Below, one piece after another: positions 1 through 64,000 of a stretch of 64,000 nt of DNA; the first letter of the stretch is position 1; the number at the start of each line of letters is the position of its first letter. The position numbers and the translations under genes are program-made. The notes under the pieces were generated by a model that saw only the letters and a program-made list of their open reading frames with translations, was not told the DNA's origin and ran no database searches. This stretch comes from an uncultured Verrucomicrobiae bacterium (lineage in GTDB: Bacteria; Verrucomicrobiota; Verrucomicrobiia; Limisphaerales; UBA11358). The DNA lies in contig CAVTVI010000006.1 in the NCBI GenBank assembly GCA_963738175.1, forward strand, positions 263,493 to 327,492, written 5' to 3'.

Positions 1-3000
1 ACACCATCCTCGCCCATCGCCGAGTGGTGCGACCAATGGGCGTCCGAAGGCAAAAAAAATCTCTGGGATACCGTCCCCGCCATCGTGGAAATGCAGAGTG
101 AAGGCGGCGCGGTCGGCGCCGTCCATGGAATGTTGCAGACCGGCTCCATTGCCACGACGTTCACCGCGTCGCAAGGCCTGCTGCTGATGATCCCGAATAT
201 GTTCAAATTCGCCGGGGAACTCTTGCCAGCGGTTTTTCACGTCACCGCCCGAACGGTCGCCACGCACGCGCTCTCAATTTTTGGCGACCACAGCGACATC
301 ATGGCCTGCCGCTCGACCGGCTGGGGAATGCTCGGCGCGGCCTCGGTGCAGGAGACGATGGATTTCGCGCTCATTTCGCAAATCGCCTCGTGGCGTTCGC
401 GTTTGCCTTTCATCCATTTCTTCGACGGTTTCCGAACGTCGCACGAAGTTTCCAAAATCGAATTGATTGATGAAGCCGTGATGCGCGCGCTGATTGATGA
501 CAAGCTGATCGCCGAAATTCGAGCGCGCGCCATGTCGCCCGACAAACCGGTGCTGCGCGGCACGGCGCAAAATCCCGACGCATTTTTCCAGGGACGCGAG
601 GCGGCGAACGGTTTTTATTCCGCCTGTCCCGATATCGTCCAGAAGGTCATGGATGAATTTTACCAGTTCACCGGGCGCCAATATAATTTGTTCGACTACG
701 TCGGCGCGCCGGATGCGGAACGTGTCATCGTGCTGATGGGTTCCGGCTGCGAAGCCGTCCACGAAACGGTGGAGCATCTCATCGCGAAAGGTGAAAAGAT
801 GGGCGTGCTGAAAGTGCGCCTGTATCGTCCGTTCGACGGCAAACGTTTCGTCGCGTCGCTGCCGAAATCAGTGAAAAAAATCGCCGTCCTCGACCGCACC
901 AAAGAACCGGGCGCGACGGGCGAACCGCTTTACCAGGACGTCGTCACGGCGTTGATGGAAGAAACCGCCGCCGACCGTTCGCATTTGAAAACGATGCCGC
1001 AGGTTTTCACCGGTCGCTACGGCTTGTCGTCGAAGGAATTCACGCCGGCGATGGTCAAGGCGGTGTTCGACAACCTTTCCGTCGTGCCGAAAAATCATTT
1101 CACCGTCGGCATCACCGACGACATTTCGCACACAAGCCTGGCGTATGACGCGGAGTTTTCCACGGAGCCGAAAAATGTCGTGCGCGCCCTTTTCTACGGA
1201 CTCGGCGCAGACGGCACGGTGGGCGCGAATAAAAATTCCATCAAAATCATCGGCGAGGAAACGGACAATTATGCGCAGGGCTACTTCGTTTACGATTCAA
1301 AAAAATCCGGTTCGATGACCGTGTCGCATCTGCGCTTCGGCCCGCAACCGATTCGTTCAACTTATTTGATTTCCAGCGCGAATTTCATCGCGTGCCATCT
1401 GCCGGGATTTTTGGAACGCTACGAAATGCTGCGCACGCTCGTGCCGGGCGGAACATTTCTGCTGAACACGCCGCACTCGAAAGACGAAATCTGGTCGAAG
1501 CTGCCGACGCCGGTGCAGCAAAGTTTGCTCGCGAAAAAGGCGAAATTTTTCGTGATTGACGCCACCAAGGTTGCGCATGACAGCGGCATGGGCGGACGCA
1601 TCAACACCGTCATGCAAGTCTGCTTCTTCGCGCTCTCCGGCGTGCTGCCGAAGGACGAGGCAATTGACGCCATCAAAAAATCCATCAAGAAAACCTACGG
1701 CAAAAAAGGCGAGGAGGTCGTCCAGAAAAATTTGCAGGCCGTGGACAACACGCTCGCGCATCTGCACGAAGTTCCGGTGACGAATAACAAGTTGAACGGC
1801 GCGGGCCCGTTGTTGCCGCCGCTTTCGCCGGACGCGCCGGAATTTGTCCGCGATGTTTTGGGCAAGCTCGCGTCCGGTTTTGGCGACGATTTGCCGGTCA
1901 GCGCGTTTCCGAACGACGGAACTTTTCCGACCGGCGACGGCACAATATGAAAAACGCAATCTCGCGCTGGAAATCCCGATCTGGGACGAGAAGACGTGCA
2001 TCCAATGTTTGAAATGCGTGGCGATCTGTCCGCACGCGACGATCCGCGCGAAAGTTTATGAGCGCGGCGGAATTGAAGAACGCACCGGCGACATTCAAGG
2101 TCACCGACGCGCGCGTGCCGGAATTCAAAGGCTTGAAATTCTCGCTGCAAGTTGCGGCGGAAGATTGCACCGGCTGTTCGCTGTGCGTGGACGTCTGCCC
2201 GGCCAAAAACAAGACCGAGACGAAACTCAAGGCCATCAACATGCGTCCGCAAGCGCCATTGCGCGCGGCGGAACATGACAACTGGAATTATTTCCTGACG
2301 TTGCCCGAATTTGACCGGCGCAAAATCAAGACGACCACGCTGCGGCAGCAGCAGATTTTGCAGCCGCTGTTTGAATTCAGCGGCGCGTGCGCGGGTTGCG
2401 GCGAAACGCCTTACATCAAAATGCTTTCGCAATTGTTTGGCGACCGCGCGGTCATCGCCAACGCGACGGGCTGCTCCTCGATCTACGGCGGCAATCTGCC
2501 GACGACGCCTTATGCCAAAAACAAATGCGGTCGCGGCCCGACGTGGTGCAATTCGCTGTTCGAGGACAACGCGGAGTTTGGTTTGGGTTTCCGCGTCGCG
2601 ATTGACAAGCAAAAACAGTTTGCGGAAGAGCTGGTAAAAAAACTCGCGGCACAAATCGGTGATGAATTTGCCACCGGACTCCTTCTGGCCGATCAAAGCG
2701 ATGAAGCCGGCATTTACGATCAGCGCGAGCGCGTTATTGCGTTGAAGGAAAAGCTCAAGAAGATTGAATCGCCGGAAGCGAAACTTCTGCTGCCGTTGGC
2801 CGATCAGCTTGTGAAAAAAAGCGTGTGGATTCTCGGCGGCGACGGCTGGGCCTACGACATTGGTTACGGCGGGTTGGATCATGTGCTCGCCAGCGGCCGC
2901 AAGGTCAATGTTCTCGTGATGGACACGGAAGTTTATTCCAACACCGGCGGGCAGATGAGCAAATCCACGCCGCGCGGAGCGGTGGCGAAGTTCGCCGCCG

Positions 3001-3518
3001 GCGGCAAACCGGCGGGCAAGAAAGACCTCGGCCTGATCGCAATGAGCTACGGAAATATCTACGTCGCCAGCGTCGCGATGGGCGCGAAGGACGAACACAC
3101 GTTGAAAGCTTTTGTCGAAGCGGAATCGTTTCCCGGCCCGTCGCTCATCATCGCCTACAGCCATTGCATCGCGCACGGCATCGCGATTGACACGGGCATC
3201 GGCGCGCGGCAGCAGAAGCTCGCGGTCGAATCCGGCCAGTGGTTGCTGTATCGCTACGATCCGCGGCGCGCTGAATACGGCGAGAATCCGCTACAGATTG
3301 ATTCGAGCGCGGCGAAGTCGCAGGTGAAGGATTTCATGCTGACGGAAAACCGGTTCAAGATGCTGACGAAGAGCAAACCGGACGACGCGAAGAAATTTTT
3401 CGCGCAATCACAAGTGGACGCCGACCGGCGCTGGAAATTTTACCAATTCATGGCCGCGCGCGACATGAAACCGGCGGCTGCAATTGCACCAAACACGACC
3501 GAAGCCGTCAAAAATTAA
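1..3518 (+). CDS. nifJ: pyruvate:ferredoxin (flavodoxin) oxidoreductase, single-polypeptide PFOR; 5' end outside the window; frame broken twice in the sequence as given
   Basis: Frame 1 reads from nt 1 (TPSSPIAEWCDQWASEGKKNLW..VEMQSEGGAVGAVHG) into ORF 85..1950. The ferredoxin-domain segment QYEKRNLALEIPIWDEKTCIQCLKCVAICPHATIRAKVY is in frame 2 (ORF 1844..2278). The rest, with CTGCSLCVDVCP and TPP motif GGDGWAYDIGYGGLDH, is in ORF 2058..3518. Shifts are at ~1935 and ~2063. Confidence 0.9.
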
Positions 3519-3531
3519 CCGCAGGAAACTT

Positions 3532-4521
3532 ATGGACCTGACCACAACTTATCTGGGCCTGAAACTGCGTTCGCCGCTGGTGGTTTCCGCATCGCCGCTG
3601 TCGGAAGACGTGGGTGACATCAAGCGCATGGAAGACGCCGGGGCGGCGGCGGTTGTCTTGCATTCGCTGTTCGAGGAACAATTGCGCCAGGACCGGCTGG
3701 AGTTGAATCAAAATCTTGAAAACGGCACGGAAAGTTTTGCCGAGGCGCTGACATATTTTCCCGATGCTGCGGAATATCGCCTCGGCCCGGAGGAGTATTT
3801 GAAGCACATCGCCGCCGCAAAAAAGGCGACGAAAATTCCCATCATCGCCAGCTTGAACGGATCGTCCGTCGGCGGCTGGACGGAATACGCCAAACAAATC
3901 CAGCTGGCGGGCGCGGACGCGCTGGAGCTGAACATTTATTACATCCCGACCGATATGGATTTGTCCGGCGAGGTGGTCGAGGAGACTTACATCAACATTT
4001 TGCGCGCGGTGAAATCCGAGGTGACGATTCCCGTGGCCGTGAAGTTGAGCCCGTTCTTCAGCAATTTTGCGAACATGGCCAAACGCTTCGATCAAGCCGG
4101 CGCCGACGGGCTGGTTTTGTTCAACCGTTTTTACCAGCCGGACATCGAACTGGAATCATTGGAAGTGAAGCCGAATATTTTGTTGAGCACGCCGATGGCG
4201 ATGCGCCTGCCGTTGCGCTGGATCGCCCTGCTCCACGGCAGATTGAACGCCAGCCTCGCGGCGACGAGCGGCATTCATCGCGCGACGGACGTCCTCAAAA
4301 TGCTCATGGTCGGCGCGGATGTGACGATGCTTTGCTCGACCATCATCCGCCACGGTTTCCCGCAGATCGCCATGATCGAACGCGAGCTGATTGACTGGCT
4401 GGAAGAGCACGAATACGAATCCATCAGCCAGTTGAAGGGCAGCTTGAGCCAGAAAAACTGCGCCGACCCTGCCGCCTTCGAGCGCGCGCAATACATGAAA
4501 GCCTTGTGCGGTTCATCTTAA
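3532..4521 (+). CDS. dihydroorotate dehydrogenase-like (class 1 DHOD/DPD-type TIM barrel) protein, PFOR-associated
   Basis: ATG 3532 lies 14 nt after the PFOR stop. Motifs: LKLRSPLVVSASPLS, IPIIASLNG, IPVAVKLSPFF, GADGLVLFNRF. Confidence 0.75.
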   Translation: MDLTTTYLGLKLRSPLVVSASPLSEDVGDIKRMEDAGAAAVVLHSLFEEQLRQDRLELNQNLENGTESFAEALTYFPDAAEYRLGPEEYLKHIAAAKKATKIPIIASLNGSSVGGWTEYAKQIQLAGADALELNIYYIPTDMDLSGEVVEETYINILRAVKSEVTIPVAVKLSPFFSNFANMAKRFDQAGADGLVLFNRFYQPDIELESLEVKPNILLSTPMAMRLPLRWIALLHGRLNASLAATSGIHRATDVLKMLMVGADVTMLCSTIIRHGFPQIAMIERELIDWLEEHEYESISQLKGSLSQKNCADPAAFERAQYMKALCGSS

Positions 4522-4626
4522 TTTATCCATATGAAAGAAAATCGTTTTTTTCCAAAAGTGGGCGTGGGCCTGATGCCAAAACAGGATCGAACCGCCTGGC
4601 TCAAGGGTGGCGACGCCGTTTGTGAA

Positions 4627-5316
4627 ATGCCCCCGCGCAAGCCGCTCGGCAGGGCGTGGCATTTGATTTTGATCGGCGCGCCGGGCGTCGGCAAAGGCAC
4701 GCAAGCCGAAATGCTGTCCGAACGGCTGGCCTGCTGCCACCTTTCCACCGGCGACGTTTTCCGCGCGGCAAAATGTTTCGACGGAAAAAATCAATCGCCT
4801 GCGATCAAAAGCGCGGTTGATTACATGAAGCGCGGCGACCTGGTTCCCGACGCGACCGTGCTCCAGCTCATCCACGAACGCGTGCACTGCCTGCATTGCT
4901 CCGGCGGATTTTTGCTCGACGGTTTTCCCCGCACCGTCGCGCAGGCCGAAGCGCTGGACAAATTGTTCAACGAGGAACACGTCGCCTTGAACGCGGTTTT
5001 CAATTACGAACTGCCGCTCGCAAAGATTGTCGCGCGCATCTCCGGCCGCCGGGTCTGTTCCCAATGCAAGGCCGTTTTTCACATCGCCACTCGCAAGCCG
5101 CAAGTCGAAGGCGTCTGCGACCAATGCGGCGGCTCGCTCTTGCAACGCGAGGATGACCGGCCGGAAGCCGTGGCCGTGCGGATGAAAGCCTACGAACAAA
5201 GCACGCGGCCGCTTATCAAATTTTATCAGAAGCGCGGACTGCTCATCAACATTGACGCCGACGGCCCGCCCGAGGAAATTTACAAGCGCACGCGGTGGCT
5301 GGCACTCGGCTACTGA
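4627..5316 (+). CDS. adk: adenylate kinase (Zn-lid type)
   Basis: P-loop GAPGVGKGTQAEML, GFLLDGFPRT, lid CSQC...CDQC. ATG 4627 gives a normal N-terminus; the ORF-track start 4531 would add 32 aa. Confidence 0.9.
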   Translation: MPPRKPLGRAWHLILIGAPGVGKGTQAEMLSERLACCHLSTGDVFRAAKCFDGKNQSPAIKSAVDYMKRGDLVPDATVLQLIHERVHCLHCSGGFLLDGFPRTVAQAEALDKLFNEEHVALNAVFNYELPLAKIVARISGRRVCSQCKAVFHIATRKPQVEGVCDQCGGSLLQREDDRPEAVAVRMKAYEQSTRPLIKFYQKRGLLINIDADGPPEEIYKRTRWLALGY

Positions 5317-5335
5317 CAGACTTTTCAACTGGGAT

Positions 5336-5584
5336 TTGAAACCAAACGAAAAGAAAATCTGGTTTCCCGCCAAAAAATACGGTTGGGGTTGGGGACCGCC
5401 CGTTTGCTGGCAGGGTTGGCTGGTCATGTTGGCGTATTTTATTTTGCTCGGCGCGGGCGCGGTGTTTGTGCTGCCAAAACATTTCGGATTATTTCTTGGC
5501 TGGGTCGGAATTCTCGTCGCAGGTTTAATTTCAATCTGTTTACTCAAAGGCGAGAAACCGCGCTGGCGCTGGGGCAAAGACTAA
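5336..5584 (+). CDS. small two-TM membrane protein, unknown function
   Basis: ORF 5252..5584. Motif WFPAKKYGWGWGPP followed by two hydrophobic helices. TTG 5336 avoids overlap with adk. No family recognised. Confidence 0.4.
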   Translation: MKPNEKKIWFPAKKYGWGWGPPVCWQGWLVMLAYFILLGAGAVFVLPKHFGLFLGWVGILVAGLISICLLKGEKPRWRWGKD

Positions 5585-5590
5585 ATCCTC

Positions 5591-6643
5591 TCAACAAATT
5601 CTCGGCAACTGCTCGCCGCTCGGCATGTCGAGAATCCGCCTCGCGCCGATGGTGCTTTTGAGGGTGACCAGCGGCGCGGATTTTTCCGCGACCCGGCCGA
5701 TGCCGGCGGCGTTTGAAGAAACTTCATGCCGACGGAGAATTTGCAACGCCCGCTCCGCATCCTTCGCCGCAATGAAAGCGACAAATCTTCCTTCATTCGC
5801 AACGTGCAATGGATCCAGGCCGAGCATCTCGCACGCAGCGTGGACATCTTCGCGCACGGGAATCAATTTTTGTTCCACCGCAATTTTTACCCGCGCCGCT
5901 TCCGCGATTTCATTCAACGCACTCGCCAGCCCGCCGCGCGTCAGGTCGCGCAGGCAATGGATTTCAATCCCCGCCTTGATCAAATCCAAAACCACTTCGT
6001 GAACCGGCGCGGAGTCACTTTCAATCGTGCTTTCAAATTGCAACCCTTCGCGCACGGCCATGATCGCCATGCCGTGCCGGCCCAAATCGCCGCTCACGAT
6101 CACCGCGTCGCCGGGATGGACATTTTGCGGCGCAATGTCGAGTGAATGTTCAATGACGCCGATGCCCGCTGTGTTGATGAACAGTCCGTCGCCCTTGCCT
6201 TTGTCCACGACCTTTGTGTCGCCGGTCACGATTTGCACTCCGCACTTTTTCGCCGCATCGCGCATCGAACAAACGACGCGCCACAAAGTTTCCATCGGCA
6301 ATCCTTCCTCGATGATGAAAGCGCTCGTCAGATACAGCGGACGCGCACCGCTCATCGCCAGATCGTTCACCGTTCCATGAATCGCCATCGAACCGATGTC
6401 GCCGCCCGGAAAAAAAATCGGGCGCACGACGTAGGAATCCGTTGTCATCGCCAGCCGGCCGGCGGGAACGTCGAACTGCGCCGAATCGTGGCGCGTGTCG
6501 AGAATCGGATTGCTGAACGCCTTGCCGAAAACTTCTTCCAGCAACTGGTGCATCAGTTTTCCGCCGCCGCCATGCGCCATCAGCACATGCGGATATTGCG
6601 AAATCGGCAACGGACACGCCGCGCTGAAATCAGGCGTCTTCAT
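5591..6643 (-). CDS. hypE: [NiFe]-hydrogenase maturation protein HypE
   Basis: MAHGGGGK motif, AIR-synthase-like body, C-terminal PRIC. ATG 6643 overlaps the hypD stop (ATGA). Confidence 0.93.
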
Positions 6644-7752
6644 TTTGCACCTGCCATTTCTGTCACATCCTGCCGGCGATACCGATAATAAGCCGCGCAC
6701 GCGCCTTCGCTCGAAACCATCGTCGCGCCGAACGGATGCTCCGGCGTGCAGCGCGTGCCGAATGCCGGACATTCATTTGGCTTTTTCAAGCCCTGCAAAA
6801 TCAATCCGGCAACGCACTCGGCCGGTTCCGCGACGTGATGGTTCGTCAGTTTGAATTTCTTCTCCGCGTCAAACGCCGCGTATTCATTGGCCAGACCGAG
6901 TCCGCTCTGCGGAATCTCGCCGATGCCGCGCCACTTGCGCGGAACCACCCGGAAAACTTTTTTGATCAAATCCTGCGCCGGCAGGTTGCCTTCGCGGCAG
7001 ACGGCCCGCGCATATTGATTTTCCACTTCCGCGCGCCCGGATTCCAGTTGCTGCACCGTCAACAAGATGCCGTGCAAAATGTCCAGCGGCTCGAAACCGG
7101 TGACAACAATCGGCACGCGATATTTTTTCACGAGCGGAAAATATTCCTCGTAGCCCATCACCGCGCAAACGTGGCCGGCGGCGAGAAACGCCTGCACGCG
7201 ACAATTTGGCGAAGACATCAAGGCTTCAATCGCGGGCGGCACAAGCACATGAGAAATCAGCATCGAGAAATTTTTCAAACCCTTTTGCGCCGCCTGAAAA
7301 ACGGCCATCGCCGTCGCGGGCGCGGTCGTTTCAAAACCGACGCCGAAGAAAACCACTTCGCGCGACGGATTTTCCTCCGCAATTTTCACTGCGTCTAGCG
7401 GCGAATAAACGATGCGCACGTCGCCACCTTTGGCCTTCACCGAAAGCAGATCCGTCGTGCTGCCCGGCACGCGCAGCATATCGCCGAACGAGGTGAAAAT
7501 CACGCCAGGTCGTGCGGCGATTTCCAATGCCTGCTCGATCACTTCGAGCGGCGTCACGCAAACCGGGCAGCCCGGCCCGTGAATCAAAGTGATTTGTTTC
7601 GGCAGCAATTCGTCTATGCCGAATTTCACGATGGCGTGCGTCTGGCCGCCGCAGACTTCCATGATCGTCCACGGTTTCGTGGTGACGCGATGGATTTCCG
7701 CCGCGAGTTTTTGCGCAAGCTCGCCGTCGCGGTATTCGTCGAGAAATTTCAT
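6640..7752 (-). CDS. hypD: [NiFe]-hydrogenase maturation protein HypD
   Basis: [10 protein letters not shown]-terminus; [15 protein letters not shown] and GFETTAP motifs. Confidence 0.95.
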
Positions 7753-8003
7753 GGCGAGCGTTCCTCCAGTTCGCCGAGTTCGTCCATGCGTTTCAGATAT
7801 TCAAAAACTTTTTGCGCCTCCGCCTCGTCCACTTTGCTCAACGCAAAACCGACATGAACAATGACGTAGTCGCCGATGACGACCTCCGGCACATACGCGA
7901 GGCTCGCCTCCTTGACGATGCCGCCGAAGTTGATCCGGCCCATGCGCGTCAACTCATCGTCGCCGCTGATGCTCACGACTTTTCCTGGAATGGCGAGGCA
8001 CAT
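7749..8003 (-). CDS. hypC: [NiFe]-hydrogenase maturation chaperone HypC
   Basis: [10 protein letters not shown]-terminus (Cys2), 84 aa, 4-nt overlap with hypD. Confidence 0.93.
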
Positions 8004-8006
8004 GAT

Positions 8007-10301
8007 TTATTTCAGGTTAAGATGGTTTCGCGCGGCAAAAACTTGCCCCAATGCGATGCCGCCGTCGTTGGTCGGCACGCGCTGATGCCAATAAGGCTGG
8101 AAATTTTCCGCGCGCAGCCGCGTCACCACGTGCTCAAGCAGGTAACGGTTTTGAAAACAGCCGCCGCTCAACACCACGCGCGATTGCCCAAATTTTTTGG
8201 CGACTTCAACCACCGACTCGGCCAGCGCGTTGTGGAATTTTGCGGAAATTTTCGCCACGGAAACGCCGTCGTTCACGTCCGCCAAAATTGAATGGATCAT
8301 CAGCGGCCAGTCCAGGGTGAGTGACGAGTGACGGGTGACGAGGGGCAAGTCGTAGCGATCTTCCGTCACGACTTCACCGATTGCGAACTCCAGTTCCATC
8401 GCCGGCTGACCCTCAAACCGCATCTGTTGCCGCAGGTTGACCAGCGATGCGACCGCATCAAACAATCGCCCCATGCTGGAGGTTGAAGGCGAATTCAACC
8501 GGCGTTGCAGCATTCCTTTCAAAGTGACCATCTCAACCGGCGGCATTTCCCGCAGCGGCGGCAGGTGGTTCATTTCAAAGGCGGCCTCGCCATACAATTC
8601 ATAGAGCAGCCCCAGCGCGGCACGGCGCGGTTCCTTCACCGCCTTGTCGCCGCCGGGCAACCGGAACTGGCGCAAATGCGCCACGCGTTCGGCTTTTTCT
8701 TCCGTGACCAGGAAAAATTCGCCGCCCCAAATCGTGCCGTCCGTGCCATAGCCGGTGCCGTCCCACGCGACGCCAAGCGCGGGCAATTCAACTTCATTTT
8801 CCGCGATGCACGACAGGACGTGCGCGAGATGATGCTGGACGCCAAAAATATTCTTTCCGGTTTCACGCGCAAAACGCGTTGACAGATAATCGGGATGCAA
8901 ATCGGCGGCGACAATCTCCGGCTTCACTTGGTAGAGCTTCTCAAAATCGCCGACGACCCGGCGGAACGCGCTGTCCGCCGGTTCCGTTTCCAGATCGCCG
9001 ATGTGCTGGCTGATGAAAACATTTTCACCGACGGCGAGCGCGACGGAATTTTTCAGATGCGCGCCGACGGCGAGAACATTTTTGATTTGAAATTTTGGAT
9101 TTTGAATTTGCACCGGCAGCGGCGCGTAGCCGCGCGCGCGGCGCAAAATCATTTCGCGGCCAAGTATCACGCGGACGATGGAATCATCCTCGTGCCGGAC
9201 AATCGGGCGGTTGTGAACGAGAAAAAAATCGGCGATGCCGCGCAAGCGTTCACACACTTCTACTTCATCGGTGCAAATCGGCTCGTCGCTCAAGTTGCCG
9301 CTGGTGGCAACGACGGGAAATTTCAATTCCGCCATCAACAGGTGATGCAACGGGTTCGATGGCAGCATCACGCCGAGGTTCGGATTGCCCGGGGCGACGG
9401 ACGGCGCAATGAAATTACCGGACGCCTTGCAATCGCATTCTGATGTTTGAAGCCGTTTCAGCAAAACAACCGGCGCTTCGGGCGAGCGCAACAGTTGTTC
9501 TTCGAGCGGCGAAACTTCGCAGACGGCTTGCACGCTTTCGAGCGACGGAAACATCAGCGCAAAGGGTTTTTCTTCGCGGTGTTTTCGTTCGCGCAACAGT
9601 TGGATGATTTTTTCATTCCGCGCGTCCGCCAGCAGATGAAATCCGCCGATGCCTTTGACCGCGACAATTTTTCCACGCCGGATCGCACCTGCGGCAGCGA
9701 GCAGCGCCTGGTCGCCGCCAAAAATAGCTTCGCCGGCGTCGTTCCAAAATTCCAGGTGCGGGCCGCAGACCGGGCACGCATTGGGCTGCGCATGGAAGCG
9801 GCGGTCGAGTGGGTTTTCGTATTCCGCATGGCACGCCGGACACAGCGCGAATTTTTTCATCGAAGTGTTCGCGCGGTCGTAGGGCAGCGCTTCAATAATG
9901 CTGAAGCGCGGGCCGCAATTTGTGCAATTCGTGAAGGGATAACGAAACCGCCGGTTTTTGGAATTGAAAATTTCGCGCAGGCATTCGGGGCAGGTGGCGA
10001 TGTCGGGCGGGACGAGCGCGGTTTTTTGTCCGCCGGTTTCGCTGGCGCGGATTTCAAATTTTTGGAAGCCGACCGCGTCGAGCCACGTCGTCTCCATGCT
10101 TTGAATGAAACTGTGCGGCGGCTTTTCGGAGTCAAATCGCAGAAGAAACTTTTCCAATTCAGCGCGCGCGCCTTCGGCTTCGATGAACACGCCCTGCGGG
10201 GTGTTGTTGACCCAGCCGGTCAGGCCGAGTTCTTCCGCGAGCCGGAAGACAAACGGGCGGAAGCCGACGCCTTGCACCGCGCCGCGCACGGCCAGCTTCA
10301 A
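8007..10301 (-). CDS. hypF: carbamoyltransferase HypF
   Basis: Acylphosphatase domain (VRGAVQGVGFRPFV), two Zn-finger pairs (CPEC..CTNCGPRF, CPAC..CPVCGP), YrdC-like and Kae1-like domains. TTG 10301 is chosen as the start because the ORF-track start 10454 overlaps hypA. Confidence 0.9.
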   Translation of the reverse strand: MKLAVRGAVQGVGFRPFVFRLAEELGLTGWVNNTPQGVFIEAEGARAELEKFLLRFDSEKPPHSFIQSMETTWLDAVGFQKFEIRASETGGQKTALVPPDIATCPECLREIFNSKNRRFRYPFTNCTNCGPRFSIIEALPYDRANTSMKKFALCPACHAEYENPLDRRFHAQPNACPVCGPHLEFWNDAGEAIFGGDQALLAAAGAIRRGKIVAVKGIGGFHLLADARNEKIIQLLRERKHREEKPFALMFPSLESVQAVCEVSPLEEQLLRSPEAPVVLLKRLQTSECDCKASGNFIAPSVAPGNPNLGVMLPSNPLHHLLMAELKFPVVATSGNLSDEPICTDEVEVCERLRGIADFFLVHNRPIVRHEDDSIVRVILGREMILRRARGYAPLPVQIQNPKFQIKNVLAVGAHLKNSVALAVGENVFISQHIGDLETEPADSAFRRVVGDFEKLYQVKPEIVAADLHPDYLSTRFARETGKNIFGVQHHLAHVLSCIAENEVELPALGVAWDGTGYGTDGTIWGGEFFLVTEEKAERVAHLRQFRLPGGDKAVKEPRRAALGLLYELYGEAAFEMNHLPPLREMPPVEMVTLKGMLQRRLNSPSTSSMGRLFDAVASLVNLRQQMRFEGQPAMELEFAIGEVVTEDRYDLPLVTRHSSLTLDWPLMIHSILADVNDGVSVAKISAKFHNALAESVVEVAKKFGQSRVVLSGGCFQNRYLLEHVVTRLRAENFQPYWHQRVPTNDGGIALGQVFAARNHLNLK

Positions 10302-10333
10302 TCGCTGCGCGGGCGGATTTTTCCCCGGCGTTT

Positions 10334-10681
10334 TTAGCGTTCGATTTCGAAGCCTTCGAGAACCATGTCGGTCGGGTTCACGGCGCGGACTTCGAGCGAG
10401 CCGCACTGGGGGCAAACGTCGGGCAGATGATGGCCATGGAATTGATGATTGCATTTTTTACAGCGGAGCAATGGTTCGACTTCGTCCAGCTCCAGCGTGG
10501 CATCCTTCACGAGCGGGCGGTCTTTTTTCACGATGTCAAAGCTGAACCGGACATGGTCGCCGCTGTGGCTGGTGAGCGCGTTGCAGCGGATCTTGACGTG
10601 CGTGACGCGCCGCGCCTTCTGCGCGACGGCCTGTTTTTCAACAGCCTCGATGATGGCCTGGACGAGATGGACTTCGTGCAT
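10334..10681 (-). CDS. hypA: hydrogenase nickel-insertion protein HypA
   Basis: MHEV N-terminus and Zn site CKKC-N-CPQC; 115 aa. Confidence 0.9.
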   Translation of the reverse strand: MHEVHLVQAIIEAVEKQAVAQKARRVTHVKIRCNALTSHSGDHVRFSFDIVKKDRPLVKDATLELDEVEPLLRCKKCNHQFHGHHLPDVCPQCGSLEVRAVNPTDMVLEGFEIER

Positions 10682-10792
10682 AACTCAATTTGGTTTTGCG
10701 GACGACATGATTTGTCGGGCAACTAAAATCTAAACCCGCCCATTTGTTTGCGCGCAACCAAAATTGCCACTCACTTCGCATTTCTTGCCAGG

Positions 10793-11257
10793 TCAAAACC
10801 CTTCGCGCACGGCCAGCGATTGAATTTGTTTCAGCGCAACTTCAAATCCCGCCGCGGCGCGCGGCGAAAGGCCGTCACCAAAACCGAGGTCTTCAACGGG
10901 AATGGCCAGCGCCCAGGCTTTTGGGCTGCGACCAAAGATTTTTTTCGCGAGCGCAAGCAGCGAATGCGGGTCGGTCGCGTGGGCAAGAATCTGCCCGGCG
11001 TCGCCGGCTTCGATTTCGCGCAATTCCACTCCGCCCTTTGATTTTGCATCGGCGTCAACAAACACGACGGCACGCGCCTGCGAAACCGGCGCGGCCAGTT
11101 CCGGCGTGAGCTGGTGGCAGACGATGACGCGCACGCCGGGCAGTTTCTGCGCTTCAACCGCCTCGGCGACTTTCGGGCCGACGCCGTCGTCACGGCGCAG
11201 GGTGTTGCCGTAACCGATGACGAGCATCTCGGTTTCAATGGAAACTTCGCCATTCAT
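10793..11257 (-). CDS. hoxW: hydrogenase large-subunit C-terminal endopeptidase (HoxW/HycI family)
   Basis: IGYGNTLRRDDGVGPKV and HQLTPEL motifs. Lies immediately downstream of hoxH. ATG 11257 or 11323 could be the start. Confidence 0.85.
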   Translation of the reverse strand: MNGEVSIETEMLVIGYGNTLRRDDGVGPKVAEAVEAQKLPGVRVIVCHQLTPELAAPVSQARAVVFVDADAKSKGGVELREIEAGDAGQILAHATDPHSLLALAKKIFGRSPKAWALAIPVEDLGFGDGLSPRAAAGFEVALKQIQSLAVREGF

Positions 11258-11338
11258 AAAAATTTTGCCGGCGGAGAAACGACCGCACAAATGCTTCCCC
11301 GCCGGCGTTTTTTTGTCCAACACAACCCAGACAAAAAT

Positions 11339-12763
11339 TCAGCCGCGCGCGACTTCGTTCAGCACCGTTCCGTCCGGCGCGATGAGTTGAATGCGCAACG
11401 GCATCTGGCCGATGGCGTGGGTCGAGCAGCTCAAGCACGGATCGTAGCAGCGGATGCCGTGCTCGATGCGGTTCAACATCGGTTCGGGAATTTCATTTCC
11501 ACGAACGTAATGCTTCGCGATTTGCGCGACGGTTTTGTTCATCGCGAGGTTGTTCTGGCCGGTGGCGATGATGAGGTTGACCTTTTTGAGGATGCCGTCG
11601 CGGTCAACCGTGTAATCGTGAAAGAGCGTGCCGCGCGGCGCTTCGCTCGCCCCGACGCCGCGCAGGTTGTTGATGCCCGCATCGGCGCGCAACTGCCCCG
11701 AAAGCAAGTCCGGGTCGTCAATATAATATTCAATCAATTCGATGCCGGCGAGAATTTCGATCAGCCGCGCGTAATGGTAGAGAAACGACGAGGTGACCGC
11801 GCCGCGCCCGAGGCTTTTGAAATTGTCCAGTTCGCGGTCGGCTTGCGGCACGCCCATGCGTTCGCAGATGTTGAGCCGCGCGAGCGGGCCGACGCGATAC
11901 ATGCCGTCGGGGAAGCCGAACGGCTTGTAGTAAGGCGATTTGAGGTAGGAGCTTTTTTGCACCGCCTCGGCGATGAACTCCTGATAATTCTGCGGATCAA
12001 GCTGGTCGGCGATGATGCTGCCGCTGCTGTCGGTGAAACGCAATTTGCCGCCGTGGTGTTCCCACGAACCGTTCGGGCTGACCAGCCCCATGAACAACGA
12101 AGGGAAATTTCCGAACACCAGCGTTTCCTTTGTGTGCGACTTGAGCGTTTTTTTGAAAATCTCCAGCGCGGTTTTCGCGGTCGCGAACGCTTCCGGCAGC
12201 CAGGAGCGGATTTTTTCGCGGCCTTCCGCAGTCAACGGGCTGCGCACGCCGCCGGGCACGGCCCACGCGGGGTGAATTTTTTTGCCGCCGAGAATTTCGA
12301 TGATTTCCTGGCCGAACTGGCGCAGGCGGATGCCCGCGCGCGCCAAATCCGGGTTCGCGGCGGCAAGTCCAAAGACGTTGCGCTTTTCCGGCGAAGTATC
12401 CCAGCCGAGCAAAAAATCCGGCGAGCTCAAATGAAAGAAACTCAACGCGTGGCTTTGGACGATTTGCCCGAGGTTCATCAGGCGGCGCAATTTGTCGGCG
12501 GCGGGCGGCACGGCCACGGCCAATATCGCGTCGCCGGCCTTGGCGGAGGCGAGCAGGTGGCTGACGGGACAAATGCCGCAGATGCGCGGCGTGATGCCGG
12601 GCATTTCGCTCATGGGCCGGCCTTCGCAGAATTTTTCAAAGCCGCGAAATTCCACGACGTGAAACTCGGCGTCGGACACGTTGCCCTCGTCGTCCAGAAA
12701 AATGCTGATTTTCGCGTGGCCTTCGATACGGGTCACGGGGTCAATTAAGATTCGTTTTGCCAT
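11339..12763 (-). CDS. hoxH: bidirectional (group 3d-type) [NiFe] hydrogenase large subunit
   Basis: RIEGH; N-terminal [10 protein letters not shown] and C-terminal DPCLSCSTH metal-ligand motifs. Confidence 0.95.
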
Positions 12764-12766
12764 AAT

Positions 12767-13315
12767 TCATCCAAATTTGATGTCCGCGCCGGCCAACTGC
12801 GGCGCGTTGCCCGCGAGCAGTTGCGTCACGAACGATTTTATCCTTGCCGCCGACGGCGGGCAGCCGGGCAAATAGTAATCCACATGGATCATTTCATGCA
12901 CGGGCATGACACGTTCCAGCAACGGCGGCACGATGCCTTTTTCCTCCGGCACGCAGCGGTTCAACTGCGCGGCTTCCATGTAGGCGCGCTGCAAAACATT
13001 TTCGTGGTTGCCCAATCCAAGTTGGTTGCGGATGGCGGTGACATTGCCGGTCACGGCGCAATCGCCGAAGCCGACGACGATTTTTGTCCGCGCGCGGATT
13101 TTGTGAACCATCTCGACGTGTTCCTCATTGCAGATTGCGCCTTCGACAAGGCATACGTCCACATCGTGCGGATATTCCTTCACGTCCACGACCGGACTGA
13201 AGACGACGTCCACCAATTGGGCGAGTTCAATCAGAAACTCGTCCAGATCGAGGAACGACATGTGGCAGCCGGAACAACCGCCCAGCCAGACCGTCGCTAA
13301 TCGGGTGCGACCCAT
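12767..13315 (-). CDS. hoxY: bidirectional [NiFe] hydrogenase small subunit
   Basis: [22 protein letters not shown] and PGCPP motifs; 182 aa. Confidence 0.93.
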
Positions 13316-14019
13316 AATTTTTTCTCCCTTGCGTTGACGATGAATTCAAGTTTCGTCCGGTCGCGTTCCATTTCGGCCACCGTCGAGCCTTTGTGGAAAA
13401 GCGCGCCCGTCGGGCACGATTGCACGCATTTACCGCAATTCGTGCAGGTTTCAGAATCACCCCATTGCATATTGAGGTCGGTGATGATTTTGCATTTGCC
13501 GCCGCGACCGGCGACGTTCTTGGTGCCGGCGCCTTCGATGTGCCAGCAGGCGCGGACGCAACGCGTGCAAAGAATGCAACGGTTGTGATCCATGCCGAAC
13601 AACCGGTGCGTCGCATCCACGTTCCATTTCGGATAACAATAATCGTAACGGACATGATCCATGCCGTTTGCATAAGCGAGCGTTTGCAGTTCGCAATGAC
13701 CGTTCGCCACGCACACGGCGCAAACGTGATTGCGTTCGGCGAAGAGCAATTCCAGAATTATCCGGCGATATTTCCGCAGCCGTTCGCTGTCGGTCTTGAC
13801 CTCCATGCCTTCGGCGACTTTCGTAGTGCAGGCCGGCAACAATTTCGGCGCGCCCGAAATTTCCACGATGCACAGCCGGCACGCGCCGACATCATAAACG
13901 CCTTCGAGATGGCACAGCGTTGGAATGTTGATGCCGGCCTCGGTCGCGGCCGACAACACCGTGGCGCCTTCCTCGGCGCTGATCGGCTTGCCGTCAATGG
14001 TCAAAGTTTTTGCGGCCAT
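13297..14019 (-). CDS. hoxU: diaphorase Fe-S subunit HoxU (NuoG N-terminal-like)
   Basis: 2Fe-2[19 protein letters not shown] plus [11 protein letters not shown] and [12 protein letters not shown] clusters. Confidence 0.92.
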
Positions 14020-14055
14020 AAATTTAAGTAATGAATGGATTGGTTGAATTATATT

Positions 14056-14541
14056 TCATGGCTGACGGCTCAATCGAAGGCTTAAAAATGGATACGGATA
14101 GGTAAACGGATGGGTAATGAACATGGTGCCCTTAATACGACCGCCTGGCAAATTGAACGGGGCATTGATCGTATTGGTTCCTCTTTCGGAGCCGACGGCG
14201 ACTGCCCCGATAATCTTGCCGCGAATGATGAAGTCGTCCTTGATATGAAGCAGTCGTGCAAACCAACCGCGATTTACCTGGACGACGCATTCGCTCAATT
14301 CCGCACCACCCGCCCGCCCCGTCACGCTTCCATCGGCTGAAATATGCAACACGATCTCAACGTCTTGGGCTGCTACCTTCTTTTGCGTAGCTTCCTCATA
14401 ACTTATCCCTGTGAAACGACTTTTCCCATGCCATTGACCTGCCATGTCCGAAACTGCGGCGGTTTCGGTTGAAAATGAATTCACAGCCGTTAAAACCGTG
14501 AACGCAATTATATATCCTACGAGTTGTAATTTTTTATTCAT
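14056..14541 (-). CDS. hypothetical secreted protein embedded in the hox operon
   Basis: 161-aa ORF with a signal-peptide-like N-terminus ([24 protein letters not shown]). Its ATG overlaps the hoxF stop (ATGA at 14538-14541). Visibly AT-richer than its neighbours. No family recognised. Confidence 0.6.
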
Positions 14542-16187
14542 GTCGTGACGGTTTCATTTTTCAATTCGCCGTTTCCGCGCGGACCAAATTCATCCGGTTG
14601 CAACAATTCCTCATATTCCTTTCGGAAATATTTCAGCGTGCTGATCACCGGATTTGGCGCGGTCTGGCCGAGTCCGCACAGGCTGGTGTTTTTCACCATG
14701 TCACAAAGTTCCTCGAGCTTTGCGAGGTCGCGCGCGGTGGCTTTGCGTTGCGTGATTTTTTCGAGCAAATTGAACATCTGCACCGTGCCGGCGCGGCAGG
14801 GAATGCACTTGCCGCAGGATTCTTCCATGCAAAATTCCATGTAAAATTTCGCGATCTCCACCATGTTCGTGCTGTCGTCCATCACGACCATGCCGCCGGA
14901 ACCCATGATGGAACCGAGCTTGTTCAAAGATTCATAATCCACCGGCGTGTCGAGATAATCCGCCGGGATGCAACCGCCCGAAGGTCCGCCGGTTTGCACC
15001 GATTTGACCTGCCGTCCGTCCGGCGCGCCGCCGCCCATTTCCATGACAATCTGCCGCAGCGGAATTCCCATCGGCACTTCGATGAGGCCGTTGTTTTTAA
15101 TTTTGCCGGTGAGCGCGAAAACTTTGGTGCCTTTGCTTTTTTCCGTGCCGATGCCCGCATACCATTCGCCGCCGCGATTGATGATCGCGGAAATGTTGGC
15201 AAAAGTTTCGACGTTGTTGATGAGCGTCGGAGAACCCCACAAACCGCTTTCCGCCGGAAACGGCGGACGCGGACGCGGCGTGCCGCGCTTGCCTTCGACC
15301 GATGCCATCAACGCCGTTTCCTCGCCGCACACAAACGCGCCCGCACCGATGCGGATGTCCACGTTAAAATTAAACGGCGTTTCAAAAATTCCCGCGCCAA
15401 GCAAGCCGAGCTGCTTCGCCTGCTTGATCGCAATCTGCAAACGCGAAATGGCGAGCGGATATTCGGCACGCACATATAAATATCCCTGGTCCGCGCCGAC
15501 GGCGTAGGCGGCAATGGCCATGCCTTCGAGCACAAGATGCGGATCGCTTTCCAAAACGCTGCGATCCATGAACGCGCCGGGATCGCCTTCGTCGCCGTTG
15601 CAAACGATGTATTTTTTCGCGCCGGGCGATTTGGCGACCGTGCCCCATTTTAGCCCGGTCGGAAATCCCGCGCCGCCGCGTCCGCGCAATCCGCTCTTCG
15701 TCACTTCCTCGACGACTTGCGCCGGCTGCAATTCCGTGAGCGAGTGATGCAATGCCGTGTAGCCGCCGATGGCGATGTAATCTTCGATGCGTTCCGGATC
15801 AATGATGCCGCCGTTCGCGCGGACGATGTGCATCTGCTTGGCGAAAAATGGGTGCTTGGGATCGCCGCGCTGCACCTTGCACTCGCCGCCTTTGAGCGCG
15901 GCGATAATGGACGGCGCGTCTTCGGGTTTCACAAATTCCCAGAGTCCGTGTTCGCCATTTTGATCCACACCAACGAGCGGGCCTTGTCCGCAAAATCCCA
16001 TGCAGCCGACGCGGCGCACTTCGACGTCCGCTTCCAATCCCTGCGCCTTGGCCTCGGCTTCGAGATTTTTTTTGATCACGTCGGCCTGTGAGGACATGCA
16101 GCCCGCCGACATGCAGGTGCGCACGATGATTTTTTTCCGGGAACTTCTATGTTTCCCGGCAATGCCATTTAAGTCGTCCAATTGCAT
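14538..16187 (-). CDS. hoxF: diaphorase NAD(P)H/FMN-binding subunit HoxF (NuoF-like)
   Basis: [23 protein letters not shown], and an N-terminal thioredoxin-like Fe-S domain. Confidence 0.95.
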
Positions 16188-16190
16188 AAT

Positions 16191-16712
16191 TCAAATCCAG
16201 GTTTTGATTTTTTCGAGCGCGGCCTCGGGAGTTTGTTTCGGGGCCACATGGCCGTCGTAAGTCACCGCCGGCGCAATGCCGCAGGCGCCGATGCAACGCG
16301 CTGTCAAAAGGGAAAGTTTGTTGTCCGCCGTCGTTTCGCCGGGCTTGATCTTATATTTTTCCTGGATGCCGCCGATGATCTTGTCCGCGCCCTTCACATA
16401 ACACGCCGTGCCCAGGCACACGACGCAGGTGTGTTCGCCCTGCGGCTTGAGCTGGAAGAAATGATAAAACGTCGCGACGCCGTAGACGCGACTGGGCGGC
16501 AGCTTGAGTTTGATGGAAATGAAGAGCAGCAAATCGTCTTCCAGATAGCCAAAGAGTTCCTGCGCCTTGTGCAGCACTTCGATCAAAGCATCCTGCCGGA
16601 ACTGGTGCTTCTTCATGTGGACTTCCAGAATCTTGAAGCGCTTGTCTCCGCTGGCGTGCTTCAGCACGCGCGCGGCGTTCTTTTCCTTTTCCCTTGGAAA
16701 CATCGGTAACAT
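16191..16712 (-). CDS. hoxE: diaphorase 2Fe-2S subunit HoxE (NuoE-like)
   Basis: CLGTACYVKG...CIGACGIAP motifs; first gene of the cluster. Confidence 0.92.
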   Translation of the reverse strand: MLPMFPREKEKNAARVLKHASGDKRFKILEVHMKKHQFRQDALIEVLHKAQELFGYLEDDLLLFISIKLKLPPSRVYGVATFYHFFQLKPQGEHTCVVCLGTACYVKGADKIIGGIQEKYKIKPGETTADNKLSLLTARCIGACGIAPAVTYDGHVAPKQTPEAALEKIKTWI

Positions 16713-17114
16713 AAAATTATCCGTTTGTGACTTCGACCAAACACAACTTATGAGTCGCAGGGTTCACAGACTCCACGCTGTTTGGCTTTGATTGAACATT
16801 TCTTGTGCATATGGCACCGGCGGATTTCATTTTCATTTCTTTCACAGTTCCGTCCGCCGCGGAATTCAAGTCAAGAAAGGCGAAGGAATTGCCAAGAAAT
16901 GCGAAGAGGGTTCCCGCCGGGTATATCAGATTTACGTTGCGGATTGCGTAGAAAATTAAAACCAGCTTATGAATAAAACATCCGGCTCCGTGAAATGCGC
17001 CCGGCCTTCCGCGTGCCGATCGCGCGGTTTGCGGCGGCGCACGCGGACGCGGCAGGAAAACGGTAAAAATTAACAGCAACTGAAATTCTCCTTTTAACCC
17101 CGACAAAAAAATAT

Positions 17115-19712
17115 ATGCAAAAAAACAACCTGTGTTCCCTCGGACTCATCGCGGCGGCCTTGATGGGCGCAACCGGCAGCCTGCACGCGGGCGAAGCGGA
17201 CTTGAAAATCCCCGGCCTCGAACAGGTGACATTCGACGGGCTGGGCGGCATGGGCGGCGTGACGCTGATGTATCTGGGAATCGTCATGTGCGCGGTCGGC
17301 GCGTTTTTTGGACTGGTGCAATACCGGCAGACGAAAAATCTGCCGGTGCACGAGTCCATGAGCAGCGTATCCCACATGATTTGGGAAACCTGCAAAACAT
17401 ATCTGTCGCAACAGGGAAAATTCCTCGTCGTTCTCTGGCTGTTGATCGCAAGCTGCATCCTCTTTTATTTCCGGTTTCTCGAGCATAAAAATTTCGGCGA
17501 CATTGCCGTCATCCTGCTCGCCTCGGTTCTGGGCATTCTTGGCAGCTACGGCGTCGCATGGTTCGGCATCCGCATTAATACGCAGGCCAACAGCCGCACG
17601 GCCTTTTCGGCGCTGCAAGGAAATCCGCTCAAAACACTTTCCATCCCGCTGCAATCAGGCATGAGCATCGGCTTGCTGCTGGTTTCCGTGGAATTGTTTT
17701 TCATGATCAGCATTCTGGTTTTTCTGCCGAAAGAACTCGTCGGCCCCTGCTTCATCGGCTTTGCCATCGGCGAATCGCTCGGCGCCACGGTGCTCCGCAT
17801 TTGCGGCGGCATCTTCACGAAAATCGCCGACATCGGCAGCGACTTGATGAAAATCGTCTTCAAACTTCCCGAAGATGATCCGAAAAATCCCGGCGTCATC
17901 GCCGACTGCACGGGCGACAACGCGGGCGATTCCGTCGGCCCGACGGCGGATGGCTTTGAAACCTACGGTGTGACCGGCGTCGCGCTCATCGCGTTTCTTG
18001 CGCTGGCGCTGGCGGCCACTCCGGCGGTTTGCGCCACGCTCATCGTCTGGCTGTTCGTGATGCGCGCGCTGATGATTGCGACTTCACTCGCTTCTTATTT
18101 CATCAACGACTCGGTTTGCCGCGCGAGATACGGCAACCTGAAGGATTTCGATTTTGAAGCGCCGCTGACGCAGCTTGTCTGGATCACCTCGGCGGTTTCG
18201 ATTTTCGTCACGTTTCTCGCCAGTTATGTATTGCTGGCCAAACAGGCCGGGTTGAATCCCGATTTGTGGTGGGTGCTTTCAGCGATCATTTCCTGCGGCA
18301 CGGCGGCGGGCGCGTTGATCCCCGAATTCTCGAAAATTTTTACCAGCACCAATTCGCAGCACGTCAAGGAAATCACGAACTGCTCCAAACACGGCGGCGC
18401 GTCGCTGAACATTTTGTCGGGTTTTGTGGCCGGCAACTTTTCCGCGTTTTGGACGGGACTGGTCATTCTGGCGCTGATGTTCACGAGCTGTCTTTTTGCG
18501 CTGTATCAAGGCTCGCCCGTCGTGGCGCTGATGCCCGAGTCGTTGAAATTCGCCGCGCCGATTTTTGCGTTCGGCCTGGTCGCCTTCGGCTTTTTGAGCA
18601 TGGGTCCGGTGACGATTGCCGTGGACAGTTACGGCCCGGTCACCGACAACGCGCAATCCATCTATGAATTGAGCCGGATCGAATCGCGCAAAAACATCCG
18701 CACTGAAATCGAGGAACAATTTGGCTTTGAACCGGATTTTGAAAACGCCAAGTATCAGCTCGAAAAGGGCGACGGCGTGGGCAACACCTTCAAGGCGACG
18801 GCAAAACCGGTCTTGATTGGAACGGCGGTCGTTGGCGCGACGACGATGGTTTTCGGCATCATCATTTTGCTAGACAACATTGGCAAGGCCGCCGATCCGT
18901 CCTTCAGCATCATTTCCAAATTGAGCCTCGTCATGCCCGAAATCATCCTCGGCCTGCTCATGGGCGGCTCGGTGATTTACTGGTTCACCGGCGCCTCGTG
19001 TCAGGCCGTCGTGACCGGCTCCTATCGCGCGGTGGTTTATATCAAGAAACACATCAAACTCGATTCCGTCACCGCGTCGGAAAAGGACAGCAAGGAAGTC
19101 GTCCGCATCTGCACCGTTTATGCGCAAAAAGGAATGTGGAATATTTTCATCGTGATTTTCTGTCTCGCGCTGTCGCTGGCGTTTTTCAACCCGTATTTCT
19201 TCATCGGCTACCTCATCGCCATCGCGTTCTTCGGATTGTTCCAGGCGATTTTCATGGCCAACGCCGGCGGCGCGTGGGACAACGCCAAAAAAATTGTCGA
19301 AGTCGAATTGCGCCAGAAAGGAACCGACCTTCACGCCGCGACCGTCGTCGGCGACACCGTGGGCGATCCGTTCAAGGACACGTCGTCCGTGGCGTTGAAC
19401 CCCGTGATCAAATTCACCACGCTCTTCGGTCTGCTCGCGGTGGAAATGGCGGTGACGATGCACAGCCAGAATTTGAAGAACACCATCGGCGGGATATTGT
19501 TTGTTGTCGCGCTGATTTTTGTCCACCGATCCTTTTATGCCATGCGCGTTCCCGAAGCCACGGACGAAGTTCCATCGGCACCGGTGGATCGGACAACAGT
19601 TCTCTCGCGAGAAAACTTAAATGAACCGGATTGGGTTCCGGGCAGCCCGGCTTCTGCGTCGCAAAATAATAATCACTTGATTCCGCCGCCTCTGGAGAAA
19701 TTGTCCCGTTGA
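17115..19712 (+). CDS. hppA: membrane-integral ion-translocating pyrophosphatase
   Basis: DCTGDNAGDSVGPTADGFETYGVTG, GGAWDNAKK and VGDTVGDPFKDTSSVALNPVIKF motifs; many TM helices; 865 aa. Confidence 0.93.
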   Translation: MQKNNLCSLGLIAAALMGATGSLHAGEADLKIPGLEQVTFDGLGGMGGVTLMYLGIVMCAVGAFFGLVQYRQTKNLPVHESMSSVSHMIWETCKTYLSQQGKFLVVLWLLIASCILFYFRFLEHKNFGDIAVILLASVLGILGSYGVAWFGIRINTQANSRTAFSALQGNPLKTLSIPLQSGMSIGLLLVSVELFFMISILVFLPKELVGPCFIGFAIGESLGATVLRICGGIFTKIADIGSDLMKIVFKLPEDDPKNPGVIADCTGDNAGDSVGPTADGFETYGVTGVALIAFLALALAATPAVCATLIVWLFVMRALMIATSLASYFINDSVCRARYGNLKDFDFEAPLTQLVWITSAVSIFVTFLASYVLLAKQAGLNPDLWWVLSAIISCGTAAGALIPEFSKIFTSTNSQHVKEITNCSKHGGASLNILSGFVAGNFSAFWTGLVILALMFTSCLFALYQGSPVVALMPESLKFAAPIFAFGLVAFGFLSMGPVTIAVDSYGPVTDNAQSIYELSRIESRKNIRTEIEEQFGFEPDFENAKYQLEKGDGVGNTFKATAKPVLIGTAVVGATTMVFGIIILLDNIGKAADPSFSIISKLSLVMPEIILGLLMGGSVIYWFTGASCQAVVTGSYRAVVYIKKHIKLDSVTASEKDSKEVVRICTVYAQKGMWNIFIVIFCLALSLAFFNPYFFIGYLIAIAFFGLFQAIFMANAGGAWDNAKKIVEVELRQKGTDLHAATVVGDTVGDPFKDTSSVALNPVIKFTTLFGLLAVEMAVTMHSQNLKNTIGGILFVVALIFVHRSFYAMRVPEATDEVPSAPVDRTTVLSRENLNEPDWVPGSPASASQNNNHLIPPPLEKLSR

Positions 19713-20115
19713 ACGAGGCGTTCAGCGCGGACGGAAAATTTTGCCTAACGTAGAAAGCTGATCCACTGCGGACTCACATGACGCTCGCGGCGCAGAAAAT
19801 CAGGGCCGGCAAAATTGGAACGAAAAAACTAAACCATGCGGCCCAATAAAAAAGCAAAAGCCTTGAACGAATTGGTATCGTTTTTGAAGTTTCGTCCATA
19901 ATTTACCTTTACTGCTCGAACCCAATTCTATTGAAAAATAAAGATTGTCACAGCCTTTTTCATGCTATTTTCAGCGTCCCTTTCGCCAAATCGGCAGAGG
20001 GAAAACGGTCTTAAAATTTCGCGTCCGTGTGGATGCGAATGGCCACAATAACATCAAAATCAATCCCGTTTTCCGCGGGATGGTTCGCTCCGGCGAATTT
20101 TTAACCAAAGGAAAT

Positions 20116-20940
20116 ATGTTAAGCATCGGCGTAAAAGAATTGTTGGAATCAGGCGTCCATTTTGGACACCAGACGAAGCGTTGGAACCCCAAGATGAAGC
20201 CCTTCATCTTCGACGCGCGGAACGGCATCCACATCATTGATTTGAGCAAGACGCTCACGCAGCTTGAAGCCGCGTGCGATTTTCTCGCCGCGACCGTTCG
20301 CCGGGGCGGAAAAGTTTTGTTCGTCGGCACCAAAAAACAGGCGCAGCAATGCGTCAAGGAAACCGCGAAGGAATGCGGGCAATTTTACGTCGTCGAGCGC
20401 TGGCTCGGCGGCACGATGACGAACTACGCGACCATCAAGACTTCCATCAAGCGCCTCAAGGAAATCGAGAAGATGAACGCGGACGGCACCATCAACGATT
20501 ACGTCAAGCAGGAACAGGCGATGATCCATCGCGAGGAAGCCCGTTTGCACAAGTATTTCGACGGCATCAGCGCGATGGACAAGCATCCCGCCGCGTTGTT
20601 CGTCGTGGACATCAAGCGCGAACACAACGCCGTGGCCGAGGCGATCAAACTGAAAATTCCCATCGTCGCGCTCGTGGACACGAATTCCGATCCCGACCTC
20701 GTGACGTATCCCATCGCCGCGAACGACGACGCCATCCGCTCCGTCCGCATGATCATGGCGACCGTCGCGCAGGTCATCACGCAGGCGCAAGCGGAATTTG
20801 AATCCAAACGCGCGCGCAAACCCGACGCGCAGGAAGCGGCTCCGGCAAGTGAAGAAAAATTTACATCGGCGCAGGCCGTTGAAGTTGCCGCCGGCGACGA
20901 TACGACCACGCCGGAAAGTTCCCCGGCGATTCAATCATAA
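20116..20940 (+). CDS. rpsB: 30S ribosomal protein S2
   Basis: MLSIGVKELLESGVHFGHQTKRWNPKM, with ATG at 20116. Has a low-complexity C-terminal tail. Confidence 0.95.
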   Translation: MLSIGVKELLESGVHFGHQTKRWNPKMKPFIFDARNGIHIIDLSKTLTQLEAACDFLAATVRRGGKVLFVGTKKQAQQCVKETAKECGQFYVVERWLGGTMTNYATIKTSIKRLKEIEKMNADGTINDYVKQEQAMIHREEARLHKYFDGISAMDKHPAALFVVDIKREHNAVAEAIKLKIPIVALVDTNSDPDLVTYPIAANDDAIRSVRMIMATVAQVITQAQAEFESKRARKPDAQEAAPASEEKFTSAQAVEVAAGDDTTTPESSPAIQS

Positions 20941-21038
20941 ACATAAATTGGTAGGGACGCGCTGCTGCGCGTCCGGCGGCGCGGCAGCGCCGCCCTACCA
21001 TCAATGCTCAACTTTCAACTCTCAACTAATTTAATTTT

Positions 21039-21882
21039 ATGGCTGAAATCACTGCTGCCAGCGTCGGCAAGCTCCGCGAAATGACCGGCGCGGGCTTGAT
21101 GGATTGCAAGAAGGCGCTCGTCGAGACCAAAGGCGACATCGAAGTCGCCGTGGAATATCTGCGCAAAAAAGGCATCGCGTCCGCCGAGAAAAAAGCGAGC
21201 CGCGCGGCCAACGAAGGCGTCATCGCCCAGCACATCGCGCCCGGCGCGAAAGTCGGCGTGCTGGTGGAAATCAATTGCGAGACGGATTTTGTCGCCAAGA
21301 ACGACAGCTTCCGCGCGTTCTGCGACGACATCGCGAAAAAACTTGCTGCAAATCCGAACGCGGATTTGGAAGCCGACCGCGTCGCCGTCGTGGCGAAGAT
21401 TGGCGAGAACATCAAAATTTCGCGGCATCAGCGCATCGAAGTTTCCGGCAACGGACTCGTCGCGGCTTACATCCACACCGGCGCGAAAGTCGGCGTGCTC
21501 GTCGAAGTCGGCGCGGGCAAGCCGGAGACGACTGGCAAGGAAGAATTCAAGCAGCTCGTGCGCGACATCACATTGCAGATCGCGGCGGGACATCCGCACG
21601 CCGTCTCGCGCGAGCAGGTCGCGCCCGAAATCATCGCGAAGGAACGCGAGATCGCCGCGTACTTCCGACCGTCTCAAGGGCAAGCCGCCGCAAGCGATGG
21701 AAAAAATTCTCGCGGGCGTGCTGGATAAATTTTTCCAGACCTACTGCCTCGTGGACCAGGGCTTCGTGAAACGCAATTCCGAAGTCAGCGTGAAGGAACA
21801 CGTCGCGCAGATCGGCAAGCAGCTTGGCGATGAGATCACGATCCGCCGTTTCGTGCGGTTTCAAGTCGGCGAAAGTGCGTAA
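21039..21882 (+). CDS. tsf: translation elongation factor Ts; frame broken once as given
   Basis: MAEITAASVGKLREMTGAGLMDCKKAL in frame 0 (ORF 21039..21728). The C-terminal part ..SDRLKGKPPQAMEKILAGVLDKFFQTYCLVDQGFV is in frame 1 (ORF 21289..21882). The shift is near 21660. Confidence 0.92.
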
Positions 21883-21906
21883 AATTCATCAAGACAAAAT
21901 TGCAAA

Positions 21907-21933
21907 GGCGTCCAGCAATGGACGCCTTTTTTT
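21907..21933. terminator. intrinsic terminator between convergent tsf and the lipoprotein gene
   Basis: GGCGTCCA-GCAA-TGGACGCC hairpin followed by TTTTTTT on the + strand. Confidence 0.75.
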
Positions 21934-21935
21934 GT

Positions 21936-22418
21936 TTAATCATTTTGATAAATGAAAATTGTTCCTGTGTCGGAATTGACCCAAATATAAAGGGAATAAC
22001 CTGCAAGATTAGGATCGCCTCGAAAATAGCCGTTTGTTATTGACGATGGCGTCCACCAAGGCATCGGAAGAAATTTTTTGTCGGGAGTAATAATTTGAGC
22101 TTTTGCCAATGGAGTGCGTGGATATGCGAGCGTTCTCTTAAATTGTGCGTTATTGGTTTGAATTAATTCATCAACAGTGGAATCAACTTCGTTAGTTGGA
22201 ACTCTGAAGCGAACGTAACGTTCAAGGTCTTGCATTCCGCCAGCGTAATCCAAATAGTAAATATCAGTTGCAGATAAAGGAAGTTTTGGATCCTGAAGTC
22301 CCGCCGCCGCCGGAGAAGATTTTGGCGAATCGCAGCGTTGCAATGATTCATCGAGTCCGCAACCAGCAAAAATTAAGATAGCCATCAAAATAAAAATTTG
22401 AATTCCGTAGAATTTCAT
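21936..22418 (-). CDS. hypothetical lipoprotein, AT-rich gene
   Basis: MKFYGIQIFILMAILIFAGC lipobox. Strikingly AT-rich compared with the flanks. No family recognised. Confidence 0.6.
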   Translation of the reverse strand: MKFYGIQIFILMAILIFAGCGLDESLQRCDSPKSSPAAAGLQDPKLPLSATDIYYLDYAGGMQDLERYVRFRVPTNEVDSTVDELIQTNNAQFKRTLAYPRTPLAKAQIITPDKKFLPMPWWTPSSITNGYFRGDPNLAGYSLYIWVNSDTGTIFIYQND

Positions 22419-22490
22419 ATTTGCGACGCTAACCAATTTTTCCAAATTGTCCAGACGCTTTGATTTGACGATTCGGCGCGCGGCTGTTAA

Positions 22491-24112
<1,622 letters not shown>

Positions 24113-24164
24113 CGAATGAAATTGACGGGTGCGACGGCGGTTTGTAGATTACGCGCCCGTTTGA

Positions 24165-24239
24165 TTCCAGAGTAGCTCAATGGTAGAGCACGCGGCTGTT
24201 AACCGTGTGGTTGTAGGTTCGAGTCCTACCTCTGGAGCC
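24165..24239 (+). tRNA. tRNA-Asn (anticodon GTT)
   Basis: Acceptor TCCAGAG/CTCTGGA, D-arm AGCTCAATGGTAGAGC, anticodon loop CTGTTAA, T-arm GGTTCGAGTCC, encoded CCA. Confidence 0.9.
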
Positions 24240-24285
24240 AATCTGTACCATAGAAAGAACCTCGTTTCTGCGATTTCCCCAAATC

Positions 24286-25185
24286 CTAGCTGAACCGCAC
24301 GGTCTCATTGCCATCGAGACGTTTGGACAAATCAATGGGATCACCCACGGAAACTTCCTGCGGATTCACCTGATAGGCCCAGACCTGAAAATGAGTCAGG
24401 TTGGCTTCGCCGTAGATGGTTGCGAATGCGCCGTCCACGGCGTCCGCACCGTGCGCGACTTTGACGCGACCGATGCGCGGGACATTGAAACGCGGATCAA
24501 ATGTCAGCCATTCCTGTCCGAGATAAACTTCGCAGTAGGCGTGAAAATCCATCGGCGTGCCGGGATCAATGTAACCGATGTCCGGCAAGTGTCCGGTGAC
24601 ATAGCGCGCGGGCAGATTGAAGGCGCGGCACAGCGCAATCGCCGCGTGCGCGAAATCGCGGCAGACGCCGTGACGCCGCGCGATCACTTCCGAGGCGGAA
24701 AGATCGGGCCGGCCAGAACCGAAGCGGTATTCGATGTTGTTGTGAACCCAGTCGCAGATGGCCTGTACGCGCGGAAGGCCGTGAGGAATCTGGCCGAAAT
24801 TATTCCACGCAAAATTCATCAGCTTGTCCGAATCGCAATAACGGCTCGGCAACGTGTAGCGCAACAATTCATGCGGCAGTTGTCCCACCGGCACGATGTT
24901 GCCAATGATCTCGCGATTGTCGGGCAGCGAAGAAACGGCGACGAGCGCGTCGTGACGGATTTCATTCCGCCCCGGCATGAACGTGGAGCGATAGGTGATG
25001 TTGCCGTGGCTGTCCTGAAATTCATACGACGGCAGGCCGATGCCGAATGAAAGTTTTTCCTGCATCACCAGCACCCGGCCTTCAAGCCGCGGCTTGAGCA
25101 CGAATAATACGGGCGTCGGCACGGTGGTTTCGTAGGCGAGGTTGCAGCCCACGCGGACGGTAAGGTTCAGCGGAGTCCAAGTCAT
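24286..25185 (-). CDS. transglutaminase-like cysteine protease family protein
   Basis: GVCRDFAHAAIALCRAFNLPARYVTG ... DFHAYCEVYL..WLTFDPR (Cys-His-Asp core). Confidence 0.8.
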   Translation of the reverse strand: MTWTPLNLTVRVGCNLAYETTVPTPVLFVLKPRLEGRVLVMQEKLSFGIGLPSYEFQDSHGNITYRSTFMPGRNEIRHDALVAVSSLPDNREIIGNIVPVGQLPHELLRYTLPSRYCDSDKLMNFAWNNFGQIPHGLPRVQAICDWVHNNIEYRFGSGRPDLSASEVIARRHGVCRDFAHAAIALCRAFNLPARYVTGHLPDIGYIDPGTPMDFHAYCEVYLGQEWLTFDPRFNVPRIGRVKVAHGADAVDGAFATIYGEANLTHFQVWAYQVNPQEVSVGDPIDLSKRLDGNETVRFS

Positions 25186-25230
25186 AGGTCAGCACGGCTT
25201 GCAACTTTTGACATTAAAAAATGATGCGGC

Positions 25231-25623
25231 TTATTTGTCGCGCTTCAGGCTGGCCTGGCGCATTTGGTCATGCTCCGCTTCGGCGACACCTTCTTCGACG
25301 AGCCTTTCATTGTCGCTTCGCCCTTCGTCGTCCTCGTCTTCGCCGGCGGCCACCGGCACTTGGTGTCCGGTCGAGCCGGGCAACGGATTCCAGCGTTCGG
25401 ATTCGGGCGCGGATTCGAGAATCATTTCTTTTGGGAACGTTTCCGGTTTGCCCGTCAACTCCCGTTTGGCCTGTTCCCAATCGGATTTCGACACTTCCTG
25501 CGCGGAACGTCCGTTGATAACGGCCAGTTCAACCGCGCGCTCCCGCACCATTTTGCGCGTCACCGTGCCGATGCCGATGGAGTTCTCGGTCAAAATGCCT
25601 TCCTTCAATGGGTTTGTTTTCAT
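25231..25623 (-). CDS. hypothetical protein, DUF2934-like N-terminal segment with an acidic tail
   Basis: 130-aa ORF; VRERAVELAVINGRSAQEVSKSDWEQAKRELTG. Confidence 0.5.
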   Translation of the reverse strand: MKTNPLKEGILTENSIGIGTVTRKMVRERAVELAVINGRSAQEVSKSDWEQAKRELTGKPETFPKEMILESAPESERWNPLPGSTGHQVPVAAGEDEDDEGRSDNERLVEEGVAEAEHDQMRQASLKRDK

Positions 25624-25850
25624 GGGTTAAAAATCAGCGTGCGTGCGAAAGTGTCCCCGCGTTTTGCGCGGTTTTCATTTCGCGCGTGCCGCGATTTTCC
25701 CTTGTGTCGCGGGATTTGGAAAAAATATTGTCGCGCTTTTCCGGTTTTGCCGCAGCCGCATCGGGCTTGGACCACGACCGGTGGAATGTCTGGGCGAAAA
25801 CCGGCGTTTGCCTTATGACTGCAATTTTTTGAGGCGATGATTTCATGGTT

Positions 25851-26372
25851 TTATTTCGCCGCCTGGGAATGGGCTTCGACGAACCACAGCCATTTGTCTA
25901 TGCCGCGCGAAACTTCGGTGAACAAATCCGCCGTGTCGGCGTCGTCCAGCGCGTTCGCCTCGTCAATCGTCGCGCGCGCTTCCTGTCCAAAAGTGGAAAG
26001 CGCCCGCGCCACGGCTTCGACATGCGCCATGCCTTCCGCGATTTGCAGCGGATACTCGGCGAGCCGCGTGCGCGACGCGGCCACGCGCACCGTGCCTTCG
26101 GCGATGCCGCCGAGCTGTACGATACGTTCGGCGATTTTATCCACATAATCTTCCACGGCTTCGTCCACCTTGTCGAACAGTTCGTGCAGGCCGATGAAGC
26201 TCGGGCCTTTCACATTCCAATGCGCCTGCTTCATCTGCGATTGCAGGTCCACGGCGGACGCCAGCCGCTGGTTCATCAGCGCGTTCAGTTCCAGACGATT
26301 TTTCAGCAAAATGTCGTTTTCAGTTTCATACATTTGCGGTGCTTCCTTGAAAGTAGCTTTGGATTTTTTCAT
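25851..26372 (-). CDS. dps: Dps family DNA-protection/ferritin-like protein
   Basis: LQSQMKQAHWNVKGPSFIGLHELFDKVDEAVEDYVDKIAERIVQLGG; ATG at 26372. Confidence 0.9.
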   Translation of the reverse strand: MKKSKATFKEAPQMYETENDILLKNRLELNALMNQRLASAVDLQSQMKQAHWNVKGPSFIGLHELFDKVDEAVEDYVDKIAERIVQLGGIAEGTVRVAASRTRLAEYPLQIAEGMAHVEAVARALSTFGQEARATIDEANALDDADTADLFTEVSRGIDKWLWFVEAHSQAAK

Positions 26373-26404
26373 AAATAAATTTTGATGGTTGTTTGAAATT
26401 TGTT

Positions 26405-26653
26405 TCAGGTCTTGTTGTGAAAGCCGTGGACGCGAGTGCGGTTGCGTTCCGCGAGCAAGTGCGCCTCGGCCTCCAGCCAATGCTGCACCTCGTGTCCCGG
26501 TCGCGAGCCCTGATTCACATAGCTGAAGTAGGCTTTTCTGGCCACTTCATCCGGTGACGGCGCAAAATCAATTTCGTTCTGGCTCAAGCCGGCGATGGCG
26601 GGCGCTGAAGTGCCGGCAGTTTTTTGATTTTGGGGATATTTATTTTGTTTCAT
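26405..26653 (-). CDS. DUF2934 family protein
   Basis: VARKAYFSYVNQGSRPGHEVQHWLEAEAHLL; ATG at 26653. Confidence 0.7.
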   Translation of the reverse strand: MKQNKYPQNQKTAGTSAPAIAGLSQNEIDFAPSPDEVARKAYFSYVNQGSRPGHEVQHWLEAEAHLLAERNRTRVHGFHNKT

Positions 26654-26684
26654 AAATTGAGAATAGCCTCGTCTGCGGCGCATT

Positions 26685-26706
26685 CGCCATGGGGTCTTCA
26701 CCCCAT
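26685..26706 (-). promoter_or_regulatory. stress-block palindromic box, copy 1
   Basis: Gene-sense sequence ATGGGGTGAAGACCCCATGGCG, 31 nt upstream of the DUF2934 ATG (DUF2934-dps unit). Confidence 0.6.
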
Positions 26707-26734
26707 TCGACAAAATTTCTAACTTCAGTCCGGT

Positions 26735-27775
26735 CTACTGGTTCGTCAGGATGACCTTCAAGGCGCGTTCCCGTCCGGCATTGCCGAAGGTGTCGTAGGC
26801 TTTTAGAATTTCATCGAGCGTGAAGTGATGCGTGATGAGTTGCGTCGGCTTGAGTTTCCCGGCCATGACCGTCTTGAGCAGCAACGGCGTGGTCACCGCG
26901 TCAACTAGCCGCGTCGTGATGGTCACGTTTTGCGACCAAAGTTTTTCGAGATGCAAGGTCACGCCTGCACCATGCACGCCGATGTTGGCAATATGGCCGC
27001 CCACGCCGATGATTTCCTGGCAGATGCCGAATGTCGCGGCCATACCGACTGCTTCGATGGCGACATCCACGCCTTTGCCGGAAGTCATGGCCATTACTTT
27101 TTCGACGGCCTTGCCATCGGTGCTATTGACCACCGCAGTCGCACCGAATTTTTTTGCGACCGCAAGCCGGTTATCATCGAGATCAATGACGATGATGCTT
27201 GCCGGAGCATAAAATTGCGTCGTCAGCAGCGCCGACAAACCGACGGGTCCGGCACCAATGATGGCCACCGTGTCGCCCGGTTTGACACAACCGTTTAGCA
27301 CGCCGCACTCGTAGCCAGTCGGCAAAATGTCGCTAAGCATAACCATCGCGTCGTCGTCCGCGCCCTCGGGAATGGGATAAAGACTGTTGTCCGCAAAAGG
27401 AATCCGGACGAACTCGGCCTGCGTTCCGTCAATCGTGTAGCCAAGGATCCAGCCGCCATGCTCGCAGTGGCCGGGCATGCCGCGCTTGCAATACTCGCAG
27501 GTGGCGCACGAAGTGATGCAGGAGATCATCACGCGGTCGCCCTTGCGAAAGCGGCTGACGCCAGTGCCGGCTTCTTCGATGATCCCGATTCCTTCATGGC
27601 CCAAAATACGGCCGTCAGTGACGACAGGCATGTCTCCTTTGAGAATGTGCAGGTCGGTTCCGCAAATGGTGGTCTTGGTCATCCGTACGATGGCGTCGGT
27701 CGCGTCGCGCAACGCGGGCTTGGGCATTTCTTCCAACTGCTTTTTTCCGGGGCCGTGATAAACGAGAGCTTTCAT
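26735..27775 (-). CDS. zinc-dependent alcohol dehydrogenase family oxidoreductase
   Basis: GHEGIGIIEEAG, structural Zn Cys cluster CTSCATCEYCKRG, Rossmann GAGPVGL. Confidence 0.88.
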   Translation of the reverse strand: MKALVYHGPGKKQLEEMPKPALRDATDAIVRMTKTTICGTDLHILKGDMPVVTDGRILGHEGIGIIEEAGTGVSRFRKGDRVMISCITSCATCEYCKRGMPGHCEHGGWILGYTIDGTQAEFVRIPFADNSLYPIPEGADDDAMVMLSDILPTGYECGVLNGCVKPGDTVAIIGAGPVGLSALLTTQFYAPASIIVIDLDDNRLAVAKKFGATAVVNSTDGKAVEKVMAMTSGKGVDVAIEAVGMAATFGICQEIIGVGGHIANIGVHGAGVTLHLEKLWSQNVTITTRLVDAVTTPLLLKTVMAGKLKPTQLITHHFTLDEILKAYDTFGNAGRERALKVILTNQ

Positions 27776-27793
27776 AAAAATGTGGCGGCAAGG

Positions 27794-28507
27794 TCAATCA
27801 ACTGCGGCGAACGAAGTCGTCTGGTGCGCGGGACTTTGCTCGATGGCTTCCTTGGTCAAATTGACGAACACCGTCGAGTCTTCGTAACTGATCCGCGCAA
27901 CTTTGCCCGCCGGGATCAGCACTTCTTTGCCGGAAAACCGGTGGCCGGTTTTGACGACGAGCCGACCAATCGCCCAGCTCTTGTCGTCCATCATGAAATC
28001 ACAGACGTGGCCGACAATTCCGTCGCTGGCCTTGACATGGTAGCCATTCACCACCCGCGTACTGCGCAGGTGCGCGTCGGCGGTTGCCCGCTTCGGATCC
28101 ATCGCCGACGCCTGTTCACTCAACAGTGGTTTTGCGGGCAATTCGAGGATTGGAAAACCGCTCATGCCCCACAAGCCATCGCCCTGCCAGTAGTAGGGCC
28201 AGCCGTAATAGCGGTAATATTCCTCTTCATACTGGCGCGACACCGGTTTGTGCCACTCGATCGGAGGACTATCCTCAATCTGTTTGCGGGTCAGGTTCAC
28301 GCGCAGGACTTTCCCGGCCTGATTGAGACTGCCGAAGGCATGAGGCGAGAGCAGCACCTGACGGCTCGTCAACCAGGTTCCCGTGTCGGCAACCAGATAA
28401 CGCACCGCCCAGCTCTGATCGTCGAAATAAAAATCTTTCACCTGCCCGATTTCACCATCCGACGCGCCGAGCTTGTCCCCGTATAATTTCTTGATGCTGC
28501 GCAACAT
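27794..28507 (-). CDS. PRC-barrel domain protein (two PRC-like segments)
   Basis: GDKLGASDGEIGQVKDFYFDDQSWAVRYLV and VKASDGIVGHVCDFMMDDKSWAIGRLV; ATG at 28507. Confidence 0.7.
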   Translation of the reverse strand: MLRSIKKLYGDKLGASDGEIGQVKDFYFDDQSWAVRYLVADTGTWLTSRQVLLSPHAFGSLNQAGKVLRVNLTRKQIEDSPPIEWHKPVSRQYEEEYYRYYGWPYYWQGDGLWGMSGFPILELPAKPLLSEQASAMDPKRATADAHLRSTRVVNGYHVKASDGIVGHVCDFMMDDKSWAIGRLVVKTGHRFSGKEVLIPAGKVARISYEDSTVFVNLTKEAIEQSPAHQTTSFAAVD

Positions 28508-28526
28508 AAATTTCAGGTTCGCCTGA

Positions 28527-28961
28527 TTATTTTCCGTTGTTTTGCCCGTGCTGGTCATCCTTTTGATTTTTCTTCTGGCCTTCATTCGAGCCGGATGGCT
28601 TCCAATTTTTCGGATACTTCTGGACCACCGCCGCATGGTGGTTTGCCGGGGAGTCGTGGAAATCCATCTTTACGGACGGGGAAGCCATCAGCACATTCAC
28701 CGTGACACCGCGTGGCGCCGGTCGTGCCACCCAGTCGTTGCCTTCCCGGTAGGCGTATTGGTGCCGGCTCACGCTGTAATAACATTCATACTGGGGGTAA
28801 TAAACGTAATCATCTTGCGCGGCGAACGCATAAGCATCCACTTGGACCCCGGCGCGCGGCCCGTCCACATAACCCACGCATCCGGTCAGCGTCACCAGAA
28901 GCACGGCGGCGAGCGTGAAAACAACCTTGCTGGTTTTGAAGAAAAGTTTTTTATAAATCAT
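28527..28961 (-). CDS. small secreted/lipoprotein, unknown family (paralog of 45854..46288)
   Basis: Signal/lipobox LVTLTGC. Shares the core DDYVYYPxY..YY.S.RHQYAY..G..WV..P.P.GV.V.VL.ASPSV.MD.HDSP..HHA...QKYP.NW.P.G with the paralog. Confidence 0.65.
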   Translation of the reverse strand: MIYKKLFFKTSKVVFTLAAVLLVTLTGCVGYVDGPRAGVQVDAYAFAAQDDYVYYPQYECYYSVSRHQYAYREGNDWVARPAPRGVTVNVLMASPSVKMDFHDSPANHHAAVVQKYPKNWKPSGSNEGQKKNQKDDQHGQNNGK

Positions 28962-28992
28962 CGGACGAAAATAATCGAACGAGACATCGGTG

Positions 28993-29014
28993 CGCCATGG
29001 GGTGTAACCCTACC
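28993..29014 (-). promoter_or_regulatory. stress-block palindromic box, copy 2
   Basis: GGTAGGGTTACACCCCATGGCG, 31 nt upstream of ATG 28961. Confidence 0.6.
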
Positions 29015-29059
29015 GCAAATTTTGCGAATTTATTTCCGTCCCGGTTGAGGCGCTGCAAC

Positions 29060-30529
29060 TCACTCCATCGCCGCCAGCAGTTCATCCAGCAAAACGGTGG
29101 CGAAGCTCGTGGCCGAATCACTCATCGCGTAGGGGATGATGAGTTCACGTCCATGCAGCAGCGCGCCGCAAGTGTAGACGACGTTTGGAACATAACCTTC
29201 GCGCTCCGCTTCGTTGGGGCAAAGGAATGGTTCGCGCAAACGTTTGATGACGCGCGCCGGATCGTTCAGGTCGAGCAGGAACGCGCCGAGGCAATACCTC
29301 CGCATCGCGCCGACGCCGTGGCTCAACACCAGCCAACCCGCTTCCGTTTCAATCGGCGAGCCGCAGTTGCCCAGCTTGATGAACTCCCACGGTTGCGCGG
29401 GAGATTGCAACACTTTTGGCTCCGCCCAAAAATGAATATTGTCCGAAAACATGATCAAAATGTTCTCGTCGTCCTGCCGCGAAAGCATGAAATACTTCCC
29501 ATTGATCTTGCGCGGGAACAACGCCATGCCTTTGTTCTGCACGGCGGGGCCGTTCAACGTGCGGAATTTGAAATTTACAAAGTCCGGCGTCTCCAGCAAT
29601 TGCGGCAGCGTGATTTTTCCGTCATAAGCGGTGTAGGTCGCGAAGTAAGTGAAGCTGCCGTCGTCGTTTTGGAAACGGACGAAGCGCGCGTCCTCGATGC
29701 CGTTGCTCTGGCTGGGCGCGGACGGAAAAAGCACGCGTTGAGAAATTTTGCTATCGGGCGCGAAGTGGACTTCGTAATTCGATTCCGCCAGCAGCAAAAT
29801 TCCGCGCGCGGCGTGGCTCGCCGTGGCGTCGGACGTGTCTTCCGTCAGACCTGACGCAAATAGAACCGCGTGCAATTCCTTCAGCGTAAAACCTTCGTGC
29901 AGCTTGTCCAGCACGCGTCGGCAAAAATCATTTTGCACGCCCGCCTCTTCAAGTTTGTGCGCGAACAATCCCTTGTCGTAGGCGGCATTCGGCACGCGCT
30001 CCGGCTCCATCACGAACGGCACGGGCGGCGTGAGCGTGATGCGATGTTGCGCGCTGACGACGCCGACGCGAAAGGTGATCGAGGAAATGTGCCCCTCGCC
30101 CGTCGCGCGCAAACTCAAGACGAAACGCAGCGCGCCCTTGGGCAATCCGCTTTGGTCGGGATGCGGCACGATGGACGGATTGAACAGCGCCGCCGATTCC
30201 GGCGAATACTCGTGCGTGAAATATGCGCCGATGAGCATCTGTCGTTCGGGCGACGGTGTCGCGCCGGGTTCGAGGTAAATGTTCACCTGCCCGAAGCGTT
30301 CGCGAAAAATTTCCTCGACGTGTTCGTGCCGGTTCGCAAATTCACCGAGCACCTGCGCCAGCAATTTGGCGACTTCTTCTTCCGGCAAGGCCATGACTCG
30401 CGCAACGATGTGCCGCGAAATGTCATCCGTGGTCGGACGAAACGGGCGCAACAGCACGCGCGAACGATCCGGCGTCAGCGTCGGCCCGATGCGTTTGGCG
30501 TGGAGAGTTGTATTTTTCAAAACAGGCAA
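29060..30529 (-). CDS. GH130-family glycosidase/beta-mannoside phosphorylase-like protein
   Basis: C-terminal five-bladed-propeller-type region DARFVRF..YFATYTAYDG..MALFPRKINGKYFMLSRQD..GSPIETEAGWLVLSHGVG..YCLGAFLLD..VPNVVYTCG. Confidence 0.7.
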   Translation of the reverse strand: MPVLKNTTLHAKRIGPTLTPDRSRVLLRPFRPTTDDISRHIVARVMALPEEEVAKLLAQVLGEFANRHEHVEEIFRERFGQVNIYLEPGATPSPERQMLIGAYFTHEYSPESAALFNPSIVPHPDQSGLPKGALRFVLSLRATGEGHISSITFRVGVVSAQHRITLTPPVPFVMEPERVPNAAYDKGLFAHKLEEAGVQNDFCRRVLDKLHEGFTLKELHAVLFASGLTEDTSDATASHAARGILLLAESNYEVHFAPDSKISQRVLFPSAPSQSNGIEDARFVRFQNDDGSFTYFATYTAYDGKITLPQLLETPDFVNFKFRTLNGPAVQNKGMALFPRKINGKYFMLSRQDDENILIMFSDNIHFWAEPKVLQSPAQPWEFIKLGNCGSPIETEAGWLVLSHGVGAMRRYCLGAFLLDLNDPARVIKRLREPFLCPNEAEREGYVPNVVYTCGALLHGRELIIPYAMSDSATSFATVLLDELLAAME

Positions 30530-30532
30530 CGG

Positions 30533-32815
30533 CTATTCTGCGGGCGTTTCCTTGAAACTGGTAAGGGTATTTTGCAGCGCCTGCATTTCCGCGAGCGACA
30601 GCAGAAAAGCCAGTGTGGATTCCGCGCCCTGGTTCTGGCTCAACCGGTCCATGTGCAATCCGTCGCGGCAGCCACCGGTGGTGGAGTCGTAGAGCGCAAG
30701 GCCGAGGTCGTTCCGGCCAAGAAACCACTCGAACGCGCGGCGCGCTTCGGCGACCCAAAACATATCACCCGTTGCGTGATACGCCTCGATGCACGCGGAA
30801 ATCGTCACCTGCGCCTCGATGGGTTGCTGGTCGAAAATGGCGCGTTCATAGCCGCGCGGAAAAAATCCGTTCGAGCCGACGGGCCGAAACGAGCCGGCGT
30901 CCGAGGTTTGGATTTTTATCAGCCAGCGCAAAGTTTTCAGGCCGAGTTCCAGCATCGCCGAATTGTTCAGGGAGCGTCCGTTGAGAATCATCGCGTGCGG
31001 CAGCTTGGCGTTCGCATACGAAACGACTTCTTCAAACCAATGCCATTCCTCCGTCGCGGCATCGGCGTGGCGCTGCATGAGCTTGGCCGTGAGCGATTCG
31101 CGGATCTGGTTCGCGCGCCGGTCGCCGCCGAACCGCCGCAGGTATTCGTCAATGCCGATGAGCGTGAACGCCCACGCGCGCGGCGAAGAAAATTCGGCGG
31201 CCACCGGCAGCGCCTGCTCGAAGAGCTGCGCCGCGAGCATCTGAAAACTGCCCTGCCCCGCCTGCGACACGCACAAGCCGAGCGCCCACAGCGCGTGACC
31301 CTGGCAATCTTCCGAGCCGACCTCTTCCAGCCAGCGCCGGTCGAAGCTCATAAAGTTACGAAATCGTCCGCTCTTGCGATCAAAAGCGTGATTGAGAAAC
31401 GCGGCGTAGGTGGCGGCCTTCGCGCCGAGTTGCGGCGAATCGTCACCGAGCTTTTTCAACATCAACGTCAGCGCCAGCGCGCGCGCGTTGTCGTCCGTGC
31501 AATAACCTTCCGCCAAATTCCGCACCGTGAAACTCGCGTGCTGAAACATTCCGGTCGAATCACTCATCCGAAACAGATGATCCAGTTTCATTTCCGGCAA
31601 TTGTCCAGGCTGTTCGTCGAGCGTCTTGATGGGCGAGGATTTTCTGCCGACGAAACTGTGATCCTTTCGCGCCTGCTCAAAAGATTTCGCGTAAAGCTGT
31701 GCGACGCGGCTCCAGATCATTTCACGTCCGAGCTTGTAAGCGTTCTTGCGCATCAAATGGCGCAGCGGTTCGTCGCGCAACAACTCGACGACAGCGACGG
31801 CAATCGCTTTTGCATCGCGGAACGGAACAAGTTTGCCGCGCTCGGCGGTCAATAATTCCGCCGCGTGCCAGTAAGGCGTTGAGACCACGGCGTTGCCCGC
31901 GCCGAATGCATACGCCAGCGTGCCGGACGTGATTTGCGATTCGGTCAGATACGGCGTGAGATAAATGTCCGCCGCGCCGATGAAGCGCATGAGTTCTTCC
32001 AGCTCGACAAAGCGATTGAAGAACACGACGTTTTTTTGCACGCCCAAATCTTTCGCCAGCCGTTCGAGGCTCAACCGATAAGCTTCGCCTTCGTCGCGCA
32101 GCAGATTCGGATGCGTCTGGCCCAGCACGATATAAACGACATTGGGAAATTCCTTGATGATTTCCGGCAAAGCGCGCAACGCAAATTCGATTCCCTTGTT
32201 CGGCGAGAGCAATCCGAACGTGAGCAAAACCTGTTTGCCAGCCACGCCGAATTCGTCCTTGAAATAATTTGGATCGGCGAACGGCATGTCGGGAATGCCG
32301 TGCGGGATAAGGTCAATCTTGTTTTCCGGCGCTTGATAAACGTCGCGCAGAAATTCCCGTCCGCGCTCGCTCATCACGACGAGCCGCGTCGAGCGCCGGA
32401 TCAATTCACGCATCACGCGGCTTTGCTCCGCGTTTGGTTCGCGCAAAATCGTGTGCAGCGTGGTGACGATGGGCATATTCAGTTCGCGCAGCAATGCCAG
32501 CACATGACTGCCCGCCGGCCCGCCGTAAATGCCGAACTCATGCTGCACGCAAACCACGTCCACGTCCGTGATGTTCAAAAAATCCGCCGCGCGCAGATAC
32601 GACGGCAAATCCTGCTCCGCGATTTCAAAACGGACTTCCGGCGGATAATCATAGCCTTCAGCAAGATCATTGACCGGCACGACGAGGCATTGCAGTTGCG
32701 GAAATTCCTTCGCCACGGCGCAGCGCAGATCGGTCGTGAACGTGGCGATGCCGCATTTGCGCGGCAGATAATCGCCGAGAAACGCGACCTTGCGGATGTC
32801 CGATGGTTGCTGCAT
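30533..32815 (-). CDS. glycosyltransferase family 4 (GT-B) fused to a C-terminal (alpha/alpha)6-barrel glycosidase-like domain
   Basis: N-terminal GT1/GT4 region (VAFLGDYLPRKCGIATFT, EGEAYRLS, TPYLTESQITSGTLAYAFGAGNAVVSTP) plus a ~370-aa helical-repeat C-terminus; 760 aa. Confidence 0.75.
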   Translation of the reverse strand: MQQPSDIRKVAFLGDYLPRKCGIATFTTDLRCAVAKEFPQLQCLVVPVNDLAEGYDYPPEVRFEIAEQDLPSYLRAADFLNITDVDVVCVQHEFGIYGGPAGSHVLALLRELNMPIVTTLHTILREPNAEQSRVMRELIRRSTRLVVMSERGREFLRDVYQAPENKIDLIPHGIPDMPFADPNYFKDEFGVAGKQVLLTFGLLSPNKGIEFALRALPEIIKEFPNVVYIVLGQTHPNLLRDEGEAYRLSLERLAKDLGVQKNVVFFNRFVELEELMRFIGAADIYLTPYLTESQITSGTLAYAFGAGNAVVSTPYWHAAELLTAERGKLVPFRDAKAIAVAVVELLRDEPLRHLMRKNAYKLGREMIWSRVAQLYAKSFEQARKDHSFVGRKSSPIKTLDEQPGQLPEMKLDHLFRMSDSTGMFQHASFTVRNLAEGYCTDDNARALALTLMLKKLGDDSPQLGAKAATYAAFLNHAFDRKSGRFRNFMSFDRRWLEEVGSEDCQGHALWALGLCVSQAGQGSFQMLAAQLFEQALPVAAEFSSPRAWAFTLIGIDEYLRRFGGDRRANQIRESLTAKLMQRHADAATEEWHWFEEVVSYANAKLPHAMILNGRSLNNSAMLELGLKTLRWLIKIQTSDAGSFRPVGSNGFFPRGYERAIFDQQPIEAQVTISACIEAYHATGDMFWVAEARRAFEWFLGRNDLGLALYDSTTGGCRDGLHMDRLSQNQGAESTLAFLLSLAEMQALQNTLTSFKETPAE

Positions 32816-32866
32816 GAAATTTTTTCGGGCAGCACGGGTGGATTTACCCGCCAGCTTCGCAGTCTT

Positions 32867-33178
32867 TTATTTTTCTTTTTGCCCGCATCGTTGCGGGCGA
32901 AATGCCGACCAGAGCGAGCCGGCCAGTTGCGCGCCTTTTAGAACGGTTTGCAGCCACGAAGGTTTTTCGGCGGCGGGCGCGGATTCTTTTTTGCGCCGGA
33001 AGGACGCAAGGCCGGTGACCAGCGAGACGGCGGATGACGCCAGCGAACCGATGGTCCTGGCCTGGCTTGTCAGCGAATGAACCTCGTCCGAAATTGTCCG
33101 CAATTCCTGGATCAGTTGCACGCGGTTGAGTTCGCTTTCCGCAATCAACAATTTTTTCCGCGAGGCGAGCGGGTTCAT
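32867..33178 (-). CDS. YqjK-like small protein
   Basis: MNPLASRKKLLIAESELNRVQL.. Its start overlaps the upstream stop (ATGA). Position after the YqjD/YqjE-like genes matches the E. coli yqjDEK order. Confidence 0.5.
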   Translation of the reverse strand: MNPLASRKKLLIAESELNRVQLIQELRTISDEVHSLTSQARTIGSLASSAVSLVTGLASFRRKKESAPAAEKPSWLQTVLKGAQLAGSLWSAFRPQRCGQKEK

Positions 33179-33564
33179 GCGAGGATTTTTTCCAGACATT
33201 CACGGTCCTTTCGGAGTTGGTCGAGCGTGGCGAAAAGTGTCTGCCAGTTTCGCAGCAAACCGGTGAGCCGCCGGTAAAGGCAAACCCCGGCTGCTCCGTA
33301 AAGAACAGTCATTGTTAAAAGGATGGCCACGGGTGACCAAGCCCACAGCAAGACCGCGATGGCCGCCGTGAGCGTCAGACCGGCGAGCAGGCCGAACGCC
33401 GCCACACCGAGCGCCAGCAAAAAGGCGTGCAAAAGACGCTCGCGTTCCTCCTGCACTTCCACCGCCAGCAGTTCAAGCCGGTTTTCCCCGATGGTCGCCA
33501 GCCGCCGCGCAAAATGTTTCGAGGTCGCGGCCAGTTGCCCGAAGCTGACGGTGGATTCTTCCAT
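33175..33564 (-). CDS. YqjE-like / DUF1469 ('phage holin family') membrane protein
   Basis: MEESTVSFGQLAATSKHFARRLATIGENRLELLAVEVQEERERLL followed by two TM helices. Confidence 0.65.
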   Translation of the reverse strand: MEESTVSFGQLAATSKHFARRLATIGENRLELLAVEVQEERERLLHAFLLALGVAAFGLLAGLTLTAAIAVLLWAWSPVAILLTMTVLYGAAGVCLYRRLTGLLRNWQTLFATLDQLRKDRECLEKILA

Positions 33565-33571
33565 AACGAAA

Positions 33572-33877
33572 TCAGCTCCGGTTGCAGGCGCACCGGCGGG
33601 CGACGAGATAACCGATGACCGCGCCGACGCCGATGGCGATGGCAATGGATTGATACGGATTTTCGCGGACGGTCTGGTCGGCGACCTTCGCGCCGGCGAC
33701 CGCCTTGTCGCGGACATTGGCCGCGATGTGTTTGGCGCTTTCGAGCGCGGCGGCGAGGCGCTTGCGGGCCTCCCCGACTTTATCTCCGGCCACGTCGGCG
33801 GTGGCGGCCATCAATGCGCGCGCGTCTTCGGCGAGCGTGCCAAGGTCATTGCCGGTTGGTTGTGTTTCTTTGTTCAT
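33572..33877 (-). CDS. YqjD/ElaB (DUF883) family membrane-anchored stress protein
   Basis: LAEDARALMAATADVAGDKVGEARKRLAAALESAK..VRENPYQSIAIAIGVGAVIGYLVAR. Confidence 0.8.
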   Translation of the reverse strand: MNKETQPTGNDLGTLAEDARALMAATADVAGDKVGEARKRLAAALESAKHIAANVRDKAVAGAKVADQTVRENPYQSIAIAIGVGAVIGYLVARRCACNRS

Positions 33878-34260
33878 GCTTTTTTTGTTTTTGGTTTGTT
33901 TGTGTTTTTCAACGGTAAATTTTCCGCGTCGGCGAGATGGGCCGCTTCTGGCGAACTTGCCACGGTCAAAATGGAATTTCTTCCGCCGAACGGATTGGCG
34001 ACGGTTTTTCTCGCCAGCGGGTCGGGAATCCATTTGCCGTCCACGACGAGGCAGTATTCGTAGGTGCCGGGCGCGAGGGCGGTTTCCTTCCACCAGTTGC
34101 CGACGCCGGAGGAATGCAGCGTCTTGGTTTCGGGTTGCCACTGGTTGAAAGTTCCCGCGACGCAAACGCTCTTGGCCGTCGGATGCGTGAATTCAAAGCG
34201 GACCGGCACCAGTTGCGGGTCACTGCTCCCGGCGTTGTCGTGGTTATGATTGTGTTTCAT
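33874..34260 (-). CDS. stand-alone CBM48 / AMPK-beta-type glycogen-binding domain protein
   Basis: VPVRFEFTHPTAKSVCVAGTFNQWQPETKTLH..WWKETALAPGTYEYCLVVDGKWIPDP. Confidence 0.7.
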   Translation of the reverse strand: MKHNHNHDNAGSSDPQLVPVRFEFTHPTAKSVCVAGTFNQWQPETKTLHSSGVGNWWKETALAPGTYEYCLVVDGKWIPDPLARKTVANPFGGRNSILTVASSPEAAHLADAENLPLKNTNKPKTKKA

Positions 34261-34346
34261 GGCGGATAAATTATCGGGAGGGCAAATTTCAATTCAAGGA
34301 GTTGTTCCCTTTCATAACGCCATCATGCACAGGGAAGCTTTGCCAG

Positions 34347-34368
34347 TGCCATGGGGTGTTACCCTACC
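34347..34368 (-). promoter_or_regulatory. stress-block palindromic box, copy 3
   Basis: GGTAGGGTAACACCCCATGGCA, 86 nt upstream of ATG 34260 (CBM48-yqjDEK-like-GT4-GH130 unit). Confidence 0.6.
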
Positions 34369-34542
34369 AGAGGATTTTCGAGCCGGATTCCGGCACGATG
34401 CCGATACCTTCCCCATAAAGTGGCCCGCCAGTTCAATCTTTTCTCCGCCCGGTTCACGCTTCCAAATTGAACCAAGGGTTTTTCCAGTGGCGGCAAGGAA
34501 CACCCTAGTCGCGGCCCGGCTTCGCAGGACGTAACGGTAATT

Positions 34543-35131
34543 ATGACCATCTATCAAACATACAGAGCGCGACGCATGAACAATGTGTGTCGGTTCTTAA
34601 AAATCAGCGGATGGGCGAAGTTTCTGGGGGTTCTGCTGATTTTCACGGCGTGCATCATGTTCGTCCAAGCGGGCACCAACGTCACTTTGGCCTGGATCCA
34701 AAGCACCAACCCCATTGTCGCCGGCTATAACATCTATTACGGCGGGGCCAGCGGCACCTACACCAACAAAACCTCGGCCGGGCCGGTAACCAGTCTGACC
34801 ATATCCAACCTCGTCAACGGAACCACCTATTATTTTGCCGCGACCACCTACAGCGCCGCCGGTGCGGAAAGTGCGTTTTCCAGCGAAGTGGCTTACACCG
34901 TGCCGAGTGCTACCCGGAGTGCAACTTCTGATCACGCTGGCGCATCAGTTCGTCCTGACCGTGACCGGTTTGGCCGGCCACACCTACGACATCCAGGCGA
35001 CACAGGATTTGAAGACCTGGACGGTCATCGGCACCGTGACTTTAGGTGTCAGCGGCTCGTTGAATTTCACCGACACGAACGCGCCCAGTTTTTCAAACCG
35101 CTACTATCGCTCACACGATACAACGCCTTGA
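34543..35131 (+). CDS. secreted fibronectin type III domain protein; frame broken once as given
   Basis: The FN3 part (NVTLAWIQSTNPIVAGYNIYYGGASGTYTNK..TYYFAATTYSAAGAESAFS) is in ORF 34543... The C-terminal beta-sandwich part (GVQLLITLAHQFVLTVTGLAGHTYDIQATQDLKTW..RYYR) is in ORF 34835..35131. The shift is near 34905. Confidence 0.7.
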
Positions 35132-35160
35132 GGCCGACTCAAATTTTTCATAAGAACGAA

Positions 35161-35484
35161 ATGAACTCAACGCCTCTTGATCTTGCCCGATGCAGCAACA
35201 CAAAAGTTGCCGGGCGCACCGGACAAATCATCGCACTGTTAAAAGCGCTGGGTGTGCCGGGACAGATGCTTTACTTCCGGCGTTGGCGTGAAAATGGATC
35301 GTTCTGGCTGCGAAAAATCAACCACCTGCAGGTTTTGGAACAGGCGCGCTGGCTTTACCGGCAACAGATTGTCTGCGTGCATCCGGACAAGGCGGGCGGC
35401 AGCACGGAACGGGCGATTCAGCTCAACTGGGCTTGGAGTGAGATTGAGCGGCGCTTCAAAGAGCATGGACATGAATTATGGTAG
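35161..35484 (+). CDS. small J-domain-like protein
   Basis: ATG 35161, 107 aa. HPD tripeptide in context: YRQQIVCVHPDKAGGSTERAIQLNWAWSEI. Confidence 0.5.
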   Translation: MNSTPLDLARCSNTKVAGRTGQIIALLKALGVPGQMLYFRRWRENGSFWLRKINHLQVLEQARWLYRQQIVCVHPDKAGGSTERAIQLNWAWSEIERRFKEHGHELW

Positions 35485-35519
35485 GAAATAAAGACAGCGC
35501 ACCGGCGTGAGAACGCAGG

Positions 35520-36065
35520 TCAATTTTCCTGCGGAATCAATCCCACCCGCAGGGCCAGCCGCACCAGTCCCGGAACGTCGTGAATTTTCAGGCAGTTCAT
35601 CAACTTTATACGATGGTATTCGACGGTCTTGGGACTGACCTTCAAAATCTCCGCAATCTTCTTCGTGTTCTGGCCTTCGGCAATCAGCAGGAGAATCTCG
35701 CGCTGCCGGATCGTCAACGGTTCGAGCGGGCTTTGCTCGCCGGCGATTCCATCCATGGTGATGTTTTTAAGGAATTGCGTGGAGATCTTCCCTTGCGAAT
35801 CAGCTTCCTTGCGGCTCGCACTTTTCAGAGCCGTCTCGGCCTGCTCGGTGCGCGTCTCGGCCTGTTCGGTTCGGATTTCGGCTTGTTCTGTCCGCGTCTT
35901 CGCCAGTTCCGTCCGGGTTTCAGCCTGTTCCGTGCGCGTCTCCGCTGATTCCGCGCGGGTCTTGGCCTGCTCGGTGCGCGTTTCAGCCTTCTCCGTCCGG
36001 GCTTCGGCCTGTTCAATCCTCGTTTTGCTGCCGGTCACGCCCGCAGGTTGATTCTTTTTTTTCAT
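35520..36065 (-). CDS. LuxR-family HTH regulator without a receiver domain, with an N-terminal heptad-repeat region
   Basis: C-terminal TIRQREILLLIAEGQNTKKIAEILKVSPKTVEYHRIKLMNCL. N-terminal region has about nine (A/T)ETRTEQ heptads. ATG at 36065. Confidence 0.8.
   Translation of the reverse strand: MKKKNQPAGVTGSKTRIEQAEARTEKAETRTEQAKTRAESAETRTEQAETRTELAKTRTEQAEIRTEQAETRTEQAETALKSASRKEADSQGKISTQFLKNITMDGIAGEQSPLEPLTIRQREILLLIAEGQNTKKIAEILKVSPKTVEYHRIKLMNCLKIHDVPGLVRLALRVGLIPQEN
35832..36020. repeat. 9 x 21-nt in-frame tandem repeat inside the LuxR-solo gene
   Basis: Units on the + strand: cgtctcggcctgctcggtgcg / cgtctcggcctgttcggttcg / ... / ggcttcggcctgttcaatcct. Confidence 0.9.
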
Positions 36066-36102
36066 TTCGACTCCATCACAATAAACAAAGAAATTTTGCG
36101 AG

Positions 36103-36125
36103 CGCCATGGGGTGTTTTCCCCATC
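36103..36125 (-). promoter_or_regulatory. stress-block palindromic box, copy 4
   Basis: GATGGGGAAAACACCCCATGGCG, 37 nt upstream of the LuxR-solo ATG 36065. Confidence 0.6.
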
Positions 36126-36178
36126 CTCAAACCAGACAGGTGAATCCAGTCCCGCTCGCGCAGGCGGCACGACCATGA

Positions 36179-36200
36179 GGTAGGGTTATACCCCATGGTA
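36179..36200 (+). promoter_or_regulatory. stress-block palindromic box, copy 5
   Basis: GGTAGGGTTATACCCCATGGTA on the + strand, 150 nt upstream of ATG 36351. Divergent partner of copy 4. Confidence 0.55.
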
Positions 36201-36350
36201 AATGACCGATTTGAACATATAATTTCAGTTGTAGTGCTGAAAGTCATGCAGGAAGATGAAATTGATTTGAGCACCGCGATCGGCATCAACGTACCGCCAC
36301 TCTAAAAAAACCTGTGGACAAAAATGGTCGGAGCCGATTAAAGAACCATC

Positions 36351-36956
36351 ATGAAATTCATCCTTCCATTACTCACGGCGGTGACATTGGCCGCCTGCCT
36401 TCTGACCGGCTGTCAATCGCCCAAGGCCATGTCTCCGCGCGAAAGCATTGCGACGCAATCCACGCGAAACAATGGCTACAGCCTGCTCCATCAACTTCTC
36501 GACGAGCAAAAAAATGTCGGCCTGCTGCGATTCATCAGACCCGAGAACTCCGATGTCAAAGAACTGGTGAAGCGGATTGCCACCGCTTCCGGAACCGGGG
36601 CAAAATTATTGGAGGCATTTGCCAAGGACGATCCTTCAATCAATCTGGACGACATCCGGCTGCCGCCGGGCGAAGTGGCCACGCGCGATGCGATTGCAGC
36701 CACCAAAAAAAAGGAATTGTTGAGCCAGAGCGGCGACACCTTTGAACTGACCCTGCTTTTGACCCAGACCGAGGCGTTGAGCTATGCCTGGCATCTGGCG
36801 GAAGTCACCGCCGAAAACGAGCCGCAACCCGAACGCGCCCGTGCGCTGGCCGGCATCAGTGACGACATGAAAAACCTCTATCACGAAGTGTTCGTCTTGT
36901 TGCTGTCGAAAACAGAATCATCGACCACGAACTCGATCACGGCTCAACCGCAATAG
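36351..36956 (+). CDS. hypothetical lipoprotein
   Basis: MKFILPLLTAVTLAACLLTGC lipobox; helical 201-aa body; no family recognised. Confidence 0.6.
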   Translation: MKFILPLLTAVTLAACLLTGCQSPKAMSPRESIATQSTRNNGYSLLHQLLDEQKNVGLLRFIRPENSDVKELVKRIATASGTGAKLLEAFAKDDPSINLDDIRLPPGEVATRDAIAATKKKELLSQSGDTFELTLLLTQTEALSYAWHLAEVTAENEPQPERARALAGISDDMKNLYHEVFVLLLSKTESSTTNSITAQPQ

Positions 36957-36984
36957 CGCGGGGATTTGTCCAAGTCTGAAGCCT

Positions 36985-37003
36985 GATGGGTAGAATACCC
37001 CAT
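36985..37003 (+). promoter_or_regulatory. degenerate/orphan copy of the palindromic box
   Basis: GATGGGTAGAATACCCCAT on the + strand, with no + strand ORF downstream. Followed by a 9-bp-stem hairpin AACACCGCA..TGCGGTGTT. Confidence 0.3.
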
Positions 37004-37107
37004 AACACCGCAGGAACTTTTCGATTACGATACAATGCGGTGTTGATATTGGTTCTATTTATCAGTTTGTTTTTACTGGGCTTGTTCACAATCAGACCCT
37101 AGCTCAC

Positions 37108-38289
37108 CTATTTTTTCATCGTGCGGAATTGTCGCAGGGCGACGAAGGGATCAATCCGCGCCAACAAAAAATGCGCCCAGTGATTTTTCCAGCGCTGCCA
37201 GAAAGTCTCGGTTTTCCGCCATTGAGGAAGTTCGATTTTCCGGGAAAGTTTCAGCGCGCGCTCAAAAATTTCCCGCGCCTCGGCGGCGGCCGTTTTGTCG
37301 TCAAATCGCAACATGAGTTCGTAATTCAAATTGAGGCTGCGGATGTCGAGATTGGAAGAGCCGACATAAGCGATGCCGTCGCAGAGAACCAGTTTGGCGT
37401 GCAAAATCTGCGGCTGATATTCGTAAATCTCCACGCCCGCTTTCAACAGGCGATGATACAAACTTCTGGCCGCCAGTTGCGAGACCGGCACGTCGGATTT
37501 GCCGGCCAGCAGCAGTTGCACGCGTCCGCCGCGCCGCGCCACGCGCTTCAAATCCCGGCGCAGCCGCCGGGTCGGCAGAAAATACGCGCTCACAATCCGC
37601 ACGTCATGGGCTTTGGCCAGATCGTGATAGAGCGCAGTTTGAAACGGGCTGGCACCGCGTCCGGGACGGATTGGCAAAAATTCCCCCGCCGTTCTCTTTT
37701 GAGATTTGCGTTTGTGTTTGAAGAGGCGCAAACGCAGCAGCGGTTTTTTGTGAAAATCCGACAGCGCAAATAATTCTTCAAATGAATCCGCCAGTTCTCC
37801 GGCCAGCGTTGCATTTTGAATCCGGACGCCGAGGTCGCACCAGCCGCGCGTCACGCCGTCGCCGTCGTATTCATCGGCCACATTAAATCCGCCGATGAAA
37901 ATGACGGACTCGTCGCAGACCAGAAGTTTGCGATGGTCGCGCACGCCGAAACGCCAGAGGTGAAGCGGATTGAAACGGCGCACCTGCGCGCCGGCGGCGA
38001 TGAGCGGGCTGAAAAAATTATCCGGCAAAAACCATGAACCGGCGGCATCCACCAGCACGCGCACGCGCACGCCGCGCCGGGTCGCCGCCAGCAGCGCTTC
38101 CAGAAACCGCCGCGCCAACTGGCCGTCGGAAAACGTGTAAGTTTCCAGTTGGATGGATTTCTGCGCCGCGTGGATCGCCGCCAGCATGGCCGGAAAAATT
38201 TCCCGGCCCATGGAAAGCCATTGCAGCGCGGGGGTGTTTGAAGCGGATATGTTTTTGATTTGATTCACCAAGCCGGAAAAGGAGCCCAC
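37108..38289 (-). CDS. phospholipase D / cardiolipin synthase family protein (two HKD motifs)
   Basis: HRKLLVCDESVIFIGGFN and LHAKLVLCDGIAYVGSSNLDIRS. Confidence 0.85.
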   Translation of the reverse strand: MGSFSGLVNQIKNISASNTPALQWLSMGREIFPAMLAAIHAAQKSIQLETYTFSDGQLARRFLEALLAATRRGVRVRVLVDAAGSWFLPDNFFSPLIAAGAQVRRFNPLHLWRFGVRDHRKLLVCDESVIFIGGFNVADEYDGDGVTRGWCDLGVRIQNATLAGELADSFEELFALSDFHKKPLLRLRLFKHKRKSQKRTAGEFLPIRPGRGASPFQTALYHDLAKAHDVRIVSAYFLPTRRLRRDLKRVARRGGRVQLLLAGKSDVPVSQLAARSLYHRLLKAGVEIYEYQPQILHAKLVLCDGIAYVGSSNLDIRSLNLNYELMLRFDDKTAAAEAREIFERALKLSRKIELPQWRKTETFWQRWKNHWAHFLLARIDPFVALRQFRTMKK

Positions 38290-38326
38290 CTGTTTGCCAC
38301 ATCAATGTTTGTTAACGACATACATT

Positions 38327-39499
38327 TTATTCCGACCGATCTTTTTGCTTTTCAAAATTGTATTGGAACAGCAGCCCGATGCTTTGCGCGCCTTCCTTGC
38401 CGTCGCGGAGCGCGTTGAACCCGTAACCGTAGCGCAGGATTATCTCAAAATTTTTATTTTGGGGCGCAAACGACAGGCCGCCGCCGGCGCCGGTCTGCCA
38501 ACTGCTCCGCTGGTCAAAGCCGGGCAGATAATCCATGTGGGCCGTCGCCGCCTCCAGCCGGAAATCCCAGCGATGCGCCGAATCCAAGGGCACGTCATAC
38601 CCGGCGTAAAAATGTTGAAAGCTCGTCGCGGTGAGTTCTTCATAATAGTAGCCGGGCAGCGTCAGCGGAAATTCCGACACCAGCGGCAGCACGCCGCCCA
38701 GCCGCCACGCGCTGAACCGGTCCGCATCGGTCGAGCCGCCCGCCGTGAACGCGAATGAAATTTTTTGCCCGCTGTTTGTCCACGCATAGTTCAAACCGGC
38801 ATAGAGCCAGTAAAGGTTCACATCGGGACTGATGCTGCGGTCGTCGCTGTAACCATATGGCTGGCTGTCCAAACGCCATTGCCGTTCAAACCAGACGGAA
38901 AGTTCCATGCCCAAGTCGGGATATAGAACCGGCTCCTTGCCCGCCACCCGGATGCCGCCCCGCGTGTAACCGCTGACTTGATTGCCGGGCAAAGTGAAAT
39001 TGTTTGCCGTGTCAGAAGTATCCGTAAAAGTTGAATCGCGCATCCCGCCGCGCGCGACCACGCTCACCGGAATCAGCATGCCCGGATTCAACAATTGATA
39101 CACGCTCAAGGCAATCCCGCCGCCATCGCCATTAAAACTTTCGCTTTTGTAGTATTGGCCCTGCCGGACTTCATAATAATTCGCGCCAAACAGTCCGCCA
39201 TTGAAACCGAGGCCGACATCGGTATAGGGCGATAGCAAATGTTTGAACCCGATTTCGCCGTCCACATAAGCCGGGGCAATGGCCAGACGCAAAGCCGTGT
39301 TGGTGTCAAAAAAGTCCGGGTTGTTGTAATAATAATAGGCGTAGACCGCCTGTGGTCCCTGGCCGGCGAGCGGCTGGTCGTAGCCCAACTCCAGCAGATT
39401 GCGATGCATGGGGTCAATTTGTGCGTGGCAATCGAAACCCGCCAGCAAACCGGCGGCGGCCAATAAAAAAATGCCCGGAGTTCGATTAAAAATAGGCAT
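38327..39499 (-). CDS. outer-membrane beta-barrel protein (Omp85/surface-antigen-like barrel, no POTRA seen)
   Basis: Signal peptide MPIFNRTPGIFLLAAAGLLAG; alternating aromatic/Gly-rich beta-strand pattern. Alternative ATG at 39559. Confidence 0.6.
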   Translation of the reverse strand: MPIFNRTPGIFLLAAAGLLAGFDCHAQIDPMHRNLLELGYDQPLAGQGPQAVYAYYYYNNPDFFDTNTALRLAIAPAYVDGEIGFKHLLSPYTDVGLGFNGGLFGANYYEVRQGQYYKSESFNGDGGGIALSVYQLLNPGMLIPVSVVARGGMRDSTFTDTSDTANNFTLPGNQVSGYTRGGIRVAGKEPVLYPDLGMELSVWFERQWRLDSQPYGYSDDRSISPDVNLYWLYAGLNYAWTNSGQKISFAFTAGGSTDADRFSAWRLGGVLPLVSEFPLTLPGYYYEELTATSFQHFYAGYDVPLDSAHRWDFRLEAATAHMDYLPGFDQRSSWQTGAGGGLSFAPQNKNFEIILRYGYGFNALRDGKEGAQSIGLLFQYNFEKQKDRSE

Positions 39500-39591
39500 G
39501 GTGATTTTATGTAAGGGGCTGTCATTACAGATGAGTGACATCGCTCCCGCATCCTTCATGGATTTTACGATAGACTGGAAAGCCTTGTGAC

Positions 39592-39613
39592 CGCCATGGG
39601 GTGTTCACCCCAT
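39592..39613 (-). promoter_or_regulatory. stress-block palindromic box, copy 6 (perfect 8-bp arms)
   Basis: ATGGGGTGAACACCCCATGGCG, 92 nt upstream of ATG 39499 (32 nt from the alternative ATG 39559). Confidence 0.6.
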
Positions 39614-39619
39614 TTGAGA

Positions 39620-40550
39620 CTATGGCGCGGAAAGCTGTTCGAGTTTTGCGCCCTCACGCTGCAAGAGGGTTGCTTCAACCCGGGGCACATACATTTGCGT
39701 TTCCGCCGGCAGATGTTCGGCGATGGCGTCGTAACTGTCCGTTTTATGGCGGTCCAAAAGTTTTTGCACCGTGCCTTCACCCGCGTTGTAAGCGGCCAAA
39801 GCGAGCCGCCAGTCCTTAAAACGGTCGTAAAGATATTTCAGATACTGGGCGGACGCGGTCGCGCTCGGTTCCGGCTGAAACCGTTGATCGCGCGGCCACA
39901 GCGAAAGACCAAACCGTCTGGCCGTGTCCGGCATCAATTGAAATAATCCTGCCGCTCCCGCCGGACTCATTGCGCGGCGGTCGAAGGACGATTCCACCTC
40001 CGCCACCCAGACCAGTTCCGGCGGAATCTTTTGCGCGGTAAAAATCGGCTTCAACTCCGGCACATATTCTTTTGCCAAAGCCGGCCACGGGAGCGACGGA
40101 AACTTTTTTCACCCAAAGCTCGCGTTCCTTTTCCGGCGGGGGATTGGGAACCGGTTGCGGCGGCTGGTTGGTTTCGGCTTTTGGCGGTGGAATCGTGAGC
40201 CGGATTTCGTCCGCGACATCCAGATAATCCATCTGCGACTTGAGCCACGCGGCATAGGGCTGCGTTTCTTCGCGACTTTCCAGCAGCGGCAGGATGGTTT
40301 GGGCGGTTTGCCGCAGCGTGGCAATGTCCACGACGTAGTCGCCTTGAAAGCGTTGCTGCACTTCGCGGAAAAATTGCCGCACCGCCTGCCCGTCCGCCTC
40401 GGGAAGCGCATTGAGAACATTCGTGTCGAGATTTTCCTGCGCCCACTGTTGCGCGCCTTGGATGAGATCCGGCAACGTGACCGTGTCGTCATCTGCCCGG
40501 GCGACCACTGAACCCGCCAAAAGCAACATAAGTGTGATAAAGCTTTTCAT
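39620..40550 (-). CDS. secreted lytic transglycosylase (SLT domain); frame broken once as given
   Basis: The N-terminal part, with signal peptide MKSFITLMLLLAGSVVARA, is in ORF 39816..40670. The SLT part (VAEVESSFDRRAMSPAGAAGLFQLMP..ALAAYNAGEG) is in ORF 39620..40078. The junction is near 40097. Confidence 0.8.
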
Positions 40551-40628
40551 GAAGCTGGCATGGTGACGGCGCAAATCAAAAGAAGGGAAAAATTCATCGG
40601 CTGAAAGCTGCCACATTCTGAAAGAGGT

Positions 40629-40650
40629 CGCAACGGGGTGTTCCACCCAT
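40629..40650 (-). promoter_or_regulatory. stress-block palindromic box, copy 7 (degenerate proximal flank)
   Basis: ATGGGTGGAACACCCCGTTGCG, 78 nt upstream of ATG 40550. Confidence 0.5.
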
Positions 40651-40712
40651 AATCTTGAATCAGACTTCATGAATTCAGTCCCGATACGTTTGGCAGAGGG
40701 ACACCATCAAAT

Positions 40713-40734
40713 AGTAGGGTTTTACCCCATGGCA
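40713..40734 (+). promoter_or_regulatory. stress-block palindromic box, copy 8
   Basis: AGTAGGGTTTTACCCCATGGCA on the + strand, 106 nt upstream of the mini-ORF at 40841. Divergent partner of copy 7. Confidence 0.55.
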
Positions 40735-40840
40735 AAAAGCGAGGGCACGTTCTAAAGTAAAAAAAGAAAAAAGTTGCCGGAACGCTTTTACAATTCACGG
40801 CGTCGGCATAAACAACAAGTGTAAAAACGAAAGACAAACT

Positions 40841-40945
40841 ATGCACCTTTTATTCTCTCCCGTTCTGGCCAGCGCACTCTACATCGGCGGCGGCTCCGTC
40901 GGCCTCCTGCTCGTCATCGTCATTGTGGTCTTATTGCTCCGTTGA
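40841..40945 (+). CDS. 34-aa hydrophobic mini-protein (not in the ORF track)
   Basis: My own translation: MHLLFSPVLASALYIGGGSVGLLLVIVIVVLLLR-stop. Single TM helix. First ORF after box copy 8. Confidence 0.4.
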   Translation: MHLLFSPVLASALYIGGGSVGLLLVIVIVVLLLR

Positions 40946-40973
40946 CCGTTGAGCCGCAAATTTCACCGACCGC

Positions 40974-41747
40974 ATGAGCATCCAAATCGGAATTTTGCGA
41001 ATTATACCGGTGACACTGGCGACCTTCTTGATGGTCGGCGAACTTCAGGCACAGGTCAACTGGCTCACCGATAATCGCTCTGTGACCGCATCTGGTTATG
41101 TTCAGGTTCCGCCAATGCCGGTCTTGAATTATCTTGCGACCAAGACTCCTTCCGCGTCATTTGCCACGTTCAATGGAAATGTTTCTGGAACAGTGGATGA
41201 GAACTATCCGGGTCCGCCAACAGCGGGCGGCGACAGCCAGGCGGCGCAAAACTCCTCTTTGAGCGGGAATCAATTTAATTTCAGTTCATCGTTGTCGGCG
41301 GCGACGGGTGGAGTAGGCCAGAACTGCACGGTTTACAGCGAAGCGGATTCGTTCAGCGAATTGACCTTCAGCGTCAACAGCCCGCAAACATGGAGTCTGG
41401 CCGTGGATTTGGTTGATCCCTACGGCAACGTATCCGCAAGCTGGAACCTGATTTCAGCACAAGTAGGCTTGCTTCTCGGCGCTCCCATCCCAAATCCTGA
41501 TCCAAGCGGGCTCCCGATTTATTATCAGGGAACACTTGCACCCGGGGACACTTATACCCTTACTTTTGCCCTCGACGCTTCTCAAAATGCGCCTGACCCG
41601 GCGGGCGATGATTCGCAAGTAAGCATTGATGCGACCTTCTCGGTAGTGCCCGAACCCTCTTCGTATGCGCTGATGGTCATGGGATTAACCGGCCTCTTTG
41701 CCCTGAAAAGGAAGTGCAAAAATGATTTAACTAACCCGCTCCGCTGA
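40974..41747 (+). CDS. PEP-CTERM sorting-domain protein
   Basis: N-terminal signal peptide and C-terminal VPEPSSYALMVMGLTGLFALKRKCK. Confidence 0.8.
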   Translation: MSIQIGILRIIPVTLATFLMVGELQAQVNWLTDNRSVTASGYVQVPPMPVLNYLATKTPSASFATFNGNVSGTVDENYPGPPTAGGDSQAAQNSSLSGNQFNFSSSLSAATGGVGQNCTVYSEADSFSELTFSVNSPQTWSLAVDLVDPYGNVSASWNLISAQVGLLLGAPIPNPDPSGLPIYYQGTLAPGDTYTLTFALDASQNAPDPAGDDSQVSIDATFSVVPEPSSYALMVMGLTGLFALKRKCKNDLTNPLR

Positions 41748-41817
41748 TTGCGGAAATGCTTTTGCCGCCACGTTGACGGTGAACAAAAACAAACAACCAA
41801 AACAAAAACAAACAACT

Positions 41818-42021
41818 ATGACCACACTAGAAATCAAAGGCGACTGGAACATCACCAAAGGCAAGCTGAAACAAAAATGGGCCGCGCTCACGGACGACGA
41901 TCTCCAATACGCCGAAGGCAGGCAGGACGAACTGATTGGCCGGATCCAGAAGCGCACGGGCGAGACCCGTGAAGCCGTCGAAAAAGCCGTCAAGGAATTC
42001 TTTGCCGCCGGCGGCAATTGA
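41818..42021 (+). CDS. csbD: CsbD family general stress protein
   Basis: KGDWNITKGKLKQKWAALTDDDLQYAEGRQDELIGRIQKRTGETREAVEKAV. ATG 41818 follows an A/C-rich leader. Confidence 0.88.
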   Translation: MTTLEIKGDWNITKGKLKQKWAALTDDDLQYAEGRQDELIGRIQKRTGETREAVEKAVKEFFAAGGN

Positions 42022-42050
42022 GCGGACACCATTGATTCTTTACCTAAAAG

Positions 42051-42087
42051 CCGGAACGAAAAATCGTTCCGGCCCTTTTTGTTTTTG
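42051..42087 (+). terminator. intrinsic terminator after csbD
   Basis: GCCGGAACGA-AAAA-TCGTTCCGGC hairpin followed by CCTTTTTGTTTTT. Confidence 0.8.
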
Positions 42088-42198
42088 AAATTATGTCTTT
42101 GCGGGCAGAATGGGAATCGTCTTCCCCACGTCTCTCCTGCTTTATTAACGAGTCACTAAACGACCTTTAACGGGATGCTGAATTGCGGAACGGAATCA

Positions 42199-42666
42199 TC
42201 ACATCCGCAAACCATTGGATGACGGCTGGCTTTGCCGGTTTGGCGGCGGCGCAGATTGTTCGAGGCAACCGTCGCTCACGCGCAGAACATTGCCCACCGT
42301 GATCAATAACTCCTCGATGCTATAAGGTTTGAGCAGCGTGGCCTCGATTTGCAGCCACGGATGCCGGCTCAATTCATCTTCGGGAAAGGTTCCGGTGGCC
42401 ATGATGACCGGCAACGCCATGCGGGCGGCATGAACTTTCTTGACCAACTCAACACCTGTCATCCTCGGCATATCGTTGTCGGTGATCAGCAGATGATAAT
42501 TTTTAAGTTGCAACACTTCCCAAGCGTCAGCCCCGTCGTTGGCGGTATCAACCTCGTAGCCGGATTCAACCAGCACCGTGCTGTTGAGTTGGAGAATTAA
42601 AGGCTCGTCATCCGCCAGAAGAATGCGCTGGGGGGTCGTTTTGCACTTAAGTGGCGCGCTGGGCAA
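42199..42666 (-). CDS. stand-alone response-regulator receiver protein
   Basis: ILLADDEPLILQ..HLLITDNDMPRMTG..PVIMATG; 155 aa, no output domain. Confidence 0.85.
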   Translation of the reverse strand: MPSAPLKCKTTPQRILLADDEPLILQLNSTVLVESGYEVDTANDGADAWEVLQLKNYHLLITDNDMPRMTGVELVKKVHAARMALPVIMATGTFPEDELSRHPWLQIEATLLKPYSIEELLITVGNVLRVSDGCLEQSAPPPNRQSQPSSNGLRM

Positions 42667-42733
42667 CGTATTTCTCCGTCATGTAAAACTACTCTTTCTT
42701 TCATTTCGACATCATAGGCTGAAACCTTTGCGG

Positions 42734-42756
42734 CTGCCATGGGGTGTTTTACCCAT
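42734..42756 (-). promoter_or_regulatory. stress-block palindromic box, copy 9
   Basis: ATGGGTAAAACACCCCATGGCAG, 67 nt upstream of ATG 42666. Confidence 0.6.
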
Positions 42757-42927
42757 GCCGGGTTGGATGATTCATTCCGCCAACGCCTTCGCACCGCCGA
42801 AATCCGCGCGCTGGCAGCGTTCCTCAAATCAACACGGATTGACAGAGTTTCGCCCATCACACGTTAAGGATTGACTATTTAGCTCGGATTGTATATGAGT
42901 CGGACTTAACTCATTTTAGAAGTCAGC

Positions 42928-43740
42928 ATGAATACACCTCCACCAGGGAAATCAAAGTTGCCAGCGGCCCGTTCCGCTTTCACATTGACGGAATTGCTGG
43001 TGGTGATTGGCACGATTGCGTTGCTGGCGGTAATGCTGTTGCCCGCCCTTGCCGCCTCCAGCAGTGAAAGAGCCATCCGCACGGCCTGTCTGAACAACCT
43101 CCGCCAGTTAAGCATTGAGATGACCGTTTATGCCGGCAACAACAATGACAAAGTCCTCCCAGCCCGCTCGGTGGGGTCGAGTTTTAATCAGATTGCTCTC
43201 AGTGGAATTTCCGGAACAACCGCCACCAACATCGGCCTGCTCCCGACCAACACAGCTTCAATCTGGACCTGCCCCGATCACCCCGGATTACCCTACTTTG
43301 ATCCGTTTCAATCCCCCGCGCAGTGGGACATCGGCTACCAGTATTTTGGCGGCATCACCAATTGGGTCAACCCGGTGTATCCTTCGGGGCTCCATCCATC
43401 ACGCAGTCCCGTCAAGTTGAGCCAGTCCCAGCCCTATTGGTGCCTGGCCGCAGATATAGAATTTTATGACGGAACCGGCGGCGGCTGGAGCGCCCAGCCG
43501 ATGGGTGGTGGTGGTAGTGGTGGTTCAATTTATGTGAGCGAGCACCATGGTTCAGACTCGTTGACTCCCCAGGGTGGCAACGAAGTGTTTGTGGACGGCT
43601 CCGCCCGGTGGATACAGATCGAGAAAATGCGATTTCTTACGACCTTTAATACAGCCCGGCAATTTTATTTCTATCAGGATCCCAAAGACTTTACGCCCTT
43701 GTTGCTCTTACATATGAATAATTTGCTTCCGCCGCCGTGA
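42928..43740 (+). CDS. prepilin-type N-terminal cleavage/methylation domain protein (DUF1559-like pseudopilin)
   Basis: [24 protein letters not shown] at the N-terminus; the C-terminal region carries HHGSD. Confidence 0.8.
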
Positions 43741-43753
43741 ACCGAGACATGAC

Positions 43754-45808
43754 ATGAAATCCCGGCAAACAGCTGATTGGGTGGGACACAGACAAGTTCT
43801 GCTTCATCCCGGACAACTGTTGCTGTCAATTTGCGTGGCGATTTGCTCGACCGTGTTTTCTTCATCACTCATGGCCGGTTCACCGAACGGCCAGGTGGCA
43901 AGCTGGGGTTCGCGGGTGATGCCAAACGTGCCACCGGGAACGGTCTTCACCAGTATCGCCGCCGGATTCGATCACAGTCTGGCCCTGAAAAATGACGGAA
44001 CGGTCATGGCTTGGGGAAACAACTTCGACGGTCAGGCAACGGCGCCCGCCGGGTTGAGCAACGTCGTGGCCATTGCGGCTGGGGGCGGCGGGTATAGTCT
44101 CGCGCTGAAGAACGACGGAACGGTTGTCAGTTGGGGTTCCACGAATGTCATGAATCCGCATGAAACGCCCCCGGCATTGCCTCCGATTATGGCCATCGCG
44201 GCGGGGGAATTTTATAGCCTGGCACTTGCGACCAACGGGAATGTGGTCGCGTGGGGTGGAGGCCTCTATGGCCAGTCTATGCCGGGCGGTTTGACCAACG
44301 TCTTGGCCATCGCAGCGGGCAGTTATCACAGTCTGGCGCTCAAAAGCGATGGCACCGTGGTTGCCTGGGGTGCCGGCACGCCTGCGACCAATTCATTTCC
44401 CAACTACGGCCAGAACCTCGTGCCCGCCGGGTTAAGCAACGTGATCGCCATCGCGGCGGGAGCGAACCACAGCATGGCCCTCAAACAGGATGGAACGGTC
44501 ATCGCCTGGGGATGCAATTATGACGGTCAAACAAATGTGCCCGCCGGGCTGAACAATGTCGTGGCCATCGCCGCCGGTGGCAGCGAGGAAACCGGCCACA
44601 GCCTGGCGCTCAAGAGCGATGGCACCGTGGTCGCCTGGGGAAACAACAATTACGGCCAGACGAATGTGCCGGCCGGCTTGAGCAACATCGTGGCCATTGC
44701 CGCCGGCTCTTATTACAATCTGGCACTCACCGGCGATGGCTCAATCGTCGCGTGGGGCGGTGCCAATGCCGATTACGCAACCGTGCCGTCCAAATTGAAT
44801 AACGTGGCCGCCATGAGCGCCGCGTGGGGGCACAACCTCGGCCTTGAAAGCGACGGCTCGGTGGTGCTCTGGGATTACAACTATCAAACCAATCCGCCAG
44901 CCGGGTTGAATAACATGATCGCGGTTGCGGCGGGAGCTAATTTCGATCTGGCGCTCCGGGGCGACGGCTCCGTGCTTGCGTGGGGAGATGATTCCTACGG
45001 GCAAACCGACGTCCCCGCCGGGTTGAGCAATGCGGTGGCGATTGCGGCAGGCGATCGCCACAGCCTAGCCCTGTGCAATGATGGGACGGTGGTCGCGTGG
45101 GGAGCCGGACTGACCAACGGCGGCCCGTTCCCGCACTTCGGCCAGTCACTGGTTCCGGCTGGATTAAGCAATGTCGTGGCGATTGACGCGGGCGAGGTTC
45201 ACAGCTTGGCCCTGTGCAATGATGGCACCGTGGTTGCCTGGGGGGACAATTCCGCCGGGCAAACCAATGTTCCGGTCGGTTTGAGCAGCGTGGTCGCCAT
45301 CGCGGCGGGTTCGTTTCACAATCTTGCCCTTTTGAGCAACAGCACGGTGGTTGCCTGGGGAAATAATTACTTTGGCCAGACGAATGTGCCGGTGGGATTG
45401 AGTAATGTCCTCGCGGTTGCGGCAGACAACAGCCACAGTCTGGCGCTGAAAAACGACGGCACGGTCGTTGTCTGGGGCGACAACACTTACGGCCAGACCA
45501 ATGTGCCGTCCGGGTTGACAAACGTTGTGACCATTGCAGCGCACACGGGCCGCGGCATGGCCATCACTGCCGCCTTGAAAATCCTGTCCATCGAATCTTC
45601 CGGCAATAGCGCGCTCCTGCGTTTCCATGGGTTTGCGGGACGCCAATATACTATGGAATACTCGCCCGACCTCGCTCCGGGTGATTGGTTTGAACTGCCG
45701 GGTGCCGGCGTTGAAGGCAGCGGGTTGGATGCGGCAGTAATGGATACCAACGCCATGTCGGCAGCGGCCAGCAGATTCTATCGCGTAAAGGAATCCCAGT
45801 CCCCCTGA
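43754..45808 (+). CDS. secreted RCC1-repeat (beta-propeller) protein
   Basis: About 13 tandem ~50-aa repeats of V(V/I)AIAAG..HSLAL..DGTVVAWG.N..GQTNVPAGLSN; signal peptide present. Confidence 0.85.
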   Translation: MKSRQTADWVGHRQVLLHPGQLLLSICVAICSTVFSSSLMAGSPNGQVASWGSRVMPNVPPGTVFTSIAAGFDHSLALKNDGTVMAWGNNFDGQATAPAGLSNVVAIAAGGGGYSLALKNDGTVVSWGSTNVMNPHETPPALPPIMAIAAGEFYSLALATNGNVVAWGGGLYGQSMPGGLTNVLAIAAGSYHSLALKSDGTVVAWGAGTPATNSFPNYGQNLVPAGLSNVIAIAAGANHSMALKQDGTVIAWGCNYDGQTNVPAGLNNVVAIAAGGSEETGHSLALKSDGTVVAWGNNNYGQTNVPAGLSNIVAIAAGSYYNLALTGDGSIVAWGGANADYATVPSKLNNVAAMSAAWGHNLGLESDGSVVLWDYNYQTNPPAGLNNMIAVAAGANFDLALRGDGSVLAWGDDSYGQTDVPAGLSNAVAIAAGDRHSLALCNDGTVVAWGAGLTNGGPFPHFGQSLVPAGLSNVVAIDAGEVHSLALCNDGTVVAWGDNSAGQTNVPVGLSSVVAIAAGSFHNLALLSNSTVVAWGNNYFGQTNVPVGLSNVLAVAADNSHSLALKNDGTVVVWGDNTYGQTNVPSGLTNVVTIAAHTGRGMAITAALKILSIESSGNSALLRFHGFAGRQYTMEYSPDLAPGDWFELPGAGVEGSGLDAAVMDTNAMSAAASRFYRVKESQSP

Positions 45809-45853
45809 TTTTTCAACTGTGCGCGAAAATTGGCCGGACACTCATTGACCCGG

Positions 45854-46288
45854 TTATTTTTTGTCGTGACCCGGCCCGGCATTCTCGTCGTGATGTTCAC
45901 CGGCAGGCCGCCAATTTCTCGGATACTTCTGCATCATCTCGGCATGATGCCGTTCCGGGGAGTCATGCCAATCCATGTGCACTGACGGTGAAGCCAGCAG
46001 CACTTCAACCGAGACTCCCATCGGCACCGGCGCAAAAACCCAGACACCGCCATCCAAATAAGCGTATTGGTGCCGGTGGCTGTTGTAATAGATGGCATAG
46101 TTGGGATAATATACATAGTCGTCCTGCACGATTACGACCGGGGGTGCCACGATCACGGGAGGCGGCACGCCGATCACGATGGTTACTCCGCCAGCGTAAC
46201 CCGCGCTTCCGGTCAGCGTCGCCAGCAGCACGGCACCCAGCACGAATGCAACCTTGTTAGTTTTTAAGAAATGTTTTTTGTTATTCAT
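45854..46288 (-). CDS. small secreted/lipoprotein, paralog of 28527..28961
   Basis: MNNKKHFLKTNKVAFVLGAVLLATLTGSAG.. Same conserved core as the 28.5-kb gene. Confidence 0.65.
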   Translation of the reverse strand: MNNKKHFLKTNKVAFVLGAVLLATLTGSAGYAGGVTIVIGVPPPVIVAPPVVIVQDDYVYYPNYAIYYNSHRHQYAYLDGGVWVFAPVPMGVSVEVLLASPSVHMDWHDSPERHHAEMMQKYPRNWRPAGEHHDENAGPGHDKK

Positions 46289-46317
46289 GGGATGAGAGTA
46301 TTCCAGAAGGTGCGCCG

Positions 46318-46339
46318 GCGCTATGGGGTGTAACCCGAA
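46318..46339 (-). promoter_or_regulatory. stress-block palindromic box, copy 10
   Basis: TTCGGGTTACACCCCATAGCGC, 29 nt upstream of ATG 46288. Confidence 0.6.
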
Positions 46340-46457
46340 GGAAGGCCCGGCACAATCCGCCGCAAAAATTTGACTTTTATTGATAATCCCCGCGAAGCAG
46401 GAGAAATGTCCGTCGTCCACTTAAAAAATCCGCGCGCCGAGATGGCTTGCTGGAAGA

Positions 46458-46655
46458 TTATTGCCAGAAGGAAATCACCGTTGAAGTCAACTCCTTGCCG
46501 GAAGGGAAAACTTTCCATTTGCCGTCATAATCAGCCACGGCCATGCACCGGAAATCTTCACATTGAACCCAATACCGTTGGCCGATTACCAGCCGTGGAT
46601 CGCCCACGAAGCGAGCATCTGATTTTTTGACGCTTTTGATCACCCTCTGCCACAC
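46458..46655 (-). CDS. hypothetical 65-aa protein
   Basis: GTG-started ORF directly behind box copy 11. Protein-like composition (..RYWVQCEDFRCMAVADYDGKWKVFPSGKEL..). No family recognised. Confidence 0.35.
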   Translation of the reverse strand: MWQRVIKSVKKSDARFVGDPRLVIGQRYWVQCEDFRCMAVADYDGKWKVFPSGKELTSTVISFWQ

Positions 46656-46676
46656 TAACCTTTTTCATCACCGCCT

Positions 46677-46698
46677 CGCCATGGGGTGTTCACCCTAT
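46677..46698 (-). promoter_or_regulatory. stress-block palindromic box, copy 11
   Basis: ATAGGGTGAACACCCCATGGCG, 21 nt upstream of GTG 46655. Confidence 0.55.
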
Positions 46699-46766
46699 AC
46701 GTTTCGGACTGATGCGCTACCTGACCTTCTCGTTCCGGCTGTTTGTTTCTGCTTCCGGCGTCGAAA

Positions 46767-47450
46767 TCAAACAATGGTCAACTGGACGCTGTTCTCGATG
46801 ATGCCCGCGCTGATGGCGTAGCGGGTGAGGCCGGCGGTGTCGTGGATGTCGAGCTTCTCCATGAGATGTTCGCGATGTTTCTCGACGGTCTTGATGCCGA
46901 TGCCCAATTCTTCCGCAGTTTGCTTGTTGGCCTTGCCTTCGGCGATGAGTTGCAGCACTTCCATTTCGCGCGAAGTCAGTTCGGAAATTTTCTTTTTAAG
47001 CAGTCCGGCGCGGTTCGGCGTTTTTTTATTCTGATGGTCGAGGCGTTTGGAAATGGAGGGACTGAAAAATGTTTTTCCTTTTTGGACTTCCCGGATCGCG
47101 CGGCACACCTCGTGGGCGGAAGTCTGCTTGAGCAGAAATCCCACCGCGCCGGAATCGGTCGCGTTTTTGACATACGCGTCGTCGCTGTGCGCGGAGAGCA
47201 TGAGCACTTTGGTGGCGGGAACGGCCTGGAGCACCTGCCGCGTGGCTTCCAATCCGTTGAGCAGCGGCATCGCGATGTCCATCAACACCACTTCGGGACG
47301 AAGTTTTTTCGCCAGCGCGACGGCCTGGCGACCGTCCTGCGCCTCGCCGACGATTTCAATGTCGTCTTCGAGTTCGAGCATCTTGCGAAAACCTTCGCGC
47401 ACGATCATGTGGTCTTCCGCGAGCAGGACGGTGATTCTTTTCATGGACAT
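46767..47450 (-). CDS. NarL/FixJ-family response regulator (REC + LuxR HTH)
   Basis: VLLAEDHMIVREG..VVLMDIAMPLLNG; LTSREMEVLQLIAEGKANKQTAEELGIGIKTVEKHREHLMEKL. Confidence 0.92.
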   Translation of the reverse strand: MSMKRITVLLAEDHMIVREGFRKMLELEDDIEIVGEAQDGRQAVALAKKLRPEVVLMDIAMPLLNGLEATRQVLQAVPATKVLMLSAHSDDAYVKNATDSGAVGFLLKQTSAHEVCRAIREVQKGKTFFSPSISKRLDHQNKKTPNRAGLLKKKISELTSREMEVLQLIAEGKANKQTAEELGIGIKTVEKHREHLMEKLDIHDTAGLTRYAISAGIIENSVQLTIV

Positions 47451-47465
47451 ATTAATGATGTTTCT

Positions 47466-48605
47466 TTACCGGATTTTTTTGCGGGGGGGGGGTAATTTGC
47501 CAAATGGAATTTCCACCTGGACGGCGGTGCCTTTGCCGGGCGCGGATTCGACGCAAAAAGTGCCGCCGACCATTTCGACGCGCTCCCTCATGCCGAGCAG
47601 TCCGAGACGGTTGCCGGTATTGGCGTGCAAGGCGCGCTCGACACTGAAAGATTTGCCGTCGTCCTTGATTTCCATGCGGGCGACGGCCTGAAATTTGCGG
47701 ATGTCCACTTCCACGCGGCGCGCGTGGGCGTGGCGGGCCACGTTGGTGAGCGCTTCCTGCGCCACGCGAAAGAGCACCGTCCGTTTGGCGATGTCCAATT
47801 GCTCGATGCCCGCAAACGCCTTCAAGTGAACCTGGAGGCGCGTCCGCTTGGAAAAGAGTTTCACGAACGAATGCAGCGCGGGGATCAAGCCGAGGTCGTC
47901 CAGCACCGCCGGGCGCAATTCGCGGGCGAACTGATGCACGATGTCCACGGATTTTTCCACGAGCCGCTGCGTGCTGGCGATGTTGCGGTCGAGATGCTTG
48001 GTGTTGAGCGCGGCCTCTTTTTTCAAGGCCGCGAGCCGGACGTTGATGCCGGTCAAAGTCTGGGCGATGACATCATGCAGTTCGCGGCTGATGCGTTTCC
48101 GCTCGTCCTCCTGCGCGGAAAGAATCTGGCGGGACAATTGCCGCAACTGCTCCTGCAGGCGTTCCGAATCCGCCAGCAACTTGCTGTAATGGTGCTCGCT
48201 TTTTTTAAGCGCCGTCTCCACCGCCTTGCGCTGGGCGATTTCCTGCTGCAACTCCACGTTCGAGGCGGCCAGTTCCACGGTGCGCTGGCTCAACATCTCG
48301 ACGATCTGGTTCAGGTGGACGGCGGCCTCGTGTGAGCCGCGATGGATTTTCTCGATGGGAGTGATCGCCTCGGTGAAAAAAATCCCCGCCTGCCTGATGA
48401 GCGCGGTGCGTTTGCCGGCCGCGCGACCCGGCAACACTTTGGTCACGAGGATTTGCTCATGGAGCTTGGCCATGTCCAGCGTCTGCAAGCCGACGTCCAG
48501 CGCCTGCTGGCCCATGCCGCGCGCCCGTTGCAGACGTGCGCGGGAGCGTTGCTTGAGATAAGCCTGCAGTTCCGCCTGATAACGTTTTGAAAATTTTTGT
48601 TTCAT
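47466..48605 (-). CDS. cytoplasmic sensor histidine kinase (HisKA_3 + HATPase_c)
   Basis: H-box ISRELHDVIAQTL; IKDDGKSF; LGLLGMRERVEMVGG. No TM segment. Confidence 0.9.
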   Translation of the reverse strand: MKQKFSKRYQAELQAYLKQRSRARLQRARGMGQQALDVGLQTLDMAKLHEQILVTKVLPGRAAGKRTALIRQAGIFFTEAITPIEKIHRGSHEAAVHLNQIVEMLSQRTVELAASNVELQQEIAQRKAVETALKKSEHHYSKLLADSERLQEQLRQLSRQILSAQEDERKRISRELHDVIAQTLTGINVRLAALKKEAALNTKHLDRNIASTQRLVEKSVDIVHQFARELRPAVLDDLGLIPALHSFVKLFSKRTRLQVHLKAFAGIEQLDIAKRTVLFRVAQEALTNVARHAHARRVEVDIRKFQAVARMEIKDDGKSFSVERALHANTGNRLGLLGMRERVEMVGGTFCVESAPGKGTAVQVEIPFGKLPPPRKKIR

Positions 48606-49300
48606 AACCCGGCGAATTCCCGCGCGACCCGCCGGACGGATTTGGCCGATTTTAACACCAGCCGCTGCGTGCTGGCGATTTCATTTTTGAGACCCCTGGT
48701 GTTGCGCCGCGCCTCCTGTTTCAATGAAAGCAGCCGGACATTGATGCCCAGCAAAGTCTGGGCGATTTCATCATGCAGTTCGCGGCTGATGTTCTTGCGG
48801 TCGTCTTCCTGCGCCGCCATCACCCGGTGCGTCAGCAGCCGCAGCCGCTTTTGCAACCGGAGCGATTCCTCCAGGCATTTGTTGTGGTGCTTCCCGGTTT
48901 TCTCGAAAGCGTCCTCCATGGCCTTGCGCCGGGTGATGCCGCGTTGCAACTGGCGGTTGGACACGGCCAGTTCTTCCGTGCGCTGGCCCAGCGTTTCGTT
49001 CAACCGGCTCAAGTCAATTTTGCCTTGCCGCGCGGCGCGATGTGTTTCCGCGATCGGAATGTTGGCCTCGGTGAAAAAAATCCCGGCCAGCTTGGTGAAG
49101 CCGTTTTTTATTTTGGATAATTCCAAGGTGGCGAGCGCGCGCTCGTGAATCCGCGCCAGTTCCAGCGTGCCCAGACCGAGGGCGACCGCCTCGCGTCCCA
49201 GTCCCAACGCCGGCTGCAGGCTTGCCTGCGGGCCTTGCTTCAGGTGTTTTCGCAACACAGCCACATACCGTTCCGACAAGCCGATTAGATTTTGCTTCAT
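48602..49300 (-). CDS. histidine-kinase paralog with sensor + DHp (H-box) but no ATPase domain
   Basis: Collinear with the N-terminal 230 aa of the 47466..48605 kinase (GIFFTEA, H-box ISRELHDEIAQTL). Ends at ..VAREFAGL-stop, where the kinase continues ARELRPAVLDDLGL. ATGA overlap with the kinase start. Confidence 0.8.
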   Translation of the reverse strand: MKQNLIGLSERYVAVLRKHLKQGPQASLQPALGLGREAVALGLGTLELARIHERALATLELSKIKNGFTKLAGIFFTEANIPIAETHRAARQGKIDLSRLNETLGQRTEELAVSNRQLQRGITRRKAMEDAFEKTGKHHNKCLEESLRLQKRLRLLTHRVMAAQEDDRKNISRELHDEIAQTLLGINVRLLSLKQEARRNTRGLKNEIASTQRLVLKSAKSVRRVAREFAGL

Positions 49301-49388
49301 GTTGTCAAGCCGGGTTCTGCGGAGTTGGGGCTTTATCTTTCAATTTTCAATCACAACTCATGACATTGTCCGTCAATTTCATTGGTTC

Positions 49389-49409
49389 GGATATGGGGTG
49401 AAACCCGAC
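49389..49409 (-). promoter_or_regulatory. stress-block palindromic box, copy 12
   Basis: GTCGGGTTTCACCCCATATCC, 88 nt upstream of ATG 49300. A second palindrome CCGGTGAACACCGG lies at 49431..49444. Confidence 0.5.
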
Positions 49410-49525
49410 CCCGATCAAAAATTTGAAAGCCCGGTGAACACCGGAGGAAAAGTGTTCGCCGGGCGATGCCGGCCTAAACAAAATTTTGTTTCGTCCAGGC
49501 TGTGCAAATGTTTCAAGTCCGCCCA

Positions 49526-49741
49526 TCAGACGCTCTTGGGTCTTACGAGCAACAGCACGATTCCGCCGATGAGCGCGAGCGCTCCGACGGCGGGCGGAAT
49601 AAAATGATTGTCGGTGGTCGCAATGTGCATCCCAAGAAACTCGATGGGTTTTCCCGGAGTGGTGAAGCTCAAGCCCGAATAGGCGAGCACCACAATGCCC
49701 AAAGTAATCAGCAGGACGGCAACAATGGTTTTTGTGTTCAT
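49526..49741 (-). CDS. small two-TM membrane protein
   Basis: MNTKTIVAVLLITLGIVVLAYSG ... AVGALALIGGIVLLLV; 71 aa. Confidence 0.55.
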   Translation of the reverse strand: MNTKTIVAVLLITLGIVVLAYSGLSFTTPGKPIEFLGMHIATTDNHFIPPAVGALALIGGIVLLLVRPKSV

Positions 49742-49768
49742 ATTGAATTTATAAATTGATTTCTCCGG

Positions 49769-49921
49769 CTAAAGCACCGGTTTCCTGCCCGAGATGACCC
49801 GGAGCAAAACCACCACAATGGCGATGACAAGGAGGACATGAATGAAGCCGCCCATCGTGGTTCCGGTCACCAGACCGAGCAGCCACAAAACAACCAGCAC
49901 AAACGCAATGGTGTATAACAT
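49769..49921 (-). CDS. Lmo0937-like 50-aa membrane mini-protein (not in the ORF track)
   Basis: My own translation: MLYTIAFVLVVLWLLGLVTGTTMGGFIHVLLVIAIVVVLLRVISGRKPVL-stop. Confidence 0.6.
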   Translation of the reverse strand: MLYTIAFVLVVLWLLGLVTGTTMGGFIHVLLVIAIVVVLLRVISGRKPVL

Positions 49922-49984
49922 AAGATTTCTTTCGGTTGATTTGCCGGCGGGCGCGCTTTGCGTCCGCCGGCACTCAATTGACGT

Positions 49985-50770
49985 TCAGTTCGCGGCCACA
50001 GGCACGGCGATGGTCATGTTGTTGATCACGCTGGTCACGCCGTTGATGTCGGCGGCGAGCTTGGTGACAAGGCTCTTTTCCGCGTCGTTTTTGGCGATTC
50101 CAGTCACGGTGACGACGCCGTCCGTTGTCGTAATTCCGGTATGAATGGCGCTGGTCGAACTGTGCGACATCAAGGACGACTTGACCTGGGCCGTGATAGA
50201 CGCGTCATCAATCTTGTCACCGATGGTTGCGTCGGGCGCGGTCGGCGGAGTTTTGGCAACTGTCATCTCGTTGTTGACCGATTTGACGTTGTCAATGTCC
50301 TTGGCGTATTCGGTGGTGAGTTCCTTCTGCGCCAGGCTGCTCGCCTCACCTTGCAAGGTGACGACGCCGTCTTTCGTATAAACGGTGGTTCCGGTGGCGC
50401 TCACGTTGCGATGGAACAACAGCGCGGTCTTCACTTTCGTGGTGATCCAGGCGTCGGAATGTTCCGCCGGCTGTTCGCCGCTGATTGTCAATTGATCATC
50501 CACGCTCGTGACGCCGGGCAAACTCGCCACGGTGTTTTCGGCCATGGATTTGTGCGACGCATCGGCGACCGTGCCGGTCAGGGTGACGACGCCGTCCTTG
50601 GATTCAACTTTGATTGAATCGTCCTTGAGATAGGTTTTGAACGTGTAGGACTTCGCGGCGGACGACTCGATGCGGCTGTCCGTGTCGGCGGCGCGCAAAG
50701 GCGAGCTGGTGATTAACAGGGTGCTGACGGCCGCCATGAGGGCGAGCGTACGGGTCGGTTTGATTTTCAT
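49985..50770 (-). CDS. periplasmic BON-domain protein (OsmY-like, 3-4 BON repeats)
   Basis: Signal peptide plus repeated ..V.V.TKDGVVTL.G.V......A...A..I.GV.SV.N.. modules. Confidence 0.85.
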   Translation of the reverse strand: MKIKPTRTLALMAAVSTLLITSSPLRAADTDSRIESSAAKSYTFKTYLKDDSIKVESKDGVVTLTGTVADASHKSMAENTVASLPGVTSVDDQLTISGEQPAEHSDAWITTKVKTALLFHRNVSATGTTVYTKDGVVTLQGEASSLAQKELTTEYAKDIDNVKSVNNEMTVAKTPPTAPDATIGDKIDDASITAQVKSSLMSHSSTSAIHTGITTTDGVVTVTGIAKNDAEKSLVTKLAADINGVTSVINNMTIAVPVAAN

Positions 50771-50842
50771 TATGTTTTAATTTTGTTTATTGCGTTATTG
50801 TTTTTTTACACTAGAAACATGGTGGCGGGTGCGTCGGTTCTT

Positions 50843-50864
50843 CGCTATGGGGTGTAACCCTACC
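50843..50864 (-). promoter_or_regulatory. stress-block palindromic box, copy 13
   Basis: GGTAGGGTTACACCCCATAGCG, 72 nt upstream of ATG 50770. Confidence 0.6.
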
Positions 50865-50903
50865 GTGCAGTTCAGGGATTTTTTTCCGAAATGCATGACG
50901 CGG

Positions 50904-51047
50904 TCATTTGGTGCCGTTCTGAATTCCCTGGCCGGCGTTTGAAACATCCTTGCCGAAGCCATGGGCCGTGTTGCAGCCCATGCCGGCGACGAGCGCGAGC
51001 GCGGTGACGGATGACAGAACGACGATGAGTTTGATTCGCTGGAACAT
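50904..51047 (-). CDS. entericidin-like small lipoprotein
   Basis: MFQRIKLIVVLSSVTALALVAGMGCNTAHGFGKDVSNAGQGIQNGTK; ATG at 51047. Confidence 0.7.
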   Translation of the reverse strand: MFQRIKLIVVLSSVTALALVAGMGCNTAHGFGKDVSNAGQGIQNGTK

Positions 51048-51137
51048 ATTTTTATGTTTGGGTTGATGGTTTTGCTGCGGGGTGATGAGCAATATTTTAT
51101 TTTTCACGGCCAGAGTATCACCCGGCCACCTTGCCGA

Positions 51138-51159
51138 CGCCATGGGGTGTAACCCTACT
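51138..51159 (-). promoter_or_regulatory. stress-block palindromic box, copy 14
   Basis: AGTAGGGTTACACCCCATGGCG, 90 nt upstream of ATG 51047. Confidence 0.6.
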
Positions 51160-51223
51160 GGCAGTCAAGAGGTGATTTCCGAAACACGCCGTTCTTTTAT
51201 TCCAGACGGCCTCAATATCCGCG

Positions 51224-54001
51224 TTAAACCGGTTTCGCCGCGCCGGGTTGATCAAGCACTTCGCGCACTTTGTTCGCCAGCGCGGACGGCGTGAACGGTT
51301 TCTGCAGGAGCGCCACGCCCTTGTCCAACACGCCTTGGTGGACGATGGCGTTCTCGGTGTAGGCCGAGGTGAAAAGAATCTTGGTCTGCGGCCGCAACGC
51401 CCGCAAGCGGTCGGCCAGTTCCTTGCCGCTCATGTGTGGCATGACGACATCGGTGAACAACAAATCAATATAGCCGGTGTCACGCTGTTGTTTCAGGTTC
51501 AAGGCCTCGACGCCATTGGCCGCCGTCAAAACAGTGTAGCCCAGACGCCTTAACAATGTCGCCGCCATCTCCCGCAAGGCAGGATCGTCCTCGACCAGCA
51601 GAATGGTTTCCGTCCCGTGCGGCAAATCCGGCGAGCCCAAACGCAGAATGGGAATCTTCGCCTCCGATTCCATTTGCGGCAGATAAATTTTGAAAGTCGT
51701 GCCGCGCCCCGGTTCGCTATAAATGCTGATATGACCTCCACTTTGTTTGATGATGCCGTAACAGGTGGACAAGCCCAGGCCGGTTCCCTGTCCAACGTCT
51801 TTGGTGGAAAAAAACGGCTCGAACACGCGCGCCTTCACTTCGTCGCTCATGCCCGTGCCCGTGTCCGTGATCGCCAGCATCACATAATCGCCCGGTTTCA
51901 ATTCGGGATAACGGCCTACGCTCTCTTCGTCGAACGAGACGTTCGCCGTTTCCAGAATGAGTTTGCCGCCGTTGGGCATGGCATCGCGCGCGTTGATCGC
52001 CATGTTTATGATGACCTGTTCAATCTGTCCGGCGTCCACCTTCACCATATGCAGGTCACTGGCGGGGACAATCTGTGCATTCACATCACCACCCATGAGA
52101 TGGCGAAGCATGCCTTCCATGCCTGCGATGACCTGGTTGAGATCGAGGGCTTCCGGTTGAAGAAATTGCTTGCGGCCATACGCCAGCAGTTGCCGGGTCA
52201 GTGCGGCGGCCCGGCTGGCGGCCCGGTTGATTTCGTTCGCGTTTTTGACCAGCGGACTTCCGGCGGGGAGATCGCCGAGCAGCAATTCACTCTGGCCGAT
52301 GATGGCCGTCAGGATGCTGTTGAACTCGTGCGCAAAACCGCCCGCCAGTTTGCCGACGGTCTCCATTTTTTGGGATTGCAACAACTGGGCTTCGATCCGT
52401 TTGCGCTCGGTGATGTCGCGACCCATGCCAACGAGTCCGATGATCGTGCCAGTCGCGTCACGCAAGGGAATTTTTGAGCTAAGGGACCAGTGGGTTTCAC
52501 CGGCTGCGGTGACGATTTTTTCCTCATGGTTGATGAGGGGCTGGCCGGTTTGAATCACAGCCTGGTCATCGGCAAAATATCCCGCAGCCAGTTCTTCAGG
52601 ATAAATTTCAAAATCGCTTTTGCCGATGGCTTCGGCTTCCGTCTGACAGCCCATGTTTTTCAATTCGGCCAGATTGGCGAGCGTTTTACGACCGGCCAGG
52701 TCTTTGATGTAAATGGTATCCGGTGAATTATCAATCATGGTGCGCAACAGATTGCGTTCTTGCGCCAGCGCAGCGTCAGCCTGCCTGTGTTCGGTGATGT
52801 CAAAAAATATTCCCTGCGTGCCTATGATTTTTCCATCCGAGCCAAATACCGGCGATTTCACAACTTGCCAATACTGTATTTTCCCATCCACACTGGGATA
52901 CTGTTCCTCCACATCGATTCGCTTGCCTGTTTCCATTATCCATTGATGATTAATCGCGCCCTGAATCGCCAACTGGATCTCTTTCGCCGCTTCCGGATGG
53001 TTTGCGAATTCGCTGGCTGCAAGTTCCCGAGACGTTTTGCCCAGGATTTGTTCCGGCGTCATGCCTTTGATCCGGCAATACCAGGAATTCACAAAAACAA
53101 AGCGGCCTTCCGCATCCTTGCGGAAAACGCCGGCGGGCAATTGATCAACCAGCGAATGGTAAAGCGCCTGCGAGTCGGCCAGTTCCCCGGTTCGTTCCTC
53201 AACCTGCGCCAAAGTATGCGACAATTGCGTGCGGCTGCGGCGGGCGGCCAGCAAAACGAACATGACCGCGCCAAAGGCGACGGCGATGTTCGCGATGCCG
53301 AACAGGATGGCGTTATTCTTGATCCAGCCAAAACTGGCAAACGTCGCACTGGCCTGCCCGCCGGAAAAATGATAGCCATAGTCGCTAAAGGCATTTGCGG
53401 CGGCGGTCACACGTTCGGTCAGCGGGGGAATGTTCTGATCCATCGCCTTCATGGCGGCGGCAAAATCCGAGTCTTCCAAGTTCTGGACTTTGCGGAATTC
53501 GGTGTCCAGATCGTTAAAGGCATTTTCCAGATTGGATGCCAGGTTCCGGCCCTCGCCTTCGGGCAGAAGCGTCTTGATGTTTTCCAATTCCGCGCGCGTT
53601 TGAACCGCCGTGTCTTGCACCGCCTTCGCCTTGCCGGCTTTTTCCCCTTGCTGCGCGAAAAGATATTCGTAGGAGTCGAGCCGGTAGATGGCCAGATGCT
53701 CCTGCAACGACGCCAACTCGTTGAGCGCGGGCAGACCCTGATGTTCCAGCGATGCGGCGGTTTTCATCCCGGTTTTGCACACCTGCCAGAGCGTGAACAT
53801 TTGAACAACGGCGAAAACGAAAATCAAAAAAACGACGAGCAGAATGTGGCGGAACGTCGCCCAGAGCGGACGGATTTCCTTTTCGTAGGCCAAAGCGCCA
53901 CGCGCTTCGCCCGCCTCATCCGTTTGCCGGTGCAATCCCTTCGCGGGGCTCGCGGTTTTTTCACGGCTTCCGGTTTGGTTGTTTTTTTGGGTCTTATCCA
54001 T
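51224..54001 (-). CDS. membrane hybrid sensor histidine kinase (helical sensor, PAS x2-3, HisKA, HATPase, REC)
   Basis: TM helices flank a ~170-aa helical domain. H-box FAHEFNSILTAI; DTGTGM; GTGLGLS. C-terminal REC ILLVEDDPALREM..LLFTDVVMPHMSG. Confidence 0.9.
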   Translation of the reverse strand: MDKTQKNNQTGSREKTASPAKGLHRQTDEAGEARGALAYEKEIRPLWATFRHILLVVFLIFVFAVVQMFTLWQVCKTGMKTAASLEHQGLPALNELASLQEHLAIYRLDSYEYLFAQQGEKAGKAKAVQDTAVQTRAELENIKTLLPEGEGRNLASNLENAFNDLDTEFRKVQNLEDSDFAAAMKAMDQNIPPLTERVTAAANAFSDYGYHFSGGQASATFASFGWIKNNAILFGIANIAVAFGAVMFVLLAARRSRTQLSHTLAQVEERTGELADSQALYHSLVDQLPAGVFRKDAEGRFVFVNSWYCRIKGMTPEQILGKTSRELAASEFANHPEAAKEIQLAIQGAINHQWIMETGKRIDVEEQYPSVDGKIQYWQVVKSPVFGSDGKIIGTQGIFFDITEHRQADAALAQERNLLRTMIDNSPDTIYIKDLAGRKTLANLAELKNMGCQTEAEAIGKSDFEIYPEELAAGYFADDQAVIQTGQPLINHEEKIVTAAGETHWSLSSKIPLRDATGTIIGLVGMGRDITERKRIEAQLLQSQKMETVGKLAGGFAHEFNSILTAIIGQSELLLGDLPAGSPLVKNANEINRAASRAAALTRQLLAYGRKQFLQPEALDLNQVIAGMEGMLRHLMGGDVNAQIVPASDLHMVKVDAGQIEQVIINMAINARDAMPNGGKLILETANVSFDEESVGRYPELKPGDYVMLAITDTGTGMSDEVKARVFEPFFSTKDVGQGTGLGLSTCYGIIKQSGGHISIYSEPGRGTTFKIYLPQMESEAKIPILRLGSPDLPHGTETILLVEDDPALREMAATLLRRLGYTVLTAANGVEALNLKQQRDTGYIDLLFTDVVMPHMSGKELADRLRALRPQTKILFTSAYTENAIVHQGVLDKGVALLQKPFTPSALANKVREVLDQPGAAKPV

Positions 54002-54055
54002 GATTCCTATCGTCCAGGAGCGGTTTGTTATTTTTGTCTGTGTTTGCAGCCGCAG

Positions 54056-54481
54056 TTATTTGATTTCGATTTTTTTGACGCCTTTTAATTTGGTGTCGTC
54101 GGGCACGAGGGCGATGGCGCCTTTCGTCGCGGCGACCAGCGCGACCAGTGCGGCGGCGTCATCAGCTTTCTTCGGCTCCGAACCGCGACCGGAGAAAGTG
54201 AGGCGCTGCCAGAAGGTTTTGAACTGGCTGCCATCCATGCCGCTGGCCTGTTGCAGCGCGGCATCCGTCTTGTCCGGCAGCACGACGATGATGATCGCCT
54301 GTCCGTCTTCCCAATACTTGGTCTTGGCGGTGTAAATGTCCTTGAGTTCATCCGCCGACAGGCTGTCGGCGGCGACGCTGGAATTGGCGATCACCACCGC
54401 GCCATCGAGCGCCAGCGCGCTAAACGTGCCGGCCACCAGCAAGACTACGAGCAATCCAATTTTAAGCAAAAATAATTTCAT
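54056..54481 (-). CDS. small periplasmic PBP-like (PstS-family-like) protein
   Basis: Signal peptide; VVIANSSVAADSLSADELKDIYTAKTKYWEDG...FWQRLTFSG; 141 aa. Confidence 0.5.
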   Translation of the reverse strand: MKLFLLKIGLLVVLLVAGTFSALALDGAVVIANSSVAADSLSADELKDIYTAKTKYWEDGQAIIIVVLPDKTDAALQQASGMDGSQFKTFWQRLTFSGRGSEPKKADDAAALVALVAATKGAIALVPDDTKLKGVKKIEIK

Positions 54482-54517
54482 GTTCAGCTTCTTTGATCGG
54501 TTTGGCTTCTGATTGGA

Positions 54518-55732
54518 TTAGAAACTGAATGTGGTTTTGAGCGCGAGCATGAACCAGCCGTCGTCGTTTCTCACCGGGTTGTTGGCATTGTCATCCAACA
54601 GCCCGGTGCCACGGATGTAATGTCCCTCCACCTTGAAAACCCACCACGGTTCCGGGTCGAAGCGGAATGAAAGCGCCAGGTCTTTTTGGGAAGCATCCGA
54701 CGGAGCGGCAAGTTTCCCGCCATTATAATATTCCGTATAGTAGCCGCCGACTACCAGCCACTTGTTAAAACGATAGTCCGCGCTGCCATACCAGGCCTCG
54801 CTGGCGCTAAATGTATGAGTGGCGCCGATGTCCTGGCTGACCTGGATATTGTAATACTCGGCTTGGAACGTCCAATCTTTCCACAAGTATTCGGCGGAGT
54901 ATTGTTGCAATATGACGGGACCCTCGGCGCGCAATGAAATTGAGGAGGGGTTTGGTGGCGGAGCTCCCGTAGGCACTTTAAAATTGTAATCAAAATTGAA
55001 CAAGTATCCAAGGGATGCGCCGAAGCGCAGGCCGTTCACCGGGGTGTTCCACCATAATTGGGAGCCGGCGGTTGATATCTGATCGAAGGAAGTTATGTTC
55101 CCGCCTGGCGGCAGCGAATTGTTGATTACATTCGCCACGCCACTGTCCGGCGCGATGTTGATGAATCCCGCATAAGCTTCGTAAGAAAGACCACCCGCCT
55201 TGCTCAACGGAATGTTTCCGAAAAGAGCGCCCCCATCCAGCGTGCAGGAAAGATTTCGAAAACGCGCGTCATAAATTCCCTGCGGCAACAGCACAAACGT
55301 GCGCGCCAGATCCACGTCTTGAATATCATTGTAAATGCCGCCCGGCTTGCGAATCCGTCCCGCGCGCAGGCCAATGTAGTCGTTAAAGGTATATTCAGCG
55401 GAAGCATAATCGAGAAAGGGCTGGTATTTGCCGGCATCACCCACGTCAAACAGAAATCCTTGCGCCGCGATGTGCGTGCGCGGAAACGGATTGAGCGAAG
55501 TATTTAAGCCGACTTCCATGTATTCGAATGAACCGTTCCTGGTGTTATCGGCGAGGTAATTATATTTGGTCGTGTCCAGAAATCCCTGGCTGACGAAGCC
55601 GTGGAAATCAAATGGCGGCATATTGGTGCCAAGGAGATTCAATTCCGCAGCTTCAAGGTGGCAGGCCGTCAAAGCAACCGGTAATGCAAGCAGCAACCTC
55701 CCGGTCAACTGCCTGATAATGGTTTTGTTCAT
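54518..55732 (-). CDS. outer-membrane porin-like beta-barrel protein
   Basis: Signal peptide MNKTIIRQLTGRLLLALPVALTA; alternating beta-strand pattern; C-terminal ..LKTTFSF. Confidence 0.6.
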   Translation of the reverse strand: MNKTIIRQLTGRLLLALPVALTACHLEAAELNLLGTNMPPFDFHGFVSQGFLDTTKYNYLADNTRNGSFEYMEVGLNTSLNPFPRTHIAAQGFLFDVGDAGKYQPFLDYASAEYTFNDYIGLRAGRIRKPGGIYNDIQDVDLARTFVLLPQGIYDARFRNLSCTLDGGALFGNIPLSKAGGLSYEAYAGFINIAPDSGVANVINNSLPPGGNITSFDQISTAGSQLWWNTPVNGLRFGASLGYLFNFDYNFKVPTGAPPPNPSSISLRAEGPVILQQYSAEYLWKDWTFQAEYYNIQVSQDIGATHTFSASEAWYGSADYRFNKWLVVGGYYTEYYNGGKLAAPSDASQKDLALSFRFDPEPWWVFKVEGHYIRGTGLLDDNANNPVRNDDGWFMLALKTTFSF

Positions 55733-55815
55733 ATTATGACTGTTAGATGACTGGCTGGATTGATTCGCGACACTGGAGTCAATTTTGCCAATGAATGGAT
55801 TTGCTCTCACAAGCT

Positions 55816-57813
55816 TCATGCAATGGCAGGGGGACTTTGACGGACCGTCACTCCTTCCTTCCGAAGAAGGGCGGTGTCAGTTTTATTATCCAGCATGGCG
55901 CGCACTTTGCGGGCGAGGGTGGCGGGCGTGTAGGGTTTGGACAGGAATTCAACCCCGGCTTCAAAGACGCCATGCTGGGCGATGGCCTCGTCGGTGTAGC
56001 CGGAAGTGAACAGGATTTTGAGATCAGGATAAGTTGCCTTCAGCCACACGGCCATCACTTTGCCGCTCATCACCGGCATGATGACATCGGTGACGACCAG
56101 GCGGATCGGCGTTCCTTTATGTTCGCGCGCCACTTGCAACGCCTCCTGCCCGTTGTTCGCGCGCAGCACATTGTAACCTTGGCCTTCCAAAACGCTGCAG
56201 GCCAGATGACGCACGGACGGCTCATCTTCAACGAGCAACACGGTTTCCGTCCCGCGCGGAATCGGGCCCGTTGCGGCGATTTTGGTTGAAATGTCAATGG
56301 GCTGTTCAACGCGCGGGAAATAAATCTTGAAGACCGTGCCCTTGCCCAGCTCGCTTTGCACTTCAATATGGCCGCCGCATTGCTGGACGATGGTCTGGCA
56401 GGTCGCCAGTCCCAGACCCGTGCCCTTGCCCACTGGCTTGGTCGTGAAAAACGGCTCAAACAACCGCCTTTTCACTTCCTCGCGCATGCCGGTTCCCGTG
56501 TCACTGACACTCAACATCACATAATCGCCGGGAATTAAGCCTGCGCGCGTGTGCGCGTCGTTTTCATCGAACGTGACGTTGCCGGTGGTGATGGTGAGCT
56601 TGCCGCCGTTGGGCATGGCGTCGCGGGCGTTGACGATCAGATTCATTATCACCTGTCCGATCTGGCCGGCGTCAGCCTTGATGCGTCCGGTTTCCTTTCC
56701 GGGGACAATCGTCATCTCGATGTGCTCATCAATGAGTCGGCGCAACATTTTGTCCAGGTCAACCACCACGTCTTTGAGGTCAAGCACGACGGTTTGCACG
56801 GTTTGCCTGCGGCTGAAGACGAGCAGTTGCCGCGTCAGCGCGGCGGCGCGATCCGATGCGTGCCGGATCTCCTCAATGTATTTTCGCAGCGCACTTTTCG
56901 GGTCAAGGTCGGCCATGATCAAATCGGTGTAACCGATGATGACGGCGAGAATGTTGTTGAAGTCATGCGCCACGCCGCTGGCGAGATGGCCGACCACCTC
57001 CATTTTTTGCGCCTCGATGAACTGCGTCTCCAGCTTCTTGCGTTCGGTAATATCCTGGGCCGTCCCGAACAGGCCCACGACCTTGCCCTCGGCATCCTCC
57101 ATCGTGTATCCAATCTCCCGGATCGTCTTCAAGACGCCAGCCCGCATTTGGATGCGGTATTCGAGCTCGAAGGATGTCCCGCCCGCTCTGGCTTCGGCAT
57201 TCGTCCGCAGAACCTCCGGCCGGTCGTCGGGAAGCACGCGATTCAAAAAAGTCTCATATCTGCCATCGAACAGCGCCTTTTCGATTTCAAAAATCCGGCA
57301 AAGCTCATCTGACCATCGCAGCTTTTTGCTGGCTAGGTTATACCGCCAGCTTCCCATCTTGGCGACACGCTGGGCCTCCGCTAAATCAGCTTCATTCTCT
57401 CGCAACTTCACATACGTCTGTTTGCGTTCATCACGCTCCACCACTTCCCGCATGGCGCGGCGCACGGCGGGAACAAGACGGGCGAGACGTTCCTTCAGGA
57501 CATAATCCGTCGCGCCGCTCTTGAGCGAATCAATGGCCCGTTCCTCGCCCAGCGACCCGGAAACCAGAATGACCGGCAGGTCGGGCCAACTGGCGCGCAC
57601 GATTTCCACGGCGGACAACCCGTCAAACGCAGGCAGCGAGAAGTCCGAAAGAATCAGGTCAATGCCGCCGCGTTCAAGCGCCGCCACAAACTCATCGCGG
57701 TTTTGCACGCAGGTAACCGCGCAAGGGATGTCCCCCGCTTCCAGCGTGGATTGAATGAGCGCGGCATCGTGGGGATCATCCTCCAGATGCAGGATGCGGA
57801 GCGGGGATTTCAT
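55816..57813 (-). CDS. hybrid histidine kinase (REC-PAS-HisKA-HATPase-REC)
   Basis: N-terminal REC ILHLEDDPHDAALI..LILSDFSLPAFDG; H-box VAHDFNNILAVI; VSDTGTGM; GTGLGLA; C-terminal REC VLLVEDEPSVRHL..LVVTDVIMPVMSG. Confidence 0.9.
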   Translation of the reverse strand: MKSPLRILHLEDDPHDAALIQSTLEAGDIPCAVTCVQNRDEFVAALERGGIDLILSDFSLPAFDGLSAVEIVRASWPDLPVILVSGSLGEERAIDSLKSGATDYVLKERLARLVPAVRRAMREVVERDERKQTYVKLRENEADLAEAQRVAKMGSWRYNLASKKLRWSDELCRIFEIEKALFDGRYETFLNRVLPDDRPEVLRTNAEARAGGTSFELEYRIQMRAGVLKTIREIGYTMEDAEGKVVGLFGTAQDITERKKLETQFIEAQKMEVVGHLASGVAHDFNNILAVIIGYTDLIMADLDPKSALRKYIEEIRHASDRAAALTRQLLVFSRRQTVQTVVLDLKDVVVDLDKMLRRLIDEHIEMTIVPGKETGRIKADAGQIGQVIMNLIVNARDAMPNGGKLTITTGNVTFDENDAHTRAGLIPGDYVMLSVSDTGTGMREEVKRRLFEPFFTTKPVGKGTGLGLATCQTIVQQCGGHIEVQSELGKGTVFKIYFPRVEQPIDISTKIAATGPIPRGTETVLLVEDEPSVRHLACSVLEGQGYNVLRANNGQEALQVAREHKGTPIRLVVTDVIMPVMSGKVMAVWLKATYPDLKILFTSGYTDEAIAQHGVFEAGVEFLSKPYTPATLARKVRAMLDNKTDTALLRKEGVTVRQSPPAIA

Positions 57814-58327
57814 GGTTGACCTCCTTCTTTCCGGGAGAAAGGACTTCACCGTTTTGGATCGAAGTTTCATCTCTCACTATATTTGGCGGCGGTTCATTGA
57901 CCGCCGCCCAAAAGACACCGACTTGTTTGACCGCCTTCATAAACTCCGAAAAATCCACGGGCTTTACCACATAGGCGTTGACGCCATGCTTGTAAAACTC
58001 GGCCAAATCGGGCGCTTCACGCGAAGAAGTGAGCACCACGACCGGAATCAACTTCAAATGTTCGTCCGCCTTCATGGTTTTCAGAACTTCCAATCCGCTG
58101 ACCTTGGGCATTTTGTTGTCGAGCAAGACGACCACGGGATTGCCGGGCGGGCGGCTTTTGAATTTCCCCCGGTGATAAAGATAATCCAGCGCCTCCGCGC
58201 CGTCGTGAACGACTTTGACCTTGTTGGCCAGATGTTGCTCCTCCAGCGCGGTCAACGTCAGTTCCACATCCCGCAGATCATCCTCGACCAGCAGGATGTT
58301 TTTGATGCTTCTGCTTTCAGTGTTCAT
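57776..58327 (-). CDS. single-domain response regulator (CheY/Rcp1-like)
   Basis: ILLVEDDLRDVELT..VVLLDNKMPKVSG..VVVLTSS..AYVVKPVDF. Confidence 0.9.
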   Translation of the reverse strand: MNTESRSIKNILLVEDDLRDVELTLTALEEQHLANKVKVVHDGAEALDYLYHRGKFKSRPPGNPVVVLLDNKMPKVSGLEVLKTMKADEHLKLIPVVVLTSSREAPDLAEFYKHGVNAYVVKPVDFSEFMKAVKQVGVFWAAVNEPPPNIVRDETSIQNGEVLSPGKKEVNHEIPAPHPASGG

Positions 58328-59537
58328 TGATGACTCCGTTTTGTTGCTTTGGGATTGAAAAATAAAAAGTCGCGCCGCCGTCCATCACGCCTTCCGCCCA
58401 CACCCGGCCGCCGTGCCGGTGAATGATGCGCTGGACGTTCGCCAGCCCGATGCCCGTGCCCTCGAACTCGGCCTGACTGTGCAGGCGCTGAAACACGCCG
58501 AACAGTTTGTGGGCATATTGCGGATCGAAACCCGCGCCGTTGTCGCGGATGAAAACCACCGTCTCACCATCGCCGCCCGGAACACAGCCAATCTCGATTT
58601 TGGCCTCGGCGCGGCCGCCGGTGAACTTCACCGCATTGGAAATCAGATTGACCAGCACCAGGCGCAACAGGGCGCGGTCGGCCTGAACGGCCGGCAGCGG
58701 AAGGATTTTGCACGCAATCTTCCGCTCTTTTGTCTCGGCCTGAAAATCACCCAAGGTTTCGCGGACCAGTTCTTCGAGATTGATTTCCGTCTTTTTCAAT
58801 TCGGCACGTCCTATGCGCGAGAACGCCAGCAGGTCGTCAATCAAATCACCCATGCGCTTGGTTGACTGGGAAATAACGGCCAGATGCCGGAGGCTTTTTT
58901 CGGACAGCGACGGCCCAGCGTCGTTTTGCAGCAGATTCACGAAGCCCAGAACATGGCGCAGCGGCGCGCGCAAATCGTGCGAGACGGAATAACTGAACGC
59001 TTCCAGCTCCGCATTGGCGGCTTCCAGTTGCGCCGTGCGTTCAGTGACACGCTGCTCCAGTTCCGCGTTGAGACGTCGTATTTCACCTTCCGCCCGTTTG
59101 TGCTCGGTTATGTCGCGGATGTTGCATTGAATCACTTTTTTGTCACCGGCTTCATACACATTGCTGACAAACTCGACGGCACTCTTGCGACCGTCCCTCG
59201 TTTCCAGCGGCAGATGCTCATAGCGGACATAACCGTTCTTTTGTAATCGCTCAAGCATGACCTTGTTCGACTCGATGTCCTTGAACGGACTCAACTCGCC
59301 GACAGTTAGGCCGACCATTTCGTTGCGGGAAAAACCCAAGAGGTTAACCAGGAAAGGATTCACATCAGTGATGCGGCCCGTATCCACATTCAGAATCAGG
59401 ATGCCGTCCTTTGCCGCTTCAAACAGCCGGCGATAACTGATTTCAGAGGCGCGAAGCGCCTGCTCTGTCCGCGTCTCGTCTGGCACAGTGTGGATTTCGC
59501 TGTGAGCAACATTCCGGTTTTGATGATCACTGTTCAT
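58317..59537 (-). CDS. cytoplasmic PAS histidine kinase
   Basis: PAS (YRRLFEAAKDGILILN); H-box VSHDLRAPLRHV; IRDNGAGF; GTGIGLA. Confidence 0.9.
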   Translation of the reverse strand: MNSDHQNRNVAHSEIHTVPDETRTEQALRASEISYRRLFEAAKDGILILNVDTGRITDVNPFLVNLLGFSRNEMVGLTVGELSPFKDIESNKVMLERLQKNGYVRYEHLPLETRDGRKSAVEFVSNVYEAGDKKVIQCNIRDITEHKRAEGEIRRLNAELEQRVTERTAQLEAANAELEAFSYSVSHDLRAPLRHVLGFVNLLQNDAGPSLSEKSLRHLAVISQSTKRMGDLIDDLLAFSRIGRAELKKTEINLEELVRETLGDFQAETKERKIACKILPLPAVQADRALLRLVLVNLISNAVKFTGGRAEAKIEIGCVPGGDGETVVFIRDNGAGFDPQYAHKLFGVFQRLHSQAEFEGTGIGLANVQRIIHRHGGRVWAEGVMDGGATFYFSIPKQQNGVINEH

Positions 59538-59640
59538 GATCCTGTCACCGTTAATTTCATTTCTCCCCGCAAAGTTTGGCTTACGCCATCAAGAGATTTC
59601 TCGGGCAATGGTTTAATGATGAACAGAAAAGGGACACAAT

Positions 59641-59664
59641 CGCCATGGGGTGTTCACCCCATGG
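59641..59664 (-). promoter_or_regulatory. stress-block palindromic box, copy 15 (perfect 10-bp arms)
   Basis: CCATGGGGTG-AA-CACCCCATGG followed by CG, 103 nt upstream of ATG 59537. Heads the six-gene signalling operon. Confidence 0.6.
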
Positions 59665-59881
59665 GTATTTTCGAGTCGTCCCGGATGAAAACTGCCGGCT
59701 GACCGGGGCTTTGTCCGTGCCGAGGCCAACCTCCAGCAGGCTGAACTGAATCTTTCCCGCACTATGGACTCGAAAAGTTCAACGGTTTTTGCATTTCCAT
59801 AAAGCAGGGTTTTGAGAAATTGTAACGTGCAAACCGATTTTTTGTTGCCCCAAGATAATTCATTGCTGTATTGAAAGCCGG

Positions 59882-60652
59882 ATGCACCTCGGCAAAATTC
59901 AGATTTTTCCCATCAAATCATTGGACGGCCTGTCCGTCGGGCAAACTCAAATCACATCCGGCGGCATTTTGGCAAACGACCGCGTCTACGCGATTTTCGA
60001 CAAGGATGGCAAAGTTGTAAACGGCAAGCGCACGGCGCGCGTGCATGAGTTGCGCTGCAAATTCGACGCGGAGATCAGGGAAATTCAACTCTGGCAAAAT
60101 GGCGGATCGTCGCCCACGCAATTTTATTTTGACGCGCCGGAAAAAATTGAAAAATGGCTGGGCGATTTTTTCGGGTTTGCCGTCACGTTGCGGCGCGAAC
60201 CGCAAAAAGGTTTTCCCGACGACCGCGAGGCGTTTGGCCCGACCATCACGAGCGACGCCAGCCTGCGCGAAATCCAGAAATGGTTTCCCGAACTGACGCT
60301 GGAAAGTTTGCGCCGCCGTTTCCGCACGAATCTTGAACTCACCGGTGGCGAGCCGTTTTGCGAAGACCGGCTTTTTGGCGCGCCCGGCGAACTCAAGCCG
60401 TTCCAGATCGGCGCGGTGAAATTTTTCGGCCACAACCCCTGCCAGCGCTGCGTCGTGCCCACGCGCGATCCCGACAGCGGCCAGGCCGTCACGGATTTTC
60501 AAAAAAAATTCATGGAACTGCGCAAAAGATTTCTGCCCGAATGGGCCAACGCGCAGCGCTTCAATCATTTTTACCGGTTCACGGTGAATACTTCCATCCC
60601 GCCGGATGGAGCGGGAAAATCATTGCGAGTGGGCGACGCGGTTGCATTTTAA
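59882..60652 (+). CDS. MOSC domain protein (N-terminal beta-barrel + MOSC)
   Basis: IQIFPIKSLDG..., RFRTNLEL, conserved Cys in NPCQRCVVPTRDPDSG. Confidence 0.8.
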   Translation: MHLGKIQIFPIKSLDGLSVGQTQITSGGILANDRVYAIFDKDGKVVNGKRTARVHELRCKFDAEIREIQLWQNGGSSPTQFYFDAPEKIEKWLGDFFGFAVTLRREPQKGFPDDREAFGPTITSDASLREIQKWFPELTLESLRRRFRTNLELTGGEPFCEDRLFGAPGELKPFQIGAVKFFGHNPCQRCVVPTRDPDSGQAVTDFQKKFMELRKRFLPEWANAQRFNHFYRFTVNTSIPPDGAGKSLRVGDAVAF

Positions 60653-60910
60653 TTTTGGATTTTCGGTCGCGATTTGTTCGCCGTGTGCAATTTGCGACAA
60701 GCCAGCCTGCCGATTTTTCCCAATCGCTTCTTTGCGGCGGGAAAAAACCATTGAAATTGCTTGGTTTTTTTACGACAGCAGTTTTGGTTATCATTTGGCA
60801 TTTGTGATGCTGACAATGAGTTGCGTTTATGACGATGTCTTTGAAAGACGGACCGCGCCAGACATGAATCAATTCCAAAAACTAAAACCCAAAAACCCAA
60901 AGGAACTGCC

Positions 60911-62314
60911 ATGAACAAGTTAAGAGCAAACTGTCTGAACTTCAAGGAACTGCTGGCGCAAAACATTGCGCTGATTTCGCCGACCATGACGGCGGCGCTG
61001 ATTGTGCCGCTGATGTTCGGCACCACCGGCAGCATCAGTTGGCTGTCTTATGGCTTGGGAGCCGTCTTGGTATTGTTTGTCGCGCTTAGCTTGAACCAAT
61101 TTGCCAAGCGCACGACCAATTCCGGTTCGATGTATAGCTACGCCATGTCCGGTCTTGGATTTGCCGGCGGCTCGCTCTGCGGCTGGTGTCTTCTGTGGGC
61201 GTATCTGTTCATCGGTCTGGCCGGCACGACCGGATTCACAATTTTCGCGACGACGCTGCTTCAGATGGTTCATGTCAACGTGCCGCCCCTGATTCTTTTC
61301 GCTTTATGTTTGGGATCATGTTTCTATATCGCTTACAAGGACATCAAAATTTCCACGTTGATCACTTTGGGGCTGGAAGTGTTTTCATGCGCTTTCATCA
61401 TGTTGCTCGCGTTCATCGTCTTGGGGCATCACCACTTTGCGATTGATTCATCGCAATTCAACTTTAAGGGCACCTCGCTGCTGACCTTGGGCATGGGCAC
61501 GGTGGTCGCAATCTTCAGCCTCGTCGGTTTTGAAAGTTCCACGGCGTTTGGCGAAGAAGCCGTCAATCCGCTTAAAACCATTCCCCGTTCTATCATTTGG
61601 AGTCTCATCATCACGGCATCCTTCTTTATTTTCATCACTTATGTGGAAGTGCAGGGCACGGCAGGATCCTCGACCACTTTGGACAAAATGAGTGCGCCGC
61701 TGAACACGCTTGCCGTCATGTATGGCGTGCCCTACCTGCAGCCGATTCTTTCGCTGGGTGCCATGGTCAGCTTTTTTGCCCTGGCATCTTCCTGCATGAA
61801 CGCCGGCGCCCGCGTGATGTATGCGATGGGCCGTCACGACTTTTTCCCGCAAAACACCAGCTATGCCCATGCGAAGCACGGCACGCCCCACGTTGCCCTT
61901 ATTGTCATGGCCATTGTGATGTTCGCCGTGGTGTCAGTGGCTTACGGCTTTCTGGTGACTAACGGCCTGGCGGTGCTCGACGAGTTCAACTTCGCCGGCA
62001 CCATGGGCGCATTTGGTTTCGTTGGCGCTTACACGCTCATCGTGCTTGCCGCGCCATTCTTTCTCAAAAAACGCGGCGAACTGAAGGCACAACACGTCAT
62101 ACTGTGCGTTGTGGCAATGGTGCTGATGTTGGTTCCCATCGTTGGCAGCGTCTGGCCCGTTCCCTCCGCGCCGGTCAATTATTTTCCGTATGCTTTCGCC
62201 GCCTATCTTTGGTTTGGCATCCTCCGCGTGATGGGAATGAGGCATCAAATACCACAGCGCGTGGACGAAGTCAGTCAGGAAGTCCAGAAACTCCATGCCG
62301 CCGCAACCGCCTGA
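60911..62314 (+). CDS. APC-superfamily amino acid/polyamine permease
   Basis: 467 aa, about 12 TM helices, GFESSTAFGEEA motif. Confidence 0.8.
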   Translation: MNKLRANCLNFKELLAQNIALISPTMTAALIVPLMFGTTGSISWLSYGLGAVLVLFVALSLNQFAKRTTNSGSMYSYAMSGLGFAGGSLCGWCLLWAYLFIGLAGTTGFTIFATTLLQMVHVNVPPLILFALCLGSCFYIAYKDIKISTLITLGLEVFSCAFIMLLAFIVLGHHHFAIDSSQFNFKGTSLLTLGMGTVVAIFSLVGFESSTAFGEEAVNPLKTIPRSIIWSLIITASFFIFITYVEVQGTAGSSTTLDKMSAPLNTLAVMYGVPYLQPILSLGAMVSFFALASSCMNAGARVMYAMGRHDFFPQNTSYAHAKHGTPHVALIVMAIVMFAVVSVAYGFLVTNGLAVLDEFNFAGTMGAFGFVGAYTLIVLAAPFFLKKRGELKAQHVILCVVAMVLMLVPIVGSVWPVPSAPVNYFPYAFAAYLWFGILRVMGMRHQIPQRVDEVSQEVQKLHAAATA

Positions 62315-62318
62315 AATT

Positions 62319-63140
62319 ATGCCCGCGACAAAAATCGGCTCCGTAGCCTCGCTCCATCGTTATCCCGTCAAATCCATGATGGGCGAGGAACTGAACGCGA
62401 CGCGCGTCGGCACAAAAGGTTTTCACGGCGACCGCGCCTTCGCCATCGCCGACGCCGAAACGGGAAAAATCGCCAGCGCAAAAAATCCGTCCAAATGGCC
62501 GACGCTTTTCAACTTTCGCGCCGCGTTCGCCGGACCGTTGAACGGCGATTCTCTGCCGTCCGTCTGGATCACTTTGCCGGACGGCAGCACCGTTTCGACC
62601 GAGGACAAAAACATCGCCACGCGCTTGTCGTCGAGTTTGGGCAAGCCGGTTCGTTTTCTGAAAGGCGCGACGGCTTCCGGCACGCTCGAAGAATACTGGC
62701 CGGACATTGACGGCCTCGCGCGGCGCGATGTCGTGACCGACGAAGCGATGCCCGCCGAAACTTTTTTTGATTGCGCCACAATTCATTTTCTGACGACGGC
62801 CACGCTCTCAAGTCTTCGCGCGCTTTATCCCGAAGGCCAGGTTGAAACGCGCCGTTTCCGCCCGAATCTCGTGATCCAGACCGCCCCCGACTTCAAGGGC
62901 TTTCCCGAAAATGAATGGGACGAAAAAATTCTTGCCATCGGCGGCGAAGTAAAAATAAAAATCACCGGGCCGTGCGGTCGCTGCGTGATGACCACGCTGC
63001 CGCAAGGCGATTTGCCCAAGGACACCGGCATCTTGAAAACCGCCGCGCGCCACAATCAGGCGCGCGTCGGCGCTTACGCCTCCGTCCTGCAAGGCGGCGT
63101 CATCCGCGCGGGCGATTCCGTTCAGATCGAATCTAATTAA
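62319..63140 (+). CDS. MOSC domain protein (YiiM/YcbX-like, no ferredoxin domain)
   Basis: LHRYPVKSMMGEEL, RRFRPNLVI, GPCGRCVMTTLPQGD. ATG 62319 follows the permease stop. Confidence 0.8.
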   Translation: MPATKIGSVASLHRYPVKSMMGEELNATRVGTKGFHGDRAFAIADAETGKIASAKNPSKWPTLFNFRAAFAGPLNGDSLPSVWITLPDGSTVSTEDKNIATRLSSSLGKPVRFLKGATASGTLEEYWPDIDGLARRDVVTDEAMPAETFFDCATIHFLTTATLSSLRALYPEGQVETRRFRPNLVIQTAPDFKGFPENEWDEKILAIGGEVKIKITGPCGRCVMTTLPQGDLPKDTGILKTAARHNQARVGAYASVLQGGVIRAGDSVQIESN

Positions 63141-63227
63141 AGTATCGGTCTTTTTTCTGTGCCTTTCCCTTTGACAAAGCGAATTGGCAGTTCCACCTTC
63201 GCATTTCTGCGCGCTAAAGTCTAAATC

Positions 63228-63989
63228 ATGCATGACCTGACCGCATCGAATTGGGCGATCTTGATTACCGCCGTTTTCACGGTCGCATTTTTCTATTCCT
63301 CCGTCGGCCACGGCGGCGCGACGGGTTATCTCGCCGCGCTCGCGCTCGTCGGCGTCGCGCCCGCTTCCGCAAAAGTGACAGTGTTGATTGCGAATGTTTT
63401 CGTCGCCAGCATCGCGTTCTGGCGCTTTTACCAGGCCGGTCATTTCGATTGGAGAATTTTTCTTTCGTTCGCCGTCGCATCCGTTCCCTTCGCGTTTCTC
63501 GGCAGCAAAATTCACATCAGCCCGCATACTTACAAAATCATTCTGGGCGCGGTGCTGTCAGTCGCGGGAATTATTTTATTGTTCCGCTCGCGCTGGCAGA
63601 CTGAAGATGTCACTTTGCGAAAATGTTTTTTGCCGGTCGCGTTGCTCGTCGGCGCGGTGCTGGGATTTCTCGCGGGACTGACCGGAATTGGCGGCGGCGT
63701 TTTTTTGAGTCCGCTGCTTTATTTGTTCCGCTGGGTGAAACCCAAAACCACCGGCGGCATCGCAGCCGGATTCATCGTGGTGAACTCCATCGCCGGACTC
63801 GTCGGCGCGGGCTGGGAAAAAATCACGCACGCCGGGCCACTGCTCTGGCTCACGCTGCCAGCGGTCATCGGCGCGCTGCTCGGCACGCATCTCGGCGCGC
63901 GACGCTGGAGCAGCGTCACGTTCAGCCGCGTGCTGGCGGGCGTGCTGATTTTTGCCGGTGGAAAATTATTGCTGGAAACGGTCAACTGA
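63228..63989 (+). CDS. TauE/SafE family sulfite/anion exporter
   Basis: 253 aa, 7-8 TM helices, two GxGGG(x)FL-type repeats (SVGHGGATGYL; LTGIGGGVFLSPLL). Confidence 0.75.
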   Translation: MHDLTASNWAILITAVFTVAFFYSSVGHGGATGYLAALALVGVAPASAKVTVLIANVFVASIAFWRFYQAGHFDWRIFLSFAVASVPFAFLGSKIHISPHTYKIILGAVLSVAGIILLFRSRWQTEDVTLRKCFLPVALLVGAVLGFLAGLTGIGGGVFLSPLLYLFRWVKPKTTGGIAAGFIVVNSIAGLVGAGWEKITHAGPLLWLTLPAVIGALLGTHLGARRWSSVTFSRVLAGVLIFAGGKLLLETVN

Positions 63990-64000
63990 AATTTCATTCG

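Follow-up and report, generated by a model that had tools for sequence, protein, structure and literature searches.

Each of the four regulator units in a gene island of an uncultured Verrucomicrobiae bacterium is directly preceded by a copy of one palindromic box, and the box points the same way towards its gene in all four. The units, all located within a 64-kb stretch of DNA (hereafter the window), are a LuxR-type HTH gene, a stand-alone receiver, an operon encoding a DHp-only protein, a HisKA_3 kinase and a NarL-type response regulator (RR1), and a PAS-kinase operon. Judged from sequence, the box is probably the operator portion of a promoter that depends on an activator; an RR1 dimer would bind it and so switch on both the RR1 operon and the remaining signalling genes. 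Across genomes, the abundance of the box tracks the NarL-type regulator and not the LuxR-type protein.

The box and its promoter geometry

The box occurs far more often than chance would predict, with 12 matches to ATGGGGTGTTCACCCCAT at ≤3 mismatches in the 64-kb window versus 0.02 expected. Sixteen oriented copies were located between 26.7 and 59.7 kb of the window, eight of a long form (L), ATGGGGTG-AA-CACCCCAT, and eight of a short form (S), TAGGGTTACACCCCAT, which has 1 nt less; the half-sites are spaced GGGT-N4-ACCC and GGGT-N3-ACCC, respectively. Two half-site spacings would be unusual for one rigid dimer, an observation that speaks against RR1 as the sole reader. Three of the regulator units (LuxR-type gene, receiver and kinase operon) have the L form; the S form is found at the NarL operon and at most genes for envelope or stress functions. 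The gene-proximal half reads ACCCCAT(G/A)G in every copy, and this promoter-proximal half is far better conserved than the distal one. Many copies are near-perfect palindromes of 18–22 bp, which implies a dimer. Both divergent gene pairs carry two opposed boxes apiece.

A −10-like hexamer follows the box at a nearly constant distance. Of 48 S-form sites in other species, 28 have a TAnnnT that starts 21–24 nt after ACCCCAT, L-form sites being similar, and at the four regulator units the hexamer lies 22–23 nt past ACCCCAT. Based on this spacing, the box would occupy approximately −53 to −35 with its centre near −44, positions that are estimated from the −10 hexamer alone. Being palindromic, presumably untranscribed and at a fixed class-II distance from the −10 element, the box behaves as a candidate operator of a dimeric LuxR/NarL-type protein in the position of a class-II activator, in agreement with the suggestion of the earlier note that the palindromic core fits such a protein. 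At two of the four regulator promoters the −10 hexamers are poor (GACAAT and CATCAT).

Other readings of the element were discarded. An RNA hairpin or 5′-UTR element was ruled out because the box precedes the −10-like hexamer and so would not be part of the transcript of its gene. A sigma-54 promoter (TGGC in ...CCATGGC...) was ruled out by the wrong GG-to-GC spacing. A promoter pointing away from the minus-strand genes (TTGC-N17-CCCYAY) was ruled out by the oppositely oriented boxes that the divergent pairs have of their own, and is also contradicted by the TAnnnT enrichment on the other side.

Regulator units preceded by the box

All features described in this section lie on the minus strand. 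The operon of RR1 is preceded by an S-form box, GGGGTCGGGTTTCACCCCATAT (49391..49412), and a weak −10-like GACAAT (49365..49370, offset 22), with the operon ATG at 49300; GAYNNT is conserved at the same offset in orthologous NarL-operon promoters. Its first gene (48602..49300) encodes an RsbU_N + HisKA_3 protein that lacks the ATPase domain, a DHp-only kinase paralogue (Pfam) that is conserved upstream of the kinase in relatives. The second (47466..48605) encodes a cytoplasmic histidine kinase with RsbU_N, HisKA_3 and HATPase_c domains (Pfam, orthologues), and the third (46767..47450) RR1, the proposed box binder, with Response_reg (4.6e-27, residues 8–119) and GerE (6e-18, residues 157–212) domains by Pfam. 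A HisKA_3 kinase beside a NarL-type regulator is a standard pairing, and the kinase-RR1 gene order is conserved in relatives. RR1 thus has the features of the NarL/FixJ family, namely a receiver with its Asp, a GerE HTH and an adjacent HisKA_3 kinase. The DIAMP motif with Asp58, which would be the phospho-acceptor, is conserved in all RR1 orthologues; VraR, NarL, DesR and DevR are the closest solved structures (full-length matches). Across 17 orthologues the recognition helix, KTVEKHREHLM, hardly varies, which fits the conserved motif.

The LuxR-type HTH gene (35520..36065; 181 aa; Pfam GerE 4.3e-15, no Autoind_bind) has an L-form box, GGATGGGGAAAACACCCCATGG in gene direction, at 36105..36126 and a −10-like TATTGT at 36078..36083, which starts 23 nt after ACCCCAT. 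Translation likely begins at ATG 36065, which is in frame, has GGAG 7 nt before it and lies 41 nt from the box; the listed ORF start at 36176 would place the box inside the gene. The N-terminus consists of approximately nine (A/K)ETRTEQ heptads, with no receiver or ligand domain. The protein had been labelled a LuxR solo, a class defined by an N-terminal autoinducer-binding domain (PMC4338825). It resembles that class in its C-terminal LuxR/GerE HTH and in having no partner gene alongside, but the label is a misnomer: only GerE and generic HTH models were hit in Pfam, and no autoinducer-binding domain was found, the heptads occupying the N-terminus instead. Over residues 72–180 the protein shares 59–66% identity with the C-terminal half of a paralogous NarL-type regulator found in relatives, and it is best described as a receiver-less NarL-type derivative.

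The stand-alone receiver (42199..42666; 155 aa, single-domain; Pfam Response_reg 1.6e-21) starts at TTG 42666, with GGAG 7 nt upstream. Its L-form box, GCATGGGTAAAACACCCCATGG (42737..42758), has two mismatches in the distal half and is followed by a −10-like TATGAT (42711..42716) starting 22 nt after ACCCCAT; receiver homologues in seven relatives have a box 66–114 nt upstream. The PAS-kinase operon is fronted by a perfect 22-bp palindrome, CCATGGGGTGAACACCCCATGG (59643..59664), with a weak −10-like CATCAT (59616..59621, offset 23). From its ATG at 59537, this six-gene signalling operon (51224..59537; Pfam) encodes a PAS kinase, a receiver (57776..58327), a hybrid kinase, a 433-aa protein of unknown type, a PBP-like protein and a hybrid kinase with 4HB and PAS domains. 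Gaps or overlaps between the ORFs are ≤54 nt, no internal box was found within 51224..59537, and the four closest orthologous operons (G012, G013, G011 and G010) are likewise box-fronted.

The earlier domain assignments of these units were upheld by Pfam, which also detected no further regulators among the other genes of the island. The statement that every regulator unit is box-fronted is true, but is not significant alone since box-fronting is the rule for the whole island: about 15 of its roughly 18 transcription units have a box, and the chance of all four regulator units falling among them is 0.45. Conservation is the stronger evidence. The autoregulatory wiring put forward in the earlier note would apply to the NarL-type regulator, whose own operon has a box conserved across the phylum. 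For the receiver and the kinase operon, where no DNA-binding domain is encoded, the box would represent feedback on signalling components, not strict autoregulation.

Conservation among relatives and across the phylum

For counting boxes in other genomes, the exact 12-mer ACACCCCATGGC was too strict, missing box-rich genomes such as G011, and GGGTN{3,4}ACCCCAT was used in its place. Variant palindromes such as ATGGGGTCTGACCCCAT are seen in G234.

Relatives belonging to five families of the order keep the box of the NarL operon at 13 of 15 orthologous sites, with diverging flanks, and phylum-wide it is present at 33 of 65 loci. Loci related to RR1 numbered 580. A set of 80 RR1 loci from other species contained 136 strict matches in 468 kb versus 0.45 expected, clustered ∼2 kb upstream of RR1 (the operon promoter) and 30–450 nt past its stop codon. 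Among 41 relatives, the median number of boxes was 15 in genomes with an RR1 orthologue and 2 in those without (Mann-Whitney P = 1.3e-6, with related genomes treated as independent). In 200 genomes of the phylum, an RR1 homologue was found in 9 of 12 box-rich genomes versus 11 of the 188 others (Fisher P = 2.7e-8, uncorrected for phylogeny), and boxes adjoin the RR1 gene in G105, G213, G057, G237 and G195.

The association has exceptions. In the phylum sample, eleven genomes with RR1 homologues (56–64% identity) show no box enrichment, and in three box-rich genomes (G234, G120 and G183) no RR1 homologue was found at E ≤ 1e-60. Genome G016 has an intact RR1 (81% identical, with the same recognition helix) and only three strict boxes, and G004 has one; the operon promoters of both carry the degenerate ATACGGAGAACACCTTAT. 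The RR1 helix does not covary with these degenerate boxes, being unchanged in G004 and G016, a result that neither supports nor refutes RR1.

Candidate readers of the box

The earlier note had treated the two HTH proteins as both candidate binders and targets. The two are not equal candidates, as box abundance follows the NarL-type regulator. That the LuxR-type protein is the principal, autoregulating binder and RR1 merely one of its targets is very unlikely. Its GerE HTH, the box 41 nt before its ATG and the S-form box at the same distance in the orthologous promoter of G003 are what such a binder would show, and it has a recognition helix in common with RR1 (KTVE.HR..LM; HTH identity 52%). 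Two positions of the helix differ, however, with Y for K and I for E, and these we take, from the structures of NarL and DosR, usually to face bases. Its distribution also argues against it: orthologues with 72–75% identity occur in G003, G004 and G011, and a full-length protein is present in only 4 of 41 related genomes and is missing from ten box-rich genomes (13–65 boxes), of which G013, G023, G024 and G018 also lack a related receiver-containing paralogue. The canonical box is kept at only one of the three orthologues; the gene in G011 has no box in front and G004 has the gene and almost no boxes. This distribution suggests that box-fronted genes are inducible without the LuxR-type protein.

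The two box forms raise the question of separate readers, in which one HTH protein would read L (N4) and another S (N3), giving two interlocked sub-regulons; candidates for the additional reader are the LuxR-type protein and, in other genomes, a second RR1 paralogue. A change of 1 bp in spacing is rarely tolerated by a rigid dimer, the forms are equally numerous in the window and divided between the promoters as described above, and G013 and G023, which are rich in both L and S, have two RR1-like paralogues each. We nevertheless regard this division as quite improbable, because L and S replace one another at orthologous promoters. The LuxR-type gene is preceded by L in the genome studied here (G000) and by S in G003, and the NarL operon is preceded by S in G000, G018, G023, G013, G027 and G009 but by L in G011, G035, G028, G001 and at two sites of G006. 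Both forms also coexist with a single RR1 hit in G007 and G009, although both assemblies are incomplete. The swaps weaken L and S as marks of two separate regulators, and the explanation was retained as a rival. Slightly less doubtful, though still unlikely, is a reader encoded outside the island, either an alternative sigma factor for which ACCCCATGG would serve as the −35-type element or an unlinked transcription factor, with the island regulators being ordinary members of its stress regulon. The fixed distance from box to −10, the strict orientation, the much better conservation of the promoter-proximal half, a regulon content resembling the sigma-controlled general stress regulons of other phyla, and the exceptions to co-occurrence with RR1 would all suit such a factor. 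Against it, the near-perfect palindromes imply a dimer, the −10 is of the housekeeping TAnnnT type, the 22–23 nt from ACCCCAT to the −10 put the conserved half upstream of the normal −35 hexamer position, and the tight linkage of box and RR1 operon across the phylum would be a coincidence.

Proposed regulon and comparison with known systems

With RR1 as the probable reader, the adjacent HisKA_3 kinase would phosphorylate it, and the RR1 dimer would then occupy the box and recruit housekeeping RNA polymerase, as suggested by a site centred near −44 that overlaps the −35 region. The box of its own operon would provide positive autoregulation. The co-induced DHp-only paralogue may act as a brake and the single-domain receiver as a phosphate sink or connector, while the PAS/hybrid-kinase operon under the box would amplify signal inputs. 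The LuxR-type protein would be a target and second-tier regulator, possibly binding related sites without phosphorylation. About 15 units in the island and about a dozen elsewhere, or ∼30 promoters, make up the regulon, and its products include BON/OsmY, CsbD, Dps/ferritin, PRC barrel, DUF2934, entericidin-like lipoprotein, YflT, phospholipase D and phosphoketolase proteins, a content of the general-stress type.

The best reading of these sequences is that of a DosR/DevR-like regulon in which RR1 would activate its own operon and other signalling genes. DevR is a NarL-family regulator that recognizes a palindrome with GGG at positions 4–6 of each half (G4G5G6A7C8T9), and the Rv3134c-devRS operon is positively autoregulated (PMC3177182). 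Both systems combine a NarL-family regulator with HisKA_3-type kinases, a palindrome of ∼20 bp with, by inspection, GGG at positions 4–6 per half (here C-A-T-G-G-G-G-T-G-A and A-C-A-C-C-C-C-A-T-G), a site in the promoter of the regulator's own operon, and a regulon of stress or quiescence proteins and further regulators. RR1 is nevertheless distant from DevR (E = 1.8e-25 versus 3c3w), which ranks sixth among its structural relatives, behind VraR, NarL and DesR. The sensor of the RR1-operon kinase is an RsbU_N-type helical domain in contrast to the GAF-haem of DevS/DosT; no GAF domain was found in 47466..48605 by Pfam, and RR1 is not classed as a DevR orthologue. DevR promoters need at least two sites (PMC3177182), whereas here single boxes are the rule, in either of two half-site spacings. 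The regulon here further differs in its DHp-only paralogue, receiver-less LuxR-type protein and PAS/hybrid-kinase operon, and in its phylum, the Verrucomicrobiota.

The promoter architecture resembles that of class II promoters, in which the lux box of LuxR is centred at −42.5 and the sites of FNR/CRP at −41.5, in that a palindrome would overlap the −35 region and stands at a constant spacing from a −10 of the housekeeping type, often an imperfect one. The centre differs, lying here near −44 (as estimated from the −10 hexamer alone), as does the proposed activator, which would be a phosphorylation-controlled NarL-type protein in place of the ligand-binding LuxR and FNR/CRP. PhoPQ and VraSR are positively autoregulated two-component systems, and an operon of kinase and regulator preceded by the regulator's own (here proposed) site is nothing unusual in principle; what comes in addition here is a co-induced DHp-only paralogue, a receiver and a second kinase operon.

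To our knowledge, almost nothing is known about gene regulation in the Verrucomicrobiota, which are abundant in soils, bogs and lakes, and a literature search returned no report of the motif, of a verrucomicrobial stress regulon, or of RsbU_N with HisKA_3. The wiring would be ordinary positive feedback in a regulon not known to have been described earlier. A regulator, truncated kinase paralogue, receiver and extra kinases under one box would constitute a textbook switch-like two-component design, and the value lies in useful annotation more than in any conceptual surprise. The locus supplies a promoter motif, a candidate regulator and kinase, and a general-stress regulon of ∼30 promoters conserved across several orders of the phylum. 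It makes the stress or quiescence response of a largely uncultured phylum directly testable with purified proteins and synthetic DNA.

A more elaborate scheme, which we consider improbable, would have the LuxR-type protein as an RR1-induced, phosphorylation-independent second binder of the box, forming a two-tier positive-feedback latch, with its ETRTEQ array tethering it to PAS kinases. If true, the latch could convert a transient signal from the kinase into a state of stress or dormancy that sustains itself, and the array could tether the protein to kinases through helix-helix association replacing phosphotransfer. The PAS kinase of the island has one copy of the ETRTEQ heptad, and another PAS kinase, encoded elsewhere in the genome, has approximately twelve at its N-terminus.

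The box and its two forms

The window comes from a 2.77-Mb MAG of a Limisphaerales (subdivision 3) lineage of Verrucomicrobiota. Repeat finding and pattern searches of the window gave a palindromic promoter motif, the box, with the consensus (G)CCATGGGGTGTTCACCCCAT, which was matched 12 times at ≤3 mismatches versus 0.02 matches expected from shuffles. A looser scan raised the number to 16 oriented copies, spread from 26.7 to 59.7 kb, eight in each of two forms: read in gene direction, the L form is ATGGGGTG-AA-CACCCCATGG and the S form, one base shorter, is GGTAGGGTTA-CACCCCATGG. The gene-proximal half, CACCCCAT(G/A)G, is far more conserved than the distal half. A weak copy with 3 mismatches (36984-37005) sits between the convergent genes 36351-36956(+) and 37108-38289(-), the second of which encodes phospholipase D; this copy has TACGAT at the usual offset, is directed into the antisense strand of the phospholipase gene and is followed only by a 38-codon ORF. 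No mention of the motif or of the regulon was found in the literature searched.

Regulator units and their promoters

The earlier note had placed a box before every regulator unit of the box-rich block (here the stress-gene island) and read this as autoregulatory wiring; the observation was confirmed and its interpretation was supported in part. Pfam bore out the gene calls for the four units, all are box-fronted, and, since Pfam revealed no further regulator among the remaining genes of the island, "every" is correct. All four lie on the (-) strand. The LuxR-type HTH gene has its box at 36105-36126, a -10-like TATTGT at 36078-36083 and an ATG at 36065, while the lone receiver (42199-42666) has a box at 42737-42758, TATGAT at 42711-42716 and a TTG at 42666. 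The third unit, comprising a DHp-only protein (48602-49300; RsbU_N and HisKA_3 without the ATPase domain), a complete kinase (47466-48605) and the NarL-type response regulator RR1 (46767-47450; REC and GerE), has a box at 49391-49412, GACAAT at 49365-49370 and an ATG at 49300. The PAS-kinase operon (59537-51224) encodes a PAS kinase, a receiver, a hybrid kinase, a 433-aa protein for which no Pfam match was found, a PBP-like protein and a second hybrid kinase; its box is at 59643-59664, with CATCAT at 59616-59621 and an ATG at 59537. Box orientation is identical in the four units, and the -10-like hexamer begins 22–23 nt past ACCCCAT. As listed, the LuxR-type ORF (35520-36176; GerE/LuxR HTH after a heptad-repeat region by Pfam) starts at 36176, which would place the box within coding sequence; with the in-frame ATG at 36065 as start, which has GGAG before it, the protein is 181 aa long, in agreement with orthologue length.

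Transcription units between 26.4 and 59.7 kb were counted by us from the ORF, box and Pfam data, and about 15 of 18 are box-fronted, so that the probability of four chosen units all being box-fronted is 0.45. Box-fronting marks the regulators as members of the island regulon and does not single them out. A few island units lack a correctly oriented box, among them 43754-45808, which encodes a 684-aa protein with ∼12 RCC1 repeats (seen as 117–141-nt DNA repeats) and is preceded by a prepilin-type N-methyl protein.

At 80 RR1 loci of other species, TAnnnT starts 21–24 nt past ACCCCAT in 28 of 48 S-form sites, over a background of 0–2 sites at other offsets, and the peak recurs at L-form sites and in the genome of the window. 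This spacing suggests that the box is the upstream half of the promoter, roughly -53 to -35, the predicted geometry being that of a class II activator site. An RNA hairpin was rejected, since on this geometry transcripts of the gene would start past the box. At the RR1-operon promoter, at least 12 genomes share a conserved sub-optimal -10 at offset 22, GAYNNT, with G in place of T at position 1 (window 49365-49370, loci L013-L027). Another box (46679-46700) comes right after the RR1 stop codon, and the only ORFs that follow it are short, 65 and 37 codons (46458-46700); in other species a box lies 0–450 nt past the RR1 stop in 32 of 74 loci, with a receiver-like ORF after RR1 in 7 loci.

Conservation of the wiring

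In relatives, 13 of 15 regions upstream of the RR1 operon retain a recognizable box at the same place amid diverged flanks, and four further families of the order are represented among them (G035, G028, G027); the exceptions, two sites in G004 and one in G016, carry the degenerate ATACGGAGAACACCTTAT. Of the 65 RR1 loci of other species whose upstream sequence was long enough, 33 have a correctly oriented box, mostly ∼1.9–2.5 kb before RR1, which places it ahead of the DHp-only gene. Homologues of the receiver gene are preceded by a box at 66–114 nt in seven genomes; in three others the distance is ∼300 nt. A box also fronts the PAS-kinase operon in its four closest orthologues (G012, G013, G011, G010), where a receiver gene often comes first. 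The LuxR-type gene is the weak case: a canonical S-form box stands at equal distance in G003, a diverged palindrome occupies the box position in G004, and none was found in front of the gene in G011. Both RR1 copies of G004 appear frameshifted, with boxes degenerate or absent (loci L028, L047, L021, L026, L002), which could reflect regulon decay or long-read assembly errors.

Identity of the binder

The earlier note had proposed both HTH proteins as candidate binders of the box and as its targets. Both genes are indeed box-fronted, but only RR1 tracks the boxes. Among 41 relatives (boxes counted as GGGTN{3,4}ACCCCAT; orthologues at ≥72% identity), the median was 15 boxes per genome with an RR1 orthologue versus 2 without (Mann-Whitney P = 1.3e-6, ignoring shared ancestry). 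Across 200 genomes of the phylum, an RR1 homologue occurred in 9 of 12 with at least 7 boxes versus 11 of 188 others (Fisher P = 2.7e-8, likewise ignoring shared ancestry). The 80 RR1 loci hold 136 strict boxes in 468 kb versus 0.45 expected, boxes immediately adjoin the RR1 gene in five genomes (G105, G213, G057, G237, G195), and the recognition helix KTVEKHREHLM is near-invariant across orthologues. Exceptions are G016, in which RR1 is intact and boxes are almost absent, and G234, G120 and G183, which have box-like sites and in which no RR1 homologue was found at E ≤ 1e-60. G234 has a cluster of perfect palindromes, ATGGGGTCTGACCCCAT, with a 3-nt centre (contig C4, 46–56 kb); this may be a variant of the system whose regulator has diverged. 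No box was found near the two other GerE-type proteins of the window's genome (contigs C18 and C5).

A full-length LuxR-type orthologue occurs only in the genome of the window and in G003, G004 and G011, and is absent from ten genomes with 13–65 boxes. Because box abundance and linkage follow RR1 and the LuxR-type protein is missing from box-rich genomes, RR1 is the likely binder; the LuxR-type protein ranks below it, probably as a target and at most as a candidate second binder. The HTHs of the two proteins share 52% identity and KTVE.HR..LM, and differ at two probable base-facing positions. Over residues 72–180 the LuxR-type protein shares 59–66% identity with a second NarL-type regulator of relatives, in the C-terminal half of that regulator, and seems to be a derivative whose receiver was lost. 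The second regulator, too, is missing from G013, G023, G024 and G018, all box-rich, and both box forms are present in G013, G023 and G018. The name "LuxR solo" does not hold, as such proteins are defined by an autoinducer-binding domain (PMC4338825), which Pfam did not find in this one. At the N-terminus of a PAS histidine kinase encoded on contig C5 (about 89,750-91,190), the (A/K)ETRTEQ heptad array of the LuxR-type protein (35818-36042) is found ∼12 times, and at that of the island PAS kinase once (59458-59499), so that kinases and HTH protein have this module in common.

Separate binders for the L and S forms could account for the L form heading three regulator units versus the S form heading the RR1 operon and most stress genes. 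This is improbable, however, since the forms interchange at orthologous promoters, which argues for a single binder with a flexible distal contact.

Proposed mechanism and known systems

On these data the system is probably an autoregulated NarL-type two-component regulon, with RR1 as putative binder. Beyond the sites, their spacing, conservation and association with RR1, we infer that stress signals would activate the RsbU_N-HisKA_3 kinase, and that RR1, phosphorylated at Asp58, would dimerize on the box and contact polymerase at the -35 region to activate transcription. Self-induction of the RR1 operon would provide positive feedback, and its weak conserved GAYNNT would fit strict activator dependence. 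Negative feedback could come from the DHp-only protein, induced together with RR1, and from the lone receiver, through heterodimers with the kinase or as a phosphate drain; the PAS/hybrid-kinase operon may widen or amplify inputs, and the LuxR-type and PocR/AraC proteins may form a second tier.

The closest analogue appears to be the DevR/DosR regulon, in which a NarL-family regulator recognizes a palindrome with G4G5G6 per half and Rv3134c-devRS is positively autoregulated (PMC3177182). Aligned as a 20-mer, the box likewise has GGG at positions 4–6. The system is nevertheless not orthologous to that of DevR: it has other sensor domains, DevR ranks only sixth among the structural matches to RR1, and single boxes predominate. 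The regulon makes gene regulation directly testable in a poorly studied phylum.

Regulon content

Box-fronted island genes encode DUF2934, ferritin/Dps-like, PRC-barrel, PEP-CTERM, CsbD and triple-BON proteins, a lipoprotein, an entericidin-like lipoprotein, an alcohol dehydrogenase, phospholipase D, a mini-ORF and a CBM48 protein with holin-X-like protein and glycosyltransferase/GH130 genes. Elsewhere in the genome a box precedes genes for a YflT-type stress protein, a phosphoketolase, a nitroreductase and a PocR/AraC regulator. As annotated, this set has a general-stress or quiescence profile. The box-fronted PocR and AraC-type gene (291 aa; contig C5, about 92,440-93,390, outside the window) would give the regulon a fifth regulator, beyond the island. 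The DNA distal to its box resembles the LuxR-type promoter (..CCCCATCCtcaaac.agacagg..).
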